Origin: an uncultured Planctomycetota bacterium
GTDB taxonomy: Bacteria > Planctomycetota > Planctomycetia > Gemmatales > Gemmataceae
Direction: 5' to 3'
Length of the DNA stretch: 64,000 bases
NCBI GenBank assembly: GCA_963849325.1
Contig: CAWKHF010000004.1
Span: 64,001-128,000, forward strand
The notes under the pieces were generated by a model. That model was not told where the DNA came from and made no database searches. It worked only from the letters and a program-made list of their open reading frames with translations. The position numbers were made by a program, and so were the translations under genes. Shown here in pieces: positions 1-64,000 of the stretch; the stretch's first letter is position 1, and each line of letters opens with the position of its first letter.

Positions 1-554
1 CCGTTCTTCTGAGGCGTGTGCCCCACGATGGCCACCTTGCCTGAACAGTGCCGGGCTGGGATCGGCGGCAAGGAGGCCCACCGCAGCCCGCCCCAGCGCT
101 GCTCGTGCAGCGGTCGGTCGGGTTCGTAGTAGGCGTGGACGAAGATGTGCCGCAGCGTCTCGAAGTAGTCCCGGCATCCCTTGATGAACTGAAGATGCTC
201 CGAGGGGATAAAGGCACGCAGGTCAGCGGGACGAAGTTCCTGTCCGCTACGGTGGCCGTAAGAGGCCAGGGCCTCCGTGCCCCCGAACTTGAGCCAGTAG
301 CGCAGTTCGGACGACCCTTCGAGGGCGGCGAGCAGCATCTCCTCGTGGTTGCCCAGCAGCGGCACCAGCGTACATCGCTCGGCAAGGGCGATCACCTGCT
401 CCATAACACCCCGACTGTCCGGCCCCCGGTCGATGTAGTCGCCCAGGAAAACCAGGGTGTCGAGTGCGGCAGGGTCGATGGCTCGGACGAGCGTAGACAG
501 TGCCGCCGAGCAGCCGTGAACGTCGCCAATCGCTATCGTGCGTCCTTCGGTCAT
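1..554 (-). CDS. Metallophosphoesterase / Ser-Thr protein phosphatase (3' end runs off window)
   Basis: Own translation of minus strand: MTEGRTIAIGDVHG...LGDYIDRGPDS...LGNHE (calcineurin-like motifs). ATG overlaps the stop of 551..1480. Not in the ORF track because it is truncated. Confidence 0.9.
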   Translation of the reverse strand, partial: MTEGRTIAIGDVHGCSAALSTLVRAIDPAALDTLVFLGDYIDRGPDSRGVMEQVIALAERCTLVPLLGNHEEMLLAALEGSSELRYWLKFGGTEALASYGHRSGQELRPADLRAFIPSEHLQFIKGCRDYFETLRHIFVHAYYEPDRPLHEQRWGGLRWASLPPIPARHCSGKVAIVGHTPQKN

Positions 555-1480
555 GGGGCCTTTGTATCGCTCGTGCTGCGCAAGGGCGGTGCGCTCTCCT
601 GATCGCTCAGCGGCGGCTTCCACTTCACCTGATTCCCCCACACCATGTCAAAATCGGGCAAGACTTCAGCATCGAGGTTCGCCACCATCCATCTCGGCAC
701 GTCCTTGATCGACCGATCCTCGAACAGCCTTCGGCATCTCCCGCAGGCGTGGATGAAAAGCGGCCTGCGGTTGAACATCCCGCTCCACGGAAAGCCAAAG
801 TTGGTCAAGAGGATCGGCTGGTCGCAGTTCAGGCAGAGCGGGGCCGTCGTGCGCCGCCAGGCCGACTTCAGCGCCGCCCAGGGGATGCAGTTCGGCTCGA
901 TGCCCTCCCAGGCGAACCCGGACCATGTGTGGGGAGCCGCCGTCCAGTCGTCTGGCTCTTCCACGACCCGCTGCTTCCACTTTCTCCAGTACGCTTTCCA
1001 GGGCCAAAACGGTGCAAGCCGCTCCCCGAAGAGGAAGTCGTCGCCGTGCCGGGGCGTGCTGATTTCCCGTTTCCTGTCGAGCAGGGCGACCTCCACGCCC
1101 TTCCTTGCCAGTTCGTGCTGCTTAAAGAACGGGCGCAAATCGACACGCCCCTGCTGGCCCCAATGGTGGACCGCCACCCGCCCTGGCCGAAGCTCTAGCA
1201 GGTTCAACTGGCATCGCCGCACGACGAGCCGGATCACCCGCTGCGGGTCAGCGGCGTCGAGCGTCACCAGCCGCTCACGGGCACGTTCCAAGATCGGCTC
1301 CCGTGCGTTGTCCAGTGCCCAGGCCACGGGGTCATCAACCGCCCAGGCTACCCCGGTGGCCGTGTGCAGGAACCAGAACGACCTGGGATTTCCTCCAGCA
1401 CGCAAGCCCCTGGGCAGGAGGAACGAAGCGATTGCGGCAAGAGTCGTCTTGAGGAAAGTGCGCCGGGTTGGGAAGGACAT
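551..1480 (-). CDS. Hypothetical protein with twin-arginine-like N-terminus and CxxC pairs
   Basis: TRRTFLK followed by a hydrophobic stretch; CLNC and CGRC; translationally coupled to the phosphatase. Confidence 0.65.
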   Translation of the reverse strand: MSFPTRRTFLKTTLAAIASFLLPRGLRAGGNPRSFWFLHTATGVAWAVDDPVAWALDNAREPILERARERLVTLDAADPQRVIRLVVRRCQLNLLELRPGRVAVHHWGQQGRVDLRPFFKQHELARKGVEVALLDRKREISTPRHGDDFLFGERLAPFWPWKAYWRKWKQRVVEEPDDWTAAPHTWSGFAWEGIEPNCIPWAALKSAWRRTTAPLCLNCDQPILLTNFGFPWSGMFNRRPLFIHACGRCRRLFEDRSIKDVPRWMVANLDAEVLPDFDMVWGNQVKWKPPLSDQESAPPLRSTSDTKAP

Positions 1481-1735
1481 GACCTCACCTGCGGTTCAGT
1501 GCCATCAAAGAGAAGGTGGCACCGAAACCACCTTCATCGCACGGCTTTCGCCGCCGCTCCTTTACCACCGTGCCTTGCGGGGTCGGTTGGTCGGGGTCGC
1601 AGGAAAGAAGCCATCCTCGCCCGGTCGTGATGAAGACTCTTCAATTATTGCAGGCGTCATGCGTGCTGACAACAACCCCGACCCGTAAAATGGGCCGCAG
1701 GTCGCCAAGGCCAGGACCGGCGGGAAAGGAACTCC

Positions 1736-2113
1736 ATGAACCTCTGCAAAATCTGGATGGAGCAGTGCGAAGCAGCCAGGGGCATCGAGGACGAATTCGG
1801 CACGCAGAAGGCGCTGGCCTACCTCGTGAGCGAGAAGTTCTTGAACTACCTCGAAGCCGCCGAAAAGGACTCCACGTTTCAGGCCGAGCTTCCGGCCTTT
1901 GTTGGCGAGATCAAGAGCCTTTTCGAGCCGTGGCAGCTTGCGGAATGCCTGGAGAAAGCACGGCTGACGGAGCCGTTCGACCCCGGCATCTACGAGGACG
2001 CTGAGCCTGAAGACATCGAGATGGAGCGGAAGGCGGACCTGCGCCGCTGCGCCGCCGACCTGCTGGTGGTGGAGCGGGCGAAGGAGTTGCTGCTGGGCAG
2101 CGGCAGCGAGTGA
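1736..2113 (+). CDS. Hypothetical acidic protein
   Basis: AAGGA RBS; protein-like composition; overlaps next gene. Confidence 0.7.
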   Translation: MNLCKIWMEQCEAARGIEDEFGTQKALAYLVSEKFLNYLEAAEKDSTFQAELPAFVGEIKSLFEPWQLAECLEKARLTEPFDPGIYEDAEPEDIEMERKADLRRCAADLLVVERAKELLLGSGSE

Positions 2114-2466
2114 TGGAGGAGCGCCGGGAAATGAAGCGGTCATCAAGAGGACGGACTTCTGGCAAGGCCACGACTGGTGGGGATGTCGCCACCCTGGAAG
2201 ACATCCCCAACGTCGGCCCAGCCGTCGCCGCTGATCTTCGGCGGCTGGGCATCACCGCCCCCGCCGACTTGCTGGGCCGTGACCCCTATGCGCTGTACGA
2301 GGACTTGTGCGAGAAAACGGGCCAGCGCCACGACCCCTGCCTGCTCGACACGTTCATCGCCGCCGTGCGGTTCATGGCGGGGGAGCCGAAGAAGCCTTGG
2401 TGGGCGTACACGGCGGAACGCAAACGACGCCTGGCGGCTCGAACGCTACCCGCCGACTCGGATTAG
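2110..2466 (+). CDS. Helix-hairpin-helix protein, Cdd1/mitomycin-resistance-like family
   Basis: LEDIPNVGPAVAADLRRLGI...DPYALYEDLC...HDPCLLDTF...WWAYTAERK; start uncertain. Confidence 0.8.
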   Translation: MMEERREMKRSSRGRTSGKATTGGDVATLEDIPNVGPAVAADLRRLGITAPADLLGRDPYALYEDLCEKTGQRHDPCLLDTFIAAVRFMAGEPKKPWWAYTAERKRRLAARTLPADSD

Positions 2467-2476
2467 CGAGGGTGCG

Positions 2477-2992
2477 ATGATCTTCCGGCTTTCGCAAAAG
2501 CTGAACGCCAAGATCAAGGCAGGCATCTTGCCGAGCGTGCCCCTGGACGAGAACCCGTTGGCGGACTGGTCGGCCCACCTGTTCGTGGCGGGCCGGACGC
2601 AGTACCTCCTCCTGAGCAACACGAAGTCGCTCTACTCCACGGTGATGTACGGCAAGGGCGTCACGACCGACAGCCACTTCATCGAACGTGCCCTCGGCGG
2701 CATCCGGGAGTTCATGGAAGCCGATGGCCAGGCGTTCGCCTACCGCCAACTCATCGTGCCCGCCGCCGCATCGGTTCGGTTCGCCAAGGCGCTGGATCGC
2801 TCCGTCACGGGGTCGATGAACGACCTGATAAAACATGCGACGTATTGGCTGGCCGAGGGCGACCAGTCGCCGTTCGACGTTGGCTTCCGGCTCAACGACA
2901 TCCCCATGTCGGCGCTGGCCAGCAGCAGCGGCTCGTCTTACGGCAAGCCACGGGATGCGTTCAGGGCGCTGGCGGGCGGGGTCGAGTCGTGA
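2477..2992 (+). CDS. Conserved hypothetical protein (DUF6933-like)
   Basis: GAGG RBS; MIFRLSQKL...WSAHLF...RSVTGSMND...LNDIPMS. Confidence 0.7.
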   Translation: MIFRLSQKLNAKIKAGILPSVPLDENPLADWSAHLFVAGRTQYLLLSNTKSLYSTVMYGKGVTTDSHFIERALGGIREFMEADGQAFAYRQLIVPAAASVRFAKALDRSVTGSMNDLIKHATYWLAEGDQSPFDVGFRLNDIPMSALASSSGSSYGKPRDAFRALAGGVES

Positions 2993-3069
2993 TGGGACAG
3001 CCAGGGGCTAGAAGCCGCTTCAACCCGACCTGCACGATGAGGGGCTGTGGCTGCCGTTGCCAGCAGGGT

Positions 3070-3522
3070 TCATCGCATCTCCCGCAGGTGTCGGACAATG
3101 GCCCTTTTGAGGAAGAATGATATACCCCACAGCAGCAAACGTGCCAGAGCGGACTTGGCGTGGAGCCGGAAGGAACGGGTAACGTGGGTTCCGTTGGCGG
3201 TGCGCTGGAACTCCCACGTTTCCTCGAACTCGGTCGCCCACCGAGAAAGCGGTGCGGAGAAATCCTTCATTTGAAGCCGAAGCCGGTGATCGGGCTGCCA
3301 CTCCACAATTTCCTCAATATGACTCGACCCGTCCCGGTTCGTGACCCGGATTCGAGAGCCGACGATGCCGGGCGTCTGGACATCGAACACCGCAACCTTG
3401 ATGCCCGGTAGCGGGCCGAAACCGTGGAAGTTGGGCCACTTCGTCAGGTCGAGAATCTGCCGGGCGATCTCTTCGGGAGCGAGAGGAAGTGTGTCTTCGC
3501 AAGAGAAGGTGATCGGGTTCAT
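3070..3522 (-). CDS. SRPBCC / polyketide cyclase family protein
   Basis: DLTKWPNF...VGSRIRV...EEIVEWQP...THVTRSF pattern. Confidence 0.75.
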   Translation of the reverse strand: MNPITFSCEDTLPLAPEEIARQILDLTKWPNFHGFGPLPGIKVAVFDVQTPGIVGSRIRVTNRDGSSHIEEIVEWQPDHRLRLQMKDFSAPLSRWATEFEETWEFQRTANGTHVTRSFRLHAKSALARLLLWGISFFLKRAIVRHLREMR

Positions 3523-3980
3523 TCGGCCCTCTCGCACGCCCTGAGCATCGCCGTCAGCGGCTCCGGGTCGGCCAGGCGGTGGTCGCTGCCTACTTCGACC
3601 AGGGCCGTGGCGGGCAGGCTGCTGGTGCGGACCAGTTCCTCGCTGTCGCTGAACGGCACCACGTCGTCGGCCCGTGAGTGCAAGATGGTCGTTCCGGGCT
3701 TCAGGGTCTTGACCGTCCCGTACTTCTTCCAGGCGGGGCAGAGCAGCACGAGCGGGGTGTCGCCGCTGTCGAGGTTCATGGCCAGCGCCCCGCCCCGTGA
3801 AGAGCCGACCACCACAGCGGGCCGGTGCCGGTCGTACTCGGCCTGGGCGATGCGCACGGCTGCCTCGAAGTCCTCGTCGGGCAGCTTCGGATTGATGACC
3901 TCATGGCCGTGCTGCGCCAGAAAGGTCGGTTTGACCCCGCCAGGGATCGAATGCCAGCCGTGCAGGAAGAGGATTCTCAT
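3519..3980 (-). CDS. Alpha/beta hydrolase (YqiA-like)
   Basis: FLHGW, GSSRGG nucleophile elbow, HSRADDVVP, DHRL. Confidence 0.85.
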   Translation of the reverse strand: MRILFLHGWHSIPGGVKPTFLAQHGHEVINPKLPDEDFEAAVRIAQAEYDRHRPAVVVGSSRGGALAMNLDSGDTPLVLLCPAWKKYGTVKTLKPGTTILHSRADDVVPFSDSEELVRTSSLPATALVEVGSDHRLADPEPLTAMLRACERAE

Positions 3981-4108
3981 GAGGTCGTTGTAGCCTGCTG
4001 CGGTCGGCCTGGCTGTGCGTGCCTGTGACCGGGAGAATACCTGCGGGGGCTTGTTCGGGAGGCCCGCCCTTCCGCAAGATGACCAGAGGCGGCACAGGAG
4101 GGCCTGTC

Positions 4109-4816
4109 GTGGCCAAGAAGAACAAGAAGGAGAAGAAACCCCGGACCCCGGCCCAGTTCGCCACCGAAGTGCAGGTCCGTGTGAAGCCCGGCACGACCGA
4201 CCCGGACTTCCCTGACATCCCGCTCGGCGGCTGGGCCGGGACGATCAGCGAAGTGGACCAGAGATCGGCCCCGCCGACCTACCTGATCGAGTGGGACCGG
4301 CACACGCTGGACCCCATGCACCCCGTCTACCGCAAGCGCTGCGAGCGGGACGGCCTCGGACTCGAAAGCATGTGGCTGGGCGAGGACGACATCGAGCCGG
4401 ACAGCGGCGGGCCAGCCGTCATCGAGCAGCCGACGAGCATCGTGACCCGCCCGCTCAACGAGAAGGACCAGGACGACCGTGTGCGGATCGCCCTGGGGCT
4501 GACGAGCAACGACCCACTCCCGGAAGTCGATGACGACACCCTCCGGGCCTACCACCGCTACCTGGCGGCGCACCTGACATTCCCCTTCGAGGCCAAATGG
4601 GAGCCGGAACACGGGCCAGCGCAGGCCGTGAAAATCACCGGCCTGGGCGACACCGAAGACGACGCCTGGGCGGACGAGATGTACGGGGTGCTGTGCGAGG
4701 CGAGGGCCGAGGGCCGGTTGACCGAAGTGTTGCTGGGCGAGTGCGAGGCCAAGAAGGGCAGCGCCAACCGGCAACTGCTGAAGGATTATGCGTACTGGTT
4801 CTGGAACAACAGGTGA
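4109..4816 (+). CDS. CcbP-like calcium-binding-domain protein
   Basis: AGGAGG RBS with GTG start; LTFPFEAKW...YGVLCEAR...DYAYWFWN. Confidence 0.65.
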   Translation: MAKKNKKEKKPRTPAQFATEVQVRVKPGTTDPDFPDIPLGGWAGTISEVDQRSAPPTYLIEWDRHTLDPMHPVYRKRCERDGLGLESMWLGEDDIEPDSGGPAVIEQPTSIVTRPLNEKDQDDRVRIALGLTSNDPLPEVDDDTLRAYHRYLAAHLTFPFEAKWEPEHGPAQAVKITGLGDTEDDAWADEMYGVLCEARAEGRLTEVLLGECEAKKGSANRQLLKDYAYWFWNNR

Positions 4817-5266
4817 CGGGGAGTGCCCTTGCCAGGCTTCTGCGCCCCAGCTTCGCCGGAGAGGGACGAAGCTGAAGGTTGACGGAACCTCGATCCGTGG
4901 TAATCTGGCTCTTCCCCAGGGCCAAGGACTGGCCGAAGCTGAAGGGACTCAGCCTGGGGTCATCTCGCCTTCGCCTGCCGTCCGCAGATCGACGTGAGAT
5001 CGACGTGCCCGCCCTCCACCGCCGCAGGCTTGTGCCGCACACTGACCAACCTGCCTGGCGCTTTAGCCCTGTCAAGAAGGTCGTGCTGGTCGGTCCTGGG
5101 CGCTTCCCCCGTGGGCTGCGGGCTGACCCCGGCACGGTGTTTGCTCCTCATCCTCCAATGGCGTGCAGCTTCGGGATGCCGGGGTGCAGGGTCCGATGAT
5201 TACTGCCGTCCGAAGGTGGTGTGAGATGGAGGCCAGGCAGGTGGCGACCGTGGAAGGTAAAGACCC

Positions 5267-6885
5267 GTGGATGAACCAGGCACGAAAACGCCGTCGAACG
5301 ATCCGCCTGGAAAGGAGCCGCCTGCGCACGGCCTGGGCGGGGCTGAAGAACAGCACCGCCTGTTGATGGAGTGCGTGACCGACTACGCCATCTTCTTCCT
5401 CGACCCTCACGGGCGGGTCGCCACCTGGAACGCCGGGGCCGAACGCATCTTCCGCTACAGGGAGGCCGAGATCGTCGGCCAGCATTTCTCCCACTTTTCA
5501 CTCCCGAAGACGTTCAACAAGGCATACCGGAGAAGGAACTCCAGAAGGCGGCGACGGCGGGGCGGGCGAATGACGACCGCTGGCTGGTACGCAACGGCGG
5601 GGAGAGGCTGTGGTGCAACGGCGTGACCACTGCCTTGGGGGACGAGAAGGGCGGACTGCGGGGCTTCGCCAAGGTGCTGCGGGACCGCACCGAGCCGAAG
5701 CGTCTGCAAGAAGCCCTGCACCAGCGGGCCGAGGAACTGGCGCAAGAGGCCCGGCAGAAGGACGACTTCCTGGCGGTCCTGGCCCACGAGTTGCGCAACC
5801 CCCTGGCCCCCATACGCAACGCCCTGCAAGTCATCCGCCTGGGCCATCACGACCCTACCCTCGTGGAGCAGATGCGGGCGATGGCCGAGCGCCAGGTCGG
5901 GCACATGACCCGCCTAGTGGACGATCTGCTCGATCTCTCCCGCATCAGCCGGGGCCTGATCCGGTTGCTCAAAGAGCCAGTGGACGTAGGCCAGCCCGTG
6001 CAGCAAGCCATCGAAGGTGTGCAACCCCTGGTCCGGGAACGAAGTCTAACGCTCTCGGTGTCTCTCCCAGCAGAGCCGTGCTACGTCGATGTGGACCCGA
6101 CTCGGTTGCAGCAAGTCGTGGGCAACCTCCTCACCAACGCCGCAAAGTACACCGACCCAGGGGGCAACATCCTGCTCACCGTCCGACCGGAGGGCACCGA
6201 CGTGCTGCTGCGGGTGCGGGACACGGGCATCGGCATCCCGGCTGACATGCTGCCTCGTATCTTCGACCTGTTCGTGCAGGCCGAGCGCCGCCTGGACCGC
6301 TCCCAGGGTGGTTTGGGGATCGGGCTGACCCTGGTGCGCAGGCTGGTGGAAATGCACGGCGGCAACGTCACCGCCCACAGCGAGGGGCCGGGCCAGGGCA
6401 GCGAGTTCGTCGTGCGCCTGCCCGCCCTGCCCGAAGACCGGAAGGGAGAACTCCTGCGGAAGCAGGGCGATGACCAGCAGCCTGTGGCTCCCTCGGCTCC
6501 CCGCCGCATCCTGGTGGTGGACGACAACGTGGACGCCGCCGAGAGCCTGGCCGTGCTGCTGCGGCTGGAGGGGCACGAGGTCCGGGTGGCCTGCGACGGC
6601 CCGGCGGCGCTGGCGGCGGCGCAGGCGGACCCGCCGGAGATGGTGGTGTTGGACCTGGGGATGCCGGGGATGGACGGCTTCGAGGTTGTCCGCCGCCTCC
6701 GGGGGCAGCCGGGGTCGAAGGATGCGCTGTTGGTGGCGGTGACGGGCTGGGCACAGGAGGAGGACCGGCGGCGATGCTACGAGGCGGGCTTCGACGGCCA
6801 CCTGCCCAAGCCGGTCGAGTGGGACGCCCTGCGGCAATTCCTGGCCCACCCCAAGCTGCTCAGGCATCGGCCTGCGGGAAGCTGA
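5267..6885 (+). CDS. PAS-domain hybrid sensor histidine kinase/response regulator (frameshift near 5495)
   Basis: PAS start DYAIFFLDPHGRVATWNAGAERI in one frame, continuing in another to LAHELRNPL, NLLTNAAKY, DTGIGI, GLGIGL and receiver VVDDN...DLGMP...KPV. Confidence 0.9.
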
Positions 6886-6891
6886 TCCGTG

Positions 6892-7092
6892 TCAGCGTGC
6901 TGGCTCCAGACGGGCAGACAAGCTCTCGGCCTGATGCTCGGCCTGCACCGCCTGTTGCGCCCCGGCGTGGCTGGCCTCGTGGCGGCAGTAGCAGTCGAGG
7001 GAACAAGACGGCTGGCCGCACTCCTGACAGAAGAAGGTGGTGTGCAGTTTCCTGCCGCACTCCGAGCAGCAGGCGAAGCTGACAACAGACAT
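6892..7092 (-). CDS. Small Cys-rich putative zinc-binding protein
   Basis: CSEC...CQEC...CSLDC...H; GGAG-rich upstream. Confidence 0.5.
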   Translation of the reverse strand: MSVVSFACCSECGRKLHTTFFCQECGQPSCSLDCYCRHEASHAGAQQAVQAEHQAESLSARLEPAR

Positions 7093-7259
7093 GGCCCTTC
7101 TCTCCTCCGGCATTTTGGGGAGGGACAGCAAGCACCGGAATCCGCCCACGGCCCGGTTCGACCTATATCGCTCCGTTCCTCAAAGGTGCAACTGCCGTGC
7201 CGTATCCCCCGGCAGAACTTTCCGTTTCAGATGGATCAGCGAGGTGGGCGAGGGGAGCT

Positions 7260-7874
7260 TCATCTCTCCCGCCGGATCACCGCAAACCACGCCTTCGGCC
7301 CGCCCGCACTGAAGGTCACGTCCTTAAAGTCAGGCCGAATATCGTAGCGTGATGGCTCGATGGATTCGATGACCCAGCCCTGGGCGAAGGCGTCGTGCAG
7401 TTCCTTCTTCGACACCCGCCTCGGCCCCTGCGTGCCCGGCTCCTCGTCGCTGAAGCAGAGGAGGAACAACCTCCCGCCCGGCTTCAGGACGGTCGCTAGA
7501 CCCTCGACGTAGCGCTTCCGGTCCTCGTCGGAGAAGACGTGAAACAACCCGCTGTCGATCACGTTGTCGAACACTTCGGGGAGGTCTTTGAGCGCCAGGG
7601 CGTCCATCACGAGGAAGGTGACCGTCAGCCCCCGCTCGCTCGCCTTGCGCTTAGCCCGCTGGATCGGTTCTTCGAGGAAGTCGATGCCCGTGACCTTGTG
7701 GCCTCGGCTGGCGAAGAAGAGGGCGTTCTCGCCGGTGCCGCAGCCCACGTCGAGGACGGAGCCGGTGATGGGGTCGGCCACGTCGAGGAACGCCTGCTGC
7801 GGCCCTCCGATGTCCCAGGGCGCTTGCCCGGTGTAGGCGCTCTCGAACGTGCTGCGGTCGGGTAAACTACTCAT
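7260..7874 (-). CDS. Class I SAM-dependent methyltransferase (TPMT-like)
   Basis: PWDIG; VLDVGCGTG motif I; DSGLFH; LKPGG. Confidence 0.9.
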   Translation of the reverse strand: MSSLPDRSTFESAYTGQAPWDIGGPQQAFLDVADPITGSVLDVGCGTGENALFFASRGHKVTGIDFLEEPIQRAKRKASERGLTVTFLVMDALALKDLPEVFDNVIDSGLFHVFSDEDRKRYVEGLATVLKPGGRLFLLCFSDEEPGTQGPRRVSKKELHDAFAQGWVIESIEPSRYDIRPDFKDVTFSAGGPKAWFAVIRRER

Positions 7875-8028
7875 GGCGATAACCCCTCCTTGCGCCCATT
7901 TTAGGGCTTTTGCTGCTCGCCATCGGCTTGGAGGAGCCGAGTGTCAGCGGTTCCGGCAAATGGGACGGGACGCCCTCCGTCTGCACCGGCGTAAAATGAC
8001 AGTAGGGAAGCCCCGTGTCGAAGCGAGA

Positions 8029-8340
8029 ATGCCGATGCTCCTGCACGAGTTCAACTGGAAGAAGGAAGTCCTCCAGGCCAGCGAGCCGGTGCTGGTCGAT
8101 TTTTGGGCCTCATGGTGCCCGCCGTGCCGGGCGATGAACCCGACCATCGAGGCGCTGGCCAGGGAATTCAAGGTCTGCAAGGTGAACGTGGACACCAACC
8201 AGGAACTTGCCGCCCGCTACGACATCTCCTCGATCCCGGCGCTACTGATCTTCAAGGGCGGGCAGATTGCGGCTCGGCACGTCGGCGTGACGCCGGAGGC
8301 CACGCTGCGGGCCGAGATGCAGAGGTTAAGGCAAACATGA
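8029..8340 (+). CDS. trxA: Thioredoxin
   Basis: VLVDFWASWCPPC...KVNVD...SIP. Confidence 0.9.
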   Translation: MPMLLHEFNWKKEVLQASEPVLVDFWASWCPPCRAMNPTIEALAREFKVCKVNVDTNQELAARYDISSIPALLIFKGGQIAARHVGVTPEATLRAEMQRLRQT

Positions 8341-8362
8341 CCGCCCGCCAGGAGGCCAGACC

Positions 8363-8812
8363 ATGACTTTCTTTCGGAGAATCCTTGCAACTGACGCCCC
8401 CGCCGCCGTCCTCCTGATCCGCCTGATCGTCGGCGGTGTGTTTCTCTCCGAGGGCATTCAGAAGTTCCTGTTCCCGGAGGCCCTGGGGGTGGGCCGCTTC
8501 GCCAAGATCGGGATTCCGGCCCCGGAAGTCATGGCCCCGTTTGTCGGGGTGTGCGAGATCGTCTGCGGCGTGCTTTTTCTCCTGGGGTTGCTCACTCGTT
8601 TCGCCGCCATCACCATGATAATCGACATGCTCGTGGCGATCTCGACAACGAAGGTGCCCATGCTGCTCAACGAAGGTATCTGGAAGATGGCGCACGAGGC
8701 CCGCACCGATTGGGCCATGCTGCTGGGGTCGCTCTTCCTTCTTATCGTCGGGGCGGGTTCGTGGTCGTTCGATGCGAAGCTCGCTCGGACGGCTGATCGG
8801 AGAACGGGATAA
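8363..8812 (+). CDS. DoxX family membrane protein
   Basis: LLIRLIVGGVF..EGIQK...EIVCG...GLLTR...GAGSWSFD. Confidence 0.9.
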   Translation: MTFFRRILATDAPAAVLLIRLIVGGVFLSEGIQKFLFPEALGVGRFAKIGIPAPEVMAPFVGVCEIVCGVLFLLGLLTRFAAITMIIDMLVAISTTKVPMLLNEGIWKMAHEARTDWAMLLGSLFLLIVGAGSWSFDAKLARTADRRTG

Positions 8813-8918
8813 CGAGCCATTCGTCAATCGGTGAGCCGTTGTTGACCGCAGCCTTCCGGTCGGGAGCGGGACTGTCCGCATCTCCGGCGGGCCACGTTGA
8901 AGGCCGCAAGTTCCTGCG

Positions 8919-9533
8919 TCATTTGGTGGCGATCCCACGATAGAGATAGCCGGGGGTTTTCGGCATCCGTTCCAGGTAGAACTCCTCGACTTCGACCGAA
9001 GCGAAGGGCTGGGCGGCGGCGAGTTCCCTCATGTTCCGGTCCAGGTGACACCCATTGGCGAGGCGCACTTGCAGCCAGTTCAGGCGGCGCTGCCACTTCT
9101 GCACCTGCGGCTCCGGGCTGAGGCCGTGTTCGAGGAACAGGAACTTGCCGCCGCTCTTTAGCACCCGGTACACTTCCGCCAGGGCTTGGTCAACGCCCTC
9201 GATGCTGCACAGGGTAAACGTGCTGACGGCGCAATCGAAGCGGTTGTCCTCGAAGGGGAGGCGTTCGCCGCCGAGGAGCTGCTGGTCTACCTCCATCGCC
9301 GTGCGTTGAATCCGCTTCTGCGCCAGCCGGTGCATTCCGGGGTGCGGATCGACGGTCGTGAGCATACGGACCCGTTGGGGGTAGTACGGCAGGTTCAACC
9401 CCGTCCCGAAGCCAATCTCCAAAACATCGCCGTAAGCACCGGCGAGCAGATTGCGCCGCTGCCGAGCCAGGAGGGGCTTGTTCAAGAGGAAATCGCATAG
9501 ACGTGGGACAATTACCTGCGAGAAGAAGCCCAC
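8919..9533 (-). CDS. Class I SAM-dependent methyltransferase
   Basis: VLEIGFGTG; FTLCSI; RVLKSGG...LEHG; start uncertain. Confidence 0.85.
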   Translation of the reverse strand: MGFFSQVIVPRLCDFLLNKPLLARQRRNLLAGAYGDVLEIGFGTGLNLPYYPQRVRMLTTVDPHPGMHRLAQKRIQRTAMEVDQQLLGGERLPFEDNRFDCAVSTFTLCSIEGVDQALAEVYRVLKSGGKFLFLEHGLSPEPQVQKWQRRLNWLQVRLANGCHLDRNMRELAAAQPFASVEVEEFYLERMPKTPGYLYRGIATK

Positions 9534-9719
9534 AGTCTTCTCCTGATGTGCTTGGCATGGGCTGGTCCGTTCGTGGCTATTCTACTCGCCTGCCGACCCG
9601 ACGAAACCACGAACGGCGGCGGTGCTACCCGTGCTTCTTGGTGGTCGGCCCGGTTGCAGCCTGGCTAGAATAGCCGAAACGGGCGTCCCTTCGACGCCTC
9701 CTGAAAGGAGGAATCTGCA

Positions 9720-10052
9720 ATGGCTATTCCGCACGCCAAGCCCGGCGAGGTCGTGGACGTTCGGCCCCTGGGGGCGGCGCTGGCCTCGGCGCAAACGCAA
9801 ACCCTGGTTCGTGCCGAGCAGGTGGAGGTCATCCGCCTGGTCGTCCCGGCGGGCAAGGAGATCGAGGAGCATAAGGCCAAGGGCGAGATCGTCGTGCAAT
9901 GCCTGGAGGGGCGGGTGGTCTTCACCGCCTTCGGCAAGACGCACAACCTTGAGGCCGGGAAGCTCCTCTACCTGCCCACGGGGGAGCCACACTCGGTCAA
10001 GGGGATCGAGAACGCCTCGCTCCTGCTGACGATCCTCCTGCCCAAGCACTGA
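9720..10052 (+). CDS. Cupin domain protein
   Basis: AGGAGG RBS; EHKAKGEIVVQCLEGRV...PHSVKG. Confidence 0.85.
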   Translation: MAIPHAKPGEVVDVRPLGAALASAQTQTLVRAEQVEVIRLVVPAGKEIEEHKAKGEIVVQCLEGRVVFTAFGKTHNLEAGKLLYLPTGEPHSVKGIENASLLLTILLPKH

Positions 10053-10230
10053 AAGCGCCGCCCGTCGCCGGGCCTTCACGGTCGAGAGTCCTTCGCCAGC
10101 AACAGCATGGCCACCGGCGTGTGCGCCTGGAGGCCGTGGCGCAGGCCGGTGGGCATGTGGACCCAGGTGCCGGGCGTGGCACTCGTTTTGCTCCTGGTGA
10201 GAGTGGGGCGTTTTTCAGGAGGGCAGAACG

Positions 10231-10455
10231 ATGGCAAGCGACCTGAAGCGAGGCGATCATGTCGAGTGGAACTCGGAAGCGGGGCGGGTCCGGGGAACGA
10301 TCCAGAAGAAAGTGACTTCGGAGATCACCTTCAAGGGCTACAGGCGGCACGCCTCCCAGGAGGAGCCGCAGTACATCATCAAGAGCGACAAGACCGACCA
10401 CCTGGCCATCCACAAGGGGTCGGCCCTCAAGAAGCTCAAGAAGACCAAAGGCTAA
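10231..10455 (+). CDS. DUF2945 (Tudor-like) small protein
   Basis: GDHVEWNSEAG...EPQYIIKSDKT...HKGSAL. Confidence 0.85.
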   Translation: MASDLKRGDHVEWNSEAGRVRGTIQKKVTSEITFKGYRRHASQEEPQYIIKSDKTDHLAIHKGSALKKLKKTKG

Positions 10456-10531
10456 CCCACGCCGATGGTTTCCGTCTCGGCGTCCCTCCTGGTGCTGACG
10501 GGGGCCATCGCCTCGGTGAGCGGCATCGGGA

Positions 10532-11407
10532 TCAGACCTGGCTCCTTTCCCGCATCGACTCGGCCAGGCGTTCGACTTGCTGGCGCATCTCGGCGGCGGG
10601 CAAATACACCCGCTGGCCGTGGCCGGGCAAGACCCACTCGAACCGATACGCCGCCAGCCGCCCCATCGACTCGGCCTGCTGCGGCCACGAATACCAGCAG
10701 TAGTCCTCGGAGGCCGAAAGCTGCTGCGTGTCCCGGTCCCAATCCAGGTGGTCGCCGGTGAACAGGAAGCGCTCCTGGTAGAGCAGAACGCAGTGGCCCT
10801 TCGTGTGTCCCGGCGTGGGGATGGCGAGGAAATCTGGAGCCAACTCCCACGGCCCCTCACCATCGAGAACGACTTCCGCACCGGGCTGCGACGAAAACTC
10901 CTCCCGATGGATGATGCGGCGACTGCCGAAATGCCCGGCGTAGCGCTGGGCGTCGGCTACGTCGTCTCGGTGCGTCAGGAAGATGTGGGCGATGCCGCCC
11001 AGCTTCTCAAGCTGCCGCACCAGCGGGGTCACGAACTTGGGCGAGTCGATGAGCCAGTTCCCAGCAGCGTGCTTGATGAAGTAGCTGTTGCCGCCATACG
11101 ACTTCGGAGAATTGAACCCGCAGTAATAGACCGGCGCCTCGATGAGAAGGGGGAAGTCCTTCATCACCGCCTTCACGTCATCGTCACTGAGGCAGCCGAT
11201 GGACCCCGTGGGGCAGGCCAGGAGCGCTTGCAGCGCCCGCCGCCGGTCGGCGCTGGCAACCGGCTGGGCCTTGACGAAGGACGTTTCCGCCGCCTCTCCG
11301 AAGACCGCAGGGGCGATCTGCCGACAGGCATCGCAGTCGATGCAGGTCGAATCTACGAAGAAGTCGCCAGGGACGTTTTCCGGCACCCGCTTCTTGGGGT
11401 TGGCCAT
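10532..11407 (-). CDS. Ferredoxin-metallo-beta-lactamase-fold fusion
   Basis: CIDCDAC...CPTGSI followed by THRDDVAD, TPGHT, FTGDH, PGHG. Confidence 0.9.
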   Translation of the reverse strand: MANPKKRVPENVPGDFFVDSTCIDCDACRQIAPAVFGEAAETSFVKAQPVASADRRRALQALLACPTGSIGCLSDDDVKAVMKDFPLLIEAPVYYCGFNSPKSYGGNSYFIKHAAGNWLIDSPKFVTPLVRQLEKLGGIAHIFLTHRDDVADAQRYAGHFGSRRIIHREEFSSQPGAEVVLDGEGPWELAPDFLAIPTPGHTKGHCVLLYQERFLFTGDHLDWDRDTQQLSASEDYCWYSWPQQAESMGRLAAYRFEWVLPGHGQRVYLPAAEMRQQVERLAESMRERSQV

Positions 11408-11498
11408 GATCGAACCTCCTCTTTGCATTCTACCTGTGCGGGAGGCTCTTGAATTGCATCATCGTGGCGGCGCATACCCAAGCTGGAACCGGCCCGTC

Positions 11499-12233
11499 TC
11501 AATTCCGACGTTCCGGCTTCGTGGCAGTCACGAGACGAGTTGCTGCCCAGGGACCACCCCACCAAAACCGCCATCCCAGCCTCCTGCGGGTAACATCGTA
11601 AATGCCGATTTTGGCAAGCTGTGCCTGGTGATGCCGGGTGCCCCGAATGTCAGCGATCATCAGCCGACCGCCAGGACGTAGCACCCGCACCGCTTCGTCA
11701 ACTGCTTTCTCTCGGCCAGCACGTCCGCTGATGTTGTGGATGGCCAGACTGGAAACAACCACATCAAAACTGTTGTCTGCAAAGGGCAGCGATGTCATGT
11801 CGCCGGTGTGCAATTCGATACGATCAGCTACCCCCTCAGCGATGGCGTTGCGCCGGGTAGCCTCGGCAGAATTGCCGGACTGATCGACGCTTCGCCACAA
11901 GTCCACGCCCACTGCCCGGCCTGTCGTCAAGCGTTGAGCGGCCATTAGCAGCACCGCACCCCGGCCACATCCCAGGTCCAGTATTCGCTCGTCACCCCGA
12001 AGCCCCAGCTTGTCCAGCAATTCGGCCCAAACCATGAACTTGCCTCGAAGCGTGGTGTGAAGGTAGAAACTTTCGATGGTCAACAGGAATAGGACAGCCA
12101 GAAACGGCAGCAATCGGCCAGAGATAATTGCCATTACGAGGATAGCAACGGTCATGACTGCAATGGCAGCGGGCGCATAGGGAGCATCAATCCCATACGA
12201 ACCACGCCGTCGAGGTTGCACCTGTCCAGTCAT
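11499..12233 (-). CDS. Membrane-anchored class I SAM methyltransferase
   Basis: YGIDAP, two TM segments, LDLGCGRG, LAIHNI, RVLRPGG. Confidence 0.85.
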   Translation of the reverse strand: MTGQVQPRRRGSYGIDAPYAPAAIAVMTVAILVMAIISGRLLPFLAVLFLLTIESFYLHTTLRGKFMVWAELLDKLGLRGDERILDLGCGRGAVLLMAAQRLTTGRAVGVDLWRSVDQSGNSAEATRRNAIAEGVADRIELHTGDMTSLPFADNSFDVVVSSLAIHNISGRAGREKAVDEAVRVLRPGGRLMIADIRGTRHHQAQLAKIGIYDVTRRRLGWRFWWGGPWAATRLVTATKPERRN

Positions 12234-12280
12234 CGGGGTGTCTTCTTTCCGTTCTGAGAATCCTCGCCATCGCATTCCCA

Positions 12281-12753
12281 TCAGTGACCTGACAACTTGA
12301 TCTCGATGCCATATCGAGCGCAGCGGCCAGCAGCTTCTCGATCTCGTCCTTCGTGGACGGGGCGGCAGTCGTAGCGCCTGGCGGGACAGGGACGCCGACC
12401 TCGAAGAACATCTTTTCCAGCCCGGCAGGGGCGACGGAGATCAGCATTCGGGCGGGTTTGCCGCTCTCGTTCTTGAACGAGTGTAGCGTGCCGACAGGCA
12501 TGTTGGCGAACATCCCGGCATTGGCAACGAGCCGTTGGTCGCCAAGCGTGAGGGTGATCTCGCCTTCGAGGACGTAGAAGCCTTCTTCCTCCCGGCTGTG
12601 GACGTGCGGGGGTGGCCCACCGCCCGGAGGCACGACTGCTTCCCACATGGCGTACTTGCCGTTGGTGTCCTCGCCGGTGGCCAGGAAGCGGTACACATCA
12701 CCGACGACGGCGATGGTGCGCCCTTCGGCGGGCTTGCGGGTCGTCGGGTTCAT
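12281..12753 (-). CDS. Cupin domain protein (frameshift near 12320)
   Basis: PPPHVHSREEEGFYVLEG...HSFKN; typical C-terminus ARYGIEI lies in another frame. Confidence 0.85.
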
Positions 12754-12769
12754 TCGGTTCTCACTCCTC

Positions 12770-13099
12770 TCACTTCACAGGCAACTTCCCGACGAACTTC
12801 ACGGCCCGCCCAATCCAGCCGCTCAACTGCTCGTCGCCCTCGACGCCTTCCGGGGCGACCAGCACCCAGCCCTTCATCGACCTCCCGGTGATGTCGAACT
12901 TCTTGACGTGCGGCTCAGGTAGCGCCTCCTCAGCCTGCTCCGGGCCGAGCCGGACACAGAGGGAGTCCTTCCAGACTCCCACCAGCAGGTTGCCGTTCAG
13001 CAGGAAGCCGACCCCGCCAAACATCTTCTTTTCCTCGACGTTCTTGCGCCGGGCCAGTGCGTTGCGGATGCGTTCGGCAAGGGCTTCGCTGAAGGCCAT
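12770..13099 (-). CDS. TfoX/Sxy N-terminal domain protein
   Basis: EKKMFGGVGFLLNGN...MKGWV. Confidence 0.85.
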   Translation of the reverse strand: MAFSEALAERIRNALARRKNVEEKKMFGGVGFLLNGNLLVGVWKDSLCVRLGPEQAEEALPEPHVKKFDITGRSMKGWVLVAPEGVEGDEQLSGWIGRAVKFVGKLPVK

Positions 13100-13149
13100 G
13101 AGCAGTCTCCGGGGCAGCCTGGCGGTCACGCACCGAGTATTTTAGCTGG

Positions 13150-13440
13150 ATGCCGAAGAAGGGCCGCAAACCGGGGTCGAAACCGCCTGGCGACCGCTGG
13201 TTCGTCTACCTGCTTCGGTGCGCCGACGGCACGCTCTACACGGGCATCGCCAAGGACGTGAGCCGCCGCTGCCAGCAGCACAGCGCCGGGACCGCCTCCC
13301 GGTACACCCGCAGCCGCCTGCCGGTCGTGGTGGTTTACCAGGAAGACCACGCCAGCCGAAGCCTGGCCTTGAGGCGGGAGGCAGCGATCAAGGCGCTGAC
13401 CCGGCGGCAGAAGTTGTCGCTGATTCGGCTGGCCGGGTGA
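13150..13440 (+). CDS. GIY-YIG nuclease (YazA-like)
   Basis: FVYLLRCADGTLYTG...H..G...YTRSRLP...RREAAIK. Confidence 0.9.
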   Translation: MPKKGRKPGSKPPGDRWFVYLLRCADGTLYTGIAKDVSRRCQQHSAGTASRYTRSRLPVVVVYQEDHASRSLALRREAAIKALTRRQKLSLIRLAG

Positions 13441-13472
13441 GGACGATCTGTTCAACGCAAGGGGTAAACGGC

Positions 13473-13991
13473 ATGACCGCCGACGAGATTGCTGCCGCCG
13501 TTGGCAGGGAGGCGGCGAACGAGTTGACCAGCGCCCTGGCCAAGATCAAGCACTGCCTGGGCCAGTTGACCGACGAGCAGGTGTGGTGGCGGTCCCGGCC
13601 CTCGCTCAACAGCGTCGGCAACCTGATCCTGCACCTGTGCGGCAACCTGCGCCAGTGGATCGTGGCCGGGCTGGGTGAAGCGGCGGACAGTCGGGACCGG
13701 CCCGCCGAGTTCTCCGAGCTTGGCCCGATCCCCAAGGACGAGTTGCTGCTCAAGCTGGCGGACGTGGTGGACGAGGCCAGGGCAGTGCTGGCACGACAGA
13801 CGGCCCGCCAACTTCTGGAGGCCCGGCGCATCCAGGGCTTCGACGTAACAGGGCTGGCGGCAATCTTCGACAGTGTGCCCCACTTCCGGGGTCACACGCA
13901 AGAGATCGTCAGCCTAACCCGGTTGCAGTTGGGGGATGCGTACAGGTTCGCCTGGGCACCGACCACGCCGGAGCAACGTGCCCCATCGTGA
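13473..13991 (+). CDS. DinB/DUF1572 family protein
   Basis: NSVGNLILHLCGNLRQW...RDRPAEF...HFRGHTQEI. Confidence 0.85.
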   Translation: MTADEIAAAVGREAANELTSALAKIKHCLGQLTDEQVWWRSRPSLNSVGNLILHLCGNLRQWIVAGLGEAADSRDRPAEFSELGPIPKDELLLKLADVVDEARAVLARQTARQLLEARRIQGFDVTGLAAIFDSVPHFRGHTQEIVSLTRLQLGDAYRFAWAPTTPEQRAPS

Positions 13992-14017
13992 AGGCTTGCA
14001 GGGAGAGGCAGGTGGCC

Positions 14018-14197
14018 ATGACCCATTCGTTGTGCGAGACATGCGCCTGGATGCGAGAGGTCGTCACGCCGAAGGGATCACGCTTTCTGCTCTGTCAGTT
14101 GTCCAAGACGGACCCGGCTTACCCGAAGTACCCGCCGCAGCCCGTGGTCCGGTGCGACGGCTACCAGAAGCAGGAACCGGGAGGTGTTGAGCGATGA
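14018..14197 (+). CDS. Small Cys-rich protein
   Basis: CETC...GSRFLLC...KYPPQPVVRC; overlaps next start. Confidence 0.7.
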   Translation: MTHSLCETCAWMREVVTPKGSRFLLCQLSKTDPAYPKYPPQPVVRCDGYQKQEPGGVER

Positions 14198-14763
14198 CGC
14201 AGCGAAAGGAAAAGGCCGTCCTGTTCCTCTGCACCGGCAACTACTACCGCAGCCGGTTTGCCGAAGTCCTGTTCAACTCGGTGGCCGGGAAGATGGACCT
14301 GTCCTGGCGGGCGTCGTCCAGGGGCCTCGCCCTGGAGCGGGGCGTGAACAACGTCGGCCCGATGGCGGCGGCTGCCGTCAAAGCCCTCGAAGCCCGTGGA
14401 CTTCGTGCCGTCGCTGATTGTGCCCGCCTCCCGGCGCAGGTGACGGCGGACGATCTCGAAAGAGCGGCGTGGATCGTCGCTCTGAAGCAGGCCGAACACC
14501 TGCCGCTGTTGCAAGAGCGTTTTCCGGCCTGGGCCGAGAAGGTCGAATTCTGGCAGGTGGACGATGCGCAGGAGGCGCTGGCCCTGATCGAGCATGAGGT
14601 CATGGACCTGGCGGCTCGCTTGATCGTGGGCGGCAGAAAACGAGTAGCGCCGCCACCCAAAATCGCCGTCGAGCCTCCCGTGACGAAGAAGGAAATCACC
14701 AGAACAGCGCCCCCGTGGTCCGGCTGGGCCGGGAGACGAAGGGCAGACGGGGCAAGGGCGTGA
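14194..14763 (+). CDS. Low-molecular-weight protein tyrosine phosphatase-like domain
   Basis: LFLCTGNYYRS (CX5R) and SRGL; probably fused to the SUI1 domain across a frameshift near 14712. Confidence 0.85.
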   Translation: MTQRKEKAVLFLCTGNYYRSRFAEVLFNSVAGKMDLSWRASSRGLALERGVNNVGPMAAAAVKALEARGLRAVADCARLPAQVTADDLERAAWIVALKQAEHLPLLQERFPAWAEKVEFWQVDDAQEALALIEHEVMDLAARLIVGGRKRVAPPPKIAVEPPVTKKEITRTAPPWSGWAGRRRADGARA

Positions 14764-14948
14764 CCACTGTATCCGATGTTCCGCTCGATGAAGCGGGCCT
14801 GCTCCAACTCGCCACGAAGCTGAAGGATCGCTGTGGCACTGGCGGGACGGTCAAGGATGGCGTCATCGAGATTCAAGGCGACAAGCGTGACCGGCTGGCG
14901 GCGGTGCTGGAAGGCATGGGTTATCGGGTGAAGCGGGTCGGAGGCTGA
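14715..14948 (+). CDS. SUI1/YciH translation-initiation-factor-like domain
   Basis: RETKGRRGKGVTTV...LKDRCGTGGTVKDGVIEIQGD. Confidence 0.85.
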   Translation: MVRLGRETKGRRGKGVTTVSDVPLDEAGLLQLATKLKDRCGTGGTVKDGVIEIQGDKRDRLAAVLEGMGYRVKRVGG

Positions 14949-14949
14949 G

Positions 14950-15528
14950 ATGGTCCGCTGTCCGTGGGCGAAAACCGAATTGTACGTCCAGTACCATGAC
15001 ATCGAATGGGGCGTGCCGGTCCACGACGACCGACTGCTGTTCGAGTTCCTGATCCTTGAAGGAGCGCAGGCGGGCCTGAGTTGGGAAACGATCCTCAAGA
15101 AACGAGAGAACTACCGGCGAGCCTTCGACAACTTCGATCCTGCCATCGTCGCCAAATATGGCCAGAAGAAGCGCAAGAGCTTGCTGGCAGATGCCGGGAT
15201 CGTCCGCAACCGGCTGAAGATCGAAGCGGCCATCCAAAATGCGAAGGCATTCCTGGCCGTGCAGGACGTAATCGGCACGTTTGACGAGTACATTTGGGGA
15301 TTCGTGGGCCACGAGCCGAAGCAAAACACCTGGAGGTCAATCAAGGAAGTCCCAGCGAAGACCCCGGAATCGGATGCCATGAGCAAGGACTTGAAACGGC
15401 GAGGTTTCAAGTTTGTGGGCAGCACGATTTGCTACGCCTTTATGCAAGCCGTGGGGATGGTGAACGATCATCTGGTCGATTGTTTCCGGCATGGTGAACT
15501 GCAAAAGGCGGGCAAGGGCAGACGATGA
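14950..15528 (+). CDS. tag: DNA-3-methyladenine glycosylase I
   Basis: RCPW...YHDIEWG...EGAQAGLSW...RNRLKI...GMVNDHLVDC. Confidence 0.95.
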   Translation: MVRCPWAKTELYVQYHDIEWGVPVHDDRLLFEFLILEGAQAGLSWETILKKRENYRRAFDNFDPAIVAKYGQKKRKSLLADAGIVRNRLKIEAAIQNAKAFLAVQDVIGTFDEYIWGFVGHEPKQNTWRSIKEVPAKTPESDAMSKDLKRRGFKFVGSTICYAFMQAVGMVNDHLVDCFRHGELQKAGKGRR

Positions 15529-15707
15529 CCGACGAGGCCAGCTACACCTGCGATGCGTGCGGTGAGGAGATCGTGGTGCCCATCGACCTGTCGGCAGGGA
15601 CGAGCCAGGAGTACGTCGAGGATTGTCCGGTGTGCTGCCGCCCGAACGTCATTCACGTCGAGGTTGACGAGGACGGCGACGTGCGGGTGTGGGCGGAAAG
15701 GGAGTAG
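15525..15707 (+). CDS. CPXCG-motif cysteine-rich protein
   Basis: CDACGE...YVEDCPVCCRP. Confidence 0.85.
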   Translation: MTDEASYTCDACGEEIVVPIDLSAGTSQEYVEDCPVCCRPNVIHVEVDEDGDVRVWAERE

Positions 15708-15708
15708 G

Positions 15709-15967
15709 ATGCTGCCGCTTTACCAAGACCCCTGGTTCACCTTCCGCTTTGCGGACGACCGTATCATCCCCCGGTTCCACTTGGAGGGCGTCGAGGCCGG
15801 GCGGAAAGTTTCGGTCTTCAGAGATCGACCCTGGCACCGGCGAGCGGCTGGGCCTGCTGGCGACGGCAACTGTCGGCGAAGGAGGTTGGGTTGAACTGGC
15901 CGAGCCGATTATCGTGCAGGCCGGGGATGCGTTCGTCGCCGTGCCGGAACCGCCTGGGGAGCAGTAA
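15709..15967 (+). CDS. Hypothetical protein (frameshift near 15820)
   Basis: GGAG RBS; MLPLYQDPWFTFRF... continues as EIDPGTGERLG... in another frame. Confidence 0.55.
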
Positions 15968-15975
15968 TCGGCGGT

Positions 15976-16227
15976 TTATTCCGGTTCACGGTGCAGCCGC
16001 AAACCGAGGTCGATAAGCCCTGCTGACTGCCGTTGGGCTTCGGCCTCCCTTCGGCAGCGGTCACAGATGATCCGACCCTCGACCTCCGCTGAGTGCTTCT
16101 CGCAGGCGGGTTTCAGGCACACGTCGCACTCCCGGTAGAGCCAGGTGTCCCGGTCCCTGGGGTCCACCTTCAAGACCGGCTGGAGTTTTCGGCTGCAACC
16201 ATCGACGCTGCACTTCACGAAGGGCAT
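15976..16227 (-). CDS. Cys-rich zinc-finger-like protein
   Basis: GGAGG RBS; CSVDGC...CDVC...CEKH...CDRC. Confidence 0.6.
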   Translation of the reverse strand: MPFVKCSVDGCSRKLQPVLKVDPRDRDTWLYRECDVCLKPACEKHSAEVEGRIICDRCRREAEAQRQSAGLIDLGLRLHREPE

Positions 16228-16391
16228 GGCGATTCCCCTCCCGTACTCAGGCAGTTGGGGCAGTACCAGGGGGCGGGGGTCTTGACAGGTTTCGGGCTTC
16301 TCCTGCGGCACCTGGCGCACCGGAAGCGCTTGCCCTTGACGGCGGTTTTCGGGCGCACTTTCTTTCCAGTCCTGAGAATGGTCCTCGCCAT
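16215..16391 (-). CDS. Small basic zinc-ribbon protein
   Basis: GGAGG RBS; CARC...CPNC. Confidence 0.5.
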   Translation of the reverse strand: MARTILRTGKKVRPKTAVKGKRFRCARCRRRSPKPVKTPAPWYCPNCLSTGGESPCPS

Positions 16392-16510
16392 CGGAGCCTC
16401 CACACGCATTTTATCAGAACGGTGGAGCTACCTGAGAACCCTGCCCGGCTCTCCCGAACCGGGCAGGTTCGCTCATCACTCCCTGAAAGTAGTGGTGGCG
16501 GTTCACGCCG

Positions 16511-16678
16511 TCAAAAGCAGCCGGTGTTGCGGCAGCACGTCTTGAACCGCTTGCCAGACCCACACGGGCAGAGGTCGTTCCTGCCCAGCTTCTCGGCCAG
16601 TTCCTTACTGCCGTGGACGACCCGGACGCCACGCTTCACCTGCGTCTCGGACGGGAACCCCTTGCGGCGTTTGCTCAT
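16511..16678 (-). CDS. SEC-C motif protein (probable extra T truncates the C-terminus)
   Basis: [21 protein letters not shown]. Confidence 0.8.
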
Positions 16679-16879
16679 CGGCTCGAAAAAAACGGCTGGT
16701 GGTCGAGGTCTTGCTGGTCCATGATCCACCGCCTTCTTGTGTAAAATAGGCGACAGCACCCCACCTTGAGACGGCGGGGCTGGCGAGAGGGTTCGCTGCT
16801 CGCCGTGAGCGGCCAAGCATCGACGGTGCGCCAACGGCCCGGAGTGGCGGTGCCCCAGGTTCGTGCGGAGGACTCGGAC

Positions 16880-18270
16880 ATGCCGACCGATCCGATCAAG
16901 CATGTAGTGGTCTTGATGCTGGAGAACCACTCCTTCGATCAAATGCTGGGGTCGTTCCGGTCGGTATTCCCGGACCTCGAAGGCGTCGATCCCGCCCGCC
17001 CTGGCAGCAACCGGGACAAGGACGGGACGGCGTACCCCCAGGCGGTGACGACGGCGACCTCCGTGCTGCACGACCCCATGCACGAACTGGCGAACGTGCT
17101 GCACCAACTCGAAGGCGACAACGGCAACTTCGTGCTGGACTACTCCGAGGCGTACCCCGGCACGACCCCGGACGAGCGCCAGCAGATCATGGGCTACTTT
17201 CGCCCGGCTCGCTCCCCGCCCTTCACGAACTGGCCAGGCACTTCACGGTCTGCGACCACTGGTACTCCTCGGTCCCAGGGCCGACCTGGGCGAATCGCTT
17301 TTTCGTTCACAGCGGCACGTCCCTGGGCCGGGTGCAGATGCCCGAAGACCTGAACGACAGCCTGCGCCACCCCGGTCTTTACTTCGGGTACGATCAAGAC
17401 ACGATCTACGACCGGCTGAACGAGCGGGGCGTGCCCTGGCGAATTTACCACGGTGACATTCCCCAATCCCTGGTCCTGACCCACCAGCGCACTGTCCAGA
17501 ACGCCCGGCGGTACGAGTTCATGGACGTGTTCTTCAGCGATGCCAGGGGCCAGGAGGAGCAATTCCCGGCCTTCTCCTTCATCGAACCGTGCTACTACTG
17601 GCCCGGCCAGAACGACGACCACCCGCCGCACGCCACGTTGCGTGCCCAGGCCCTCCTGGGCAGCGTGTACAACGCCTTGCGCCAGAACGACCGGCTCTGG
17701 AATTCGACGCTGCTCGTGGCGCTGTACGACGAGCATGGCGGCTTCTACGATCATGTGCTGCCTCCTGCCGCTGTGCCTCCTGACGGTCACTCTCTACCGA
17801 ACTTCGGCTTCGACCGGCTCGGCGTCCGGGTGCCAGCCCTGCTTGTCTCGCCCTGGGTCGAGCAGACGGTCATCAAGACCGAGTTCGACCACACCAGCCT
17901 GCTCAAGTACCTGACGGAGAAGTGGGGCCTCGGCCCGCTGACGGAACGAGTAGCGAGGGCGCAGAGTTTCGGCTCGGCCCTTCGGACAACAGGCCAACCT
18001 CGAACGGACACGCCGAGTTCCGTGTCCCTTCCAGTGACGGCGGCTGCGCCGGAGGCGATGACGGCAGGCGGGCCGGGCGAGCCGCTGAATGGGCACCAGA
18101 AGGCGCTGATTGCTTTCAGCGAGTATCTGGAGCGGGAGATCGAGGAGCCGGTCGGCAAGCCCGCACGGGCGGCGGCGATGATGGCCGGGCCACCGTCGCA
18201 GGTCGAAACTGCCAAGAGCCGGGTCGAAATGTTCCTGGCCCAGCAGAAGGCGAAGGCTGGCGGCGGGTAG
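16880..18270 (+). CDS. Phosphoesterase / non-haemolytic phospholipase C family (frameshift near 17200)
   Basis: [47 protein letters not shown]. Confidence 0.9.
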
Positions 18271-18362
18271 AGTTCACCGGGCATGACGAGGGGCGACAAG
18301 GCGCTGGTGACACCGGCCCGTGGCTGCGGAGGAAGCCCAAGTTCTCGCATTTGATGGGGCAG

Positions 18363-18785
18363 ATGATGAGCGAATTTGTCTTTCGGGAGTGCCGCTCCGA
18401 AGACGTGGGGGCGGTTCTCCAACTGTGGCAACAGGCCGAGGCCACACCCGGCGTCACGGACACCGCCGACGACCTGCGGCGAGCGGTTGCCGAAGGCCCC
18501 GCCGTCGTACTCGTGGCCGAGGTCCAGGGGCGAGTCGTTGGCTCGATCATCGGGACGTTTGACGGCTGGCGGGGCAACATCTACCGGCTGGCCGCCCATC
18601 CCGATTACCGGCGGCAGGGCGTTGCCCGTGCGCTGGTGGCCGAGGTTGAGAAGAGACTGGCGCAGCAAGGGGCCAAGCGCATCACGGCGCTGGTGGAGAA
18701 GGACCACCCGTGGGCCATGACCTTTTGGGAGGCGGTCGGGTATCCGGTGGACGAGCGGATCGTCCGGCGTGTCCGCAACCTCTGA
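18363..18785 (+). CDS. GNAT acetyltransferase
   Basis: DGWRGNIYRLAAHPDYRRQGVA motif A. Confidence 0.9.
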   Translation: MMSEFVFRECRSEDVGAVLQLWQQAEATPGVTDTADDLRRAVAEGPAVVLVAEVQGRVVGSIIGTFDGWRGNIYRLAAHPDYRRQGVARALVAEVEKRLAQQGAKRITALVEKDHPWAMTFWEAVGYPVDERIVRRVRNL

Positions 18786-18800
18786 AACGTGCTGGGTGCC

Positions 18801-19244
18801 ATGAAACTCGTGTTCTGTTCCGACCCGTCAAACCCCCGGCATCCCGACGAGGCGTATCAGGCCGAGGCCGCCGCCGCCGAACGCCTCGGCATTCCGTTCA
18901 CCTTGGTCGATCACGATGCGCTGGCCCACGACAACGACCCGATCAAGGCCGTCCGCCGGGTGCCGCACCAGCCTCAACCCGACCTCGCATTGTACCGGGG
19001 CTGGATGCTGACGCCGGACCAGTACCGGCTCTTGTACGAGGCGCTGGAGGCGAAAGGGCTGCGGCTCCTCAACGACCCCACCGCCTACCGGCACTGCCAC
19101 TACCTGCCCGAATCGTACCCGGTCATCAAGGCGCACACGCCCCGGTCGGTCTGGATCAAGACGAAGGGCGACGTTTCGACCGACGAGATCATGGGCCTGC
19201 TGCGCCCGTTCGGGTCGGCCCCGGTCGTGGTGAAGGATTACGTC
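18801..19244 (+). pseudogene. ATP-grasp (R2K/DUF4343-like) protein, 3'-truncated
   Basis: YRGWMLTPDQY...HYLPESYP...VVKDYV, then the sequence switches to an unrelated gene. Confidence 0.7.
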
Positions 19245-19668
19245 GCAGCAGTCCGTCTACCCCATCGCCCGCAGGATGGGCGTGCCGATCACGCTGCCGC
19301 CGGTGTCTCCACAGCCGCACACCCACCTGGCCTTCGAGGGCTACCAGTACGCCAGGGAAAACGGCAAGGGCAACGACTACAACCACCGAGTCCTGAAGGC
19401 GTTCTTCGTCGAGGGACAGGACATCGGCCAGATCGACGTGCTGACGAAGCTGGCGGGCGAGGTCGGCCTGAACGAGCAGGGGTTCGAGGAAGCGCTGCGG
19501 ACCCGGAAATATCGAGAGGTCCATCAGCGAGCATTGCGCCACGCCTACTCGGAGGCGGGCGTCACCGGGGTGCCGATGTTCGTGATCGGCAGTCAGGTCT
19601 TGACCGGCTTGCAGAACCGGGAGACGCTGGAGGCTGTGATCGAGGAGGAGAAGCCACCGCCTCGGTGA
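19245..19668 (+). pseudogene. DsbA/FrnE-like oxidoreductase, 5'-truncated (no CxxC)
   Basis: QSVYPIARRMG...PHTHLAFEG...DIGQIDVL...GVTGVPMF. Confidence 0.7.
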
Positions 19669-19758
19669 AAGACGAGCGGACGATGCTGCCAGCCCCACCC
19701 TTCTGCCGACGACTTCCGGGTACGGCTCGAAAACCAGAGGCCAGCAGATAAATACGGT

Positions 19759-19995
19759 ATGCAATCGTTCCATCACTTCACGGAGGCCAAGGATTCGAGA
19801 AATAAAGTCAAGGCGATCACCGATCTCGTGGACGCCTTGAAGGGTGTTCTCGACCATTACGACATTGCCACACGCCGGGTCATCTGGAAGCGCCTCACCA
19901 CGGCGAAGGGACACGAGTTGATCGAGAAGCTGCTGCGTAATCCCCGGACATACCTTTCCAAGAGCGAATTGCGGAAGTTGGTCGAAAGCGGCTGA
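19759..19995 (+). CDS. Hypothetical protein
   Basis: Protein-like ORF filling an intergenic gap. Confidence 0.5.
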   Translation: MQSFHHFTEAKDSRNKVKAITDLVDALKGVLDHYDIATRRVIWKRLTTAKGHELIEKLLRNPRTYLSKSELRKLVESG

Positions 19996-20023
19996 AACCG
20001 AAGCAGTAGAAGGCCGGTGTGCG

Positions 20024-20287
20024 ATGGCAAAGAAGGGCATCAGCAAGGCGAGGGCGATCCAGAACGCCCTGGCACGCCTGGGAATGCAGACCAGCCCCGA
20101 ACAGGTCGTCGCTGCCCTTGCGGAATTCGGGATCGACGTGAACGAAGGGCTGGTGCGACAGGTCAAGGTGGACATGCTGAAGCAAGCTGCCAAGGCCGAA
20201 CGGCAACAGGTGAGGACTCCGCAGGTCGAGCGGCCCCAAGTGCGGTGTCCTCCGAAGGTGCCGCCTCGACGGAGCTTTCGGTCGTGA
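20024..20287 (+). CDS. Hypothetical basic protein
   Basis: ISKARAIQNAL..LG..TSPEQVVAAL; possible DNA binder. Confidence 0.6.
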   Translation: MAKKGISKARAIQNALARLGMQTSPEQVVAALAEFGIDVNEGLVRQVKVDMLKQAAKAERQQVRTPQVERPQVRCPPKVPPRRSFRS

Positions 20288-20333
20288 ACAGGCAAGGGGA
20301 GCCTCGTTGCGCACAATCTCCCCGCCCTCATCC

Positions 20334-22358
20334 TCACGCCGCCCTTGAAAACAGCATGTTCAACTGCCTCAGCCGCTCTCGATACCGCCGGTCACAGGCC
20401 AAACGCCTCGCTTCCATGACAAAATCGAGCCAGTCACCGCTGGTGACATCCACGGGAGAGAATTCCAGAGACAGATAACGAATAGATACGGTGTGTGTGG
20501 TGTGTGGACCCGACTCCTCGAACCGCACCCCCGGCCCGCAGATGTAGAAGTTGCCGTGGCGGTAGCCGGTGTCCGGGTCGCTGAAGTAGTTCTTCTGCTT
20601 GAACAGCAGGCCCTTGTCCACGAGCAGTTTCCGCACGTCATGCTGCTTCTGCCGGGACCGGCCCTTGATGCCGACTTCTTCAAGCAGGTTGCCAACCATG
20701 CTCTCGGCCAGTTCGTTGTTCGCCTCCACGAAGGCCAGCACCTTCTCGATGAAAACCTTGGCTTGCTCGTTGCTGGCGTAAGCGACGGTCGCCAGTTCCG
20801 GGATCAGCGCCAGAAGCTCAGCCGTCCACGCCAGCTTCAACTCCGGCACGACCGCCTGCTTGTGCTTGTCCCAGGTAGCCGGGTCGTGCAGCTTGAACCC
20901 CCGTCTCGACCAGGCGGCAACGGCGGCTTTGAGCTTGGCCTCGCTCGACGCCGGGTCTTTCTGGTAGCCGTTGTTCTTCCAGACGGCATCGACCGCACAG
21001 GCCATGACTCGCTGAAGCTCCTCGAAGTTGTCGGTGAGGCGGTCGGAGAACTCGGTGGACCGGAGGGCTTGCAGCCGGTCCTCGACCCAGGCCACGGCCT
21101 CGTCGCTGCTCAGTCCCTCGAATTTCAAAATGCGCAGCGTGACGATGACATATTTCCCGATGGTGTCGTCCTCCGGCACGTCCAGTTCCGACCAGAACCG
21201 CACCAGCGCCGAGGCACACCGTCCCTTGAGACTGCCGATGCTCCCCATGCCGCCGGGCGAGCGGTGCTTCTTCCTGGTGGCTTGCTTCTCGGCGGCAGGC
21301 TTCGCTTCCGCCGCTGGCTTATCGGGGCAGCGTGCCACCGCTTCCCGGAGGACTTGCTCGAAGACCTGTTCGTTATATTGCATATCCGAGAAATATATCC
21401 AGTTGAGGTAGTCGGCGCAGGAGTGGGCCTCGTAATATACCCGCCGCTTCTTCCCGTTATATTTCGCCATCCGGTACTTTTTGACTTTTCCGAGGACGCC
21501 GCTGCCGATGAGGGTGATCTTGTCGGCACGCAGCGGGGCGAAGATTTGCGGAGAACTCGACGGGTATATCTCCATCCGGCTGAAGTCATATTCGGGCAGT
21601 TCTTGCTGGAGGGCGGTGCGGACCTCCTCGGCCACGCTTTCGTCCTGGGCGATGGGTAGGTAGTCCGGGAGCCAGCCGAAGCACCGGACGGAGCCGTTCC
21701 TGGCGTTGACCTCCGGGGCGAAGCGCAGGTGCGGGAACCGCCGGGTCAAGACCTGGCCGACCTTGATGGCCTTGACGACGTGGTACTCGCCGGGCACGTC
21801 GCCACTGTGCCGGTCGAGTTCCGGGGCGATCTGCAAGGTCATCCGGCCCTTCTTGACTCCGAAGAAGCGTTCCCCGGCCAGGTGCGTGGTCAGCGTGGGC
21901 GTGGAGATTTCACTTTTCCAGGTGGCCCGCTTGCGCTTCCCATCGACCTGCGCTTCCGTGATGTAGTCGTCCTCGTGGCTGTAGTCCCACACCATGTACT
22001 CCAGCAGCGTGGTCGCCTCTTTTTCGGTAAAGGCCGTGATCGGCTCGGTGTCGCCCAGGTCGTAGAGGTTGCTGGTGACAAGCTGCCCGGCTTGGTCGAG
22101 GCAATATAAAGCCCACTGGTCGGAAATATCGGGGCCGAAATGTTGAAATCTCTGGCGAAGCCGCTCACACTCGTCGGGCGGGATCGGCTCGATATATTTC
22201 GGCCTGCACCGGGGCTTGTCGAAGATGTAGGTGATGGTGCCGAAAGGCTGGGCGTGCTTATTCAGGCGACGATGCCGCTTGAGGATTTGCTTTTCCGTCC
22301 GGTGGTGATTCGGGACGTGTGACCAGGCGTAGTGGTGACTTCCGTGGTACTCATTCAC
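20334..22358 (-). CDS. AEP (primase-polymerase)-like replication protein, degenerate; 5' end abuts IS66
   Basis: Colinear homology to 60184..62175 (LDRHSG, NGS, GMGSxGxLKGR, DDTIG, FSDRL, NELA, DPxTGYRHGNF); apparent start codon lies in the IS inverted repeat. Confidence 0.6.
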   Translation of the reverse strand: MNEYHGSHHYAWSHVPNHHRTEKQILKRHRRLNKHAQPFGTITYIFDKPRCRPKYIEPIPPDECERLRQRFQHFGPDISDQWALYCLDQAGQLVTSNLYDLGDTEPITAFTEKEATTLLEYMVWDYSHEDDYITEAQVDGKRKRATWKSEISTPTLTTHLAGERFFGVKKGRMTLQIAPELDRHSGDVPGEYHVVKAIKVGQVLTRRFPHLRFAPEVNARNGSVRCFGWLPDYLPIAQDESVAEEVRTALQQELPEYDFSRMEIYPSSSPQIFAPLRADKITLIGSGVLGKVKKYRMAKYNGKKRRVYYEAHSCADYLNWIYFSDMQYNEQVFEQVLREAVARCPDKPAAEAKPAAEKQATRKKHRSPGGMGSIGSLKGRCASALVRFWSELDVPEDDTIGKYVIVTLRILKFEGLSSDEAVAWVEDRLQALRSTEFSDRLTDNFEELQRVMACAVDAVWKNNGYQKDPASSEAKLKAAVAAWSRRGFKLHDPATWDKHKQAVVPELKLAWTAELLALIPELATVAYASNEQAKVFIEKVLAFVEANNELAESMVGNLLEEVGIKGRSRQKQHDVRKLLVDKGLLFKQKNYFSDPDTGYRHGNFYICGPGVRFEESGPHTTHTVSIRYLSLEFSPVDVTSGDWLDFVMEARRLACDRRYRERLRQLNMLFSRAA

Positions 22359-23835
22359 GGGGCGAGGTTGCCAAGTCCTAGCGTGATCGCTACGTCAGCT
22401 GCATGAGCGCGGCTCCGCCAATCCCTGACGAACTGTGGCAGCAAATCCCTCCGGCTGCCCAAGCTGCCCTCTGCGCTCTCATCCGGCACTACGAGCAACG
22501 GCTCGCCGACCTCGAAGCCCGCCTTAACCAAAACTCCACCAACTCCTCCAAGCCACCCTCTTCCGATCCGCCCGCCGTCAAACGCGCCCCGCCCCGCCCG
22601 CCCACCGGGCGTGCGGCCGGCGGGCAGACTGGACATGCCAAGAGCCAACGCCCTCTTACCGACCACCCCGACGCCATCCAACACTGCAAACCCACGGCCT
22701 GCCGCTGCTGCCGGCTGCCGCTGTGCGGCGACGACCCCCAGCCGCTACGTCACCAGGTCTGGGACGTGCCGGCCGTCCGGCCCGTCGTCACCGAGTACCG
22801 TCGCCACCGCCTGAGATGCCCCCGCTGCGGCGTCACCACCTGCGGGCAGGCGCCGGCCGGCCAGGACGGGCCACGCCTGAAGGCCGCCGGCGCCCTGTTG
22901 ACCGGCGCCTACCGGCTGAGCAAGGCCAAGGCCGCCCGCCTGCTGACCGACCTGTTCGCCGTGCCGCTGTCGGCCGGACAGGTCTGCGCCATCGAGGCCG
23001 AGGTCGGCCGGCAACTGCGGCCGGCGGTGGACGAGTTGCTGGCGGCGACGCGGCAGCAACCGGCCAACGTCGAGGAGACATCGATGGGTCGGGGGCGTTG
23101 GCTGTGGGTGATGGTCACGGCGGTGGCCACCGTTTACCAGGTCGTCCGCGGCCGCAGTCGCCGCGAGCTGGACCGGCTGGTAGGGACGGACTACCGGCGC
23201 GTGATGACCACCGACCGTTATCGCGTCTACGACCACCTGCCCGACGAACGCCATCAGTTGTGCTGGGCGCACCTGCGGCGGGACTTCCAGGCGATGGTGG
23301 ACCGGAAGAACGCCGGCGTGGCGGTCGGCGAGGAGTTGTTGGCCTTGTCGGGGCAGATGCTGGGCTGGTGGAAGCGCGTGCGTGACGGGACGTTGACGAA
23401 GATACGTTTCGCAGGTCGTCTGCACGCCGCGCGGGACTTTCGCGTGCGCTTCCGCGCCGTCTTGGCGTGGGGGGCGGCGTGCGGCTGCGCCAAGACGGCA
23501 GCGGTGTGCCGCGAACTGCTGGGGCGTGAGGTGTCGTTGTTCCTGTTTGCGTTCGTGTCGGGTGTCGAGCCGACGAACAACGCGGCGGAGCGTGCGGTGC
23601 GTCATGGGGTGTTGTGGCGGAAGCAGAGTCACGGCCCGCGGAGTATGGACGGCAGGGAGTACCTGTCGTGCATCTGGTCGGTGGTGGAGACGTGCCGTCA
23701 GCGGGGCCGGGGCGCATGGGATTACCTGACGGCGTGCCTGGCGGCAGCCGCCGAAAGGCACGTCCTGCCGTCGTTGCTGACCCCGGCCGTTGATGCTCAT
23801 GCCGCTTGACCTCTAATTGGCCCGTGAATGACTAC
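22347..23835 (+). mobile_element. IS66-family insertion sequence (single-ORF type)
   Basis: Terminal IRs GTACTCATTCACGGG (22347-22361) and CCCGTGAATGACTAC (23821-23835), 14/15 match; no 8-bp target duplication. Confidence 0.9.
22403..23809 (+). CDS. IS66 family transposase
   Basis: NSTNSSKPPSSD, GGQTGH, zinc finger, TDRY, QLCWAHLRRDF, PTNNAAER. Confidence 0.95.
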   Translation: MSAAPPIPDELWQQIPPAAQAALCALIRHYEQRLADLEARLNQNSTNSSKPPSSDPPAVKRAPPRPPTGRAAGGQTGHAKSQRPLTDHPDAIQHCKPTACRCCRLPLCGDDPQPLRHQVWDVPAVRPVVTEYRRHRLRCPRCGVTTCGQAPAGQDGPRLKAAGALLTGAYRLSKAKAARLLTDLFAVPLSAGQVCAIEAEVGRQLRPAVDELLAATRQQPANVEETSMGRGRWLWVMVTAVATVYQVVRGRSRRELDRLVGTDYRRVMTTDRYRVYDHLPDERHQLCWAHLRRDFQAMVDRKNAGVAVGEELLALSGQMLGWWKRVRDGTLTKIRFAGRLHAARDFRVRFRAVLAWGAACGCAKTAAVCRELLGREVSLFLFAFVSGVEPTNNAAERAVRHGVLWRKQSHGPRSMDGREYLSCIWSVVETCRQRGRGAWDYLTACLAAAAERHVLPSLLTPAVDAHAA

Positions 23836-24280
23836 TGACCCGTATCTTGGCGCTGCAATCCTGGCCCACGATATTGCCCTCGCTGCTGCCGAGAATTATG
23901 AGGTTGATTTCTTGGCAGGCTTGGCGAATTCTGCGACGGAAGCGCTTGCGACGGCGACGACGGATAGTATCCCAGCAGCGACCCATGAAATATGGGTAGC
24001 CGCTAGGGACAGCGAAGCCACAGCCCAGGCTGCTCTGATCCGGGAAGTAGTAGGCAGCCCTTTCCGTCCGGTGAGCGTTGACCCCGGCTGGCTGACGCCC
24101 AACGTGGTCAAGTTGGCCCAGGGAATATATTGCGAGCGGGCCTTCTCCCGGCTACCGGAGTTAGCCGAGGCCCTGGAGAAAACGGGCTGCACGGACGCTG
24201 AGGTTCTGACTCACTGCCGCCAGCCGGGGGAGCATGTGCGGGGCTGCTGGGTGGTGGATTTACTCTTGGGCAAGGAGTGA
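23836..24280 (+). pseudogene. 5'-truncated member of the Gemmataceae expanded '...GNPFRP...[15 protein letters not shown]' family
   Basis: Conserved C-terminus present; N-terminus replaced by IS66. Confidence 0.75.
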
Positions 24281-24284
24281 CGCC

Positions 24285-25075
24285 ATGACCGAGGCTGAGT
24301 GGCTGGCCTGCACCGACCCGACGCCGATGCTGGAGTTCCTGCGGGGGAAAGCCAGCGAGCGCAAGCTGCGGTTGTTCGCCGTGGCGTGCTGTCGCAGGGT
24401 GTGGCATTTGCTGGTGGATGAGCGCAGTCGTGAAGCAGTCGAGGTAGCCGAGCGGTTTGCCGATGGTGCGGCGACGGACAAAGAACTTGAGGACGCCAAA
24501 AGCAACGCCTGGGAATTCAGCCTTCACATTGTTCATGAAGACGAACGCTTTTTTGACCTGGACCAAAATGCCCTAGATGCTGCCGATGCGCCTGCTTGGG
24601 CTGCTGAGTGGTCGGTGGACTATGGCAGCGAGTACGGCGGGCGGGTGGCCACTTCGGGCGGTCGTGGCAACCCAGCGGGCGCTTGGGACCGCAGAGGGCA
24701 ATAAACAAGCTGGTTTGGTCCGCTGCATTTTCGGCAACCCCTTCCGGCCTGTGGCCGTCGATGCTGGTTGGCTCACGCCCGGCGTGGTCGAACTGGCCCG
24801 CACGATCTACGAGGGCCGGGCCTTCGACCCAATGCCGGAGTTGGCCGATGCCTTAGAGACTGTCCCACAAGGGTGTGGCGGCACGTTTCCAACGTGCCGG
24901 AAGACCGGAAAATCCAACAAATCGGCACGTTGGAAACGTGCCGCCACAGCCCTTATGGGACAGTCTCTTAGAGCAAGCGGGCTGCGCCAACGCCGATATT
25001 CTGGCCCACTGCCGAGAGCCGGGGCCGCACGTCCGGGGCTGCTGGGTGGTCGATGTGCTGCTTGGCAAGGAGTGA
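24285..25075 (+). pseudogene. Gemmataceae MTEAEWL...[12 protein letters not shown]...HVRGCWVVD family gene, disrupted by MITE and a frameshift
   Basis: N- and C-terminal family motifs spread over three frames. Confidence 0.8.
24856..24967. mobile_element. 112-bp MITE with long inverted arms and REP-like internal palindromes, TTA target duplication
   Basis: GAGACTGTCCCA...TGGGACAGTCTC ends flanked by TTA (24853-55, 24968-70); removal restores the frame ALEQAGC. Confidence 0.85.
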
Positions 25076-25165
25076 CGCCAATACGGAAATGGAGGGGCAG
25101 GCGTGTATCGACTCGACGCCTGGCGCTGGAGTTCCTGTAGGTTGAAGCCGAAGCGGAGTAGCCCG

Positions 25166-25543
25166 ATGGCAAAAGCCAAGACGAAGCAGAAATCTCCCTT
25201 TCAGGGTCGGTGGCGCATCGTGTCAATGTCTGCCTGGGAGGACGACTATCTCGATGAAGAAGTCCAGGCATTCATCGAGTTCGAGGAGAAGGGCAGCGGC
25301 TCGTTCCAGTTCGGCTACGTCCAGGGCTTGATCGACTGGCGGCTGACCACACGGGACGGCGAGGCAGCCGTGGAGTGGTCCTGGGAAGGCGGCGACGGCG
25401 CAGACGGCACGCCGCTGACGGGGCGGGGCTGGGGGAAGATGAAGGACGCTGAACTGCACGGCGAGTTCTTCATCCACCAGGGCGACGATTCCGAGTTCGT
25501 GGCGACCAGAGCCAAGGAGAAGAAGGCAGTGAAGCGGAAGTGA
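25166..25543 (+). CDS. Conserved hypothetical protein
   Basis: GGAG RBS; FQGRWRIVSM...GSFQFG...SWEG...GRGW...HQGDDSEF. Confidence 0.75.
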   Translation: MAKAKTKQKSPFQGRWRIVSMSAWEDDYLDEEVQAFIEFEEKGSGSFQFGYVQGLIDWRLTTRDGEAAVEWSWEGGDGADGTPLTGRGWGKMKDAELHGEFFIHQGDDSEFVATRAKEKKAVKRK

Positions 25544-25550
25544 GCGGGAC

Positions 25551-26288
25551 ATGGCCAAAGAACACCCAAGGCTGAAGCTCGGCAAGAGCGCCGCCTTCGT
25601 GAAGACTCACCTGAAACGGCTGCCGCAGGTGGAGGAAACCTGGGAAGCCGACTTCCGGGCGCTGCCGAAACCAGCAGGCCAGGCCGAGACGCACTACCTG
25701 GGGGTGGTGGCCGCTCTCCCCCAGGGTGATCCCTTGCACTACCTCCCGGTGGAATACGCCCCGAACGTCAACGACCTGGCCGACCTCCTGGCCGATGCCC
25801 TGCGCCGACCGCTGACGGGTCCGGCCCGCCGACCCGAACACATTCGTTTTCGGGGCAACCCTCGGTGGGAAGAGTTGTTTGGGCACCTGAACGAACTCGG
25901 CATCGCAACCTCGATCCACGAGGAACTGCCCAAGGTTGAGGAGGTCTACGAAGACTTTCTCCGGCAGATGCGCAAGGCAAGCTCTGGCCCGATCTTCATG
26001 GTATCCCCAGGCCGGGGCCACGTTGCCGAGCAGTTCCCCGCCGTCGCCCGGTGGGTGCAGGGCTACGGGCGCATCGAGATTGGCCAGCAAGAGGGCGTCG
26101 GCTTCGTGGTCCGGGCGCTGGACGACGCCGGACTGGTCTTCGAGAACAACAGCAGCACCACGCTGGCCGAGGCGCTGGCCGCTCTGGAGGAGGCGCTGGC
26201 CGGGCGGTTCAGGGACCACGAAAGCTCCTTGCGATCATCCTCGCCTACGGTCAAGAAGACACAGCGGAGGCCCACTGACCATGCCTGA
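25551..26288 (+). CDS. Hypothetical protein, paralogue of 26817..27500
   Basis: Shared LKLGK.AAF...ETWEADF.ALP...GYG.IEIG...TLAEA.AALE. Confidence 0.8.
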   Translation: MAKEHPRLKLGKSAAFVKTHLKRLPQVEETWEADFRALPKPAGQAETHYLGVVAALPQGDPLHYLPVEYAPNVNDLADLLADALRRPLTGPARRPEHIRFRGNPRWEELFGHLNELGIATSIHEELPKVEEVYEDFLRQMRKASSGPIFMVSPGRGHVAEQFPAVARWVQGYGRIEIGQQEGVGFVVRALDDAGLVFENNSSTTLAEALAALEEALAGRFRDHESSLRSSSPTVKKTQRRPTDHA

Positions 26289-26799
26289 GCAAGCACGCAA
26301 GCTGTCCGAGATCATGAAGGAAATGTCGGAGACGCTGCTGCGCAATCCCGGCGGCGTGCCGTCCTCTGAGGCCGCACACGTCGCCCTCTTCTTCGCCAAC
26401 GTCGCCTGGAACGAGAGCGTCGGCCTCGATCTCGCCAGGGAGGGCTACCGCAACGTGTGGGAGACGATTGAGGCCGAGAACCCGGCGCTGTGGAACGAGT
26501 TCAAGTCGAGCGACACCGACGCCATGATTGACGAACTCATCCGGTACAAGAAAGCCCACTACCCCGACGACCGGCGGCGGATTCTGACCTGCGGCATCCC
26601 GGACGGGAAGGTTCGTGTCGAATGGCTGAAGCCTGCTGCTCCAGGGGTGGATTCCAAATGGGAGATGCAGTTGTACGGGCTGGTGCGGACGGGGCAGAAG
26701 GACAAGGCGATCCGCTTTCTGCAAGAGACTCGGCGGATGACCCGCAGCGAGGCGTCGAAGCGAGTGGCGCAGATCGCCGCCGAGTTGGGGGTGAAGTAG
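26281..26799 (+). CDS. Hypothetical protein
   Basis: GGAGG RBS; MPEQARKLSE...AWNE...YPDDRRRI. Confidence 0.75.
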   Translation: MPEQARKLSEIMKEMSETLLRNPGGVPSSEAAHVALFFANVAWNESVGLDLAREGYRNVWETIEAENPALWNEFKSSDTDAMIDELIRYKKAHYPDDRRRILTCGIPDGKVRVEWLKPAAPGVDSKWEMQLYGLVRTGQKDKAIRFLQETRRMTRSEASKRVAQIAAELGVK

Positions 26800-26816
26800 C
26801 CCAAGAGGGAGCGACC

Positions 26817-27500
26817 GTGGCACGAGAGGAGGAGAAGCTGAAACTCGGCAAGGGTGCGGCCTTCGCCAAGGGCCGCTTGAAGCGGCTGCGCCAGGAGGAG
26901 GAAACCTGGGAAGCGGACTTTCAAGCGCTGCCCAAGCCGATCACGCAGAGCCAGACGCATTACCTGGGGATGGTCGTGGCCCCGGACGGCTCCTTCCTGG
27001 CCGATTCCCACGTCGAGGGCAGGCCCACGGTCAACGACATGGCCACGCTGCTGGCCCAGGCCATGCGGCGACCGATGACCGGGAAAGCTCACCGGCCCCG
27101 CCGCATCCACGTCCGGGGCCACCCACAGTGGCGGGAGCTATTCCCGCACCTGGACGAACTCGGCATCAAGGTCGCCGTCCACCGGGAGCTTCCGAAGGTG
27201 CAGCGAGCCTGCCAGGGCTACCTGCGGCAGCAGCGAGAAGCCCACCGGAGGGGCATGGTCAAGCCGACCGCCGAGCAGCAGGCCGTCGAGAAGCTGTTCC
27301 CGGCCATCGCTCAGTGGGTCCGGGGCTACGGGCACATCGAGATTGGCGACCAGGAGATGTTCGGGTTCGTCGCCAGGGCGCTGGACTACGGCGGGCTGGC
27401 CTTCGAGGACGACAAGCCTGACACGCTGGCCGAAGCGATGGCGGCGCTGGAGAAGGGGTTGAGGAAGTGGTTCGAGGAGCAAGGGATCGACCTCGATTGA
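26817..27500 (+). CDS. Hypothetical protein, paralogue of 25551..26288
   Basis: GGGAG RBS with GTG start; homology as above. Confidence 0.8.
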   Translation: MAREEEKLKLGKGAAFAKGRLKRLRQEEETWEADFQALPKPITQSQTHYLGMVVAPDGSFLADSHVEGRPTVNDMATLLAQAMRRPMTGKAHRPRRIHVRGHPQWRELFPHLDELGIKVAVHRELPKVQRACQGYLRQQREAHRRGMVKPTAEQQAVEKLFPAIAQWVRGYGHIEIGDQEMFGFVARALDYGGLAFEDDKPDTLAEAMAALEKGLRKWFEEQGIDLD

Positions 27501-27569
27501 TGAGGTAGTGGGCCGCTCACCGCTCCGGCGAGATGAAGTGCGACCCGGCAGGCACAGAGGAGGTCAAGC

Positions 27570-28616
27570 ATGATGTATCTCAAGCCGGACGGCCAGATAG
27601 ACCTCAAACACCGTGCGTACTTCCTGCGAGGCGCACCGCACCGCACCCCCGTGATCGCAGCAGCGGAAGACGGCCAGCTTTCCATGCTGAGTCCTGATCT
27701 GAAAAATGTTCAGATGCGCCGCCTCCCGTCAAAGGTTCGGGCCGTATCCCCGCATCCGTCAGATCAACGGCTGGCATGGGTTGATGGGAAGGCTGGCTCG
27801 CTCACCGTGCAAGATTTCCACGGGTCACGGCTCCTCGAAATCGCTCCTCCAGAAGTCCAAGAGACGATGCCGGTATGGATTCAACGAGATTTTGACGACT
27901 GCTTCTACAGCGAAGACGGGCGTTTCTTGTGGACGATTGCGCCGTTGAATTCCGAGGACGTGCTGGTTCAGTTGCACGAGGCAGAATCCGGGGCCACGAT
28001 TGAAACCGCCCCTGTCAAAGACCCGTTCGGAGGGAGTTCCTGCTCGTTTCATCCGACCGCACGGCCCGATCTTACGTCGCTGTGGTTGGCGGCGGGGCAG
28101 GATGGCCAGCAGGTGTATTGGCTGAAGCGGACCCGCAGCGGTTTCTCTTGCACACGGGAGGCCAAACTGCGAAACACCATCCCGCCTGTTTTCTCACCAA
28201 ACGGCAAGCAGCTTCTCGTGGTGAATGACCACAACGCCATCTGCAAGTTCCAATTCCCTGCGATGCAGCAGGTCCGCTCGCCTCTGGAGTCGGGCGATGA
28301 AGACAACCAGTTTGCCGAATCACTGTGCTATCTCACCGAGCGGCAGGCCCTCGCTGGCACCAACGAGCAGCGCATTTTCATCGTGGATACCGTTCAGATG
28401 AAGGTTGAAGAGGAGGTTGCCCTCGAAGGCCACGAACCACGGCCTATTGGCCAGTATTATCCGAGGCTGGCAAAGGACAAGGGCTTGGGTACGGACATCT
28501 CTCACTTCTTGAGGCTGGGCGATGTCATCCTGTTCGCCTATCGTCGTGATCGGGGCACGGGGTTGGCGGGATGGAAGGACACCCTTCTCTGGCTGTCGGT
28601 CAAAGGGCGAGTGTGA
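27570..28616 (+). CDS. Putative beta-propeller (WD40/YVTN-like) protein
   Basis: AGGAGG RBS; repeated YSEDGRFL / FSPNGKQL-type blades. Confidence 0.6.
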   Translation: MMYLKPDGQIDLKHRAYFLRGAPHRTPVIAAAEDGQLSMLSPDLKNVQMRRLPSKVRAVSPHPSDQRLAWVDGKAGSLTVQDFHGSRLLEIAPPEVQETMPVWIQRDFDDCFYSEDGRFLWTIAPLNSEDVLVQLHEAESGATIETAPVKDPFGGSSCSFHPTARPDLTSLWLAAGQDGQQVYWLKRTRSGFSCTREAKLRNTIPPVFSPNGKQLLVVNDHNAICKFQFPAMQQVRSPLESGDEDNQFAESLCYLTERQALAGTNEQRIFIVDTVQMKVEEEVALEGHEPRPIGQYYPRLAKDKGLGTDISHFLRLGDVILFAYRRDRGTGLAGWKDTLLWLSVKGRV

Positions 28617-28645
28617 GCGGCCTGCTGGCCGAAGGAAAGGCGGCG

Positions 28646-29254
28646 ATGAGCGATGACAAGCAGGGCGTGCGGGTCAACCTTGGCGGCATTCCGGTTGACC
28701 TGAACGCCGGAATGATCGAGGCCGTGACGAACCCGCCACCGGGGTTTCTGTCGAAGCACCGATTCGTGGAAACCGACGTTGCGGCCAGGGTCAACTCGAT
28801 TAACTGGTTCGCCCGGGGCGGGGAGCGCTTGGCCCCCGACCTGACGATGGAGACGGAGCAAGTCGGCGGCTGGGTGCAGGCCATCGAGTCCTGCAAAGCT
28901 CCTGCCTGGGAAAACGCCCAACTGGAAGCGCAGAACCAACTGACTCTGTGGCTCCATCTGAACGACCGGCCCAGCTACCGGAGATGGAACGAGATCGTTG
29001 TTGCCCACAAAGATACCGTCCTGAACCGCCTGACGAGGGAGGTACTGGCCCCTTTCCAGGCCAAGCACAACCTCGACATCGCTCTTGTCCGCAGTGTCCA
29101 GTGGGACATTCTCGGTGCCTTGATGGAGAACTCGTACCTGCGGAGCGGACACTCGGCGTTCTTCTTCCTCGAATTGCTCACGGTCTATGAAGCGGGGCAT
29201 TTCCCGTGTGGCTGGAAGGGCGAGTGGCCGAAAGGGACGCTACTGGTGTACTGA
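28646..29254 (+). CDS. Hypothetical protein
   Basis: INWF...YEAGHFPCGWKGEWP..LLVY. Confidence 0.7.
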   Translation: MSDDKQGVRVNLGGIPVDLNAGMIEAVTNPPPGFLSKHRFVETDVAARVNSINWFARGGERLAPDLTMETEQVGGWVQAIESCKAPAWENAQLEAQNQLTLWLHLNDRPSYRRWNEIVVAHKDTVLNRLTREVLAPFQAKHNLDIALVRSVQWDILGALMENSYLRSGHSAFFFLELLTVYEAGHFPCGWKGEWPKGTLLVY

Positions 29255-29281
29255 CAAAGGCTTTCCAGAGGTATCGACGGC

Positions 29282-29776
29282 ATGAAGGTGAAAACCACCT
29301 ACCTTGAAATGCTCGCTCACCCCGAATGGGTTGTGCCGCCGCCAAGGGACGGTCTGGCGGTTGTACACGCCAAGAAGCCGACCCTCGCCTACTACCGCTT
29401 CCTGTACGACGGTGTAGGCCGGGACTACGACTGGACGAGCCGCAAGAAGCTCTCCGACGCCGAACTCGCCGCCCTGCTGAACGCCCCCCGGCTCGAAGTC
29501 CACGTCTTGATGGCCGATAGCGTCCCGGCTGGCTTTGCCGAGTTAGACCGGCGCACCGAAGGCGAGATCGAACTGGTGCAGTTCGGCCTGATGCCGGAGT
29601 TTATCGGCCAGGGGATGGGGCGGTTCTTTCTCCAGTGGACCATCGACAAGGCGTGGAGCTATGGCCCCAGGCGCTTCTGGCTGCACACCTGCAACAAGGA
29701 CCACCCGGCTGCTCTGCCGAATTACCTGAAGGCGGGCTTCGCCGTCTACAAAGAAGAGGTCAAGGACCAGGAATGA
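29282..29776 (+). CDS. GNAT acetyltransferase
   Basis: FGLMPEFIGQGMGR...WLHTC..DHPAALPNY.K.GF. Confidence 0.9.
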   Translation: MKVKTTYLEMLAHPEWVVPPPRDGLAVVHAKKPTLAYYRFLYDGVGRDYDWTSRKKLSDAELAALLNAPRLEVHVLMADSVPAGFAELDRRTEGEIELVQFGLMPEFIGQGMGRFFLQWTIDKAWSYGPRRFWLHTCNKDHPAALPNYLKAGFAVYKEEVKDQE

Positions 29777-29881
29777 CACGACGCCCGCAGTGCCACAGCA
29801 CTTCCCGGTCAGGCTCACGCAGGCCCAGCGGAAGGTCGTGGCCGAGTTCGCCTCGGCGTCGGCCAATGGCTACCAGGGACA

Positions 29882-30490
29882 GTGACGATGAACTTCAGCG
29901 GCCTTGTCAACATCCGTGACTACCGTGTTCGCTTGCCGCCGACCTTGTTTCCATACAAGGGCAAGCAGGTAATTCAGGTGCGCCACGCCAACGAGGTCGC
30001 TGCGGGCGACATCGCTTGGCTTCGCTTCACCGATTTGGGCGACGACTTTTTCCACCCCGCCTTCGACAAACGGAATCCCCTCAACCTGCCTGGTCCCTTC
30101 TACGGTGCTGAAACCGACACCTGCGAGACAGGCCCAGCCGAAGCGCCCAACAATGTCCTCATGGACCGACAAGGCCAGGAGTTCGTCTTCAAGCAACCAG
30201 CCAACGAGGAGGAATTGAGGGATGTTGTCAGTGCCGCTCTTTGCGAGTGCTTCTGCGGTTACGGAGCAGACGGCAACGACAACTGGACCTTATCTCTTAT
30301 CCGTGAGTGGTGGAAGGGTCGCCACGACCTCCTCGCTCGTGCAGGCGAGGTCAGCGGCTCGCCGGAGAGCATTCTCTTGTGGCAGCGGCTACTTTCCGGT
30401 GAGGGCGAGGACTACCTTCGTGCTTATGCGTTCTTTGTGGAAGAGGGACGGATTCCGAGCGGCACCGAGGCATTGCCGGAACTGGATTGA
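29882..30490 (+). CDS. Hypothetical protein with ferredoxin-like remnant motif
   Basis: PGPFY...TC...AP...FKQP.NEEEL...ALCE; start uncertain. Confidence 0.6.
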   Translation: MTMNFSGLVNIRDYRVRLPPTLFPYKGKQVIQVRHANEVAAGDIAWLRFTDLGDDFFHPAFDKRNPLNLPGPFYGAETDTCETGPAEAPNNVLMDRQGQEFVFKQPANEEELRDVVSAALCECFCGYGADGNDNWTLSLIREWWKGRHDLLARAGEVSGSPESILLWQRLLSGEGEDYLRAYAFFVEEGRIPSGTEALPELD

Positions 30491-30519
30491 TCGGTCTTTT
30501 CGGGAGTCGGAGCCAGTCC

Positions 30520-31643
30520 ATGCTCAAAGAAATCAAGATCACTGACATCAAGGTTGGCCACCGCCACCGCAGGGATATGGGCAACCTACTATCCTTGGCC
30601 GAGAGCATTCGCCAGGAGGGACTGCTCCAGCCCATCGGCGTGACTGACCGGCTCGAACTCGTCTTCGGGGAGCGCCGCATCCGGGCCGTGCGGGACATCC
30701 TCAAGAAGAAGACCATCCTGGCCCGGATCGTGGACGTGTCCAGCATCCTCGCCGGGGAGTATCACGAGAACGAGGTCCGCAAGGACTTCACGCCGTCCGA
30801 GCGAGTCGCCATCGCCAAGGCCATCGAGCTTCAGGTGGGCAACCGCCGTGGGCAGAGGACGGACGCGGAACGTGTGCAAAAAATTGCACACGTTGAGCCG
30901 GGCAAGAAGACCCGTGACGCAGCCGCCGAGCGTGCCGGGTTCGGCAACCACGAGACGTACCGGCAAGCCGCCAAGGTGGTCGAAAGCGGCACGCCCCGGC
31001 TCATTCAGGCGATGGACGGGGGCCGGGTTTCCATCTCCGCAGCCGCTCTCCTGGCGGACGCCGACCCCGATGAGCAGGACCACATCCTCGACTTTGACGA
31101 GAAAGCCATTCTCCAAGCTGCGCAAGAGATTCGTCGTCGCAGGGCAGACGGCATTACTGGCCATGAGCAGCCGTACCGGGGCGAAACGAACGATTGGCTG
31201 ACGCCGAGGTACATTCTGGACGCCCTGGGGAAGTTCGACCTCGACCCGTGCGCCGCCCCGGACCAGCCGTGGGCGACGGCCAAACGGCACCTGACGGTGA
31301 AAGACGACGGACTGAAGAAACCCTGGGTCGGGCGAGTGTGGCTGAACCCTCCTTATGGCGAGCAGACGGGCCGTTGGCTGGAGAAGATGGCGAAGCATCA
31401 GAATGGCATCGTTCTGATCTACGCTCGGACGGAAACGCAGATGTTCTTCGATCACGTCTGGAGTCGAGCCAACGGCATCTTCTTTTTGAAAGGGCGGGTA
31501 TACTTTTGCCGACCGGACGGCAGTGTGGCGCAGACGCAGGGGCACCTTCGGTCCTCGTCAGCTACGACCACCGCTCCACGAGGCGCAATTACAACGCATT
31601 GAAGCGTTGTAAGTTGGCCGGGCAGTTTTTGAGCATCAGATGA
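30520..31643 (+). CDS. ParB N-terminal domain fused to phage-type DNA N6-adenine methyltransferase (frameshift near 31530)
   Basis: LAESIRQEGLLQPI...GERR (ParB); WLTP...FDLDPCA...DDGL...WLNPPYG...ART (phage Dam-type). Confidence 0.85.
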
Positions 31644-31689
31644 CTGACCCCGCCGCAAGACGCTCTCGGACGCCGGAAGGGATGACACG

Positions 31690-32553
31690 ATGCCCGATTC
31701 CCAACAGCACGTCCCGGTCAGACTCACCCAGGCCCAGCGGAAGGCCGTGGCCGAGATCGCCCCGGAGCTTGCCGACCGGCTGAAGTTGGACGAGCGGAAC
31801 CAGCGGACGATTCCGCTCACGCTGGCCGAGTTGAAGGCGATCAAGGAAAAGGCCGGGAAAGCGCTGCGGCAGGCCAGCACGGGCATGGGGCGCAACTCGC
31901 TGCGGCACGTCACCGACCTTGCGGCCCAGGCCCTCGACCGCTCCCGTGGCCTCGGTGCCATCCCCGCCGCCGAGCGGGTCTACCAGTTCAGGATCACCCT
32001 GCTCGACACCCGGCCCCCGATCTGGCGGCGCATCCAGGTCAAGGACTGCACCCTCGACAAACTGCACGAACACATCCAGACGGTGATGGGCTGGACCAAC
32101 TGCCATCTGCACCACTTCAGGATCGGGGAGCCGCTTTACGGCGACCCCGACTTGATGCAGGAGAACTTCGAGGAGATGGAGTACGAGGACTCGACCAGCA
32201 CGAAGCTGAGCGCTATCTTGCCGAAGAGCGGCAGGCGGTTCCGCTTCGAGTACGAGTACGACTTCGGGGATGGCTGGCGGCACGAGGTCTTGTTCGAGGG
32301 CTGCGTCCGGGCCGAGTGGGGCAAGCGCTTTCCGGTCTGCCTGGAGGGGGCACGGGCCTGTCCGCCCGAAGACGTGGGCGGCACCTGGGGCTACGAAGAG
32401 TATCTGGAGGCGATGGGCGATCCCAGCCACGAGCGGCACGAGGAGTTCCTGGGCTGGCGTGGCCCGTTCGCCCCTGAAGCGTTTGACCCGGCCAGGACCA
32501 CGAAGCGGATGTGGCGGGGCCTCCCGGATTGGCGCTCGGAGCGGTGGGTGTGA
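31690..32553 (+). CDS. Plasmid pRiA4b ORF3-like protein
   Basis: PPIWRRIQV...LHEHIQ..MGW...HLH...YEYDFGDGW...G.RACPPEDVGG..GY. Confidence 0.9.
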   Translation: MPDSQQHVPVRLTQAQRKAVAEIAPELADRLKLDERNQRTIPLTLAELKAIKEKAGKALRQASTGMGRNSLRHVTDLAAQALDRSRGLGAIPAAERVYQFRITLLDTRPPIWRRIQVKDCTLDKLHEHIQTVMGWTNCHLHHFRIGEPLYGDPDLMQENFEEMEYEDSTSTKLSAILPKSGRRFRFEYEYDFGDGWRHEVLFEGCVRAEWGKRFPVCLEGARACPPEDVGGTWGYEEYLEAMGDPSHERHEEFLGWRGPFAPEAFDPARTTKRMWRGLPDWRSERWV

Positions 32554-32569
32554 AGCAAGGAGAGCCACG

Positions 32570-33868
32570 ATGCGGTTGCCAGAAGCGAAAATCAAGGAAG
32601 CCATCGTCCACCCCGAAAAGCTGGTCCGCCAGGAGGCCCTGCTGTACTTCGCCGACTGCTACAGCAGGGATGCCGAGGTCATGCCTCTGGCGATCAAGGC
32701 CATCGAGACATTTGGCCGCAGCAACGCCTTCCTGCACGTCCATGTCCTGGCTCAACTGGCGCAGACCGAGGCCACGGTCGGATGGACCATCAAGGAACTG
32801 CATCGGGAAGAGGACAAGGCCCACGACCTCGACAGCTTTTTCCCCGCCCTGTCCCGGCTCTTGTGCAATGCCGAGCCGCAACTTGTCGGTCCTCGTGCCG
32901 ACCAAGTTCTCCAGGCACCGGGCTTCTTCAAGGAACTGGTCCCTGAGTTCCGGGAACGCCTGCAACTGGCCACCTGGGACGCCGACCAGTGCTGGCACGA
33001 ATTAGAGAGAATCTGCACGGAAGGCGTCGGCACCGACGTGGACTTCGGCCATGCCAGCCGGGTCGTGGAGGCGCTGGCCCGGCAGGGTGACGAGTACACT
33101 GACCGCATTCTCGAACTGCTCGCCAAAGAAGTCGGGGATTTCGAGACGGACCCGATGACCTGGCTGGAAATCTTCCTGGTCGAGTTGGCCGGGGAGATGC
33201 GCCTGGAGCGAGCCATCCCCCTGGTGGTGAAGAAACTCCACGAGTGCGGAGATGTTCTCTCCGAGGAATGCGTCGATGCCCTGGGCAAGATCGGGACTGA
33301 CGCCGCTGCCGAGGCCGTGACCGAAGGTTGGCTGGAAGCCGTGTGGGATTACCGGCTGTATGCCACCAGCGCCCTGGAGAAGATTCACTCGGACACGACG
33401 GTGCGAAAGTGCCTGGAACTGCTGCCCCAGGACAAGGAACTGGACATCAGGACCAAGCTGGCCGACGCCCTCCTTGGCCAGTTTGCCGACGAAGGGATCG
33501 AACCCGTGCGGGAGATAGTGCAGCGGCGGGCTTATGACCCGATGAACAGCGACCTGATGCGGAAGCTGGTCGCTGTCAGCACGGTCCTGGGTGTGACCTT
33601 CCCCGAACACCCGATCTGGAAGCGAGAGGCCGAGGAGAAGCTGGCCAAGCAGGAGCGGCGGATGAAGGAGATGCGGGGGTTCTTCCAGGCCCCGGCGCAG
33701 CCGCCCTTGCCGCCGAAGCCTGCTCCTGCAAAGGAGCGGGACGACTTTCTGGAACGAAAGCCCGCACCGTTTCTCCGAACGGAGAAGCAGGTGGGCCGAA
33801 ACGACCCGTGCCCCTGCGGGAGCGGCAAGAAGTTCAAGAAATGCTGCATGAGCCGGGGAAAGGGCTGA
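32570..33868 (+). CDS. HEAT-repeat-like protein with C-terminal SEC-C motif
   Basis: AAGGAG RBS; helical repeats; GRNDPCPCGSGKKFKKCC. Confidence 0.8.
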   Translation: MRLPEAKIKEAIVHPEKLVRQEALLYFADCYSRDAEVMPLAIKAIETFGRSNAFLHVHVLAQLAQTEATVGWTIKELHREEDKAHDLDSFFPALSRLLCNAEPQLVGPRADQVLQAPGFFKELVPEFRERLQLATWDADQCWHELERICTEGVGTDVDFGHASRVVEALARQGDEYTDRILELLAKEVGDFETDPMTWLEIFLVELAGEMRLERAIPLVVKKLHECGDVLSEECVDALGKIGTDAAAEAVTEGWLEAVWDYRLYATSALEKIHSDTTVRKCLELLPQDKELDIRTKLADALLGQFADEGIEPVREIVQRRAYDPMNSDLMRKLVAVSTVLGVTFPEHPIWKREAEEKLAKQERRMKEMRGFFQAPAQPPLPPKPAPAKERDDFLERKPAPFLRTEKQVGRNDPCPCGSGKKFKKCCMSRGKG

Positions 33869-34229
33869 AGCTTGCCACGGTTGCAACGGCCAGGGGTGCG
33901 AAACCCTACCGGCCACGCAAAAAATCCTGCGGCGGCTGTTTTTGGAAAACGCTTTTGGCAAAAGCTTCAGCCTGGACCTGGAGGCACCAGAATCGGAAGT
34001 TGATGATTTTGGAAATGTCCCGCCAGATGGTTTTTCGCCGGTGCGTTCTTCAGAATCCTGGGAGTCCCAAAAGAAAAAACAAGGGCGACATGGTATGAGG
34101 GAAGGGTGGCGGTAGGGGTGTCAGGCAAACTTTTTGCAAAACAGTTTCTCGGTTGTTTATTCTGCTCGTCGGCTCCCTTGGGGAATCTTCTTCATCGGCC
34201 AGTCAGCCCTACCAAAGCAGAGATCGAAG

Positions 34230-34589
34230 TCATCGTCTGTCTGGCAAAACTTGCCGATAGCGGGCGGTTCGCAACTGGTCGGCGGCGAGAAAGCCCTGAA
34301 CGTACTCGGCGTCGGTTGAGGACTCCGGCTCTTGGGTAAACCCGTCCAGAAAGCCGCTCACCCACTGCGCATCAACACCCAGGGTGGTCGCTACATCGTG
34401 CCGCCAATCGCCAGATGCGGCAACGTCCACGAGTACCGTTTCCAGCGGATGGTAGGTTTTCCCATCACCCAGCGTGTACACACCGTCCACCACCCGCAGG
34501 TTGCCAGTGGGCACGGGCGACACATGCAGGCCGAGCCGCAGCGCCAACCAGCAGCCCTCGGTGACTGTTACCAGTGGGTCCAGGTCCAT
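34230..34589 (-). CDS. Hypothetical protein
   Basis: GGAGG RBS; protein-like. Confidence 0.65.
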   Translation of the reverse strand: MDLDPLVTVTEGCWLALRLGLHVSPVPTGNLRVVDGVYTLGDGKTYHPLETVLVDVAASGDWRHDVATTLGVDAQWVSGFLDGFTQEPESSTDAEYVQGFLAADQLRTARYRQVLPDRR

Positions 34590-34689
34590 GTTCGCCTCCG
34601 AGGAAGGAGTACAACGTCGAAAAGCTACGGCGTTGTACGCCGCTTCCCTGGCCGTCTCCCCAGGCGAGGGGAGTCGCTGGCGGCGTCAA

Positions 34690-36156
34690 TCAGCGGATGA
34701 AGTACCGCATCGCCTCCGGCCTTTCCAGGGCGAGCTTCTTGAGGCCAGCGCCGAGCTTGCACAGCGCCTCGTGGTAGTCGCTGGAGAGATGATCGCCGCT
34801 GTATTCGTGCCCGAATTCGTGGATCAGCAGACGGTCCACGTCCTCGCTCGCCCCCTGCTCGAACCACTTGTGGCCGAGGCGCAGGAGGTTGAAGTCCAGC
34901 CGCCCGGACCCGTAGCAGGCGGCGAAGTTGTTCGTTGTGTGGACCACGGAGACGGTCAGCGACACCTGTATCAACTCCCTGGCGAGGAAGACGGCGTAGC
35001 CCGCAATGAGCTTCATGCCCTCGGTCCACTTCTCTTCGTGGATGATCGTGACGCCCTCGGCGTTCGGGTCGTCGCTGTACGGCTTCGCCGTGGGGCAAAG
35101 CTGGCCCGCAGGTAGGACCGCACCGGCACGCTTCACATTCGCCCACTCGCCCTTCGACAGTCCCACGACGATGGTGCCGCCCTGGGACTGAAATCTTTTC
35201 ATCGCCTCGATGTCGCTCGGATCGGGGGCGGCTACCTTCTCCTCGAACCGTAGGCGGACGAGATGCTTGATCGCCTCGTCGGAGCAGCGCTGGTCAGAAC
35301 CGGCGAGCTTGCACCAGGCAGCGGTGGCCTCTTCCTCGGTGGCCAGGAGGTCATGGGCTGCATTCAGCACTGCCACTCGCACGGCCTGGAGAAAGCTGGG
35401 CTTCACATTATCTCGATCTCGGTTTAGCGGGCACTTCTGGCCGATGTTGACGTGCCACCTGTCGGCGGTTTCCACGACTGGCAGCCCCATTTCGTACAGG
35501 CCCGGTGTCTCGCCCGGCAGCGCCTCGAAGATGGCCACCTGGGTCTTCCGCACCCGTGGGCGCATCACGCCTTCCTCGTCGGCCACCAGCGTCTCCAGGC
35601 TCGTCTCGAAGGTGCGGAGCGGCTTGCGGGCCAGGAGCCGGTCGCCGTTGAACGTCACGGCGATGCCTTCCCGCAACAGCAATGACCGGAGGTAATCGGC
35701 CACCTGCGGGTATTCCTCCCTGGTCAGCCGGATGCAGCCCTGGAACACGGACCCCCGCTCCCGCTTCTGCCGGGGCTTCTCGATGCGGCCCTCGGCAGGG
35801 TCGAAGACGACCGTGCCCTTTGTGGTACTGATGCTGGCGCTTTCACAAACGGCCAGGACCATCTTTTCACCAAGATTGAACTGCCCACGCTGCTCCGGGT
35901 TGCCCCGCTTGTAGGACTCGGCGTACAGCGTGTAGGCGTGGCTCAAATCCCTGAACCCTTCCGGGGCGTCGTCCTCGACCGTCAGATCGGCCAGCGGTCG
36001 GCCAGGCACCAGGGCCAGGCTGACGGCGATCTGCGTGACGCCCGCTTCGTCCAGGGCGTTCTGGACCAGTTCCCCGATCAATCTGCCCTTGCCATGCTCC
36101 TCGGCCTGCTTGCCCAGGCCCGCCTTGCTCACGTCGAACCACTGCTGCTCGCTCAT
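34690..36156 (-). CDS. GHKL-family ATPase with C-terminal zincin-like HExxH
   Basis: ELVQNALD (N box), VEDDAPEG, RGQFNLG, GSVF; LLIHEFGH; AGGAG RBS. Confidence 0.8.
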   Translation of the reverse strand: MSEQQWFDVSKAGLGKQAEEHGKGRLIGELVQNALDEAGVTQIAVSLALVPGRPLADLTVEDDAPEGFRDLSHAYTLYAESYKRGNPEQRGQFNLGEKMVLAVCESASISTTKGTVVFDPAEGRIEKPRQKRERGSVFQGCIRLTREEYPQVADYLRSLLLREGIAVTFNGDRLLARKPLRTFETSLETLVADEEGVMRPRVRKTQVAIFEALPGETPGLYEMGLPVVETADRWHVNIGQKCPLNRDRDNVKPSFLQAVRVAVLNAAHDLLATEEEATAAWCKLAGSDQRCSDEAIKHLVRLRFEEKVAAPDPSDIEAMKRFQSQGGTIVVGLSKGEWANVKRAGAVLPAGQLCPTAKPYSDDPNAEGVTIIHEEKWTEGMKLIAGYAVFLARELIQVSLTVSVVHTTNNFAACYGSGRLDFNLLRLGHKWFEQGASEDVDRLLIHEFGHEYSGDHLSSDYHEALCKLGAGLKKLALERPEAMRYFIR

Positions 36157-36157
36157 G

Positions 36158-36358
36158 CTACTCCTCCTCGAACTTGCCTTCTCTCCAGCACCGCCGGACA
36201 GCGCTCACGGGATCAAGCGACAGGTCCGGGACGAACAATGTCTTGATCTTGCCGTCCCTGGTGATGATGCGGACGCCGAGGCCGTTCTCCAGCTTGACGA
36301 CCTCGGCGTTGATGCCCACGTCCCATCCCTGGCCGTTTGGCCACGGCCTTGCCCACAT
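36158..36358 (-). CDS. Small hypothetical protein
   Basis: GGAGGA RBS; abuts the ATPase start. Confidence 0.6.
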   Translation of the reverse strand: MWARPWPNGQGWDVGINAEVVKLENGLGVRIITRDGKIKTLFVPDLSLDPVSAVRRCWREGKFEEE

Positions 36359-36779
36359 GCGATCCTCCCCGCCCTTGTCTGCTTCCGGCGCTTACGCTGT
36401 GGCCCGTCCAGCGCCTTGCATCCCTCCTTGAAGCCCTTATTCATCGGAATCCTCCAGACTGCGATGCCAGAAGCAGGTTTTCTTGCCAGGCCGGGGCGCT
36501 TGCTGCATTGCACCCAAACACCGCCCATGTATCGGGACTGACCCGAACCCGTATAGACCCGGACTCTTGCTCGGCACTTGCTGCTGTCGAAATGCTTCGT
36601 CAGCAGGGTTTGTGAAGCCATCGCCTTCCGAAGCTTGTACTCATGTTTTTTCCGTTCGTCAGCCATCATTCCGCCTGACGAAGAGTACCAGCCAGCAAGA
36701 CCAAGTTCCCAAGCCTTGGAAGTCACGGCTTTCTGTCAATGCCGGGGATGAACAGGCAGTGCTTGGGTAGCCCGCCGAG

Positions 36780-37259
36780 CTATATCTTCTCGTCCTCCTC
36801 GTCATCCTCCTCGTCGCTATCCAACATGGATTCGCCCACGAAGGTAAACGTGCTGGGGTCTTCCCCTTCGAGAAACAACTCGAAATCGTCGCAGCGGGGA
36901 GCAGCGTAGGGCCAGACCTCACGACGCCCGACCACTCGGTAAACCTCGCCGTCATACTTCACGAGATCGCCCAGGTGGAAGTCGGCGTTTTCCTGCCGGG
37001 TGTACAACGGCAAGAACGGCTTCAGCCCGAATTCGTCAATGATCTCGGCCACGGTCATGGGGCCGTCCTGCAATTCAAGCACCCGGTCCCACCATCCCAT
37101 GTTGGCGTAACATAGCGCCTGTTCGACATCCAAGCAGCTTGGTATGGCCAGCGGCCCCCGGTAATCTTCATGCAGGTGTTCCTCCAGGGCGCTGATGCAG
37201 GTCCACTCGCCCTCAAGGACGGCCTTGGCCAGCCACTTCGCACTTCGTCGCTTCACCAT
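36780..37259 (-). CDS. Hypothetical acidic protein
   Basis: GGAG RBS; acidic tail. Confidence 0.65.
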   Translation of the reverse strand: MVKRRSAKWLAKAVLEGEWTCISALEEHLHEDYRGPLAIPSCLDVEQALCYANMGWWDRVLELQDGPMTVAEIIDEFGLKPFLPLYTRQENADFHLGDLVKYDGEVYRVVGRREVWPYAAPRCDDFELFLEGEDPSTFTFVGESMLDSDEEDDEEDEKI

Positions 37260-37295
37260 GATTGATCTCCCTGTGTTTGAGTTTGTGAAAGGGTT

Positions 37296-37523
37296 TCAGT
37301 CCATCCTGTCGATGAACATGAAGTTGGAGCAGGGCAGCGCACGCAGAACCCCTTCCTTCACTTCAACGTCAGCGACCTCGATGTAGCGGTCGTGGCGGTA
37401 GAGGACGTAGCACCGCACCGTCGCCGGGCACTGGACACCAGCCCGAATGCCGATGCGGGTGCTGACCCCGCCCTGTTCGATGACGACCTTCGCATCGGCC
37501 CGAAACTCGATCAGGTGCTTCAT
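37296..37523 (-). CDS. Small hypothetical protein
   Basis: MKHLIEF...; follows upstream stop by a few nt. Confidence 0.6.
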   Translation of the reverse strand: MKHLIEFRADAKVVIEQGGVSTRIGIRAGVQCPATVRCYVLYRHDRYIEVADVEVKEGVLRALPCSNFMFIDRMD

Positions 37524-37527
37524 GGCA

Positions 37528-37887
37528 TCATCCCTTCTGTTCTGCCTGGTCGTCGCCCTGAAACTGCTCTTCGGACGGACGCCCGACCTCCAGCACTTCG
37601 ATCTCGACGTGCCCGGCTTCGTCATACGGGGGCCGCTTGACCCGGAGCAGGACGTGCCCGGCGTTCTGGCCGAACAGCACTCGCTCGACCACGTTCATCA
37701 CGTCCACCAGCTTGGCACCGCCGAAGCTCATGCCGGGCCGGATGCCGGGCCGGGTGAATTCGGCAATCATCTCCTCCGGCACTCCAGCCTCTCGGAGCAG
37801 CTTCTCTTTGGCCTTGCGGCCCTCTTCGTCCAGGCTGAACAGTGTCTCGAAGAAGTTCCTGTGCATGGCGTCGAAAATGTCGCTCAT
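37528..37887 (-). CDS. Hypothetical protein
   Basis: AGGAG upstream; protein-like. Confidence 0.6.
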   Translation of the reverse strand: MSDIFDAMHRNFFETLFSLDEEGRKAKEKLLREAGVPEEMIAEFTRPGIRPGMSFGGAKLVDVMNVVERVLFGQNAGHVLLRVKRPPYDEAGHVEIEVLEVGRPSEEQFQGDDQAEQKG

Positions 37888-37937
37888 GGTTACTGTCGCT
37901 CCTGCTCGTCGTGCGGTAGAAGGTCAGAAGCCGGTTG

Positions 37938-38339
37938 TCAGGCGTCCGGCTTGTCGTCGTCGCCCAGGCCCGGCGAGTAGCCGCAACCCTGGCACATGAC
38001 GGTCTTCAGGTCGCCCGCCTCGTGGGACGCCATGATGTCGCCGCATTCCGGGCAATCGTCGCCTTCGCCCGGCTCTTCCTTCTCCCGCTTGCGGACTTCA
38101 GCGAAGTACAGGTCTTCGACGTACTGCTCGGTCTGCGGGCGAAACGCCAGCCGCCTGTGACCGTATTTCTCGCACACCCCATCCACGATGGCCTCGAACC
38201 AGTCGTCGCACGGCTCGACCACCTGGCTGTAGGTCATGCCAGCCAGCGCTTCCTTGACAGCCGCCTTCAGGTTCGGGATCGGCTGCTCGCCGTGAATGAT
38301 CGCTTCGGCATCGTCGCAGGTCAGCTTGTAAAGGTGCAT
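37938..38339 (-). CDS. Hypothetical protein with C-terminal zinc ribbon
   Basis: GGAGGA RBS; CPECG...CQGCG. Confidence 0.7.
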   Translation of the reverse strand: MHLYKLTCDDAEAIIHGEQPIPNLKAAVKEALAGMTYSQVVEPCDDWFEAIVDGVCEKYGHRRLAFRPQTEQYVEDLYFAEVRKREKEEPGEGDDCPECGDIMASHEAGDLKTVMCQGCGYSPGLGDDDKPDA

Positions 38340-38379
38340 GGTTCCTCCTGCCCGTTGTGCTGCGCCAGTTGGTCGAGGG

Positions 38380-38670
38380 TTAGCTGTCCTTGTTCTTGAC
38401 CTTGAAGCGGCCCTTGTTGGCCTCCAGGTAGGCACGGGCAGCGGTAATCTGCTCGTCGCTGAGCAGGGCCACGGCGCACTCGTAAGGCATGGAAACCGGG
38501 AAGCGCAGGCCGTCGAAGTAGATAGACAGCCAGCCGCTCTTCTCGGCCACGGCGAAGCGGGGCGGCTTGCGGTTGGCCTCGGCCATCAGCCGCATCATCT
38601 CGTCGGCGCTGATCTTCCCGTCCCGGAACTGCTGGGTAATCTCTTCCTTGGTCAACTTCTTGTCTGCCAT
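38380..38670 (-). CDS. Small hypothetical protein
   Basis: Directly downstream of motif copy 38711. Confidence 0.7.
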   Translation of the reverse strand: MADKKLTKEEITQQFRDGKISADEMMRLMAEANRKPPRFAVAEKSGWLSIYFDGLRFPVSMPYECAVALLSDEQITAARAYLEANKGRFKVKNKDS

Positions 38671-38710
38671 AAGACCCTCAAGGAGTGGTGATTGTTCTTC
38701 CCTCTATCAC

Positions 38711-38735
38711 TGCACACCAGAAGCGAGAGCGTTCA
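38711..38735 (-). promoter_or_regulatory. Conserved upstream motif copy 1 (TGAACG-N14-GTGCA)
   Basis: + strand TGCAC accagaagcgagag CGTTCA GGATTT. Confidence 0.85.
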
Positions 38736-38740
38736 GGATT

Positions 38741-39154
38741 TCACTTGCGGTCGGGCAACTCGTAGGAACCGGGCAGGCGGTAGCGGGTCAAGCCCTTCAC
38801 CTGGACGGTTTCCAGGGCAGCCTCGATCTCGTCAAGCTGCTCGTCGGTGTAGCCGTCATTATCCTCGGCCATCTGCAAGAGGGTTCGCAGGTCATCCTTG
38901 CTGACGCCCAGCGGGTCACGCAAACGCTCAAGAGTCATCGCAAAGCCTTCCTCGCAAACAGGCCGCTTGCCTTCACCGGGATATGGGTCAGCACCCAGGG
39001 CCGTCAGCAACTCGGCAAACGCCTCAGCCTGGCCGTTCAGGTGGCCTTCCGTCCAAACGTCATCCACCTTCTGCGCCTCGCCCTGCTGTTCCTGGTCCTT
39101 CTCGACCTCAGCGAGCCGCTTGAACAACAGAGCCTTCAATTCATCGTTGGTCAT
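38741..39154 (-). CDS. Hypothetical acidic protein
   Basis: Lies between motif copies 1 and 2. Confidence 0.7.
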   Translation of the reverse strand: MTNDELKALLFKRLAEVEKDQEQQGEAQKVDDVWTEGHLNGQAEAFAELLTALGADPYPGEGKRPVCEEGFAMTLERLRDPLGVSKDDLRTLLQMAEDNDGYTDEQLDEIEAALETVQVKGLTRYRLPGSYELPDRK

Positions 39155-39192
39155 GGCCAAAACCCCCAGCAGTTACGTCTCCTCTCTATCAC

Positions 39193-39217
39193 TGCACGTC
39201 AAGGAAGAAGGCGTTCA
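39193..39217 (-). promoter_or_regulatory. Conserved upstream motif copy 2
   Basis: TGCAC gtcaaggaagaagg CGTTCA GGATT. Confidence 0.85.
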
Positions 39218-39421
39218 GGATTCTTCATTCACCTGCTTGCGGACGATCTTGCGGATGACGTGCGCCAGTCCCGTGCGGTCAGGGTGGCCCCTCGGCAGCC
39301 GGTGGGCGAAGACGAGGGCGAGACGCATCGTGAAGTCCAGATGCCGCCACGCCCACGCATAGCGCTTCGTTCGCCTGACCGTGCGGGCCTCGATCCGTGT
39401 CTTCCTCTTTGTTCGTGCCAT
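39215..39421 (-). CDS. Small basic hypothetical protein
   Basis: Stop codon is the TGA of motif copy 2. Confidence 0.55.
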   Translation of the reverse strand: MARTKRKTRIEARTVRRTKRYAWAWRHLDFTMRLALVFAHRLPRGHPDRTGLAHVIRKIVRKQVNEES

Positions 39422-39460
39422 GAGAGCGTCCAGAAGTAGTGATTTTCTCCCTCACTGATC

Positions 39461-39484
39461 TGCACGTCAGAGGGAGGGCGTTCA
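39461..39484 (-). promoter_or_regulatory. Conserved upstream motif copy 3 (N13 spacer)
   Basis: TGCAC gtcagagggaggg CGTTCA GGATT. Confidence 0.8.
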
Positions 39485-39535
39485 GGATTGTGGCCAGGCA
39501 AGAACGTCCCGGCTGGTCAGGCCATGCCCGCTCGC

Positions 39536-39793
39536 CTAGCCGAGAAAGTCCGACAACTGGAATTCCTCAATGGCCTGGGCGACTGTCATTTCCCGGTCGT
39601 CGTCCACGGGCAAGAGGGTGTCCCAGCGGCCCAGGTTGGCGAAGCCGATGATAAGCTCCAGGGCCAGCATGACCTTTTCGTTGACTGGCCAGATGCCGAT
39701 AAACTTGAAGTGCCTGCGAACTGCCGTGTGAAGGGGTAGCACGCCTGCCTTCCACGCTTCGGCCAGTTCTTCGGACGTGAGCTTTCTCTTCAT
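39536..39793 (-). CDS. Small hypothetical protein
   Basis: Tightly packed in minus-strand run. Confidence 0.65.
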   Translation of the reverse strand: MKRKLTSEELAEAWKAGVLPLHTAVRRHFKFIGIWPVNEKVMLALELIIGFANLGRWDTLLPVDDDREMTVAQAIEEFQLSDFLG

Positions 39794-39796
39794 GGA

Positions 39797-40093
39797 TCAA
39801 TACTCGTCAGGGAGCAAGATTGTGGTCGCCGCTCGGTGGCCATTGTCGTCTGCGGCCTCGGTGATGACCCACAGCTTCACGCCCTTCAAGGTCCGGTAGG
39901 CGGACAGAATGCGGTCGCCGTGGATCAGCGCCTCGTCGTTCAACTGCTGGTCCTCCTCGTTGACCTCGCCGTAGTCGCCGCTGGCATGGCGAGCGATGAA
40001 GAACTCGGCGGTCTGGCCGCTCGCCTCCATCGCCTCCAGAGCGCCAGGGGTGGCCGCAAGCCGCCCCAAGGGGAACTTCGCCGCAAGGCGCAT
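39797..40093 (-). CDS. Conserved plasmid/ICE-associated small protein
   Basis: FPLGRLAATPGA...RHASGDYG...NDEAL..G.RILSAY...WVITEA...TTILLPDEY. Confidence 0.8.
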   Translation of the reverse strand: MRLAAKFPLGRLAATPGALEAMEASGQTAEFFIARHASGDYGEVNEEDQQLNDEALIHGDRILSAYRTLKGVKLWVITEAADDNGHRAATTILLPDEY

Positions 40094-40103
40094 CGCTCAG
40101 CCC

Positions 40104-40325
40104 TCAATCAAGGAAGGTCACAAGGTCGCCGTCATACACCACGCTGCGCCCGACAAGTTCCGCCGCACTGCACTCCTCGCCCTCAAGCAAGTGCTGGAAC
40201 GCCCGATGACACATCGGCACCGGGATCACCCGCCCATCCTCTGCGTCGAGAAAGACGAGGACGAGGCTGCCGTAATCCCGCAGGTCAGCGATAGTGCCGG
40301 TGATTGCCTGGATCATCTCCTTCAC
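40104..40325 (-). CDS. Small hypothetical protein
   Basis: Overlaps upstream stop. Confidence 0.6.
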   Translation of the reverse strand: MKEMIQAITGTIADLRDYGSLVLVFLDAEDGRVIPVPMCHRAFQHLLEGEECSAAELVGRSVVYDGDLVTFLD

Positions 40326-40795
40326 CGGCCTTCGGGGAATAGGTCATCGACGCCGTTCCATAGTCGGGCTTTCTCGGCCAATGCCTCCGGGTCACGGCAC
40401 TTCCAATAGCCGCCGCCGTCCTTCACTTCGACCTCGGCAAGCCCCGCCTGCTGGATGCCATCGAGCAGGGCAATCATCGCCAGGTGGCAGCGGAGGAAGT
40501 TCTCCAGACCACCATGTTCGGGACGGCTTGCGGGCTGCGTGCAGCAAGTGAACGACCACTGCCAGCCCTCCACCGCCGGGAGCTTGCAGAACCCGAAGGC
40601 AGCAGGCTCGCAACCGTTGCCGAGCCAGATCGGGAAGCAGACCAGCGGGTGGGGCCGCACGATCTCGACCACCGGCCCCACCCGCTGAAAAGACAGTCCC
40701 AGGGCCAGCCGCCGCATTTCCTCGACCACCTTGCGCACCGCCTCGGTGTCGGACAGCTTGGTGGCCAGAGCGTAGCGGATCGAAAGTCCCATCAT
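40322..40795 (-). CDS. Hypothetical protein
   Basis: GGAG RBS; GLSIRY...GCE...WSFTCCTQ...H...LLD...V.D.GGYW. Confidence 0.7.
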   Translation of the reverse strand: MMGLSIRYALATKLSDTEAVRKVVEEMRRLALGLSFQRVGPVVEIVRPHPLVCFPIWLGNGCEPAAFGFCKLPAVEGWQWSFTCCTQPASRPEHGGLENFLRCHLAMIALLDGIQQAGLAEVEVKDGGGYWKCRDPEALAEKARLWNGVDDLFPEGR

Positions 40796-40899
40796 CGCAG
40801 GCCAAGCTCCCTTTCCAGCTTGTCAAGTTCCCGTTCGAGCAGGACCGCCCGCTCCCGGCTTTTCCGGCCTGGCGGCGAGAACGAGTCAGGCCCTCGATT

Positions 40900-41151
40900 T
40901 CACCGCCCGTCCGCAACGAAGTTGAAGTAGAAGCGGGGCGTGTGCTGGAACTCCAGCGACCCCTTCACCCCGTCCGCCTTCCGCCGGACCACCACGAGCG
41001 GGGCCAGGAAGCCGATGACCTCGAAATCCTGGGCAAGCTGCTGGGTGTCCCACACCTGGCCATGCTGCGCTTCCAGGGCCTCCCGGCTGCCGGGTTCTGT
41101 GTTGATCTCGGCCAGCCGCTCACGGCGGGCCGCTTCGGTCGGGTCGCTCAT
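40900..41151 (-). CDS. Small phage/plasmid-type hypothetical protein
   Basis: GGGAG RBS; WDTQQL..DFEV.GF.AP.VVVRRK.DG..GSLEFQH.PRFYF. Confidence 0.75.
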   Translation of the reverse strand: MSDPTEAARRERLAEINTEPGSREALEAQHGQVWDTQQLAQDFEVIGFLAPLVVVRRKADGVKGSLEFQHTPRFYFNFVADGR

Positions 41152-41167
41152 CGCACTCCCCTTCAAT

Positions 41168-41455
41168 TCAAGCCGAACGTCGGCCTTCCTTGCGGTTGTT
41201 GGCCTCGATCTTCCGGCGGGCATCCTCCGAGTTCGCCGCCCTGTTCCGCTGCGGGTCCAGACCCAGGACACGCCCGACGACCGCCTCGACCAGCTTGCTG
41301 ATCGTCCAGTATTCCGAGCGGGTCAACGGACGCTGCCGCAGCACGTCCATGCGCTGCCGGATGGCCTCGCACCAGGGGTCGTCGCCGGTCAGAAGACCGT
41401 GAAACTCAAGGGTCTGCCGCAGACCGGAAAAAGCCACGGCACGGGTGTAGCGCAT
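41168..41455 (-). CDS. Hypothetical protein
   Basis: GGAGGA RBS. Confidence 0.6.
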   Translation of the reverse strand: MRYTRAVAFSGLRQTLEFHGLLTGDDPWCEAIRQRMDVLRQRPLTRSEYWTISKLVEAVVGRVLGLDPQRNRAANSEDARRKIEANNRKEGRRSA

Positions 41456-41494
41456 CGGTCAGTTCCTCCAAATGGTTGTGTTGCTTTCTCGCCT

Positions 41495-42116
41495 TTACCT
41501 CTGGACTACCACGGTCAACATCAGGCCGAGGGCCTGAAAGCGCCTCCACGATTTTTTCCCGTGGTGCCCAGCCGCCTCGGTCGTCTCGGTTCTCGATGAA
41601 CTCGTCCAGGCAGTGGTCGCTGAACCAGCTATGAACCTCGGCCTCCCATGCTTCCGGCAAGTTCTTTTCCCGCCACATCTCGCTGCGGTAGTTGTCCAGC
41701 GTCTCCAGGTACTCCCTTTCGGAATAATCGCTCTCGTCCAGAATCGGGTAGTTTTCCAGGGCGTCCTTGATCCGGCAGAACTCCTCGAAAGCCGGGGTGA
41801 TCGTGCCATCGGCCTTGAAAACCCTGATCGAGAACCCGTCGATGTAGCCGACTGCCCAATGGCTGTGCCGCTCGAACACGAGATCGGGGTCGCCGCCCTC
41901 GCTGAACGGTCGGAGCCGGTCGTTGATCGCCTGCTCGTTGGACTGCTCCAAAAGTCCGGCGTCCCTGCTGCTCGTGTACCAGACGCACCAGCGGTCGGCG
42001 TCTTCGAGGTCGTAGCCCCGGTGCCAGGCGAAGCAGTCGAAGTCTCGCCAGTTCCCGGCCAGCGCCTTCCCAGCCGCCTCCACGTCAGTCCAGTCGATTA
42101 CCTGTGTGGTTGCCAT
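41495..42116 (-). CDS. Phage/plasmid-type hypothetical protein (frameshift near 41535)
   Basis: RDAGLLEQSN...HWAVGYID...LENYPILDESDYSERE. Confidence 0.7.
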
Positions 42117-42133
42117 CGCTCGCCTTTCCTCTT

Positions 42134-42565
42134 TCACCCTGCGTACTTGGCCTGGAGCCGGACCAGTTCCGCCCGCTCCGCAGTTTCCTGCTCGTTGGCG
42201 AGCCGTCGCTCGTACTCGCCCAGGACACCGTTCTGGTGCAGCCAACTCTGCAAGGCCCGCTCCACGTCCGAATAGGTGAAGCCGGGATCGCCCCAGCAGG
42301 GGTGGGCCAGCGTCATGCGCAGGAACCGGACCTTGCCCTCGGTGGCCGTGAAAAACTCACCGTAAAAGCCGTGCCGGTTGTAATGAGCGATGTGGCCGAA
42401 GGTCAGGGCCAGCCGCCGGTAGAACGTGTGCGGAAACTGCCGCTCGGCAAAGTCCGACTCCACGAACCGGATGAACCGCCGGGCGAACCGGGCCTTCTCC
42501 TCCGCATCTTCCCAGCGGGTCGGTGTGAACTGGTCTGCGGTGAAATCCTTGATGGTGCCGAACAT
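42134..42565 (-). CDS. Conserved hypothetical protein
   Basis: FYRRLALTFGHIAHYNRHGFY...GDPGFTYSDVERAL. Confidence 0.75.
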   Translation of the reverse strand: MFGTIKDFTADQFTPTRWEDAEEKARFARRFIRFVESDFAERQFPHTFYRRLALTFGHIAHYNRHGFYGEFFTATEGKVRFLRMTLAHPCWGDPGFTYSDVERALQSWLHQNGVLGEYERRLANEQETAERAELVRLQAKYAG

Positions 42566-42607
42566 GCAGCCCTCGGTAAGTCGTTGTTATTTCCCAACTG
42601 ACTTACC

Positions 42608-42632
42608 TGTACGCCAGGGCCGATGGCGTTCA
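42608..42632 (-). promoter_or_regulatory. Conserved upstream motif copy 4 (GTACA variant)
   Basis: TGTAC gccagggccgatgg CGTTCA GGAATT. Confidence 0.8.
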
Positions 42633-42699
42633 GGAATTCGCCCGTTTTTCACGGCTGCGATGTTCCTGTCATTGGCCAGCCGGAACCCGGATCGTCACC

Positions 42700-42936
42700 C
42701 TACAGCCCGATGGCCTTGCGCCAGTCCGCAGGAACCTTCGCCCTCGCCACCCGCTTGCACTTCGCCTTGAGGAAGTCCCTGGAAATCCCGGTCGTGCAGA
42801 CCGACCCGACCAGCCCCGCAATCGCCGTGGCCCGGCCCTCGAAGTGGTCCTTGCCGAAATGGTCCAGGTAGTAGCGGTTCGTGCTGGCGTCGATGGCGAG
42901 AAAGTCACCGTTGCTTTCCTGAAAGAAGACAATCAT
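42700..42936 (-). CDS. Small hypothetical protein
   Basis: GGGGA RBS; protein-like. Confidence 0.6.
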   Translation of the reverse strand: MIVFFQESNGDFLAIDASTNRYYLDHFGKDHFEGRATAIAGLVGSVCTTGISRDFLKAKCKRVARAKVPADWRKAIGL

Positions 42937-43248
42937 GCGGCATCCCCTAACTACGGCCCAGGTAGAAAACCTTCCTCACGCCTCCTCAGCCTCGTTGGTC
43001 AAAAAGAGGGCGGGCCTTGATTACGGTTCGGGGCCGGGCCTTACGCTTGCTCAGCAGCACCGTTGCCCTCCTGCACAAGCACCCGCCCCGCCTCCCCGGT
43101 GGTGCCAGAGGAGCAGGAGTACCCAATGGTCCCTCCCGCCAGCCCGGTCGATACCCCAGGGAAGTGTCTCTGTGTAAGCGGAAACGTGGCCGACCCCGGA
43201 CCATCCCCCACCCCCGCCCCGCTTGATCGCCCATGTCGGGGCAAACGA

Positions 43249-44190
43249 TCATGAGTGCGCCGCAGGTGCGCAGGCCGAGAACTGGCAGACGTTCTCCAGG
43301 GCGAGGCGCATCTGGCCGTCGGTGATCTTCCCGGCCAGGAAGTCCAGAATGTTCTCGGCCAATTCCCGGATCGGCCCCGGCTCGCCCTGCTCCTCGAAGA
43401 AGGTGCGGACCTCCCTCATCGTCCGAGCCTTGGCTCGCCCGCTGCCGATCTTCCTGTCCCGGACCTTCTTGCGAATGACCTCGGAATCGACCTTGCCGGT
43501 CGTCTGGTCGGTGGCCTCGGCCACCGCCTGCTGACGGGCGGGTTCGGGCAGTTCCACGAGGTCGAGGGCGGCGCTGATGGCCATGTCGCCCCGTGCCACC
43601 GCCTGCTGAATCGGCTGTGAGAGTCGCAAGGTCTTGCGCAACTGGCTGATGTGGGCGACCGACCTCTTGTAGAAATCGGCAATCCGCTGCTCCGTCCAGG
43701 CGAATTCCTCCCGGAGTCGGCGCTGGTTGTGGGCGTCGTCCACCGGAGTCGTTGCCGCCCGTTCGTTGTTCTCCACGATGTTGCGGACGAACGCCTCTTC
43801 CGGGTTGCAGTCCACGACCTTGCACTGCAACTTCACGGGGCTGTCCGGGCGCAGGACGCTGTTGATATGCCCGACCGCCTTGTACCGACCGTAGCCGCTG
43901 ACCAGGGCTACTTTCTTGTCCTCGATCCGACGCACCACGACCGGCTGCTGCTGGCCGTAGGTCAGTATCGAGTTCGCCAGCGCCTCGATCTCCTCCTGGC
44001 TGTGCGGGACTGCTCGCCCGTTATCGGCCTCGCTCACTACGATGTTCTCCGGCAGAATCGAGAACAGGTCGCCCCGTCCGATCTCACCGGCATTCAACTG
44101 CATCGCCATCTGCAAATCCTCCTGAAGTCGCAAGAAACCCTGCCGCTCGTCCCTCTGGCCGTCACCGGCAGGGTTGCGTTTCTTCGTCAT
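43249..44190 (-). CDS. ParB/RepB/Spo0J-like protein
   Basis: LANSILTYGQQQPVVV...VSGYGR...EN..R...HTH-like WTEQRIADFYKRSVAHISQL; alternative start 44109. Confidence 0.8.
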   Translation of the reverse strand: MTKKRNPAGDGQRDERQGFLRLQEDLQMAMQLNAGEIGRGDLFSILPENIVVSEADNGRAVPHSQEEIEALANSILTYGQQQPVVVRRIEDKKVALVSGYGRYKAVGHINSVLRPDSPVKLQCKVVDCNPEEAFVRNIVENNERAATTPVDDAHNQRRLREEFAWTEQRIADFYKRSVAHISQLRKTLRLSQPIQQAVARGDMAISAALDLVELPEPARQQAVAEATDQTTGKVDSEVIRKKVRDRKIGSGRAKARTMREVRTFFEEQGEPGPIRELAENILDFLAGKITDGQMRLALENVCQFSACAPAAHS

Positions 44191-44218
44191 CCCAGGCCCT
44201 TGCGGGCCACGCTCCTAC

Positions 44219-44243
44219 TGCACGCCAGACGGCTAGGCGTTCA
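44219..44243 (-). promoter_or_regulatory. Conserved upstream motif copy 5
   Basis: TGCAC gccagacggctagg CGTTCA GAAAAA. Confidence 0.85.
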
Positions 44244-44256
44244 GAAAAACCTGCGG

Positions 44257-45755
44257 CTATGCGAAGACATGACTTGCCGACCGGGAGCGGGCCAGCTTCA
44301 CGGCGAGGTCGAGAAGGAAGTCCTGAAAATCCCGGCTGTTGTCCGTGGCCCCGGTGACGTAGTGGGCCACTTCTTCGAGGCCGACCTTCACCAGACGATC
44401 CGGGAGCGCCTGCGGCCCGGCGAAAGCGGAGCTACCCCCGGCCAGGTCGGAGTTGATGAACACGGTCCCGTCTCGGTAGTAGCCGTTGAGCTTGGTGCCG
44501 CCGTCGAGGATGGACGTGAAGCAGCGGACAGGGGGCTTCGCCTTCCCATTCGTGAGGCCGACCGCTTCGAGCCAGTCCCATACGAGATCGACAGCGGCCT
44601 GCGCATCCGGGCTTGCCTGGGTGATCTCCCGGCCTACCATTTCATCCACCGACAGCACCTTGCCCGGCGTGTTGACCCCGTAGCGCTCGGCGGCGTTCAC
44701 AAGGTTCTCCGGGGCCACGACCGGAGTGTAGCCTTTGCGCTCAAGCTGGTTTCTCGTGCCTGCACCCGTCAGGACGGCCTTCTCCCCGGCCACCTGCGCC
44801 ATGCTTCCTGCCAGTTGCGCCGCTGGCGCTTCACGTCCTCGGCAGTGTCCTGGTACGAGGGCTGGAGGGAGCAGGCGTTGAAGCTGTACTCCCATACCGG
44901 CTTGTTGGTGCTGAGCAGGCGGCAGAAGAGCGTGGCCAAGATGCCCTTGTCACCGGAAGCCAACGCCCGACCGCAATGGTGCTGTACGTCCCAATCCGAA
45001 CACTTTCTGGCCTCGTCCAGCGTCAGGGTGTTCAAGTTGTAGTCGAACAGCGATTCGGTTTCCGATGCCGTGAATTCACGGACCCGGACGCCACGGCGAT
45101 AAATCACCGCTGCCTTCCGGTCGCCCAGGTTGCGGTTCTTCTTCGGGAGGATGGCCTTGTCCAACGACTCCGGCTCACTGAAGTGCAGGAACCACTTGCC
45201 GATGTTCTCGTAAAAGGCGAAGACCTCGCTGTTGAGTGGCACAAAGACACGGGTGTGGTCACGCCTGGCCCGGACCTGGCTTTCGTCCACGACCTCGATC
45301 TTCACGCCGGACCAGTCGCTTCGCTCTCGAATACTCCGGTCGATGGCGTTGCTGACGAACTCACGCAGCGCCAGGGCAACCTCGGTCCAGTCCTGGCGAC
45401 CGTATTCCAAGACGAAGCCCAGGTCTTCGCTGCTGGACCGGCTCGCCCCCGTGATTGGATCGGTGCCGCCGTACTTCACGACGACACGGGCAAACTGCTT
45501 GCTGGCCTGACTGTCGGCCACGGTCTGCGGACGGGTGCCGAATTCCAGGCGCAGCGTCCCGGCGAAGACCACCGGCGAGAGGCCGTGGCGCAGCAGGACG
45601 GCGACCCCGTGCTTGTTGCCGGAGCCGAACTGACCGATGACGCCCTGGTGACTCGACTTGTCCGCCAGGCTGACGCCCAAGACGGTGAATCCTTCGGGCG
45701 GACAGACGCCCACGTTCTCGATCTTGAGGAATACCCCCATTACAGTCTTCTCCAC
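44257..45755 (-). CDS. Circularly permuted GHKL-like ATPase with C-terminal zincin-like EExxH (frameshift near 44800)
   Basis: KIENVG and IGQFGSG precede REFVSNAID; C-terminal LEEVAHYVTGATD..RDFQ in second frame. Confidence 0.7.
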
Positions 45756-45784
45756 GAGGTAATTTCTTGACCCACGCCCTGTCT

Positions 45785-45809
45785 TGCACTCGATGCCGAT
45801 AGGCGTTCA
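45785..45809 (-). promoter_or_regulatory. Conserved upstream motif copy 6
   Basis: TGCAC tcgatgccgatagg CGTTCA GAAAAAT. Confidence 0.85.
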
Positions 45810-45823
45810 GAAAAATCCGAGCT

Positions 45824-46102
45824 TCACGCCTTCAGGCGAACGGAAACGTAGCAGTGGCAGTCCTGAAACTCTTCCGGCACACAAGGACGGCGAGGCAGCC
45901 GCTCTCTGCGCAACTTGGCATTCGAGTCCACGTCCCAGCCGGACATGGCAGCGGTTTCCAACGCATCGTCCAGTGCCTCGTCGGGGTTGTTGCCGATGCC
46001 GGTGAAGACAGCGGTGTAGCCCGTGCCGGACACGCCGCAGCCCTGGAAGTGCTGCTCGTGTTCGATGCCGTGAACAACGATCTCGTAGTCGGTTGGCTTC
46101 AT
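45824..46102 (-). CDS. Small hypothetical protein
   Basis: MKPTDYEIVVHGIEHEQHFQGCG...; ATG 9 nt after motif copy 7. Confidence 0.7.
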   Translation of the reverse strand: MKPTDYEIVVHGIEHEQHFQGCGVSGTGYTAVFTGIGNNPDEALDDALETAAMSGWDVDSNAKLRRERLPRRPCVPEEFQDCHCYVSVRLKA

Positions 46103-46111
46103 GGACTGATC

Positions 46112-46136
46112 TGCACACGAAGCCGGAAAGCGTTCA
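46112..46136 (-). promoter_or_regulatory. Conserved upstream motif copy 7
   Basis: TGCAC acgaagccggaaag CGTTCA GGAAAT. Confidence 0.85.
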
Positions 46137-46322
46137 GGAAATGGCAAGAAGAATCTGCAAGTCTCAGTCGCATGACACCGCTGAAAGTGCCGTTTCCGCC
46201 CGGTCTGTGAGACGGGTCGGACGGTATTTATCAATCAGGGGCCGTCACTGCCCGCCGCTTGCCGCTGGCGGTGAGAAACTTCGTTGAGACTCCCTTCGTC
46301 CGGCAAATCACCAACAAAATCC

Positions 46323-46347
46323 TGAACGGCCTGCTCGCTGGCGTGCA
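46323..46347 (+). promoter_or_regulatory. Conserved upstream motif copy 8 (divergent from copy 7)
   Basis: AAAATCC TGAACG gcctgctcgctggc GTGCA. Confidence 0.85.
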
Positions 46348-46390
46348 GAAATGGAGGAGGGCTGTCACCTTCTCCGAGAAGAACCGAACC

Positions 46391-46600
46391 ATGCGCACAT
46401 TCACCTACCGGGTGTACTTCACCATTTCCCCGACCACCTACTACGTCGTTGCGGGGAGGAATGCGAAGGCTGCTGTCTGGCGGGCCAGGCGATTAGAGCG
46501 GGCGCTTCGGGTCTGCAAGCGCCGGACGGCACCGCTCCAGGTAGCCAAGATCGAACGGCTCTACCGTCACGGAGCCGGGGCCAGGAGGGTCTACGCATGA
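46391..46600 (+). CDS. Small basic hypothetical protein
   Basis: Downstream of motif copy 8; ATGA overlap with a following frameshifted ORF at 46597. Confidence 0.55.
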   Translation: MRTFTYRVYFTISPTTYYVVAGRNAKAAVWRARRLERALRVCKRRTAPLQVAKIERLYRHGAGARRVYA

Positions 46601-46810
46601 TCGAGCGAGTGGTTGTCGAAACGGACGACGCCGACGAGCAGACGCTTGCGGCGGCGGTGCTGGAGAAGCGTGGTTGCACCGTCACCGAGACAAGCGACGG
46701 AACCTTGCCGTGCTGGTGCCGGATAGCCGGGATGCCGAAGAGCAAGTCACCGAGGCGCTAAACGATGCCGGGGTAGTCCGCTTCGTCTACCGGCTGGAAG
46801 AGGAAAATCC

Positions 46811-46835
46811 TGAACGGCCTCTCCTCTGACGTGCA
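46811..46835 (+). promoter_or_regulatory. Conserved upstream motif copy 9
   Basis: AAAATCC TGAACG gcctctcctctgac GTGCA. Confidence 0.85.
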
Positions 46836-46858
46836 AGAGAGGCAGGAGGAATCGAACC

Positions 46859-47032
46859 ATGCCAGACGTGACCAAGATCATCGCCTTCGAGCAGGGCGAC
46901 CTGGACGGGGCCGAGGTCATCGAGTTCTTTCAGGAACTCATCGACTCCGGCCTGGCCTGGCAGCTACAGGGCCACTACGGGCGGACGGCCCGGCGGCTGA
47001 TTGAGGCCGGTCTGTGCAGCCCCAGGGAATAA
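46859..47032 (+). CDS. 57-aa phage-type hypothetical protein (absent from ORF track)
   Basis: AGGAGGA RBS; MPDVTKIIAFEQGDLDGAEVIEFFQELIDSGLAWQLQGHYGRTARRLIEAGLC. Confidence 0.8.
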   Translation: MPDVTKIIAFEQGDLDGAEVIEFFQELIDSGLAWQLQGHYGRTARRLIEAGLCSPRE

Positions 47033-47038
47033 CCACCG

Positions 47039-47245
47039 ATGAATCGCTGCGAGAATGCGTCCACGGGCGGACAAGGCATCATCACGCCGCAGTGCTGGAA
47101 CAACCGGGCCTGCGTGACGCTCGAAGTCCGCTACCACGAGAACGAGCGGGACGTGCTGGGACTCTGCCTGGAATGCTGCGAGCGGGTGGAAGCCGATGCC
47201 CGGAGGCACGGCTACCTGACGAGGCGGGTTCGAGACGATTCTTGA
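47039..47245 (+). CDS. Small Cys-containing protein
   Basis: RCEN...QCWN...LCLECC. Confidence 0.6.
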   Translation: MNRCENASTGGQGIITPQCWNNRACVTLEVRYHENERDVLGLCLECCERVEADARRHGYLTRRVRDDS

Positions 47246-47267
47246 CCACTCTGCATCTTCGGGCGCA
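47243..47267 (+). promoter_or_regulatory. Possible degenerate motif copy (TGACCA-N14-GCGCA)
   Basis: Same spacing, ATTCT upstream, precedes 47312. Confidence 0.35.
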
Positions 47268-47311
47268 GCGAAGGCAACTGGCCTCAGCACTATTCTTGGA
47301 GGTTTTGATCC

Positions 47312-47626
47312 ATGATTCTGCGAGACGACAACAACGGAGTTGAGATCACCCTGGAATACGACGAGGACGGCTACCCCCTCGTCAACATCAGCCTGGGCGG
47401 GGGCTTCCAGGGCGACAACGACCGGCCCGCCGTCGAGGTCGTGCTGGACGGGGTAATGATCCACGATATGTTCGATGACGAGGACAAGCGCTGGGCTGAG
47501 GGACATTGTGCCCTGTGCGGCGAGCCGATCAAGCCGGGCGACAAGACCGACGAAGGCGAGTACGGCACGGTTCACCACAACTGCCCGGACTTTCAGGGCG
47601 ACGAAGAGGACGAGCCGGACGCCTGA
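47312..47626 (+). CDS. Acidic hypothetical protein with CxxC...HxxC
   Basis: GGAGG RBS; CALCGE...HHNC. Confidence 0.7.
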   Translation: MILRDDNNGVEITLEYDEDGYPLVNISLGGGFQGDNDRPAVEVVLDGVMIHDMFDDEDKRWAEGHCALCGEPIKPGDKTDEGEYGTVHHNCPDFQGDEEDEPDA

Positions 47627-47751
47627 CAACCGGCCAGAACCTTGCCCGGCGAGCCGATCCCGCCGGGCGAACCATGTGTCACCGTCACCCCGCCATGCCT
47701 TCGAGGGCGAGCCGAACTCTGCGGTCCCTCCTGCCTTCCTGCGTTCCGGGA

Positions 47752-48102
47752 TCACGCCCCGCCTGGTAGCTGCTGCTGACGCACGACGGCGCTGGCCTCC
47801 CTGCTCGGTGCGGCGTACAGGTCGCCGGTCAGGGCGTCAGCAACCAGCCAATGCTGGGCAGCCTCATCGGAGTTGCCCAGGTTGAGGCCCTCTTCTTCCA
47901 GCCAGCGGCCCACGTCGGCCCGGTGGATGAAGTCGAGGTACAGCCAGTTGTCGCACATCCCACAGGCGTAGGAAACGCCGTCGTCATAACACGCCTCATC
48001 GCCTGACGGCTCCCAAAACAGCGACACGAATCTACGACTGCCTGGGTAGCCGAAGGCGGCGAGGAATCCGGCGGGAAGCGTGAAGGGGGCTTTGTGGAGC
48101 AT
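47752..48102 (-). CDS. Conserved hypothetical protein
   Basis: AAGGA RBS; GY.G..RFV.L.W...GDE...DDG...NLG.SD..A.HWLV.D. Confidence 0.7.
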   Translation of the reverse strand: MLHKAPFTLPAGFLAAFGYPGSRRFVSLFWEPSGDEACYDDGVSYACGMCDNWLYLDFIHRADVGRWLEEEGLNLGNSDEAAQHWLVADALTGDLYAAPSREASAVVRQQQLPGGA

Positions 48103-48211
48103 GGGGGTTCCTTTTCGACCGAGAGCGGCCAGGACGGAGCCGAGGATGAAAAATGCCAGCGGTTACAGACTTCGCTGACCCGCCGAGGGATCAGACCGTA
48201 GTGCGGACAAC

Positions 48212-48243
48212 AACGAGAAAGGCGGGGAGGGCGATTCCCCGCC
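48212..48243 (-). terminator. Probable intrinsic terminator after DUF932 gene
   Basis: GGCGGGGA-7nt-TCCCCGCC stem followed by TTTCTCGTT on the minus strand. Confidence 0.55.
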
Positions 48244-48251
48244 TCGACCTG

Positions 48252-49199
48252 TCACCCCGCCATGTCGAGCGCTACTTCCAGGGCGTGCCGGTTCGTGTTG
48301 GCGCTGTCGCCGAACCAGAGTGAGTTGAGTCGGTTGTCCTCGCTGCGCCCACGGCTGTAGGTCAGCCACTCGCTGACGCCGTTGTAGGCCGACCAGTAGG
48401 TGCCCCGGATGGAGGGCAGGTTGTTGCCCCGGCCCGCCTCGGCCAAGGCCATGACTTCCTCCATGATGTTTGCCATCCGGGTGCCGGTGTCCTGATCGTC
48501 CTCGACCTTGAACACCGTCTTGACGTAGCGGCGCAGGTCGGTCTGGTTGATGCTCCGGCGGGCCAGCAGCCGGTACTGCTCGGCGGTGGCCTCGAATTCG
48601 GTGTTCGCCAGGTCCATGATTTCCCGGACGTTGGCCAGATTCTCCAGCACGTCCTTCGTATGCTTCAGCCGGATCAGCTTGCTGGTGTCGGAGCCGTGGG
48701 CCATCGCCAGGGTGTTGGCGCAGACGACCCTGACCGGCGTGAAGCCGCAGCGCACGGCGAGCGAGCCGTCGTGCCCGTGGGAGAGCAGGAGGAACTTCTC
48801 GACCGTATCGCCCTCGGCAATCACCAGCGGGTCACGGTTCAGCTTGGCCAGAACCCAAATGCGACTGCCCTGGCGCAGTGCGCCCGCCGTGTGCAGTGCC
48901 GCTTCCCTGGCGTCGAGGAAGGGCTGGAACCAGCCGAAGGCGTCCTTGTTCTGGAGCGGGGCGAAGCGGGGGCCGACGACTCCCAGCACTCTGGCGTCTG
49001 ACGTGCGGCGGACGGCCCGGTGATCGACCTGGGCCTGGGTGTCGGCGGTGACGAGCGACACCAGTTCGACCTCCCAATCGAGGCCCGACTTCCTGCTGGC
49101 CGCTGACCAGTCGTAGAGGTCGGCTTCGTCCAAGGCGGTCCCAAGCCGGTGCCAGGGCAGTTCCCCGAAGTAGGCCATCGTTTCGACTTCGTGAGCCAT
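48252..49199 (-). CDS. DUF932 (phage/plasmid TIGR03299-like) protein
   Basis: MAHEVE...PWHRLG...GLDWEV...LGVVG...QN...TAGAL...HDGS...TPVRVVCANTL...H...GTYW.AYN. Confidence 0.9.
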   Translation of the reverse strand: MAHEVETMAYFGELPWHRLGTALDEADLYDWSAASRKSGLDWEVELVSLVTADTQAQVDHRAVRRTSDARVLGVVGPRFAPLQNKDAFGWFQPFLDAREAALHTAGALRQGSRIWVLAKLNRDPLVIAEGDTVEKFLLLSHGHDGSLAVRCGFTPVRVVCANTLAMAHGSDTSKLIRLKHTKDVLENLANVREIMDLANTEFEATAEQYRLLARRSINQTDLRRYVKTVFKVEDDQDTGTRMANIMEEVMALAEAGRGNNLPSIRGTYWSAYNGVSEWLTYSRGRSEDNRLNSLWFGDSANTNRHALEVALDMAG

Positions 49200-49240
49200 C
49201 TGAGTTCTCCATGCGGGGTCGTTTTCTTCAACGCTTGTTC

Positions 49241-49265
49241 TGCACGCCAGTAGGCGAAGCGTTCA
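49241..49265 (-). promoter_or_regulatory. Conserved upstream motif copy 10
   Basis: TGCAC gccagtaggcgaag CGTTCA AAAT. Confidence 0.85.
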
Positions 49266-49330
49266 AAATAATGCAGCGCATTTCCTGGCGGTGAGGCAAG
49301 TCGCTGAAGCCCTCTGTTTCGGAATAATTC

Positions 49331-49355
49331 TGAACGGCTGTGCCGTTGACGTGCA
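49331..49355 (+). promoter_or_regulatory. Conserved upstream motif copy 11 (divergent from copy 10)
   Basis: ATAATTC TGAACG gctgtgccgttgac GTGCA. Confidence 0.85.
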
Positions 49356-49363
49356 GAAGGAGC

Positions 49364-50383
49364 ATGATTGCATTACCGCTCGCAGACAAGGAACGCCGCT
49401 CGAACACCACCGTCATCCGTGACCTGGACTGGTGCGACTACTGCCTGGTGTCCTTCTCCGGCGGCAAGGACAGCATCGCCTTGGCCCTGAGCCTGCTCAA
49501 GAAGGGCGTTGCCAAGGAGCGCATCATCCTCATGCACCAGCACGTTGACGGCGAGCCGGGTGTGAACCAGCCCTTCATGGATTGGCCCTGCACCGAGGGC
49601 TACTGCCGGACATTCTCGCAGGCGACCGGGATGCGTCTGCTCTTCCAGTGGCGGCACGGCGGCTTTCACCGGGAGATGTTGAAGCAGAACGCCATGATCG
49701 CCCCGGTTTCCTTTGAGTACCTGGGCGGCGGCATCGGCACGGCGGGCGGGGTGAGAGGAAAGATCAGCACTCGCCGCCTGTTCCCCCAGGTGACGGCGGA
49801 CCTGAGCAAGCGGTGGTGCAGCCCGTCCCTCAAGATCGACGTGGCCAGCATCGCCATTAACAACGAGCCGAGGTTCCGGGGCAAGCGCCTGCTGTTCCTG
49901 TCGGGCGAGCGCCGCCAGGAGAGCGCCGCCCTCAGCCGATATGCCGAGGCCGAGGAACACCGCACGCACACGAAGTCCCGGCACGTTGACCACTGGCGCA
50001 TGGTGATCGACTACACCGAGCAGCAGGTGTGGGACATCATGCGGGAGTACGGCATCATCCCGCACCCCGCCTACTGCCTGGGGTGGGGCCGGGTGTCCTG
50101 CCTGGCGTGTATCTTCGGACTGGCCGACCAGTGGGCCAGCGTGCGGCTGATCGTCCCGGACCTGTTCCACCGCATCGCAGAGTACGAGCGGCGCTTCGGC
50201 AAGACGATCCACCAAGGCAAGTCAGTGGTGGACCTGGCCGACAAGGGCACACCGTACCCGGCGTGCTGTGACCGGGAGCTTGTCGCCTTGGCGATGGGCC
50301 GGACCTACCCACTGGATCAGATCAAGACGGACGCCTGGACGATGCCCGCCGGTGCTTTCAAGCATTGCGGCGGTCCCACCTGA
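49364..50383 (+). CDS. PAPS-reductase-like (PP-loop adenine nucleotide alpha-hydrolase) protein
   Basis: VSFSGGKDS; RWCS..LK; GERRQES; HPAY..G..RVSCLACI. Confidence 0.85.
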   Translation: MIALPLADKERRSNTTVIRDLDWCDYCLVSFSGGKDSIALALSLLKKGVAKERIILMHQHVDGEPGVNQPFMDWPCTEGYCRTFSQATGMRLLFQWRHGGFHREMLKQNAMIAPVSFEYLGGGIGTAGGVRGKISTRRLFPQVTADLSKRWCSPSLKIDVASIAINNEPRFRGKRLLFLSGERRQESAALSRYAEAEEHRTHTKSRHVDHWRMVIDYTEQQVWDIMREYGIIPHPAYCLGWGRVSCLACIFGLADQWASVRLIVPDLFHRIAEYERRFGKTIHQGKSVVDLADKGTPYPACCDRELVALAMGRTYPLDQIKTDAWTMPAGAFKHCGGPT

Positions 50384-50391
50384 GAAAATCC

Positions 50392-50416
50392 TGAACGCTC
50401 CGCACCTTCGGGTGCA
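50392..50416 (+). promoter_or_regulatory. Conserved upstream motif copy 12
   Basis: AAAATCC TGAACG ctccgcaccttcgg GTGCA. Confidence 0.85.
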
Positions 50417-50441
50417 GTAGAGGCGGAAGGAAGATGGCATC

Positions 50442-50636
50442 ATGAGGACCACCGATCATTTCCGGGAATGGCTGCGGCAAGTTGACCTTGAGTTGACCAA
50501 GCGCTGCGGCCTGAGCCACGACGACCTGGCCGACCAGCATTGGCGGGACTGGCACAATGACGGCATGACCGCCGCCGAAGCTGCGTGCGAGTGTCTGGTC
50601 AACGAGGGATTGCCCGGCCTGGTCGGTGAAGAATAA
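50442..50636 (+). CDS. Small phage-type hypothetical protein
   Basis: F.EW...VD......GL...DL.D..WRDW...GMT..EAA. Confidence 0.75.
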   Translation: MRTTDHFREWLRQVDLELTKRCGLSHDDLADQHWRDWHNDGMTAAEAACECLVNEGLPGLVGEE

Positions 50637-50665
50637 GGGGAAACTACCTTGCCATAGCAATTTTC

Positions 50666-50690
50666 TGAACGCATCCCCGCATGGCGTGCA
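50666..50690 (+). promoter_or_regulatory. Conserved upstream motif copy 13
   Basis: AATTTTC TGAACG catccccgcatggc GTGCA. Confidence 0.85.
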
Positions 50691-50765
50691 TCACCTATAT
50701 TGGCCCCGCAAGGCCATGCGCCGAAGTTGAGCGCAGGCCGGAGCCTGTTCCGAAAGGAGGATCGT

Positions 50766-51107
50766 ATGACCAAGGTTCAGATCAAGACGGACGTTCAGCG
50801 CACTCACCGCCGATGGATCAAGAGTCACCCGAAGGCCACGCTGAACGACCTGAAGGAGTATCTCGAAGGGGTGCTGGATGAAGTCTTGACCTTCGACCAG
50901 GAGGCAACGATTGCCGACTACCAGGATGAGTTGAGCGAGGATGCGCTCGAATACCTCAGCGATTGGGGCGACCTTGCCGATCCCGTCATGTGTGATGACG
51001 AACCCGCAACTTTCGAGTACCGGGAGGGAAATCTGGAGGAGGATATTCAGAACGTGGAAGAGGCCATCGAGACGTTCGGTGGGTCGTTTCGGTTGCGGAC
51101 TCGGTAA
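50766..51107 (+). CDS. Highly acidic small protein
   Basis: AAGGAGG RBS; D/E-rich. Confidence 0.75.
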   Translation: MTKVQIKTDVQRTHRRWIKSHPKATLNDLKEYLEGVLDEVLTFDQEATIADYQDELSEDALEYLSDWGDLADPVMCDDEPATFEYREGNLEEDIQNVEEAIETFGGSFRLRTR

Positions 51108-51455
51108 CTCGCCAGCCACGACGATTAGGCCGACCAGCCGTTGCGGTCCCTGGTGGCGATGAGGACGTGAGCGCCCCGAAACTCCACCTGAATGCCTCGT
51201 CAACGAGGAACTGCCCGGCGTGGTCGGTGACGATTCGTGGAAAACATGAACGACTCGCCAGCAGGCGTGCAGGCATCGTATGACGTTGCCGCAGTACATT
51301 CGCTGGAAGGGCCTTTCCTGACGCTGCTCTTTGGTAAACGAGCGCCAAGTGCGGCTCGCCACCGTTGAACCCGGCCAGAACCGAATCTGCCTCATGGGTG
51401 CCCACACCTTCGAGGCGCTGGTGTCGAGCGGGGAAATCGTGGAGGAGTATCGAGG

Positions 51456-51893
51456 ATGGGAATAGGCATTCGCACGATCACCTGCGGCCTCCACAAGCGC
51501 TACGTCTTGATGGATCACCTTGAACGCTTCTGGACCGGCGAAGAATGGACGCACGATCTTAGCAAGGCGCTGCGCCACGCCACGATCCTCGGCGCTGGTG
51601 AGGAATTCCAGCGGATCATGCAGGCGCATTATCAGGACAAGTCCGTGCGCACCTTCGAGGCAACGATCAAGGTCCGGGTCTTCACCGACCGGCCCTTCGA
51701 CGTGGAAGCTCTCCGGGATTACCTGGAGCGGGCGAGCCGCTTCTCCCAGGACACCGAGCGGATGGGCGACGGGCCGGTGACTGGTTGCCTGGTGTTGCAG
51801 CACGCCGACTACAGCGTGCTGAAGGAAATCAATCCCGACCCGTACCTCCTGGCCGAGCCAGAAAGCCGTCCCATCCCGCCCGGCGCTCCGTGA
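51456..51893 (+). CDS. Hypothetical protein
   Basis: GGAGGAG RBS; protein-like. Confidence 0.7.
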   Translation: MGIGIRTITCGLHKRYVLMDHLERFWTGEEWTHDLSKALRHATILGAGEEFQRIMQAHYQDKSVRTFEATIKVRVFTDRPFDVEALRDYLERASRFSQDTERMGDGPVTGCLVLQHADYSVLKEINPDPYLLAEPESRPIPPGAP

Positions 51894-51947
51894 ACCACCC
51901 TTGACAGAGGTTTGTCCTTCAAGAAGACCCATCAACGAGGAAACAGC

Positions 51948-52781
51948 ATGGACTTGGCATTACTTCGCAAAAAGTTCGAGCGCATGGGTGCCCGTTTGCG
52001 GCTCCGGGAGCTTCTGCCGGGCCGACACCCCGGATCGGCCACGATCATCGAGAGTGGCATCGCCCGCCTGAACGTCGTGAAGGACGACCAGGGCGAGGTC
52101 TTCGAGATCGAGGCCACCCGCAAGCAGCCGCCGGAAATCTCGGTCATCGACGTTCAGGGCGCTGACCGCCACCTTCTCCTCCTGATGCGCAACGCCGAAG
52201 GCCAGAAGAGTAAGTTCCTTTGTGGCCACGACGAGCGCCACTGGTTCATCGCCGCCATCCCCGAACTGGCCCCGGTCGGCAACGTCCAGCAGGCCAAGGA
52301 AGCCTTGAAGCCGCCGGAGGTCCAGGCACGTCAGGTTGGCATCAGGGCCAAGGAGCGCAGCCGCCGGAAGAACGCTGCTTATGTCCGCCAGGGGGAGTGG
52401 TTCTTCGTGCCCGCAGGGATCGAGGAGCCGGACTCGCTCCGAGTTCTGCGGGACGAGCCGCTGGTCCGGGGCCGAGGCAAGCCGCATATCGCTGAATTCT
52501 GCTACCGTGAGGGCGGCGAGACGGTGTACGTTTGCAGCAAGTACCCCAACGGCGTGGACGGTATCGAGTACGCCCGCATCCGCAAGCTGGAGCGGGAGAC
52601 GAAGCCAGCAGACAGGACATCCGGCTGGCGGGTCATGCGGCGGGAGGCCGAGGTTTACGTCCGTGGCCGGGTGCGACACGCCGATCACCGCACGATTGAC
52701 CTGGGCAGGCAGTGGCACCGGGTTCTCCTGAACATGGAACGAAATGCCAGGGCCATGCGGCACGTCGCCTTTCTGGACTGA
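51948..52781 (+). CDS. Conserved hypothetical protein
   Basis: GAGG RBS; KFLCGHDERHWF...RQGEWFF...GKPH...RH.DH. Confidence 0.8.
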   Translation: MDLALLRKKFERMGARLRLRELLPGRHPGSATIIESGIARLNVVKDDQGEVFEIEATRKQPPEISVIDVQGADRHLLLLMRNAEGQKSKFLCGHDERHWFIAAIPELAPVGNVQQAKEALKPPEVQARQVGIRAKERSRRKNAAYVRQGEWFFVPAGIEEPDSLRVLRDEPLVRGRGKPHIAEFCYREGGETVYVCSKYPNGVDGIEYARIRKLERETKPADRTSGWRVMRREAEVYVRGRVRHADHRTIDLGRQWHRVLLNMERNARAMRHVAFLD

Positions 52782-52984
52782 CGGGCAAGCAGCGGAGGGC
52801 GGAGGACATGAGAGCCAAACAGCCTCGACCTCCTGGCGAGCTTCGAGCAGGAGGACCGGGCCAGCAGGTGACGGGCTGCGGCGCTCCCCCGCTGCCTGCG
52901 AGCGTATGACCTGCTGCCAGGCGCTCGGCTACGGGGCAGAGGCAAACCTCACCAAGAGACATCCAGAATTGGAATACCACCGGG

Positions 52985-53827
52985 CTATTCCGGTCGGCTG
53001 CTGTTGATGATCTTCACCGCCGCCTCCTTTATCCTCTTGAGCCGTTCCTCCGGGGTGTCAGAAATACCCAACTTCACCATGCTGACGATGGGAAGAGGGG
53101 GAAAAACCTTGAAGATAGCCTTGATCTCTTCGACCCCATCGGCGTAATCCGCCACACGAGCAATCATGTCCTCGTTGACCCTGACCTGGGGTTCCGTCAA
53201 CAGCACCAGCTTGCGCTCGTCAGGGGGCAGGGCGTTCACAAATTCCATCAACTTCGCTCCCACTGCCTTCGCTTCGGGCGTTGCCTGCTTGTAGTCCGTT
53301 TCCTCGTAATGGCCGAAGAACAACTCGTGGAAGGGCCGGAGGGATTTCAGAGGCGTCACGTCAACTTCGTTGGTAACGAAGGTTTCGGCTTTTTCCTTCG
53401 GCAAGCCGGATTCGGTGAGCGACCGAACGGCAGCCTGTGTAACCGTTTCGCCCTCGACTGGTGCGGACAAACGAATGCTGCTCTTGGTAAAGCGCTGCTC
53501 GACCTGGACCAAGGCTTGCATATCCGGCTGGCCATGTTGAGCCGATGTCAAGGTGAGGTTGTTCGGCTTGGTCTTCAGAAGACTCTCGCACCACAGGTCA
53601 AAGCAAGCACGTTCCAACTCGGCTCTGCTGGTGCGTACCCGCTCGTCAACAATGTCTTTGACGACCTTCGCAGCCACATCGCGCTGGAAAGCCTCCGTCA
53701 AATCACCCAGCGGCGGCGAAACGGGCTGCCCGCCTGTGGCCGTGGCCGGAGTAGTGCCGAAGTCGCCAGACGAGGGCAGGCCAATGCTACGACGAGTCGC
53801 CATTCCGTCACTCCTTGCGCCAGTCAC
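52985..53827 (-). CDS. Hypothetical protein
   Basis: Long ORF opposite to its neighbours; start uncertain (about 53803). Confidence 0.65.
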   Translation of the reverse strand: MTGARSDGMATRRSIGLPSSGDFGTTPATATGGQPVSPPLGDLTEAFQRDVAAKVVKDIVDERVRTSRAELERACFDLWCESLLKTKPNNLTLTSAQHGQPDMQALVQVEQRFTKSSIRLSAPVEGETVTQAAVRSLTESGLPKEKAETFVTNEVDVTPLKSLRPFHELFFGHYEETDYKQATPEAKAVGAKLMEFVNALPPDERKLVLLTEPQVRVNEDMIARVADYADGVEEIKAIFKVFPPLPIVSMVKLGISDTPEERLKRIKEAAVKIINSSRPE

Positions 53828-53899
53828 CAGAGATCAGGCCGGGCAAAGAGGTAACGAAGCTTGTAACCCACCGCAAGCTCAAAAACGAAAGCGGCTTGT

Positions 53900-54174
53900 T
53901 ACCGGGAAGGTGGGAAACCGTTTACGTCTCGTCCCGGTATCCGCAGGGTGTGGACGGCATCGAGTTCGCCCGCCTTCAGAAGCTCGACCGGCAGAACACG
54001 GCTGCTGAGCGGATTTGGGATTGGCGGGTCAGGAAGCGGGAGGCCGTGGTGTACGGCAGGGGGAAGGTTTCCCACTCCAACCATCGCACAATCGTCCTTC
54101 GTGAATGGTGCAGGGTGCTTCTGAACGAAGAAAGACGGTCCACGGCGATGGGCAAGGTCGTTTTCCTCGATTGA
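53900..54174 (+). pseudogene. 3' remnant of a second copy of the 51948..52781 gene
   Basis: ETVYV...YP.GVDGIE.AR...WRV..REA.VY.RG.V.H..HRTI...RVLLN.ER...AM..V.FLD. Confidence 0.8.
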
Positions 54175-54194
54175 ACTCCCCGGATGGTCTGTGA

Positions 54195-55974
54195 TTACTT
54201 GACACCACGCCCCAGCTTCGCCTCTTGCAAGCGCTTCAGCCCGGCTTCGGTAATCTTGGTGCCAGCCAGCCCGATGTCCTGAAGGTCGGGCAATTCGGCC
54301 AGCGCCTCCAGCCCGGCATCCGTGACCTGCGTGTGGTGCAGGTGGAGCGTGCGCAGCTTCTTCAGCCCCACGAGCTTCTTCAGCCCGGCGTCCGTGACCC
54401 GTGTTTTCGTCAGGCGCAGATCGGTGAGGCCCGTCAGGTCTTTCAGGTGGTCCAGGCCCGCATCCGAAACCTGCGTGTAGTCGAGGTTCAAGTGCGACAG
54501 CTTCTTCAGCCATTCCAGGTGCTTGAGGCCGTCGTCGGTGATCGGTGTGGCGGAAAGGCCGAGATGCTGAAGCTCGGTAAGCCCCTCCAGGTGTTCCAGC
54601 CCGGCGTCGGTGATCTTCGTCTGGTGCAGGTCGAGGAATTGGAGGGCCGTGCAACCCTTGAGAGACACGAGGCCCGCATCCGTCACCTTGGTCTTGGTGA
54701 GGCGAAGCTCACCCAGGTTGGTCATCCCGTCGAACTGCTTCAAGCCCTCGTCGGACGTATCGGTGAAGTCGAGGTTGAAACGCCGTAACTCCGGCCTTTT
54801 CGCTGAGGCGGTCTTCTCTTCTGCCGCCTGCTTGGGTCGTCCCGTCAGCAGAATCGGACCAGTACGCCGCCAGGACGACGATCCCGGCGAGGGCGAGGAC
54901 GCCACCGAGCGCCAGCAGCTTGCCCTTCTTGAGCCGGGGAGGTTGCAGGAAGGCGTTCAACTCGTCGGCCAACTCCTGGGCGCTGGCGTAGCGCCGGGCC
55001 GGGTCTTTCGACAGGCACTTCAGGCAGATGCGCTCCAATTGCGGCGGGATGGCGGGGTTCCGTGACCGCAGGCTGGGCGGGTCGTGGGAGAGAATCTTGT
55101 CCTTCAAGGCCACCGGGCTGGGGTCGTAAAACGGCAGGCGTCCGCTCAGCAACTCGTAGAGGACGACGCCCAGGCTCCACAGGTCGCTTCGTGCGTCGAT
55201 GACCTGGCCGCTGACCTGTTCGGGGGAGGCGTAGGCCAAGGTCGCCAGGGTCCGCTGCGGCTCCTGCAACAGTTCTTGCTCGGTGGCGGCGATCCCGAAA
55301 TCGGTCAGGCGCGGGCTGTTCTGGCCGTCGAGGAGGATGTTGGCGGGCTTGATGTCTCGGTGAATCAGCCCTTGACCGTGGGCGTAGGCCAGAATGCGGG
55401 CGACCTCGGCCACGATGCGAGCGGCCTCGTTGGTAGGCAGGCAACCCTGGTGCAGCCGTGCCGCCAGGTCCGCCCCTTCGATCAGGTCGGAGACGAAAAA
55501 GTAGCCCCCGCTCTCCCGGCAGATGTCGTGGACGGCGACGATGCCGGGGTGCCGCAGCCGGGCCACCTTGCGGGCCTCGGCCACGAACTGCTCGATCTCT
55601 TCCGTCGAGAACCGGCGGCTCGGCTTGGGAACCTTGACGGCGACGGGGCGCTGCAATTCGAGATCGAGGCCCTGCCAGACCTGGCCGAAGCCGCCCTCGT
55701 TGAGCAGCCGATCCAGGCGGTAGCGGCCCGCCAGGGTCCGGGGGCAGGAGTCGGGAGCGGTGCCCGAAGTGGGCGGTTCCTCCTCGACCAGCTTCTTCAT
55801 CCAGGCAACGGATTGGAGGGCACTGATGCGTTCCCTGAGCGGTTCGGCAAGGTCCGGGCGGTCACGGCACAATTCCTCCACAGCCACGTCCCGGCCCTGG
55901 TCGTGGGACTCCTCCCAGCGGAGCAGCAGATCAGCGAGCGAGTCGTCGTCAGGCATTGGGTGGTCATCTCTCAC
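54195..55974 (-). CDS. Hanks-type Ser/Thr kinase with TM segment and C-terminal leucine-rich repeats (frameshift near 54850)
   Basis: EGGFG, VAVK, HRDIKPAN, TDFG, SPE, DLWSLG; TM; 24-aa LRRs L.L..T.VTDAGL. Confidence 0.9.
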
Positions 55975-56591
55975 GGGGGCGGCTCGCCCTTCAGCGCCTT
56001 GGCGAGAAGGAGCCGGGCTGACTGCCAGCGCCGCTTTACCGTCCGCACCGAGACGCCAAGGACGGCAGCCGCTTCTTCTTGGGAGAGGCCCTGATAGTAG
56101 AGCAGGCCGACCGCCTGCCGCTCGTCATCGGGCAGGGCCTCGACCTGGGCGTGAAACTCGGTCCAGTCGTCGAGGGTGGCCGGTTCCTCGGCGGCGTCCT
56201 GAAGCTGCCGGAGCGGGCCACCGGCGTCATCGGCAGCCAGCCCGTGCCCGTCCGTGTGGTGGTTCGCCGCCCCACCCTGCGGCCCGAAGTGGTGCTTGGC
56301 CAGGTCCAGCAACTCCCGGCGCATCTGCACTGCGGCCAGGTTGAAGAAGTCCTGAGTGGACCTCGGCCTGACCTCGGCCAACGAGCGGTGCAGCCGCAGC
56401 AGGGCGTTTTGCAGCACGTCGTCGGTCATCTCCCAGCGGCGCAGGTCGGGGAACGCCCGCAGCATCTTGCGGGCCAGCCGCCGGAGCCGTTCGACCGCAT
56501 GGGCCAGGAGTTGAGCGTAGGTAGCCTCATCGCCGGTGTGGGACGCATCCAGCAGAAGTTGCAGCGGTTCGTCGGTCGGTGAAGGCGGCAT
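55971..56591 (-). CDS. ECF-type RNA polymerase sigma factor
   Basis: DDVLQNALLRL (region 2); LP...AVGLLYYQGLSQEEAAAVLGVSVRTVKRRW (region 4.2); overlaps kinase start. Confidence 0.9.
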   Translation of the reverse strand: MPPSPTDEPLQLLLDASHTGDEATYAQLLAHAVERLRRLARKMLRAFPDLRRWEMTDDVLQNALLRLHRSLAEVRPRSTQDFFNLAAVQMRRELLDLAKHHFGPQGGAANHHTDGHGLAADDAGGPLRQLQDAAEEPATLDDWTEFHAQVEALPDDERQAVGLLYYQGLSQEEAAAVLGVSVRTVKRRWQSARLLLAKALKGEPPP

Positions 56592-57184
56592 AAAGAGGCA
56601 CCAGCGTGGGTGATGCGCCGGTTCGACCCGGTTCTGCCGGTGTGCTGGCCCCCTCCTGAAGAACGATGAGCGGGGGCAGGAAGGGCACGGCCAACAAAAA
56701 AAGGAGCGCCGAACACGAGGCCGCCCGCAGAACCCCGACCAAGGGGTGTAGAGAACAGCACCCGGCCCGACGCCCCCTTGCGGGGGCGTGGTCCAAGGCA
56801 CTGCTTCTCTACTTCAAGAGCCTTGCGGCTCAGGTTGGTCGTTTTCTGCGAGGCAGTTCTTGACGCACGCACGTCATTCGGGTTGTCACCGAGGCCCTTC
56901 TTCCGGCCACGGCATGTCCTGTCTCCAGTCCTCAACAGGAGTTATGGAACACGACCGGCCCGCTGCCGACCGCATTAGAAAGTGTAACCGGGCGAGGGGC
57001 CGGAGGCCAGGGGCCGAGACGCTGGGGCCGTTCCCCCGCCGGGGTGGGGAGGCGGGCATGGCTTCCGGCGGCTGCGGCCTTCTGCCTGCCACCCTGCGTT
57101 TTCAGGGAAACGTGGCCCCTCGTGCTGGCGGCGGTCGCTTATCAGATAGGGGGATGCCGGAGGCACAGAACGCCGAGGTTGCTT

Positions 57185-58726
57185 ATGGCAGATCAATGGT
57201 TCATCGTGCGGGACGACAAGAAATACGGGCCGTACAAGCTGGTCCAGATGAAGCAGCTTGCGGCTTCCGGCAAACTGCTGCCCATCGACAAGGTGTTGCA
57301 GGAAGGAATGAGCCAGTGGGTGCCCGCCTCACAGATCGAGGCCATCTTCCCGCCCACCGGGATCACACCTGCGCCGCCACCGCTACCTGTGCCCGTCGCC
57401 GCTGAACCGGCTGAGTGGCACTTCACGAAGAGCGGCGCTCAAGCCGGGCCGGTGACGTGGACGCAACTGCGCCAACTGGCGGCGTCAGGCCAACTCCAGC
57501 CGACCGACATGGTATGGAAGGCCGGGATGCCCTCGTGGATGGCTGCGGCCACGGTCCAGAACCTCTTCCCGTCTGCGACTGCCGCTTCGTCGCCTCCTCT
57601 CCCGCTGATGCCGGTGGCTGGGTCGCCTCCCGCCTTGGTGGATCGGGTGACGGGGCAACTGCTCTTTCAGGGCGGCGGGCCTGGAGCCGAGGACCAAAAA
57701 ATCGACATCCTCTTCGACAGCCAGAAGCTCGGCGTGGGTTCCTGCAAGGGCGGGTTCGGCCTGGCTTTCGAGACGACCGCTGGGCACCACACCGTCGTGC
57801 TGGTCCAGTCGGGGGTGATGAAAAAGATGTTCGGGACCGCCGGGAAGCAGCGGTCGTTCCCACTGGACCTTCAGAGTCCGGGCCATTACGAGATCAACTT
57901 CAGCTACCCTCGCAAGATGGGCGGGGTGCTGGGCGGGTTCCTGGCGGGCCTCAAAGGGGGTGTAACCGGCGCATCGGTCGAGACGCACAACCTCCCCACG
58001 GAGGTCCAGGTCAATCACAGCCCGCAGGCCAGACGCCTGCCGGGGGCCGTGCAGATCGACCCGACCGCCGAACCCACGGAGGCGGAAGAGGGTCTGGTCC
58101 CGAAGATGCTGCGGCAGCGGCGGGAGGCGGCGAGGCAAGCGCTGTTGCACGGCCTGTGGGAGCCTGTTACCGGACAGGCCCTCTCCTTCATGTTCACCAA
58201 GGACGGGGCGATGCTCCGAGGCGACGGCTTCGCCACGAAGTTTCGGTGGGTCGGTGACGACAAGCTCGAACTCTACGCTGATGACACGGACAAAACGGCG
58301 CAGTTCACGGTCCTGTCGCTGGGCGAGTTCGAGTTGATCCTCAAGACCGGGGAGCAGTCGGGCCATTTCAAGAGAGGCGTCACGATCACCGAGGCCGAAC
58401 TGAGGCGACGAAACGAAGAGGCTCGCAAGCGAGCCAAGGAAGCAGCCGAGAATTTCAAGAACGTGGCGTTTGGCGTGGCGTCCGTGCTGGCCGCTGGAGG
58501 GTTTGCCGTCCTGTGTGGTGGTGTGGCTGTTGCGGCGATGGGATCGGGGGTCGGCAGTGGAGTCCAGGCGGCGGGCGTTTCGGGCAGTACGGAGCAGTTG
58601 GGAAGCGCACAGCCAAAACAGCACCCGTGTCACGAATGTGGCGGGCGGGGCTGGCTTAGCATCGGCACATCAACCGAGCGGCGCTGCCCCCGCTGCGGCG
58701 GGCAAGGCGTCGAATGGCGCTATTAG
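57185..58726 (+). CDS. Two GYF_2 (DUF4339) domains, TM segment and C-terminal DnaJ-like zinc finger
   Basis: WF...YGPY...L..LA.SG.L.P.D.V..GM..W twice; CHECGGRG...CPRCGGQG. Confidence 0.8.
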   Translation: MADQWFIVRDDKKYGPYKLVQMKQLAASGKLLPIDKVLQEGMSQWVPASQIEAIFPPTGITPAPPPLPVPVAAEPAEWHFTKSGAQAGPVTWTQLRQLAASGQLQPTDMVWKAGMPSWMAAATVQNLFPSATAASSPPLPLMPVAGSPPALVDRVTGQLLFQGGGPGAEDQKIDILFDSQKLGVGSCKGGFGLAFETTAGHHTVVLVQSGVMKKMFGTAGKQRSFPLDLQSPGHYEINFSYPRKMGGVLGGFLAGLKGGVTGASVETHNLPTEVQVNHSPQARRLPGAVQIDPTAEPTEAEEGLVPKMLRQRREAARQALLHGLWEPVTGQALSFMFTKDGAMLRGDGFATKFRWVGDDKLELYADDTDKTAQFTVLSLGEFELILKTGEQSGHFKRGVTITEAELRRRNEEARKRAKEAAENFKNVAFGVASVLAAGGFAVLCGGVAVAAMGSGVGSGVQAAGVSGSTEQLGSAQPKQHPCHECGGRGWLSIGTSTERRCPRCGGQGVEWRY

Positions 58727-58791
58727 GCTGATCGACACAGCCACCGGAATCGCAACAACCGATCAACACAGTGCCGGAAAAGGAGCAGGCC

Positions 58792-59721
58792 ATGCTTCGT
58801 TTCTCCTGTCCAAAATGTCAGACCGTCCTGCAAGCTGCCGCCGAGCAAGCTGGGGCTACTGTCGGTTGTCCAAAGTGCAAGTTCCAGATGCAGATTCCTT
58901 CAGCGGCTCCTACCGCCAAGGTCGCCTCGCCACCTACTGCCAACCCCACACCCTCTGCATCAACTGCTGCCCCCTGGTACTTCACACGGGACGGAAAGAG
59001 GTTCGGCCCTTACACCGCCGCCCAACTGAATCAGTACGCAGGCTCCGGCCAACTCCTGCCCACGGATTTGGTGTGGAAGGAGGGGATGGAGGGCTGGAAG
59101 CCAGCGTCAACGGTCAAGGGGTTGTTCGCCGCCCAACAGCCGCCGTCGAAACCGGCTCCCCTGGCGCACCCTTCCAGCACGCCCGGCAACCCTTTTGAGT
59201 CCTTGGCCACACCCAACACCAGTCCATTGACCCAGGCCAAGAACAAGTGGCAGGGCCTCAACCCCAAGGCGAAGGCGGGAATCATCGCTGGGGCGGTGGC
59301 GGTGCCGCTTGTTCTGATCTTGCTGATCTGTGGTGTGGTCGGCTTGCTGACGTGGGGAAAGTCGAGTCAGCAAGGAGGGGCCATCGCTCAGAAGGACGGT
59401 AGCAAGAAGAGGGTCGGGGAAGGGGGCAAGGGCGGAACCAATAAGGGGGAAGATGTTGGAAGCGGTGGCACGAAGTCCGCTGAATACGAACGGCAGTATA
59501 AGTTGGGTCTTCAGATGGGGCGGACACTTGCCAAGGGGTGGGAACAGTCCGGCAAGACTGATACTGTTCGCCAGCATTGCCTGAAGTCACTTCGGGATGC
59601 GGAAAAAACAATCAATGATTATATGAAATCGTATCCGCCATCCAGTGACGCAGTTCAAGGACCAATCGGCTACCGTGACGGGATGCGTGTGGGACTCAAG
59701 GAAGGCGGATTTCCTCTTTGA
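58792..59721 (+). CDS. Zinc-ribbon + GYF_2 + TM protein
   Basis: AAGGAG RBS; CPKC...CPKC; WYF..DGKRFGPY...VWKEGM..W; TM helix. Confidence 0.8.
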   Translation: MLRFSCPKCQTVLQAAAEQAGATVGCPKCKFQMQIPSAAPTAKVASPPTANPTPSASTAAPWYFTRDGKRFGPYTAAQLNQYAGSGQLLPTDLVWKEGMEGWKPASTVKGLFAAQQPPSKPAPLAHPSSTPGNPFESLATPNTSPLTQAKNKWQGLNPKAKAGIIAGAVAVPLVLILLICGVVGLLTWGKSSQQGGAIAQKDGSKKRVGEGGKGGTNKGEDVGSGGTKSAEYERQYKLGLQMGRTLAKGWEQSGKTDTVRQHCLKSLRDAEKTINDYMKSYPPSSDAVQGPIGYRDGMRVGLKEGGFPL

Positions 59722-59865
59722 CGTTTCCCTCTCGGTGATTCTGCCGTACTCCCGGTCAGCTTCGGGGTAAAGTGGTGCGCATCGGCAAGCTCCTCGTGGC
59801 GCTGGCGTTGCCGCCATTGTAGCGGCGGCAAAGAACACGGTCGAGAATGCTGCTGTCAGCACACC

Positions 59866-60130
59866 GCTAACAAGAGCGGCCTGGTCGCTTCCCTGAGCAG
59901 ATTCACATTTGGCTCCCACTTTTCCCAGCAACGCCATGCGCCAGCCGGTTTTTGTCCTGCGACGGGCAATGGGGTTATTAGCCGACGCCTGCCACAGCAG
60001 CCCCAGGCAGGCACCCGTTATCAAGGGCCAGGCTCAGCCAAAGCGCTAATAACGGCCACCCCTTCTGCCACGCTGGTTATTAGCGGCCCTGCCACACCAG
60101 GGACGGCTCGCCCAGCGCTGCTTATTACCC
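59866..60130. repeat. Cluster of GTTATTAGC-type short repeats in both orientations
   Basis: Exact at 59974, 60045 (reverse) and 60076; variants at 59866, 60017 and 60121. Confidence 0.55.
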
Positions 60131-60183
60131 CACCCCCGGATCGCCCCGGTCCATGAGCGCATTGTCCCTGCCGCCTTTCAGCC

Positions 60184-62175
60184 CTACGCCGCCCGTTTTT
60201 GCTGAAAAAGCTGTCCGATTCGCTGCCCGAAGCGGATTTCGCACCACTGACACCGCACATACAGCAGTTCCAGGTCGTCATCGTCCTGGCAACGGAAGGA
60301 CGGCGGGAGAGATATAGTAGAGACTTCTTCCTCTCTCTCTTCTTCCTCGTCCTTCGTCACCAGCGGCGACAGCACGAAAAAGTTCCCGTGCCGGTAGCCG
60401 GTCACGGGATCGTGGTAATACTTGTGCCGCAGGATGAGGAAGCCCGACTGCCGGAGCAGGGCGAAGACCTTGCTGGCCCTGGTGTTCGTGCCCGGAATGC
60501 CATGCTCCTCCAGAAACTTGCACATCAGGCTGTAGGCCAACTCGTTCTTGTGCAGGACGTGGTGGGCCACCCGCTCCAGCAGGCACTTGGCCGTTTCCAG
60601 CGAGCAGCGCATGTGCAGGGCGACCATCGCTGCCAGCGCCAGGACGGTTGCGCTCTTGGCCAGTTCGAGCCTGGGCTGGCTGGCTTTCGGGAGCTTCGAG
60701 GTAGCGGGGTTGCGGATGTCGAAGCCGATCTTGCCGCAGTAGGCGTGAACCTTCTGCCAGATGGCACGGGAGCGCTCCGGGTCGGGCAGGTAGGCGAGCG
60801 GGTCTTTCAGCAGGTACTCGTTCGCCCGGTCAAGCTCGGCCTCGTCGTAAAGGAGCCGGTCGGAGAAGGACTTGTCCGGGAGCCGCTGGCGCAGGCTCTT
60901 GACGACGGCCCTGGTTTCCTCGGCGCTGAGTCCCTTGCCCACCATGCAGTAGCGGATCACGCCCTGCTCGATGATGCCGATGGTATCGTCCGGGGGCCGA
61001 ACGCCGTTGACGTAGGTATCGACCAGCATTTTCAGCCAGCGCCCCTTGAGCGGGCCGAGACTCCCCATGCCAGTGCCAGTCGGCCATTTCACCTTCCGGG
61101 CCTTGCGTTTTTCCTTCGGCTCCTCGTCAACGTCGGTGTCCAGGGCCTCGACATCTGGCTGTCTGGCGCAGGCGTCGGCAGCGACCTGTTCCCAGGTTTC
61201 CCACGGTGCCGTCTGCGGCTTCTGGAGCCACTGCCAGACGTACCCGCACGAGTAGGCCGACCGGGTGTAGCGGCGTTTCTTCTTCGTCAGCTTGTTGTAG
61301 CGGTAGCCGATCCGCTTCACCTTGGGCACGAGGCGGTCGCAGACGAGAACCTTGTCGGGCCGGAGCGGAAGAATGACTTGGTGCAGGTTGTCCGGGAATA
61401 CCTCGACATCCTCCAGCCACGGCAGCTTCCGCCGCCAGGAGGAGATGATGCTTCGGGCCTCTCGGTAGGTGATCGAGCGGACGGGAATCCAGAGATGCAG
61501 CGAGCCGTTCTTCGGGTTGACCTGGAGCATGGCAGCACGCCCCTCCTCATCGAGAAGCTGGCGCAGTTCCCCTAGCCGTTGAATGAAGAGGACGGTCGAG
61601 ATGACCCCGCTGTGCCGGTCGAGGTCTATCACGAGCCAGCCAGTCTCGCCGTAGCCGGTCTTCTGCTGGACGATGCCGTGCAGCCACTCGCCCCGTAGGT
61701 GTTCCTTGAACTTGAAGGGGCGCTTCCATGTCGTGCCGATGGTGTACGTCTTCTTCTCCGGGGTGGAGATGAGCCAGGTCTTCCAGTCGTGACCGTGCCG
61801 GAAGCCAAGTTCCAGCATGATCTCGGCCTCCTTCTCGGTCGGCTCCACGACCTTCTCCCAGGAGGCATAGAGGTTCGCCCCGGTGATCTGACCGGCTCGG
61901 TGCGCCCGGAGGTAGAGGTCGGACTCGATAGCGGCAGTCTTGTCTTGATGAAGCAGGCTCCGCAGGTCGTCTAGCTCCTGGTCGGTCAGCGGCCACGCCT
62001 GGTTGCGCATCGCATGGTGCGGTTCGGCGTGGAGATAGAGTTGCTTGCCTACGGGTTTGCCGAGCGGTCGAAGCCCTTGCCTGTAGAGTTGCCTGGCCGT
62101 TTTCGGAAAGCGTGACGCTTGCTCGCAAACGGCTGGAATTATCTCGTGGTTGGTGGATATAATACTAATACACAT
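60184..62175 (-). CDS. AEP (primase-polymerase)-like replication protein with probable C-terminal winged HTH
   Basis: WLVIDLD (motif I), NGSLHLW (motif II), VEVFPD (candidate motif III); flanked by HTH genes and repeats; start uncertain. Confidence 0.65.
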   Translation of the reverse strand: MCISIISTNHEIIPAVCEQASRFPKTARQLYRQGLRPLGKPVGKQLYLHAEPHHAMRNQAWPLTDQELDDLRSLLHQDKTAAIESDLYLRAHRAGQITGANLYASWEKVVEPTEKEAEIMLELGFRHGHDWKTWLISTPEKKTYTIGTTWKRPFKFKEHLRGEWLHGIVQQKTGYGETGWLVIDLDRHSGVISTVLFIQRLGELRQLLDEEGRAAMLQVNPKNGSLHLWIPVRSITYREARSIISSWRRKLPWLEDVEVFPDNLHQVILPLRPDKVLVCDRLVPKVKRIGYRYNKLTKKKRRYTRSAYSCGYVWQWLQKPQTAPWETWEQVAADACARQPDVEALDTDVDEEPKEKRKARKVKWPTGTGMGSLGPLKGRWLKMLVDTYVNGVRPPDDTIGIIEQGVIRYCMVGKGLSAEETRAVVKSLRQRLPDKSFSDRLLYDEAELDRANEYLLKDPLAYLPDPERSRAIWQKVHAYCGKIGFDIRNPATSKLPKASQPRLELAKSATVLALAAMVALHMRCSLETAKCLLERVAHHVLHKNELAYSLMCKFLEEHGIPGTNTRASKVFALLRQSGFLILRHKYYHDPVTGYRHGNFFVLSPLVTKDEEEEREEEVSTISLPPSFRCQDDDDLELLYVRCQWCEIRFGQRIGQLFQQKRAA

Positions 62176-62354
62176 GATCGTTTGGTGCCCCGGCTCTTTG
62201 TCATAAAGACCGGGGCATCTTCGTTTGTCTTATTCTTGCCGCCGCAGACTCTCGTGTTCCGTCAAGAGCCTGCGAATCACCTGCGCAACCCGCTCATCAG
62301 TGGTCCAGGCTGCTCTTGCCTTTCTGGTGAGGATGTGCCAAGGGGCCTGGCCGT

Positions 62355-62600
62355 TCACGTCTGTGCCCTTGGGTATTGCATTCCGTCGAGGATGCCGGTC
62401 GTCTTCTCGCTATGCCAAATCCAGAAATATGTTCCCGGCTGGCGGCTTGGTCGCTGGCTGACATAGCCTTGGGCAAACGCCTCGGCGCTGGGCCTGCCAT
62501 CCTTGGTTCGCAGTCCGAGTCCCTTGAGCCAGCGTCCAACGACGTGGCTGCTCACTCCGTAGAGTCGGCCAAGGTCCGTAAGCGACAGATATTCATTCAT
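62355..62600 (-). CDS. Small HTH DNA-binding protein
   Basis: LSLTDLGRLYGVSSHVVGRWLKGLG. Confidence 0.7.
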   Translation of the reverse strand: MNEYLSLTDLGRLYGVSSHVVGRWLKGLGLRTKDGRPSAEAFAQGYVSQRPSRQPGTYFWIWHSEKTTGILDGMQYPRAQT

Positions 62601-62605
62601 GGGCC

Positions 62606-62842
62606 TCATTCATCATGGTGCTTGTAGCGCCGCCGCTGGGAGAACCATTGACCAATGGCCTTCACTTCCTCCTCGATGTAGTAATACTGCCGACCGCCTG
62701 GCATCCGGTGCGCAGGTCGGGGAATGTTGCCACGCCGGATGTTGTGGTGAAACGTCTCCAGCTTGATGTCCACATAGCGGGCGGCATCCCGAATGTTGTA
62801 ATATCCAAGGCGTATATGGGACGGTAACAGCTTGTTGGTCAT
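62606..62842 (-). CDS. Excisionase/MerR-like HTH protein
   Basis: GGAG RBS; YNIRDAARYVDI...RRGNIPRP...YY..EEV. Confidence 0.7.
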   Translation of the reverse strand: MTNKLLPSHIRLGYYNIRDAARYVDIKLETFHHNIRRGNIPRPAHRMPGGRQYYYIEEEVKAIGQWFSQRRRYKHHDE

Positions 62843-63169
62843 GGGTTTCACTCCGGCATCGTTGCTACAGAATTATAGTAGTGTACCTCCAGCGAAATTT
62901 GGAACGAAGAGCGGAATGTGAAAAGCGCATTTCCATTATTGCGCTCACCACTACATCCGCCTGCCGGGATTGCTGGCGCACTCTGAACCCCTGTTGAAAG
63001 AAGGGCAGATTCTTCGGCCTTATGCGGTCACAAGTTGACGCCTGAAAATTGAAAATGTCACCTATGGTGGCTTGCGAGAAATATAAATATGAGGTCAACG
63101 AAAGCATATAATATGACGCCTCTCGCAATATAACGCATGAACGCCGTCGCCCGGCCCGACTATTGCATC

Positions 63170-63294
63170 GTAGAGGTTGTAGACGTTGTTGAAGTTCTTG
63201 CCAAGAACGGTGGGAATGAAGGCCGGGAATCCTTTATGCCAGCAACCTATCCTCATGCCTTAGAAGAATCATCTACAACCGCTACAACGCCTAC
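63170..63294. repeat. Inverted arrays of 9-bp GTAGnnGTT repeats next to an AT-rich stretch (origin-like)
   Basis: GTAGAGGTT GTAGACGTT GTTGAAGTT versus reverse complement GTAGGCGTT GTAGCGGTT GTAGATGAT. Confidence 0.6.
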
Positions 63295-63401
63295 AGCCCC
63301 GTGGTCATGCGCCGCCAGTACGAAAAGCACTTTGCAACTCAGCCAGCCGTTCCTATACTGAGACAACGATAACGCACTCCCGCTCATCCAGTCCAGCATT
63401 G

Positions 63402-63475
63402 CCTGGCGGGTTAGTTGGCGGGCGGCACAACCTCAACCTCGTGAGGGATGCTGCGCCGCCAACTAACCCGCCAGG
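63402..63475. repeat. Perfect 20-bp inverted repeat followed by a T tract
   Basis: CCTGGCGGGTTAGTTGGCGG / CCGCCAACTAACCCGCCAGG + TTTTTT. Confidence 0.8.
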
Positions 63476-63509
63476 TTTTTTGTTGCGCCGCCTCCTCTGG
63501 TGCGATCTC

Positions 63510-63734
63510 GTGAGCGGTTCTCCCGTCGTTCCCGTCCGAATCCCAGCCGAATTGCTCGAACTGCTGGACCAAGCCGTTGCCCGGTCGATGGCCACCCGCA
63601 GAGACGGTCCCTGGACCCGCTCCAACTTCATCGTTGCCGCCATCGAGGAGAAGTTGAAGAAGATGGCCCGCAATTCGGGCAAAAGCCAATCGCCCCTGCC
63701 GACGACCCACCGCCGGGATTCTGCGACCTTCTGA
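63510..63734 (+). CDS. Ribbon-helix-helix (CopG-like) protein
   Basis: VVPVRIPAELLELLD...TRSNFIVAAIEEKL. Confidence 0.7.
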   Translation: MSGSPVVPVRIPAELLELLDQAVARSMATRRDGPWTRSNFIVAAIEEKLKKMARNSGKSQSPLPTTHRRDSATF

Positions 63735-64000
63735 GGAAGGGTGTATTACACCCCCTCCGGGAAAGCGGTGGCAAAGAACTTGGCAGAATCCGGCGCTCGT
63801 GGTTTACAGATCGCCAATTTTCGCAGTAAAGAGAGATACCCGAACCGACAGCAACTTGGGCAAGCAGTCAGGGAGATCACTGGAGTCATGCGCAAGAGCA
63901 AGGTCAAGAAGCCTGGCAATACCAAGGCCCAGGAGCAGCGGCACAGCATTCCCCCCGCCCTGCGGATTTCTGGCAGGCCGTCCTTCGATTGGGTCATGGA

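Follow-up and report, generated by a model that had tools for sequence, protein, structure and literature searches.

Near-absence of CGCG and many other restriction-type words from an integrative element of an uncultured planctomycete

Why should 62.5 kb of G+C-rich planctomycete DNA almost lack the tetranucleotide CGCG, when an insertion of 1.49 kb in its midst is rich in it? The window considered here is the whole stretch of 64,000 nt that was analyzed, from 64,001 to 128,000 of contig CAWKHF010000004.1 (C4) of an uncultured Gemmataceae bacterium (GenBank assembly: GCA_963849325.1; hereafter G000). An exact count identified 18 CGCG in the window; 15 are inside an IS66-family insertion (all at 22408-23637), and three are outside it, at 30864..30867 (inside a ParB-MTase gene), 53680..53683, and 55310..55313 (inside a Ser/Thr kinase gene). 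A first-pass annotation, made by eye, had described CGCG as nearly absent outside the insertion, with two copies there and about 14 within. Both outside copies that it listed (30864 and 55310) are real and the concentration in the insertion holds, but the copy at 53680 was overlooked and the exact number in the insertion is 15. Based on the window's own tri- and dinucleotides, the Markov expectation is ~375 (= 1552*1558/6443). The observation is real, and the annotation had understated it. GCGC (n=344) and CCGG (n=669) are common, as the annotation had said.

The depletion is not a trait of the host chromosome, the alternative that the first-pass annotation had allowed for. Across the 8.16-Mb host genome, each of the 14 contigs carries 9.5-13.1 CGCG per kb with a Markov observed/expected ratio (O/E) of 0.82-0.89, and at the host density of 11.6 per kb, 62.5 kb would hold ~725. 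The CGCG-poor tract (C4:63,325-141,649) is unique in this genome: it contains all five of the longest CGCG-free gaps (23.1, 22.8, 12.0, 8.7, and 7.2 kb), and the next longest gap anywhere is 3.6 kb. In 4-kb bins, the tract has 0-2 CGCG per bin, the bin with the insertion excepted, and cargo, small-gene array, and replication module are alike in this, as had been proposed. Without the insertion, the element holds 5 CGCG in 76.7 kb, for an O/E of 0.011 vs 0.868 in the host; no other tetranucleotide comes close.

The tract is one integrative element, bounded on one side by a tRNA-Val fragment and on the other by a tyrosine integrase gene that an insertion sequence (IS) interrupts, and its edges in CGCG density coincide with these two features, which bears out the suggestion that CGCG density could map the element. 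The whole element spans C4:63,609-141,359 (window -391 to +77,359; ~78 kb), and on the maps of CGCG and forbidden words (defined below) it fills the window from 1 to 64000. Its left end is a 42-bp tRNA-Val(gac) 3' fragment (C4:63,567-63,608), identical at 41 of 42 positions to C13:80,474-80,515; this direct repeat of the tRNA 3' end lies at the element end opposite the integrase. At the right end, the integrase gene (PF00589 and phrog_1 matches) is interrupted at C4:141,359/141,360 by a 1.33-kb multicopy IS. The first 54 nt (18 codons) of the gene are absent from C4 and are found with the intact tRNA-Val on contig C13, where they lie 112 nt after tRNA-Val(gac) and are followed by the IS that also interrupts the gene on C4. 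A paralogous integrase gene lies just outside the element. In tRNA-integrated islands with a tyrosine integrase, the integrase likewise adjoins a tRNA gene whose 3' end is directly repeated at the opposite end of the island; the difference here is that the integrase gene is IS-interrupted, with its halves on separate contigs of the assembly.

That separation, together with a right edge lying in an IS with about ten copies, in which four contigs end, could indicate a plasmid or phage contig misjoined into a chromosomal contig. However, the left junction has a classical att structure, with the copy of the tRNA-Val 3' end beside chromosomal DNA, and C4:141,359 and the end of contig C13 match up as a single interrupted integrase gene beside tRNA-Val; the element is therefore integrated at tRNA-Val however the IS copies join. 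We consider a misjoin extremely unlikely, and it would bear on the map alone, not on the purge.

About 45 words are purged, among which CGCG is the sole one of 4 or 5 bp, an observation that the first-pass annotation did not make. Among the 64 hexamer palindromes, 49 are absent from the element, 23 of them with a Markov expectation >10. The purged palindromes include GCCGGC (0 observed/213 expected), CGGCCG (0/177), GGCGCC (2/95), and CGATCG (0/51). Also cleared are degenerate palindromes (CYCGRG, GWGCWC, RGATCY, YACGTR, and SAGCTS), interrupted palindromes (GCCN5GGC, 1/119; CAGN3CTG, GACN3-6GTC, GATN4ATC, and CCTN5AGG), and a few asymmetric words (GGTCTC, 1/33; CCCAGW, GAGGTG, GGCGGAG, and GTCCCC). 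The purge is motif-specific and reflects no general dislike of palindromes: TGGCCA (58/40), AGCGCT (33/29), TGCGCA (32/31), and GAATTC (21/11) are kept, as are CCAN6TGG (31/21), GAAN4TTC (35/23), CGTCTC (48/69), and GAAGAC (81/66). These eight control words, with TCATGA, TTGCAA, and GCTNAGC, occur at 0.7-1.9 of expectation both here and in a sister element in another genome (G002), and all 32 W/S classes of 5-bp palindromes stand at 0.27-1.73 of expectation.

We defined a forbidden set of 52 words (51 hexamer palindromes plus CGCG) on the G000 element. These words occur at 18.9 per kb over contig C4 vs only 9 times in the whole element outside the IS66 insertion, a contrast (9 vs about 1,440) that is partly circular because the set was defined on the element itself; the fair tests are the counts in the sister element and in a third relative (L048), which are kin of the element and not independent origins. 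Outside the IS66 insertion, only two forbidden hexamers are left in the window, GGCGCC at 11133..11138 and CCCGGG at 28812. Elsewhere in the genome, every 5-kb window has at least 21 forbidden words (median 117), and the purge is confined to the element.

A tract that simply kept the CGCG- and palindrome-poor signature of a donor lineage, with no selection specific to the element, might also look foreign in this way, and the G+C content of the element (63%) and several of its word frequencies do differ slightly from those of the host. However, the O/E of 0.011 already corrects for the tri- and dinucleotide composition of the element itself, and in 4x4 flank tables the holes are exact single cells, with neighboring cells at normal counts. 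The element also shares domain families with the host flanks, which include the paralogous integrase, while the flanks of the sister element are normal, and so are the host's native IS copies. Inherited composition is thus a very improbable source of the purge.

The IS66-family insertion (22347..23835, + strand; Pfam DDE_Tnp_IS66, DUF6444, and zf-IS66) has a single transposase ORF (22403-23809, + strand; PF03050, E 2.3e-26), and its ends, read from three copies, match in 3/3, in keeping with the terminal inverted repeats of this family. The two further copies in the genome are on C3 (99.6% identity) and C6 (99.3%). The insertion carries 47 forbidden words at 22396-23784, a density normal for the host. 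These near-identical copies and the host-like density agree with the earlier view of the insertion as a recent arrival from unconstrained DNA. Both IS insertions, including the one in the integrase gene, probably came from the present host after the element arrived, and they would have reintroduced restriction sites into it.

Gene calls were made with a GC3-based ORF picker written for this analysis, not a standard gene finder. A cargo region (645..20287) with 0 CGCG in every bin is purged as thoroughly as the rest of the element; Pfam identified a hybrid histidine kinase, small-molecule methyltransferases, thioredoxin, DoxX, cupins, 3-methyladenine glycosylase, a split phosphoesterase, and DsbA. 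At 30487..31602 (+ strand), a ParB-N domain is fused to a Dam-type N6-adenine DNA methyltransferase (Pfam PF02195 and PF05869; phrog_111 and phrog_12047; NCBIfam), for which no partner nuclease was identified. An array of about 15 small co-directional ORFs (36158..42936, - strand) has no match in Pfam or PHROGs. It is followed by genes for a ParB-type partition protein (43249..44190, - strand; Pfam PF17762 and PF02195, phrog_1033), a DUF932 protein (48252..49199, - strand; Pfam PF06067, E 1.3e-49), and a PAPS-reductase-like protein (49340..50383, + strand; phrog_424, E 8.7e-30, and a weak match to Pfam PF01507). The gene for a 676-aa primase/polymerase-like replication protein starts in the window (63741..64000, + strand; in full C4:127,741-129,771). 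This protein has no Pfam or NCBIfam match, and its assignment comes from atlas neighbors, which are viral hypothetical-protein clusters (the nearest Pfam-bearing clusters have DUF5906, VapE-like, or PriCT domains), and from distant similarity (26% identity, with 59% of its length aligned) to a protein of a Streptomyces plasmid that is annotated as a bifunctional primase/polymerase. A 217-aa N6/N4 DNA methyltransferase (PF01555) is encoded 3' of it. The element thus has a tyrosine integrase, ParB, a primase/polymerase-like protein, and two DNA methyltransferases. Pfam and PHROGs recognized no conjugation or virion genes in the G000 and G002 elements: Pfam found no relaxase, coupling protein, or type IV secretion among 108 G000 and 87 G002 proteins, although divergent genes may escape the models, and terminase, portal, capsid, and tail had no match in PHROGs (68 proteins) or Pfam, a weak negative as planctomycete phages are poorly represented.

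The many ORFs without a family match leave room for a constraint of the element's own making, in which it would encode one or more nucleases lacking a matching methylase, such as a CGCG cutter, or trigger a palindrome-directed defense; CGCG also stands apart in being purged alone among 4-bp words. However, no nuclease domain was found in the element with Pfam, PHROGs, or NCBIfam, a host chromosome with 11.6 CGCG per kb would be cut unless methylated, and a single nuclease cannot account for about 45 unrelated words. We regard this account as very unlikely.

The DUF932 protein served as a marker for relatives of the element, and its homologue in G002, from another species of the genus, is 90% identical. 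The sister element there (G002:C3:3,760,130-3,850,300; 87.8% identical) also carries an IS66 insert, outside which 24 forbidden words were counted vs about 2,000 predicted from flank density, and it keeps the same words as the G000 element. We compared the two over 27 aligned blocks (35.4 kb, 87.8% identity, 4,273 substitutions) with 300 runs of random placement using the same number and spectrum of substitutions. Random placement gave 471 +/- 23 forbidden words (range 407-540); 8 were observed in G002 and 4 in G000. This divergence test shows that purifying selection kept up the purge while the two sister elements diverged by 12%. Selection regimes differ between lineages: in L048, 59 of the 63 forbidden words that have returned are GCCGGC, CGGCCG, or CGCG, for which neutral decay predicts about 42%.

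Codon choice indicates how the words were avoided. CGC makes up 37% of Arg codons if the next codon does not begin with G, but 0 of 376 if it does (host 57%); GCG makes up 0% of Ala codons after a C-ending codon vs 37% otherwise (host 21% after C-ending codons); and NCG codons precede CGN at 1% (host 55%). The purge is made by context-dependent synonymous codon choice, an effect at the DNA level.

Had the sites been C-methylated in earlier hosts and lost by deamination of 5-methylcytosine, the purge could have arisen with no selection by restriction, and CGCA/TGCG, the transition product of CGCG, does rank with the most strongly enriched tetranucleotides (element O/E 1.19, host O/E 0.86). However, the other one-step neighbors AGCG and CGCC, and CCCG, are enriched too, and methylation would have been needed at about 45 different words. 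Nor can decay give 8 new sites where 471 are expected after 4,273 substitutions, or the lineage-specific return of just three words in L048, so we give it very little credence.

We conclude that the element very probably reflects site-by-site restriction avoidance under continuing selection; that the depletion stems from selection against restriction targets, as the first-pass annotation had proposed, is the best explanation in light of the divergence test, codon context, and control words. One after another, the recognition sequences of Type II and some Type IIS enzymes would have been removed from the element DNA, and we infer the selecting agents to be restriction enzymes of recipient cells, which the element would enter as unmethylated DNA. 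Lacking the sites, it would be uncuttable whatever enzyme set the recipient has. The more numerous 4- and 5-bp sites besides CGCG are kept and may be covered by the element's own methyltransferases. The link between the purged words and actual enzymes is putative and follows known enzyme-site pairs; we know of no characterized enzyme for SAGCTS, TCGNCGA, GGCSGCC, CCGWCGG, GCGWCGC, CCCAGW, or GAGGTG. At least 12 host loci exceed the PF01555 cut-off, and a single host cassette combines an m5C methyltransferase with Vsr; the host chromosome also avoids many hexamer palindromes (Markov O/E 0.06-0.36 for 20). This cassette (Vsr, m5C-MTase, and a 361-aa ORF) is the sole candidate host CGCG system and no more than a lead. 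The cassette has 0 CGCG vs 25 expected, and its 361-aa protein was found in just two of the 401 genomes sampled across the phylum, one of which is G000.

Restriction-site avoidance is well known but usually partial, confined to a few words or to small replicons; the kind of avoidance seen here is known, and its completeness is exceptional. In the phage cases known to us, a single word or a few words are avoided, compared with about 45 here. Prokaryotic viruses avoid restriction sites (Rusinov et al. 2018, PMC6286503; Sharp 1986 and Rocha et al. 2001, both cited in PMC10359461), and they share with the element the loss of recognition sites, the simplest anti-restriction strategy; no virion genes were recognized in the element with Pfam or PHROGs. 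As described in PMC10359461, which cites a 1996 study, RP4 is a large, G+C-rich mobile replicon like the element, with 6-bp restriction-type palindromes depleted and 4-bp ones not strongly avoided, a depletion attributed to selection that the restriction systems of its many hosts impose. Set against that description, the element has 49 of 64 hexamers at zero in 76 kb, cargo genes included; CGCG (about 890 expected) and interrupted and asymmetric words are also purged, and it is integrated at a tRNA gene with no recognizable conjugation genes. The plasmid survey of Shaw et al. [quoted passage not shown] Avoidance is strongest in small plasmids, and large broad-host-range plasmids are proposed there to rely on methyltransferases. 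Compared with those plasmids as described, the 78-90-kb element combines a near-total purge with two methyltransferase genes; equally extreme plasmid cases may stand in the supplements of that survey.

We tentatively suggest, as a possibility that is less than even, that these islands form an undescribed family of large, restriction-blind integrative Gemmataceae replicons that rely on eliminating about 45 words, cargo included. If so, the list of purged words would record, in negative, which restriction enzymes an uncultured lineage has, the element would predict new enzyme specificities, words without an enzyme known to us among them, and it would be a natural backbone for vectors in bacteria refractory to genetic manipulation. 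An element of 78-90 kb, cargo included, has lost most hexamer palindromes completely and is measurably kept in that state by selection, which makes it a clean natural example of the reach of selection-driven recoding without protein change. Word counts alone can delimit a mobile element and show in which order later insertions came. For the planctomycetes themselves, the element may offer a read-out of the restriction specificities circulating in an uncultured lineage, several of them candidate new ones, and its backbone could guide vector design for bacteria that are hard to transform.

The window, which spans C4:64,001-128,000 of the host genome (G000), contains exactly 18 CGCG, 15 of them at 22408-23637 and the others at 30864, 53680 and 55310, against ~375 expected from its own CGC, GCG and GC counts. 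GCGC (344 sites) and CCGG (669 sites) are common, as the first-pass annotation had said from inspection by eye. That annotation counted two CGCG outside the IS66-family insertion and about 14 inside it; the scarcity and its interruption by the IS both stand, and the exact numbers are three and 15. Across the host genome (8.16 Mb in 14 contigs, 65% G+C), CGCG occurs at 9.5-13.1 per kb, with a Markov observed/expected ratio (O/E) of 0.82-0.89 on each of the 14 contigs. The tract poor in CGCG extends from C4:63,325 to C4:141,649 and includes the genome's five longest CGCG-free gaps; the next longest elsewhere is 3.6 kb. Without the IS, the tract holds 5 CGCG in 76.7 kb, an O/E of 0.011 versus 0.868 for the host, and CGCG is the only tetranucleotide near such depletion when all tetranucleotides are compared. 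Because the host contigs are undepleted, the depletion is a trait of the element and not of its host, the alternative that the first-pass annotation had set against its own reading; its observation is confirmed overall, and its reading is supported.

CGCG is one of many missing words. When all 5- and 6-mers in the element were compared with the host, GCCGGC was observed 0 times (213 expected), CGGCCG 0 times (177 expected), GGCGCC twice (95 expected) and CAGCTC once (78 expected). The element lacks 48 of the 64 hexamer palindromes (49 with refined borders), many of them with a Markov expectation of 10-84. We tabulated the 4x4 flanks around every 4-bp core and found exact holes at the palindromic cells, with normal neighboring cells; around CCGG, for example, ACCGGT, GCCGGC and TCCGGA are at 0 and CCCGGG is at 1, and the remaining 12 cells hold 22-118. 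These single-cell holes, together with the Markov correction, are the reason that the composition of a donor lineage fails to explain the purge.

The purge also covers degenerate palindromes (observed/expected: CYCGRG, 1/66; GWGCWC, 0/55; RGATCY, 0/46; YACGTR, 0/20; SAGCTS, 1/110) and interrupted ones (GCCN5GGC, 1/119; CAGN3CTG, 0/37; GATN4ATC, 0/14; CCTN5AGG, 0/21; TCGNCGA, 7/119; GCGWCGC, 0/51), including the GAC-GTC series with spacers of three to six bases (GACN3GTC, 0/34; GACN4GTC, 0/16; GACN5GTC, 1/21; GACN6GTC, 0/43). A few asymmetric words are purged as well (GGTCTC, 1/33; CCCAGW, 1/65; GAGGTG, 2/49; GGCGGAG, 1/42; GTCCCC, 1/29). Control words of the same forms are normal, whether hexamer palindromes (TGGCCA, 58/40; AGCGCT, 33/29; TGCGCA, 32/31; GAATTC, 21/11; TCATGA, 12/12; TTGCAA, 10/10), interrupted words (CCAN6TGG, 31/21; GAAN4TTC, 35/23; GCTNAGC, 14/19) or asymmetric words (CGTCTC, 48/69; GAAGAC, 81/66). 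In the element, all 32 five-base palindrome classes escape the purge (ratios 0.27-1.73), as do all 4-bp palindromes other than CGCG. The purge is therefore motif-specific, and its words have a Type II/IIS-like form; we take them to be the sites of BstUI/FnuDII, NaeI, EagI, NarI, AvaI, HgiAI, XhoII, BsaAI, BglI, AlwNI, Tth111I, DrdI, BsaI and others.

For further comparison, CGCG and the 51 hexamer palindromes not retained by the element were combined into a set of 52 forbidden words. These occur at 18.9 per kb over contig C4, whereas C4:63,383-141,648 has nine in total outside the IS66 copy; the purge is confined to the mobile element. Few other stretches of the genome are CGCG-poor. At C5:7,534-8,039, TCCGGA recurs five times, every 126 bp, and the stretch is thus a tandem repeat. 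Another, C2:659,710-663,288 (locus L030; 3.6 kb, 54% G+C), has an integrase-like ORF, 0 CGCG versus 15 expected and two forbidden words, and may represent another mobile element, small and likewise purged.

A DUF932 homologue with 90% identity led us to a genome of a different species in the same genus (G002), in which C3:3,760,130-3,850,300 is syntenic with the G000 element, albeit inverted. Outside its own IS66 insert, this sister element has 24 forbidden words versus ~2,000 predicted (its flanks have 22.9 per kb), and it retains the same palindromes at similar levels (TGGCCA, 66; AGCGCT, 38; TGCGCA, 34; GAATTC, 23; TCATGA, 17; TTGCAA, 10). The IS66-family insertion in G002 (C3:3,818,360-3,820,742) encodes a 526-aa transposase, has normal word density and occupies a different site from that in G000. 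A third relative, which encodes a homologue with 80% identity to a 676-aa element protein, has 3.1 forbidden words per kb. We also considered the purge as a general trait of DUF932-bearing elements; however, 19 distant loci (≤57% identity) from G000, G002, G006, G017 and 13 other genomes have normal densities of 8.9-38 forbidden words per kb, so this generalization was rejected.

The G000 and G002 elements align in 27 blocks (35.4 kb, 87.8% identity) that differ by 4,273 substitutions. Random placement of substitutions of the same number and spectrum yields 471 ± 23 forbidden words, whereas the blocks hold eight in G002 and four in G000; selection has continued as the elements diverged. This outcome is contrary to deamination decay as the cause of the purge, an explanation that also fails because too many words are involved. 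The recoding is silent. In the element, the arginine codon CGC precedes a G-initial codon in 0 of 376 cases (57% in the host) versus 37% use otherwise, the alanine codon GCG follows a C-ending codon in 0% of cases versus 21% in the host, and NCG precedes CGN in 1% versus 55% in the host. Codon choice thus tracks the neighboring codon exactly as CGCG avoidance requires. In the third relative, GCCGGC (28), CGCG (17) and CGGCCG (14) account for 59 of 63 forbidden words, whereas under neutral decay of the G000 element these three would make up only ~42% of new sites; this difference indicates selection word by word, differing among lineages. At ~0.11 forbidden words per substitution, as derived from the random-placement test, the nine residual sites in the G000 element would correspond to at most ~0.1% neutral divergence since selection ended.

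The selecting agent would be the restriction enzymes of recipient cells, which the element would enter as unmodified DNA. The host chromosome has its own avoidance, with 20 hexamer palindromes at a Markov O/E of 0.06-0.36, among them the strongly avoided GAGCTC, GTCGAC, GTGCAC, TTCGAA, ACGCGT and CTCGAG (0.06-0.13), which suggests prolonged exposure to many restriction systems; G+C-only hexamer palindromes and CGCG are not avoided by the chromosome. All palindromes retained by the element are unavoided in the host (O/E 0.76-1.10), and AAGCTT is no exception, as it is low in the element (5 versus a Markov expectation of 37). At least 12 host loci exceed the PF01555 cut-off. At C1:262,978-265,937 (L029:4978-7937), a cassette comprises Vsr, a 531-aa m5C methyltransferase that is the genome's sole PF00145 match, and, in convergent orientation, a 361-aa ORF that matches no family. 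The islet is 3.3 kb long with 56-60% G+C and has 0 CGCG versus 25 expected. Homologues of the cassette bear no informative names, and among 401 sampled genomes of the phylum, the 361-aa protein was found in just two, one of them G000. Judging from these sequence features, the cassette may be a CGCG-specific restriction-modification system, a lead and not a finding. A nuclease encoded by the element itself could account for CGCG at most, and searches of the element with Pfam, PHROGs and NCBIfam found no nuclease domain.

Based on a custom GC3-based ORF picker, the element encodes a ParB-methyltransferase fusion, ParB, DUF932, a PAPS-reductase-like protein, an N6/N4 methyltransferase, an ECF sigma factor, a Ser/Thr kinase and ~20 kb of metabolic cargo. 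The 676-aa protein has a weak primase/polymerase likeness; phage records contain nothing that matches it, and plasmid records a single weak match. Conjugation or virion genes were not recognized in the G000 or G002 elements (Pfam; PHROGs for G000). A PF04185 phosphoesterase in the cargo (window 16766-18270) is split, probably by a frameshift, into two overlapping ORFs, one for the N-terminal and one for the C-terminal part of the family. A ~200-bp repeat occurs in four copies (75-85% identity) in the right arm (C4:135,055-139,510), at 135,055, 137,416, 138,421 and 139,306, with a DUF1580 ORF nearby. Elsewhere on this contig, C4:433,741-435,175 packs 13 tRNA genes into 1.4 kb (Phe, Lys, Trp, Lys, Pro, Pro, Leu, Asp, Leu, Val, Ala, Ala, Arg).

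The left edge of the element consists of 42 bp from the 3' end of tRNA-Val(gac) (C4:63,567-63,608), identical at 41 of 42 positions to the intact tRNA gene (C13:80,442-80,515); a truncated integrase paralogue of normal composition lies further out. At the right edge, a tyrosine integrase gene (PF00589, phrog_1) is cut at C4:141,359/141,360 by a 1.33-kb IS. On C13, an ORF starting MARRRKGELPRYRLHKQS begins 112 nt past tRNA-Val and then enters the same IS; the C4 frame that exits the IS reads SGQAVVSLPLGGGKYRDFLLGPF, with its initial S encoded by the duplicated target. Aligned with the corresponding stretch of the integrase paralogue, MPRLKKGAIPSYRHHKARNCAVVTIDGHDHYLGPF, the two are read as halves of one interrupted gene. 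The C13 integrase start and the tRNA-Val fragment on C4 together place the element at tRNA-Val, flanked by a classical att repeat, one copy of which is on C13; no exact repeat >12 bp is shared by the two edges on C4. The IS (C4:141,360-142,695 and about nine other places) has terminal repeats CAGTAGTTTCCGG and 5-bp target duplications (AGNCT). Four contigs (C9, C10, C13 and C14) terminate inside its copies, so it caused several assembly breaks. Either C4 was joined through the IS in assembly or IS copies recombined, and the duplications fit both; an assembly artefact would touch the right-edge map alone. The IS66 copy (window 22347-23835) has forbidden words at host density and two further copies in the genome with 99.3-99.6% identity. 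It is a later arrival, as the first-pass annotation proposed, and reached an already purged element from its current host.

According to Shaw et al. (2023, PMC10359461), plasmid genes and broad-host-range plasmids avoid 6-bp palindromes more strongly, a trend not seen for 4-bp ones; avoidance is greatest in small plasmids, and large ones are proposed to depend on methyltransferases. For the IncP-1 backbone, they cite Wilkins et al. 1996. The present element shows restriction-target avoidance of the same kind. It differs from the plasmids as described there in that most hexamers are at zero over 76-88 kb, cargo included, interrupted and asymmetric words are also purged, one very frequent 4-bp word is gone, and the element is integrated and planctomycete-borne. 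The literature searched describes no Planctomycetota element with such a purge, and the supplements of Shaw et al., outside that search, may hold comparably extreme plasmids. Restriction-site avoidance is a known kind of adaptation, of which the G000 element is an extreme instance, and near-total purging of restriction sites defines a family of integrative elements.

Follow-up and report, generated by a model that had tools for sequence, protein, structure and literature searches.

Genes and features of the array

The DNA analyzed here is a stretch of 64,000 nucleotides from a planctomycete genome, referred to below as the window. Between positions 34230 and 54174 it carries an array of 33 genes (codon-usage gene call) with a median length of 119 amino acids (Table 1). 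The preliminary description of this DNA had listed about 40 mostly small genes; the small size was correct, the count was too high. All 22 genes of the left arm (34230..46102; 37-488 amino acids) lie on the minus strand. Between 46674 and 53803, eight genes are plus-strand and three minus-strand, which reproduces the reported arrangement of minus-strand genes from 34.2 to 46.1 kb and mostly plus-strand genes thereafter. The strong ribosome-binding sites of the same description were also recovered: a GGAG/GAGG/AGGA-type site occurs within 18 nt of the start in 25 of the 33 genes.

Counterparts of 26 array genes (two of these matches being weak or paralogous) are present in a related island of a congener, G002, with dN/dS values of 0.10-0.56; the other seven have none. 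In the left arm alone, 18 of 22 genes have G002 orthologues (dN/dS 0.10-0.41). Off-frame overlapping ORFs used as controls (n=4) gave values of 0.72-2.37. As judged from this sequence comparison, the array genes are real and under purifying selection.

Table 1. Coordinates of the features in the window.
Feature	Position	Strand	Remarks
ParB_N-Dam DNA methyltransferase fusion, orphan-MTase type	30520..31602	+	one of the island's four
GHKL no. 1, GHKL/sacsin-like ATPase	34690..36156	-	488 aa
Acidic protein, poly-D/E tail	36780..37259	-	159 aa, pI 4.26, net -22
Acidic CxxC zinc-ribbon-like protein, variable gene	37938..38339	-	133 aa, net -16
Motif copy, AAAATCCTGAACG-N14-GTGCAG type	38703..38744	-	upstream of gene 38380-38670
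Acidic protein, cassette between two motif copies	38741..39154	-	137 aa, pI 4.38, net -15
Motif copy	39185..39226	-	upstream of gene 38741-39154
Motif copy	39452..39494	-	spacer shorter by one base; regex scan
'ATPGA...RHASGDYG' protein	39797..40093	-	98 aa; plasmid family, ArdC-linked, without Pfam model
Acidic protein	41406..42116	-	236 aa, net -23; phrog_4313
Motif copy	42600..42641	-	upstream of gene 42134-42565; outside training set, 32.4 bits
ParB-family protein	43249..44190	-	313 aa; ParB_N + HTH_ParB (Pfam, PHROGs, NCBIfam)
Motif copy	44209..44249	-	upstream of ParB
GHKL no. 2, second GHKL ATPase	44257..45740	-	two overlapping ORFs, 323 + 181 aa; phrog_8203
Motif copy	45775..45815	-	upstream of GHKL no. 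2
Motif copy	46104..46145	-	upstream of gene 45824-46102; central divergent pair, leftward member
Motif copy	46316..46361	+	central divergent pair, rightward member
Motif copy	46804..46849	+	upstream of DUF7417
DUF7417 protein	46859..47032	+	57 aa; Pfam E 2.5e-19; phrog_3908 E 2e-23
Most acidic protein of the array	47312..47626	+	104 aa, pI 4.05, net -23, CxxC...HxxC motif; zinc-ribbon-like
DUF932 / TIGR03299 'phage/plasmid-like protein'	48252..49199	-	315 aa; Pfam E 1.3e-49; TIGR03299 233 bits
Motif copy	49231..49271	-	upstream of DUF932
Motif copy	49322..49356	+	upstream of PP-loop enzyme
PP-loop PAPS-reductase-like enzyme	49364..50383	+	339 aa; SGGKDS; phrog_424 E 1.1e-29; divergent from DUF932
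Motif copy	50385..50430	+	upstream of DUF5419
DUF5419 protein	50442..50636	+	64 aa; Pfam E 8e-9; phrog_519
Motif copy	50661..50690	+	upstream of acidic gene 50766-51107
Acidic protein, variable gene	50766..51107	+	113 aa, pI 4.27, net -16
Motif copy, weakest (30.6 bits)	51240..51285	+	upstream of gene 51456-51893
Basic protein with paralogues	51948..52781	+	277 aa, pI 9.9
Ser/Thr kinase + ECF sigma factor	54709..56591	-	context
Putative primase-polymerase-like protein	60184..62010	-	608 aa; paralogue of 20334-22358 (674 aa)
HTH_17 (excisionase/AlpA-like) small protein	62606..62842	-	Pfam

The families named previously (DUF932, ParB-like, PAPS-reductase-like, two GHKL ATPases, 'ATPGA...RHASGDYG' and zinc-ribbon proteins) were all recovered. 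PHROG matches were obtained for 11 of the 33 proteins, including DUF932, the PAPS-reductase-like enzyme, ParB, DUF7417, DUF5419, GHKL no. 2 and the 236-aa protein, and several array families occur on plasmids and phages. GHKL no. 1 has weak Pfam matches (SACS, E 1e-4; HATPase_c, E 0.026) and matches NCBIfam P_loop_sacsin; homologues with 42-46% identity were found on three plasmids, weaker matches on three more, and a paralogue at C3:63404-64473. GHKL no. 2 reads as two ORFs owing to a missing base near 44798; contigs from all four runs have an additional C behind 44798, and in G002 the gene is a single 496-aa ORF. An 'EFVSNAID' N-box was identified by eye in ORF 44769-45740. The ParB gene is broken into two ORFs in G002, and the DUF7417 protein has no match in the G002 island. 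The PAPS-reductase-like enzyme gave a weak Pfam match and weak matches to BrxP/SspD/DndC (DndC in NCBIfam). A shortened copy of the basic protein is located at 53815-54174.

The 98-aa family is large (4369 homologues; 6189 clusters at 50% identity) and was found on 174 plasmids and 5 phages. On plasmids it occurs in relaxase-adjacent arrays of small genes with ArdC, SSB and methylases; it adjoins ArdC on a Vibrio plasmid and on MOBF elements of the same planctomycete genome. The AF2 model of the protein has a pLDDT of 96.4, and the structure search returned no solved relative above noise.

Strongly acidic proteins, defined as proteins of <250 aa with D+E ≥20% and a net charge of -12 or lower, account for 6 of the 26 small array proteins versus 1 of 346 on background contigs C10 and C11. 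This enrichment exceeds chance, and G002 keeps it despite turnover of individual genes. The pI and net charge bear out the four acidic proteins named earlier (at 36780, 38741, 47312 and 50766); those at 37938 and 41406 are additional. The protein at 36780 has an orthologue in G002 (87% identical, dN/dS 0.41) and no family match in Pfam, PHROGs or NCBIfam profile scans. The gene at 37938 is missing from G002, where 6 nt stand instead, and a contig of metagenome run X3 skips 37912-38374, i.e. this gene. For the 236-aa protein 870 homologues were found, none of them named, with relatives of ~206 aa; its AF2 model (pLDDT 77) gave a best E of 0.068 in Foldseek and a best Z of 4.2 in VIA. The protein at 47312 has just 8 other homologues in a set of 5.8 billion proteins and a G002 orthologue with dN/dS 0.27. 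The gene at 50766 has no counterpart in the G002 island.

The array is part of a mobile island

The 20-kb array is the central small-gene block of a ~78-kb mobile island in a Gemmataceae chromosome; the whole window falls inside this island. Its ends are only as reliable as the metagenome-type assembly (14 contigs, 84.7% complete) and a join made across an IS. The left end is a tRNA-Val 3' fragment (C4:63565-63608), 392 nt left of the window, which matches an intact tRNA-Val (C13:80442-80515) over 42 nt with 97.6% identity. At the right end, ~13 kb right of the window, is a tyrosine integrase; it is cut by the 1.3-kb multi-copy IS, and its first 19 codons lie beside the intact tRNA-Val on another contig. 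Synteny with G002 extends from window position -122 to near +75.5 kb with unrelated flanks, and the G002 island is in a different chromosomal context. The blocks common to both islands are 86.4% identical, versus 78.6% and 79.1% for the flanks. The island is patchy: only 2 of 10 congeners have matches of ≥1 kb. The tRNA-derived end, the integrase, the patchiness, the different context in G002 and the plasmid and phage families all agree with the earlier view that this is mobile-element DNA.

Plainly metabolic cargo is carried in the island's left 20 kb. The island encodes four DNA methyltransferases, three of them beyond the window. The 608-aa protein and its 674-aa paralogue, which share 33% identity, had no family or PDB match in profile and PDB searches; from their motifs they are probably primase-polymerase-like. 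A 676-aa protein of the island matches an annotated primase/polymerase, and among the proteins of the G002 island is an NrS-1-polymerase-HBD + AAA_25 protein. The 5.9-kb segment with the kinase and ECF sigma factor (~53.9-59.8 kb) is absent from the G002 island. The copies may be decaying, given the IS-disrupted integrase, the split ParB of G002 and the frameshift in GHKL no. 2 of the present genome.

A motif private to the array

The array genes share an upstream motif, as the preliminary description had proposed. It is 44 nt long and consists of an A/T-rich tract, CTGAACG, 13 nt and CGTGCAG. All 14 copies are located in 38.7-51.3 kb, with none elsewhere in the 8.16-Mb genome. Every copy directly precedes a ribosome-binding site and points toward its gene, and a pair at 46.1/46.3 kb forms the center from which the copies diverge. 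A PWM scan of the 8.16 Mb gave 13 matches (12 training sites and one independent) with 30.6-51.2 bits, all in C4:102.7-115.2 kb, and the next best score was 18.2; the fourteenth copy came from a regex scan. The orthologous G002 block has 7 copies. Matches to the motif pattern number 10 in the host genome of the island (G000), whereas none of 150 other genomes of the family has more than 5.

No sigma-70 consensus promoter was found in the 20 kb (2.5 expected), and no terminator stem-loop with a T-run was found beside the motif. The 14-nt spacing in the motif suits neither sigma-70 nor ECF spacing. The motif is an imperfect inverted repeat and therefore could be an operator only.

Turnover of single genes

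Small genes of the array have been gained, lost or replaced between relatives. In metagenome runs X1 and X3 contigs join 38719 to 39208, in register inside two motif copies; this joint drops one motif-to-motif unit with gene 38741..39154. At the same position G002 carries different genes, and between its motif copies lie other small genes, three of them acidic. Only one indel runs exactly from motif to motif; at least three others (37.3, 37.9 and 46.6-47.4 kb) do not.

Search for phage, anti-defence and transfer genes

The statement that phage structural and transfer genes are absent was confirmed for the scanned window proteins (87 with Pfam, of which 56 with PHROGs and 49 with NCBIfam). None of 78 island proteins matches the structural, packaging or lysis categories of PHROGs, profiles that structural proteins of planctomycete phages could escape, and Pfam found no such gene among 49 proteins of the G002 island. 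A defective prophage or phage satellite with lost or unrecognisable structural genes could also have such an array as its early or moron region; these results weigh against that idea, and so do the nearest IMG/VR loci, which have just two genes in common with the array, DUF932 and one more. The PHROG matches, the 181 relatives of DUF932 on IMG/VR contigs, the integrase at a tRNA gene and a motif-cassette layout resembling the PeSLs of T4-like phages (PMC2839356) would fit such an origin, which we nevertheless consider unlikely.

The check for anti-defence proteins gave no match for any of the 33 array proteins in HMM searches, with a Pfam library including ArdA, KlcA/Antirestrict, ArdC and Ocr; SSB and PsiB were not found among the array proteins either. 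The two proteins that were folded (236 and 98 aa) resembled no solved structure, anti-defence ones included. With no match to a known family or structure, the putative anti-defence role of the array is inferred from its context, in which it is plausible. The lack of a family match counts in favor of a rival reading, in which the genes are ordinary cargo and maintenance functions with no part in defence conflicts, ParB, GHKL and DUF932 serving partition and replication and the acidic proteins being regulators or chaperones of the element. The ParB gene alongside primase-polymerase-like genes and the metabolic cargo also favor this explanation. It has a rather small chance of being correct in view of the acidic enrichment retained in G002, the rapid replacement of cassettes, the ArdC linkage of one family and the presence of four DNA methyltransferases on a single island.

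Profile scans found no relaxase, coupling protein, VirB4 or virion gene on the island. The same Pfam scan detected TrwC relaxases and coupling proteins elsewhere in the genome, five of the latter VirD4-like, and no VirB4 genome-wide. Compared with the intergenic regions next to the relaxases of these resident elements, the island gave no significant match (best E 0.018, 37 nt). Taken in its defined sense, the term conjugative leading region, which had been suggested for this block, is not supported by these searches. The smallest chance is left to a true leading region of a mobilisable island, with an unrecognised oriT, moved by the resident MOBF relaxase/coupling-protein elements so that the minus-strand block would be first to enter and early to be expressed: the single strand of the left arm, the plasmid neighborhoods of the 98-aa family and its place beside ArdC on the genome's own TrwC elements, the five coupling proteins and the orphan methyltransferases speak for it, and the search results above, the use of both strands in the right arm, the lack of SSB, PsiB, ArdA and KlcA matches and the island's own replication genes speak against it.

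Proposed function of the array

We favor, with some confidence, the explanation that the stretch is an accessory module of a ~78-kb integrative element, probably serving establishment or host takeover, rather than a prophage or a conjugative leading region. In this view, a factor provided by the element would recognize the motif as its promoter or operator and thereby switch on some 14 short transcription units together. The island's ECF sigma factor is not an obvious reader, because G002 lacks its segment yet keeps the motif. Recombination may also take place at the motif copies, so that a single small gene is acquired, lost or exchanged along with its own promoter. The products, among them the PP-loop DndC/SspD-like enzyme, the two GHKL ATPases, ParB, DUF932, the 98-aa protein and the six very acidic proteins, would target nucleic acid or host proteins and could aid establishment of the element in a new cell, partly through blunting host defence.

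Comparison with known systems

Genomic islands of the CP4-57 type in E. coli are integrated at tRNA genes and carry DUF932 genes. The planctomycete island resembles them in its tyrosine integrase and tRNA 3' repeat at the ends, in having DUF932 amid many small genes and in its patchy distribution. Its size is much greater, it has replication genes and a motif regulon of its own, and genes of the KlcA/ArdB, RadC and CbtA/CbeA types were not detected on it.

Prophage pairs of the IbrA/IbrB type combine a PAPS-reductase-like enzyme with a ParB-like protein, and DndC, SspD and BrxP are PP-loop enzymes. The array likewise has a PAPS-reductase-like enzyme (phrog_424) and a ParB-family protein within one motif regulon. 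However, 5 kb separate the two genes, which have opposite orientations and do not form an adjacent pair, and this ParB bears a partition-type HTH domain. Dnd or Ssp partner genes of the PP-loop enzyme are absent.

PeSL regulatory cassettes of T4-type phages were reportedly also treated by Comeau and colleagues in 2014. The hyperplastic regions in which PeSL (promoter-early stem-loop) cassettes occur are part of the genomes of T4-type phages (Arbiol et al. 2010, PMC2839356). The cassettes share with the array a short repeated regulatory motif ahead of many small non-essential ORFs of unknown function, and close relatives that differ by insertion, deletion or replacement of single ORFs; in the array, at least one change exchanged sequence in register from one motif copy to another. 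The host differs, being a chromosomal integrative island of a planctomycete and not a lytic myovirus, and the putative regulatory motif lacks resemblance to a sigma-70 promoter and a T-run terminator stem-loop.

Anti-defence islands in the leading regions of ICEs and conjugative plasmids were described by Samuel et al. (2024, Nature; PMC11541004). Compared with these, the planctomycete island has no detected oriT, relaxase or coupling protein and no SSB, PsiB, ArdA, KlcA or anti-CRISPR match; half of the array uses both strands, the 44-nt motif is by size alone not a Frpo-type hairpin promoter, and the planctomycete element brings primase-polymerase-like genes of its own as well as an integrase located at a tRNA gene. 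Both are dense in small, mostly unknown and largely co-directional genes, have small acidic proteins, belong to elements that also encode orphan and ParB-fused DNA methyltransferases and share the 98-aa family, which lies beside ArdC in the leading regions.

Genes of the array

The assembly (G000) of the Gemmataceae genome under study, in which the window is C4:64001-128000, comprises 8.16 Mb in 14 contigs, has 65% G+C and is 84.7% complete; its contigs end in IS copies. Because of the high G+C, lists of raw ORFs are useless (203 ORFs of at least 50 aa in 22 kb), and we therefore built a codon log-odds gene caller, with long ORFs from two other contigs as training set. It called 87 genes in the window; the 33 of them that fall in 34230-54174 have a median length of 119 aa, and a GGAG-type site is present upstream of 25 of these 33. 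Hence the array of small genes reported in the preliminary description stands, and its figure of about 40 genes was a slight overcount. The strand pattern is also as described there: all 22 genes in 34230-46102 are on the minus strand, followed by eight on the plus and three on the minus strand in 46674-53803. Each family named at that stage was recovered, i.e. DUF932, ParB, a PAPS-reductase-like PP-loop protein, two GHKL ATPases, the 98-aa 'ATPGA...RHASGDYG' protein and two CxxC proteins.

A related island in a congener genome, G002, contains a match for 26 of the 33 genes, with dN/dS values of 0.10-0.56; two of the 26 are weak matches or matches to paralogues. The controls, four off-frame ORFs that overlap genes, gave values of 0.72, 1.03, 1.09 and 2.37. 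By this comparison the array genes are real. PHROG matches were obtained for DUF932, the PP-loop enzyme, ParB, DUF7417, DUF5419, GHKL no. 2 and a 236-aa acidic protein; the identity of GHKL no. 2 was assigned from its N-box, read by eye, together with this match. Homologues of GHKL no. 1 sit in plasmid arrays beside methylases, dUTPase and helicases. A plasmid search gave no match for GHKL no. 2, for the 236-aa protein or for a 608-aa protein to the right of the array. PADLOC returned a single match in the array, a weak one of BrxP/SspD/DndC to the PP-loop enzyme. Our literature searches found nothing that pairs 'DUF932' with 'leading region' and, judged by titles, none of 13 papers mentioning DUF932 has its function as subject.

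At position 44798 the contigs of all four metagenome runs compared, and also G002, carry one C more than the genome under study. The extra C fuses ORFs of 323 aa and 181 aa into a single GHKL protein with a length of about 496 aa; the genome under study therefore has either a frameshift or a homopolymer assembly error at this position. Parts of 50.9-54.2 kb lack cover in some metagenome runs. Paralogues also occur in further islands of the same genome (G000:C3:63404-70151 and G000:C12:1483125-1484752), with 58% identity for GHKL no. 1, 33% for DUF932, 54-66% for DUF6930 proteins and 55% for a basic 277-aa protein.

Features of the island and its ends. Coordinates are those of the window unless a contig (C) or L002, the stretch to the right of the window, is named.
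Feature	Coordinates (strand)	Matches	Position
tRNA-Val 3' fragment, 44 nt	C4:63565-63608, 392 nt left of window		left island end
674-aa protein	20334-22358		
GHKL no. 1	34690-36156		array
98-aa protein	39797-40093 (-)		array
236-aa acidic protein	41406-42116 (-)		array
GHKL no. 2	44257-45740		array
ECF sigma factor	55971-56591		
608-aa protein	60184-62010		
676-aa protein	C4 127741-129771		across window end
Tyrosine recombinase	75996-77759 = L002:11996-13759	Phage_integrase domain, phrog_1	right island end

A motif private to the island lineage

A repeated 44-nt motif was traced by a repeat search, then with a regular expression and then with a weight matrix. It consists, in this order, of an A/T-rich tract, CTGAACG, 13 nt and CGTGCAG, and a ribosome-binding site follows within about 5-25 nt. 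The 14 copies are located between 38.7 and 51.3 kb; every copy is oriented with its downstream gene, and divergent pairs occur at 46.1/46.3 kb and 49.27/49.33 kb. The weight matrix, applied to all 8.16 Mb, found 13 sites with 30.6-51.2 bits, of which 12 are training sites and one (42632) is independent, while the best score elsewhere was 18.2; the fourteenth copy has a spacer one base shorter. Seven copies are present in the orthologous block of G002. The pattern matched 10 times in the genome under study (control 2) and at most 5 times in each of 150 other genomes of the family (reversed-pattern control up to 5). The motif is private to the lineage of the island, which argues for a reader that is encoded by the element.

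The half-sites match each other as an inverted repeat at 6 of 7 positions. No sigma-70 consensus promoter was found in the 20 kb (2.5 expected), and the motif copies have neither a sigma-70-like site nor a T-run terminator. We favour the view that the motif is a putative promoter, possibly combined with an operator, because conservation extends to the mismatch, the A/T tract and the orientation.

The ECF sigma factor and the Ser/Thr kinase of the island are poor candidates for the reader: their genes belong to a 5.9-kb segment without counterpart in G002, which keeps seven motif copies, and no copy lies upstream of the sigma gene. Candidate factors encoded on the island are ParB (43249-44190), basic proteins (38380-38670, 42700-42936 and 51948-52781), an HTH_17 protein (62606-62842) and, less likely, this sigma factor. 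A search for the reader by phylogenetic profiling had nothing to correlate, since none of the 150 genomes has more than 5 matches, a number like that of the controls. The segment missing from the G002 island (53.9-59.8 kb; 54709-56591 and 57185-59721) also encodes a GYF_2 protein and a 211-aa protein. The kinase may have a broken C-terminus that contains repeats, since tandem repeats of 72 nt (54307-54774) extend over the 3' end of its gene. The matches of this kinase to PD-T4-6 in PADLOC were set aside as those of a generic kinase domain.

Exchange of gene units

Seven of the 33 genes have no counterpart in G002 (37296, 37938, 38741, 45824, 46859, 50766 and 51456), and three of them belong to the six acidic ones treated below. 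Different small genes occupy these places in G002, and three of them are acidic. The G002 replacements at 38.8-39.2 and 50.4-51.9 kb lie between motif copies. In contigs from two metagenome runs, X1 and X3, position 38719 is followed, after 6 letters, by 39208; this joint is in register within the motif copies 38703-38744 and 39185-39226 and removes exactly one unit of a putative promoter plus its gene. The indels at 37.3, 37.9 and 46.6-47.4 kb have no motif boundaries. Turnover of the same kind is described for the PeSL cassettes of T4-type phages (PMC2839356).

Acidic proteins

Among the 26 array proteins of less than 250 aa, six have at least 20% D+E and a net charge of -12 or lower, compared with 1 of 346 on contigs C10 and C11. 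The same criteria select 6 of 26 proteins in the orthologous block of G002. The acidity of the array is beyond chance. The six proteins, which include the four named in the preliminary description and two more, have net charges of -15 to -23, and none of them matched a Pfam family.

Only the 236-aa protein was folded from this group (AF2, pLDDT 77). Its model gave no match to a solved structure above noise (Foldseek best E 0.068; VIA best Z 4.2) and no usable match in the ESM Atlas. For a 159-aa protein the ESM Atlas returned only sub-threshold matches (up to 0.79), which include viral clusters and CbeA and serve as leads only. The most acidic protein, 47312, has just 8 other homologues among 5.8 billion sequences. 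Genes 37938 and 47312, which encode the acidic CxxC proteins, have an inverted repeat of 33 nt over their 3' ends (37930-37962 / 47602-47634, 91% complementary), and the C-terminal ends of their products are alike (…DDDKPDA and …EDEPDA). The two genes may be diverged paralogues, one in each arm of the array.

The 98-aa family

The family of the 98-aa protein comprises 4369 proteins, and 6189 clusters at 50% identity; no Pfam model matched it. Plasmids with a member number 174 (79 conjugative, 38 mobilisable and 57 non-mobilisable) and phages five. ArdC is the direct neighbour in three of the four contexts inspected, namely a MOBF plasmid of V. vulnificus and the TrwC elements on contigs C1 and C5 of the genome under study. 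In the fourth, a Ralstonia plasmid, ArdC is about 4 kb away, and SSB, an N-6 methylase and KleA are in the same array. The two resident MOBF-type elements (G000:C1:5619-33469 and G000:C5:22818-42782) contain a TrwC relaxase, a VirD4-like coupling protein, ParB-like proteins, a 1598-aa SNF2 helicase and ArdC between paralogues of the 98-aa protein.

Near-invariant residues in alignment A2 of the family are T15, P16, H36, G42, D48, N52, R61, S64, Y66, W75 and E79, and tandem two-domain forms of about 200 aa occur. The AF2 model of the 98-aa protein (pLDDT 96.4, pTM 0.88) has no solved relative above noise (Foldseek best E 0.094; VIA best Z 4.7), and a likeness to RelE/ParE was discarded, as Z values of 3-3.7 are no evidence. 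A search of PDB sequences with the protein and the profiles A1 and A2 gave nothing below E 0.01. BFVD contains two unnamed viral proteins with this fold (E 1.2e-7 and 1.7e-6), relatives that come without a function. The family is a candidate for a new ArdC-linked domain family. It is typical of leading regions. The lists of leading-region gene families in PMC11541004 may already hold it, or DUF932.

Borders and distribution of the island

The small-gene character extends beyond the array, from 60 kb to 140 kb of contig C4, and the flanks contain the planctomycete-specific families PSCyt1/2, PSD1, DUF1501 and DUF1580, which assign the DNA to the Planctomycetes; close homologues named after Gemmataceae bacteria assign it to that family. 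Mosaic synteny with G002:C3:3761970-3850002 runs from window position -122 to about +75.5 kb; the DNA beyond this range matches other places in either genome. The tRNA-Val fragment at the left end is 97.6% identical, over 42 nt, to tRNA-Val(GAC) at C13:80442-80515. The same 44-mer recurs at several sites of related genomes, and tRNA-Val may often serve as attachment site in the genus.

The 5' part of the integrase gene at the right end is replaced, from C4:141360, by an IS of 1335 nt, which has many copies, several of them at contig ends. The missing first 19 codons are found directly after the intact tRNA-Val on C13 (C13:80442-80677) and run into the same IS, owing to which the ends of the island are on different contigs. 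The simplest reading is a layout of tRNA-Val, integrase, about 78 kb and the tRNA-Val 3' repeat, which was later broken by the IS or by an assembly join across it.

Identity with G002 is 86.4% over 34.9 kb of island blocks, and 78.6% and 79.1% in the chromosomal flanks. Matches of at least 1 kb occur in 2 of 10 congeners; in two congeners that are 93% complete there is no match of any length. The flanks of the G002 copy are unrelated, and another integrase (354 aa) sits at its corresponding end. From the tRNA-derived end, the integrase, the patchy presence and the unrelated flanks in G002 it follows that the whole window is within a mobile island.

Three genes point to decay of the cargo in the left 20 kb of the island: one of the phosphoesterase family is broken into two ORFs that overlap (16880-18270; profile positions 1-108 and 161-355), and a DSBA-like gene (19282) and an alpha/beta-hydrolase gene (3519) are truncated. 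The gap between 24704 and 25166 contains a near-perfect hairpin (24871-24951; 29-nt arms, 97% complementary, 23-nt loop), which is adjoined by a direct repeat of 150 nt (24176-24325 / 24971-25120).

Type of element

Scans of the island proteins with Pfam, PHROGs, NCBIfam and PADLOC detected no relaxase, coupling protein, VirB4, capsid, portal, terminase, tail or lysis gene, in agreement with the earlier statement that structural phage and transfer genes are missing. A search of 49 proteins of the G002 island with Pfam found none of these classes either. No structural, packaging or lysis PHROG was found among 78 island proteins, a count that divergent planctomycete phage proteins could escape. 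The Pfam scan was sensitive enough to find five VirD4-like coupling proteins in the genome and TrwC relaxases on C1 and C5; it found neither VirB4 nor a PF03432 relaxase in the whole genome. Synteny with viral contigs was of no help: GHKL no. 2 has no relative in IMG/VR, and none of 80 DUF932 loci has more than one additional gene in common with the island.

The 676-aa protein matches a Streptomyces plasmid protein annotated as bifunctional primase/polymerase (26% identity over residues 63-460, E 9e-7). The 608-aa and 674-aa proteins are paralogues (33% identical) with no family match; they contain DLDRHSG and NGSLHLW, which we take to be motifs of archaeo-eukaryotic primases. We infer that these two proteins may be primase-polymerase-like. 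A search of PDB sequences with the 676-aa and 608-aa proteins gave nothing below E 0.01. Only the 608-aa protein has a close orthologue in G002, and an IS66 transposase adjoins the 674-aa gene; the island may have been put together from two replicons. The G002 island encodes an NrS-1-polymerase-HBD + AAA_25 protein. Four DNA methyltransferases are encoded on the island, all outside the 20-kb array: ParB_N-Dam at 30520 and, beyond the window, N6_N4, a PHROG-only methyltransferase and MT-A70. Judged by its genes, the element looks like an integrative, self-replicating one.

Leading region and anti-defence

The preliminary description compared the array with the leading region of a conjugative element. 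Adjacency to an oriT and a relaxase, a defining feature, was looked for; no relaxase or coupling-protein family was found among the island proteins scanned, and the array is thus not a leading region in this sense. An unrecognised oriT may be present. An oriT shared with the resident MOBF elements was also considered and rejected, as the matches to relaxase-adjacent regions were at chance level. In the one-strand test, 34.2-46.1 kb is entirely on the minus strand and 46.6-53.8 kb uses both strands; the T-strand is undefined without an oriT. What survives of this interpretation is accessory DNA of a mobile element with a probably co-regulated set of small acidic proteins that turn over fast, and with one family typical of such regions.

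The profile and structure searches proposed for known anti-defence proteins gave no match: none of the 33 array proteins matched ArdA, KlcA, ArdC, Ocr, PsiB, Acr or SSB (Pfam, E up to 0.01), and the two proteins that were folded match no solved structure. From its context we infer that the array may have anti-defence activity.

Discussion

Taken as a whole, the array is probably a set of establishment or host-takeover cassettes of an integrative replicon, in which a private promoter-like motif also serves for recombination. We consider it unlikely, and put it forward tentatively, that the array is a promoter-cassette system, a functional counterpart of phage PeSL regions or of a small integron in a non-viral, non-conjugative, integrative planctomycete replicon. 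In such a system a private motif, read by a factor of the element, would fire about 14 units together, its copies would act as crossover points at which single counter-defence genes are swapped, and the acidic proteins and the 98-aa family would be new inhibitors of host defence.

To our knowledge, mobile elements of Planctomycetes have received little attention in the literature, and a loose search for papers on planctomycete islands gave nothing on point among the matches listed. The island is a delimited planctomycete example with a tRNA-Val attachment site and genes of primase-polymerase type, without known transfer or virion genes. Confinement of the motif to 12.6 kb of an 8-Mb genome provides a handle on its reading factor; other handles are the conserved, exchangeable acidic proteins and the ArdC-linked 98-aa family, which has more than 6000 clusters and accompanies ArdC on plasmids from many phyla. 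Should any of these proteins block a defence system, the idea of an 'anti-defence island' would apply to integrative replicons as well as to the leading regions of plasmids and the early regions of phages; otherwise the array would be an ordinary accessory region of an island.

Comparison with known systems

The element differs from prophages, whose capsid, portal, terminase, tail and lysis genes were not found here. It also differs from IbrA/IbrB, in which the PAPS-reductase-like and ParB-like genes are adjacent and co-oriented, whereas in the array they are at 49364-50383 (+) and 43249-44190 (-), 5 kb apart and with eight called genes between. The six acidic proteins share their strongly acidic character and small size with the DNA mimics Ocr and ArdA. 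With tRNA-integrated genomic islands the element has in common the recombinase at one end and the tRNA 3' repeat at the far border, as well as the patchy presence and the changed chromosomal context. In PeSL cassettes a motif is repeated before many small ORFs, like the 14 copies in the array, and relatives differ by exchange between motif copies, as is seen at 38719/39208.

Follow-up and report, generated by a model that had tools for sequence, protein, structure and literature searches.

A bipartite word private to one planctomycete mobile island as a candidate set of promoters for an ECF-type sigma factor

Introduction

In a 64,000-nucleotide stretch of DNA from an uncultured Planctomycetota bacterium (contig C4; the whole stretch is referred to as the window), a series of small genes is preceded by copies of one bipartite word, TGAACG-N14-GTGCA. 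The region, which belongs to an integrated mobile island, encodes a ParB-like protein, a DUF932 protein, a PAPS-reductase-like protein and many small proteins that are acidic or unknown, and methylase genes are also present; by analogy, this gene content looks like an anti-restriction/establishment (anti-defence) region. The locus raises the question of what reads the word. A preliminary description of the window had proposed a promoter for a dedicated sigma factor or activator, and had named a dimeric-protein site and a cassette recombination site as alternatives.

Results

The exact word was found 12 times in the window, where 0.05 copies were expected; in 100 dinucleotide-preserving shuffles the mean was 0.05, and no shuffle had more than one copy. 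Two near copies, one with an N13 spacer at 39461 (-) and one with GTACA at 42608 (-), bring the total to 14, all of which lie in a 12.6 kb span (window 38711-51271, C4:102711-115271). The coordinates and strands of the 13 copies originally listed (11 exact, the N13 copy and the GTACA copy) were all correct, as was the observation that copies 1 and 2 have GTGCAGTGATAGAG in common, but the list had overlooked a twelfth exact copy at 51247-51271 (+), beyond the end of the region described. The spacer was N14 in 13 of the 14 window copies and N13 in one. At the position of the -10 box the invariant letters were GTGCA (GTACA once), with CGT in 10/14 copies. The extended consensus (A/T tract, CC, TGAACG, N9, YTGRC, GTGCAG) held across 35 copies from five genomes; GAAC was present in 35/35 of these copies, preceded by the A/T tract and CC or TC.

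The whole genome (8,163,468 bases in 14 contigs) was searched for the word. The exact pattern occurred 12 times in the island and six times elsewhere, and none of the latter six had the extended flanks. A weight matrix of 45 columns was built from 13 copies, so that the scores of those copies are circular by construction. The copies scored 29.2-51.4, whereas the best score elsewhere in the genome was 18.9, inside an ORF at window position 53206. The word is private to one island: in the 8.16 Mb genome the matrix scan gave nothing comparable outside it.

The first five copies lie on the minus strand. Copy 1 (38711-38735) is exact and heads a minus-strand gene run from 38670 down to about 34230; the stop codon TGA of the upstream gene lies 6 nt before its A/T tract, and orthologues are kept in genomes G002, G003 and G592. 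Copy 2 (39193-39217), also exact, precedes just one gene, 38741-39160 (139 aa, acidic), which is absent in G002, where a different small gene lies between two word copies. Copy 3 (39461-39484), which has the N13 spacer, heads 39215-39421 (68 aa, very basic); its orthologue in G002 has N14 and GTGCG. The GTACA variant, copy 4 (42608-42632), heads an eight-gene unit from 42565 down to 39536. It has orthologues in G002, G003, G592 and G579, with GTGCA in G003, and is followed by a conserved 5' leader inverted repeat, GTAAGTC...GACTTAC. The exact copy 5 (44219-44243) heads the ParB-like gene 43249-44190 (ParB_N and HTH_ParB domains) and then 42700-42936; its G002 orthologue retains the boxes, differs in the spacer and has indels in the flanks.

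The remaining copies lie on both strands and all have the exact core. Copy 6 (45785-45809, minus), a position that the G002 alignment does not cover, heads 44769-45755 (328 aa, phrog_8203) and 44257-44895 (212 aa). Copy 7 (46112-46136, minus) precedes a gene at about 45824-46102 and diverges from copy 8 (46323-46347, plus), which heads 46391-46600 (69 aa, very basic) and has GTGCGT in its G002 orthologue. Copy 9 (46811-46835, plus), the orthologue of which is kept in G592, heads 46859-47032 (DUF7417), 47039-47245 and 47312-47626. Copy 10 (49241-49265, minus) lies ahead of 48252-49199 (DUF932/TIGR03299) and, after it, 47752-48102; its orthologue is kept in G579, while in G002 the -10 box is lost and the leader is conserved. 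Back to back with it, copy 11 (49331-49355, plus) heads the PAPS-reductase-like gene at about 49364-50383. Copy 12 (50392-50416, plus) heads 50442-50636 (DUF5419) and copy 13 (50666-50690, plus) heads 50766-51107 (acidic, about 113 aa). Copy 14 (51247-51271, plus) has a weak A/T flank and the lowest matrix score (29.2); the next supported gene is 51456-51893, followed by 51912-52781.

All 14 copies share the strand of the following gene. Since a mechanical test of the first ORF downstream did not discriminate in this high-GC DNA (an ORF was found within 80 nt in the opposite direction at 28/35 control sites), orientation rests on gene calls based on third-position GC (GC3), and the start codon used for each distance was that of the gene supported by this measure. 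From GTGCA to the start codon, copies 1 to 13 lie at 40, 38, 39, 42, 28, 29-44, 9, 43, 23, 41, 8, 25 and 75 nt, and the extra weak copy 14 at 184 nt; the range of 8-75 nt initially reported therefore applies to 13/14 copies. The 14 copies head about 14 units, with the repeat at the 5' end of each. There are two divergent pairs, and in the pair formed by copies 10 and 11 only about 41 nt separate the A/T tracts, which is too little for separate promoters upstream of both. The ATG codons 9 and 8 nt past GTGCA at copies 7 and 11, respectively, suggest that these messages may be leaderless, in which case the C of GTGCA would lie at about -10.

The same word was found clustered only in the homologous island of four other genomes, which belong to two genera: nine copies in 12.6 kb in G002, seven in G579, eight in G592 and two in G003 (on an 8 kb contig). 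The G592 locus, 20 kb long, contained at least seven copies (nine matrix hits). Across 11 orthologous pairs the -35 box was identical at 82/88 positions (93%) and the -10 box at 58/66 (88%), compared with 51/99 (52%) for the 9-nt spacer core; spacer length was kept, and the G002 alignment had indels in the flanking intergenic DNA of orthologous copies. Judged from these alignments, two conserved boxes around a free spacer of fixed length form the pattern typical of a protein-recognised site with two boxes. The ends of homology blocks with G002, G003, G592 and G579 fell within 60 nt of a copy centre in 21/51 cases, compared with 9.75% of the region, and continuous homology spanned 10/26 gene boundaries with a copy and 35/57 boundaries without one.

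Private words of other kinds were found in related islands of the same bacterial family, and four of these types share the bipartite layout and an AAC in the -35 box. There were at least seven words specific to an island, and privacy was checked genome-wide for five types. The proportion of genome hits that lay in the island was 4/5 for the G512 word (CCTGAACG-N16-GTCAAC), 5/6 for the G539 word (TGAACC-N14-CGGTCY) and 13/15 for the G529 word (AATGAAACACCY). The G512 and G539 words have GTC in the -10 box, with an AAC-to-GTC distance of 17 nt (counted by hand), and 3/6 copies of the G539 word carry a 6-8 bp inverted repeat, ACCGGG...CCCGGT. Three sister words are compact (about 16 nt, TTAAC/GTTAG beside GTACC), and the G541 word ends 7-10 nt before the ATG. 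ArdC is encoded in sister islands. The word of the window occurs in genera g1 and g348, while the different word of G539 occurs within g348, the genus of G579 and G592; on this comparison, the distribution of the word goes with the island, not with the host genus.

Searches of the sigma-family ORFs of the genome and the islands identified neither a sigma factor nor an activator as the reader of the word. C4:64-142 kb contains a single sigma-70-family ORF, that of an ECF sigma factor (Pfam Sigma70_ECF, 55971-56801, minus) in a neighbouring block (54195-58726) that also encodes an LRR protein (minus), a Ser/Thr kinase (54709-55974, minus) and a GYF protein (57044-58726, plus). This kinase-linked sigma factor fits groups that are described, in excerpts of Casas-Pastor et al. 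(PMC7826278), as exclusive to Planctomycetes. The sigma/kinase pair is a poor candidate for the reader, as three of the four other word-carrying genomes lack it. The whole block is absent from the syntenic G002 region, and searches for homologues of the sigma factor gave no hits in G002 at E<=1e-15, one fragment in G579 (53% over 73 residues) and a 46% match in G592; a 66-67% homologue adjoins the G512 island. No word was present upstream of the 55971-56801 gene.

Upstream of the sigma genes of the window's own genome no convincing copy was found; the best two-box score was 17.8, for a site with a good left box and no GTGCA. A classically autoregulated ECF sigma factor is therefore not visible in this 84.7% complete assembly. 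A profile built from the genome's own 133 sigma ORFs had no match in the islands with the same word. Models of the two basic proteins (39215-39421 and 46391-46600) were of low confidence (pLDDT 69 and 64) and had no structural match at E<=0.001. The 280-aa protein encoded at 52985-53827 had only three relatives among 5.8 billion proteins, with uninformative neighbours, and many island ORFs had no family hit.

Discussion

We consider it somewhat more probable than its alternatives combined (probability roughly 0.55) that the 14 copies are promoters for a dedicated ECF-type alternative sigma factor and that they organise the anti-restriction/establishment array into modules. A -35-like box (A/T tract, CC, TGAAC, G) and a -10-like box ((C)GTGCAG) would be held 14 nt apart, and RNA polymerase would read them by means of the dedicated sigma factor, not the housekeeping one. 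The copies would partition about 16 kb, with its roughly 30 small genes, into some 14 transcription units under common control and, since each unit bears its own copy, units could be gained, lost or swapped as promoter-plus-gene modules. The reader may be encoded by the host or by the island. The existence of the copies, their privacy, their orientation and their two-box conservation are observed and recur in the other genomes; transcription initiation at the copies and their reading by an ECF-type sigma factor are inferred. The original proposal of a promoter for a dedicated sigma factor or activator is thus supported as regards a private, oriented site with two conserved boxes and a fixed-length free spacer, but the search for a sigma factor or activator to read it was negative.

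ECF-sigma-dependent promoters have an AAC-containing -35 region, usually A/T-rich upstream, and a -10 region with a conserved CGT or GTC core, the usual spacing from AAC to the -10 core being 16-17 nt. The cognate sigma factor is usually encoded nearby, often behind the same promoter. In the word the AAC-to-CGT distance is 14 nt, below this norm, which may count against an ECF promoter; AAC-to-GCA is 17 nt. The likeness to ECF promoters that had been noted earlier was strengthened by the sister-island words with an AAC -35 box, two types of which have the 17 nt AAC-to-GTC distance. According to excerpts of Casas-Pastor et al. (2021; PMC7826278), TGAAC(C) in the -35 region with CGT in the -10 region is the consensus of groups ECF17 and ECF31. 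The word resembles these promoters in being bipartite, with an AAC -35 box behind A/T and a -10 box that contains G/C (CGT in 10/14 window copies), in a spacer that varies in sequence but not in length, and in its small dedicated target set. It differs in its invariant -10 letters GTGCA, in the 14 nt AAC-to-CGT distance, in having all its targets on one mobile island, and in that no cognate sigma or anti-sigma factor was identified. The negative search for a cognate sigma factor weakens the case that the word belongs to this promoter class, but leaves untouched the case that it functions in a similar way.

Other systems share parts of this arrangement. Phages and mobile elements that carry their own sigma factor or polymerase have many near-identical promoters confined to one element, with words that differ between relatives, and they encode a recognisable sigma factor or polymerase. 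The islands are similar in having near-identical sites confined to one element and different words in related elements; in contrast, no recognisable sigma factor or polymerase was present in the islands examined. Integron cassette arrays have an adjacent integrase, attC hairpins and mostly promoterless cassettes in one orientation. Here no integrase was found in the scanned window ORFs, the mean fold z-score was -0.57 and both strands are used. In the Frpo-type promoter, transferred single-stranded DNA folds into a long imperfect hairpin and so restores a housekeeping promoter in double-stranded form. In keeping with leading-region anti-defence islands as excerpted from PMC11541004, the present islands have anti-defence-type genes (ArdC in the sister islands) and repeated promoter-like sites; in contrast, no long hairpin was found at the word, its boxes differ from those of housekeeping promoters and the genes use both strands. 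Scans of the stretches covered turned up neither relaxase nor type IV secretion genes.

The CUP repeats of IncN plasmids, according to excerpts of PMC5371602, each contain a putative ArdK site and a promoter with ordinary -35 and -10 regions, precede operons in one orientation and undergo recombination by ordinary homology. As with CUP, a repeat stands at the 5' end of each anti-restriction/establishment operon and repeats are implicated in rearrangements between operons, whereas in the window the units face in both directions, the core spans only about 37 nt, the boxes depart from the housekeeping type and there is no known ArdK-like regulator. AcaCD and SetCD are described in parts of PMC4207636 and PMC4344509 as master activators of IncA/C plasmids and SXT/R391 elements, and for AcaCD 17 intergenic peaks with the profile of a class 2 activator are reported (PMC4207636). 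Oriented intergenic boxes across an element, control of many operons, rarity in the host chromosome and divergent two-box pairs are common to both cases. AcaCD is, however, an FlhDC-family activator that works with ordinary polymerase at class II promoters, and in the word the conservation of the downstream box matches that of the upstream one. No FlhDC-family activator was found among the Pfam, PHROG and NCBIfam hits of the 83 window ORFs, a search that very divergent proteins could escape.

The word could be of promoter type and yet be read by an island-encoded specificity protein that is not sigma-70-like and co-evolves with it, giving each island lineage an orthogonal transcription system; we regard this as unlikely, though it is the foremost of the alternatives. 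Such a reader could be a very divergent minimal sigma factor or a protein that redirects the host polymerase. Because the word tracks the island and not the genus, being shared by g1 and g348 and replaced in G539, an island-borne reader would explain its distribution more easily, yet none is recognisable. The number of island-specific words (at least seven), the compact words of about 16 nt and the G541 word close to its ATG, which do not look like a -35/-10 pair, the absence of the word upstream of host sigma genes and the many ORFs without a family all favour an island-encoded reader. Against it, neither profiles, folds nor the relatives of the 280-aa protein yielded a candidate, and the more than 100 sigma factors of the host genomes could serve different islands differently. 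A still less probable reading is that the word is mainly a regulator site, either a class II-type activator box that replaces the -35 region or a dimeric repressor site, overlapping the promoter of another factor. The reverse complement of CGTGCA has a single mismatch to TGAACG, the G539 copies have their inverted repeat, oriented boxes across an element are known from AcaCD and CUP/ArdK, and a ParB/KorB-like protein is encoded in the island. The one-mismatch palindrome on which the dimeric-site alternative had been based is real, but the alternative is weakened: the halves are never equalised, with the mismatch at the same position in 35/35 copies, and the A/T tract and CC accompany the upstream half only. 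Furthermore, the box is not followed by the classical -10 that an activator acting with the housekeeping sigma factor would need, and the G512 word, with the same upstream half and a different downstream half and distance, is better explained by two boxes that are read separately. The ParB-like gene is missing from the 20 kb G592 locus despite the word copies there, and no FlhC/FlhD-type or other regulator family was found among the scanned island ORFs.

Least probable of all is that the word acts as a nucleic acid and not as a promoter, either as a cassette recombination site or as a hairpin in RNA or transferred single-stranded DNA, such as a single-strand promoter in the leading region of a conjugative element. 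The concentration of homology ends near copies and the less frequent spanning of boundaries with a copy agree with this reading, and the idea of cassette recombination gained from that enrichment. The breakpoints bear on it indirectly, however, since they are equally expected from promoter-plus-gene modules or from ordinary homology between short repeats. In addition, spacers paired with their own downstream 35 nt at -7.87 kcal/mol, compared with -7.16 kcal/mol for the downstream sequences of other copies (permutation p = 0.009, for 35 non-independent copies), but this effect was gone in the window alone (p = 0.13). When the word plus 35 nt was folded with DNA parameters and compared with shuffles, the z-scores averaged -0.57, with 3/35 below -2. 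The presence of copies on both strands and before divergent genes is unlike an integron array or a single transferred strand, and no integron-type integrase lies beside the array among the scanned ORFs; the nearest tyrosine recombinase is about 12 kb beyond the window.

Sites resembling sigma-70 promoters numbered zero in window 36000-54000, compared with 1.9 +/- 1.4 in shuffles, a difference within two standard deviations. Elsewhere in the same genome, many tRNA genes were seen by eye to have TTGAC/TTGC-N17-TAnnAT-like sites upstream and, on this visual inspection, the host housekeeping promoters look like the classical consensus.

The word and its confinement to 12.6 kb

The pattern TGAACG-N14-GTGCA (here called the word, with a putative -35 box, TGAAC, and a putative -10 box, GTGCA) gave 12 exact matches over the two strands of the 64 kb window, compared with a mean of 0.05 and a maximum of 1 in 100 dinucleotide-preserving shuffles. 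A relaxed pattern (N13-15, GTRCA) yielded 14 copies between positions 38711 and 51271, named here by start coordinate and strand. All 13 copies listed earlier were present, including the N13 variant at 39461(-) and the GTACA variant at 42608(-), and an exact match at 51247(+), which has the weakest flank and lies just past the end of the region first described, was added.

The assembly of 8,163,468 bases in 14 contigs (the window being C4:64001-128000) contained six other exact matches, none of them with the extended flanks. A weight matrix built from 13 copies scored those copies at 29.2-51.4, a circular result because they were its training set, and the best non-copy position in the assembly, inside an ORF, scored 18.9. 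This confines the word to 12.6 kb of the genome; no copy had been seen outside 12 kb by eye.

Anatomy and placement of the copies

The columns conserved among 35 copies from five genomes spell AAAATCC-TGAACG-(9 free)-CTGGC-GTGCAG, after which comes a loosely purine-rich stretch. Gene calls used third-position GC content (GC3), and the orientation of the copies rests on these calls. All 14 copies shared the strand of the following gene. As originally described, the 13 listed copies point to the downstream gene, with GTGCA 8-75 nt before the start codon (184 nt for 51247(+)), and several begin a few bases past the stop codon of the preceding gene. A mechanical first-ORF test was non-discriminating in this GC-rich DNA, the opposite-direction control giving a nearly equal score, with an ORF within 80 nt at 28 of the 35 sites.

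Two divergent pairs of copies were present. In the pair 49241(-)/49331(+) the A/T tracts lie approximately 41 nt apart, leaving no room for separate upstream promoters, which argues that these words are themselves initiation signals. The genes at the 46112 and 49331 copies start 8-9 nt past GTGCA; if their messages are leaderless, the C of GTGCA would lie near -10. A consensus scan of positions 36000-54000 for sigma-70-like promoters gave 0 matches against 1.9 ± 1.4 in shuffles, a difference that alone is not significant. Many of the 92 tRNA genes predicted in the genome, none of which was found in the window, were judged by eye to be preceded by TTGAC/TTGC-N17-TAnnAT-like sites; the host thus has an ordinary general promoter, from which the word is distinct. 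Three dense tRNA arrays of about 7-13 genes each lie outside the window, at C4:433.7-435.1 kb, C12:838.4-839.5 kb and C1:515.6-516.1 kb.

The same word in related islands

Four other genomes of the family Gemmataceae carried the word. In G002, of the same genus, the syntenic region is approximately 85% identical and holds nine relaxed-word copies in 12.6 kb; islands of G579 and G592, from another genus, are approximately 84% identical, with seven and eight copies, respectively, and G003 has two copies on a contig of 8 kb. Elsewhere in these carrier genomes only scattered single matches were seen, at about the rate of a reversed-pattern control. Matches beyond the islands in other genomes (loci L015, L016 and L018) were isolated single sites, within ORFs in L015 and L018, and were treated as chance. 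Among 25 loci encoding DUF932 proteins elsewhere in the phylum (≤41% identity) there was no copy, with one weak match scoring 12.1.

Alignments of orthologous intergenic regions revealed that the boxes were retained and the spacers and flanks altered. Over 11 orthologous pairs, which have window copies in common and are not independent, identity was 93% in the -35 box (82/88), 88% in the -10 box (58/66), 78% in YTGRC (43/55), 75% in the A/T tract (66/88) and 52% in the spacer core (51/99). Decay was apparent in G002, where the orthologue of 49241 lacks the -10 box and two copies read GTGCG.

Some copies also had leaders in common. The unit headed by 42608 has an inverted repeat, GTAAGTC...GACTTAC, in its leader (42560-42607, minus strand), which may form a hairpin; it is conserved in G002 and G003, and similar leaders occur in G592 and G579. 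In a sub-family of copies (38660-38710 and 39160-39192, minus strand) a leader of about 45 nt, GTGCAGTGATAGAGGGAAGAACA.TCAC.ACT..., is shared in addition to the word, and the same leader is found in G002 and G592. This sharing suggests that whole promoter-plus-leader modules may have been duplicated.

Other islands carry other words

Of 201 family genomes searched at the DNA level, 67 contained pieces of the window's island, and related islands among the loci compared had different recurrent upstream words. These were CCTGAACG-N16-GTCAAC in G512 (four of five genome-wide matches in the island), TGAACC-N14-CGGTCY in G539 (five of six), AATGAAACACCY in G529 (13 of 15) and AACYGTACCAAG, which ends 7-10 nt before ATG, in G541 (10 of 11). 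By locus count, the G529-type word had seven copies by eye among nine core matches in G519 (L057), GTTAG-N3-GTACCAGA had four in G587 (L049), and GTTAAA-N4-TTGTACC had seven in a second G003 island (L056). At least seven island words were seen, of which five proved private in genome-wide checks. G539 has a different word from its congeners G579 and G592, which have the window's word, and the window's word is present in two genera; the word therefore tracks the island and not the host genus.

The repeated word GCACCCGC of locus L052 proved to be coding sequence and was discarded as an upstream word. The G529 island also encodes an RNA-repair set (L061 = G529:C10:1031000-1050999, 555-11168) that comprises an RNA ligase, HD/AAA_33 kinase-like proteins, Thg1, two RlaP proteins and a PNKP-type ligase; the private word of G529 recurs at C10:1042743.

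Search for a protein that reads the word

The window's genome (G000) has well above 100 sigma-70-family genes: region 2 gave 110 matches, region 4 gave 114, and a local profile picked out 133 ORFs. The sole sigma-70-family ORF within C4:64-142 kb encodes an ECF (alternative) sigma factor of Pfam Sigma70_ECF (55971-56801); it is followed by genes for a Ser/Thr kinase and an LRR protein and faces a GYF protein gene, an arrangement that matches the kinase-linked ECF groups confined to Planctomycetes. The target promoters of those groups are reported as not conserved or predictable (Casas-Pastor et al., PMC7826278 supplement). Compared with the syntenic region of G002, from which it is precisely absent, the LRR/kinase/Sigma70_ECF/GYF block (54195-58726) is an insertion.

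This adjacent sigma factor and kinase were rejected as the general reader of the word, being missing from three of the four other word-carrying genomes. The ECF protein had no match in G002 at E≤1e-15, only a fragmentary one in G579 and one of 46% identity in G592. The closest homologue (66-67%) adjoins the G512 island, and one of 54% identity adjoins that of G587; homologous sigma-kinase(-GYF) blocks are found next to both islands, whose words are unrelated. In the parts that contact DNA, the ECF proteins of G000 and G512 are almost identical, yet the -10 boxes of their islands differ; at most one of the two words can be theirs. Upstream of the window's ECF gene is GACAACC-N16-GTCAAG. This sequence is similar to the word of G512, not to that of the window, and is regarded as a lead that may link this sigma factor to the G512 word, not as an answer for the window's word.

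No sigma gene of G000 was convincingly preceded by the word, the best score being 17.8 without GTGCA (C10:290635-292707), and a profile of the genome's own sigma factors detected no sigma factor in the same-word loci. A weak match to that profile in L053 looked like the helix-turn-helix of a transposase. The 280-aa ORF 52985-53827(-) was also rejected as a sigma factor, its weak Sigma70_r4_2 match (E=1.9) being a chance LPxxxR-like stretch. This ORF had only three relatives among 5.8 billion proteins, and its Atlas neighbours were unnamed viral clusters. No word precedes it, and conserved versions are present in the G002 and G579 islands that have the window's word. Two word-headed units each encode a single protein, small and very basic in both cases. 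The low-confidence predicted folds of these two proteins (pLDDT 64 and 69) had no structural match at E≤0.001, and a match to an RNA-polymerase-interacting protein (E=0.54) was too weak to count as evidence.

Readings of the word

The sequence and the comparison between islands give good support to reading the copies as a putative dedicated promoter set. Among sequencing runs matched to positions 44000-51500 none was listed as RNA, and one soil run, presumed to be RNA, contained 8% of the sequence words as contigs. The earlier proposal of such a set stands in that the word is private, oriented and built of two boxes; its sigma factor or activator was not found in the loci searched. Recognition by an ECF-type sigma factor is the reading that we favour, at a probability of roughly 0.55. 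That an unrecognised island-borne factor reads the word instead appears doubtful. A broader proposal, also tentative, is that the island family has lineage-specific, mutually different words, each read by an unrecognised island-borne specificity protein, either a minimal sigma or a factor that redirects polymerase. Under this proposal the establishment genes of every island would be transcribed through a separate, orthogonal channel, whichever of the host's 100-plus sigma factors are present. A regulator site, either a dimeric operator or an activator box, is improbable. The dimeric site had been suggested because the halves are nearly palindromic, but they differ at the same position in 35 of 35 copies, the A/T tract and CC are on the upstream half only, and the G512 word retains the upstream half and alters both the downstream half and the distance; two separately read boxes are therefore favoured. 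An activator box would be paired with a housekeeping -10, which is absent.

Action of the word at the nucleic-acid level, as a hairpin in RNA or single-stranded DNA or as a recombination site, is very improbable. Pairing of copies with their own rather than other sequences differed by 0.7 kcal/mol (p = 0.009) over the 35 related copies, but p rose to 0.13 when only the window was considered, and the mean fold z-score was -0.57; with so weak an effect, the hairpin or anti-Shine-Dalgarno idea was dropped. A check of whether gene gain and loss breakpoints in related elements fall at the motif had also been suggested. Ends of homology blocks did cluster near copies (21 of 51, for 9.75% of the region), and homology bridged 10 of 26 copy-bearing boundaries against 35 of 57 without a copy. 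We did not read this clustering as a dedicated recombination site; we took it to mean that promoter-plus-gene modules are the probable units of exchange, with ordinary recombination between short repeats possibly helping, as is reported for CUP repeats (PMC5371602).

Relation to known systems

The spacing of ECF promoters to CGT is usually 16-17 nt, and that of the word is below this (14 nt); both the shorter spacing and the ECF-likeness had been pointed out in the preliminary description. In form the word is closest to promoters of the ECF17 and ECF31 type, which have TGAAC(C) at -35 and CGT at -10 (PMC7826278). It differs from these in its invariant letters, GTGCA, and in that no cognate sigma factor was found. 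Like the CUP-controlled regulon of IncN plasmids, in which repeats head operons of the anti-restriction region, the word heads genes of a mobile element, but it does not share the housekeeping core promoters and ArdK site described for CUP (PMC5371602). The element-wide oriented boxes recall the AcaCD and SetCD regulons, which act through a class II activator (PMC4207636); unlike in these, no FlhDC-type activator was found among the 83 window ORFs scanned. Since the defining features of these two systems are lacking, the word set was filed as a probable private regulon of a mobile element with ECF-like promoters. What is unusual is that sister islands have a range of different private words and that no reader could be recognised.

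The principle is not new, private regulons on mobile elements being already known. If the copies are promoters, they would provide a ready-made set, strong and co-regulated, with natural variants and probably orthogonal to the rest of the cell; to our knowledge, few promoters and genetic tools have been described for the host's bacterial group. It would become testable how an island activates about 30 establishment and anti-restriction genes together in hosts with more than 100 sigma factors, and whether it borrows a host ECF sigma factor or carries its own reader. Promoter-bounded modules would also offer a simple account of the shuffling of such gene arrays from island to island.

Island genes and surroundings

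Scans of the window ORFs with Pfam, PHROG and NCBIfam identified, in the word-bearing stretch, a ParB-like protein (43249-44190), a DUF932/TIGR03299 'phage/plasmid-like' protein (48252-49199), a PAPS-reductase-like protein (49340-50383) and DUF7417 and DUF5419 proteins; the remaining ORFs are mostly small, often acidic and without a family match. To the left lie an IS66 transposase gene and a gene (30487-31602, plus strand) in which a ParB N-terminal domain is joined to a Dam-type adenine methylase; the latter gene adjoins a pRiA4 ORF3-like gene (31690-32553). Past the window are DNA methylases and a tyrosine recombinase (C4:139993-141759). Sister islands encode ArdC-like genes, integrases, a RuvB-like ATPase and the RNA-repair set. 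The stretches scanned yielded no match to a relaxase, type IV secretion or virion family. The element is an integrated island, and its gene array is of the anti-restriction and establishment-like kind.

An Atlas search with ORF 40322-40795 returned only unnamed clusters. The 95-aa ORF 41168-41455(-) overlaps 40900-41271 and is split over two frames in G002 (L012, 3184-3467), so that either of these overlapping calls may be spurious.

Of the five genomes of the same genus that were probed, G002 alone was syntenic with the window, over approximately 75 kb; G001, G004 and G008 contain little of it. Pieces of positions 1-20000, which look like an ordinary gene stretch (e.g., 3527-4818, 12266-12732, 15706-15950 and 19241-19650), have several copies in G009 and a second on G002:C5, and the whole window may belong to a large, partly repeated accessory region. 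PDB sequence searches with the 663-aa and 289-aa proteins gave no match. Two distant paralogues of 660-670 aa, 60184-62175(-) and 20334-22358(-), flank the region and have no family or PDB match; both contain an xDLDRHSG stretch followed by NGS-H/R, which may resemble primase-polymerase motifs.
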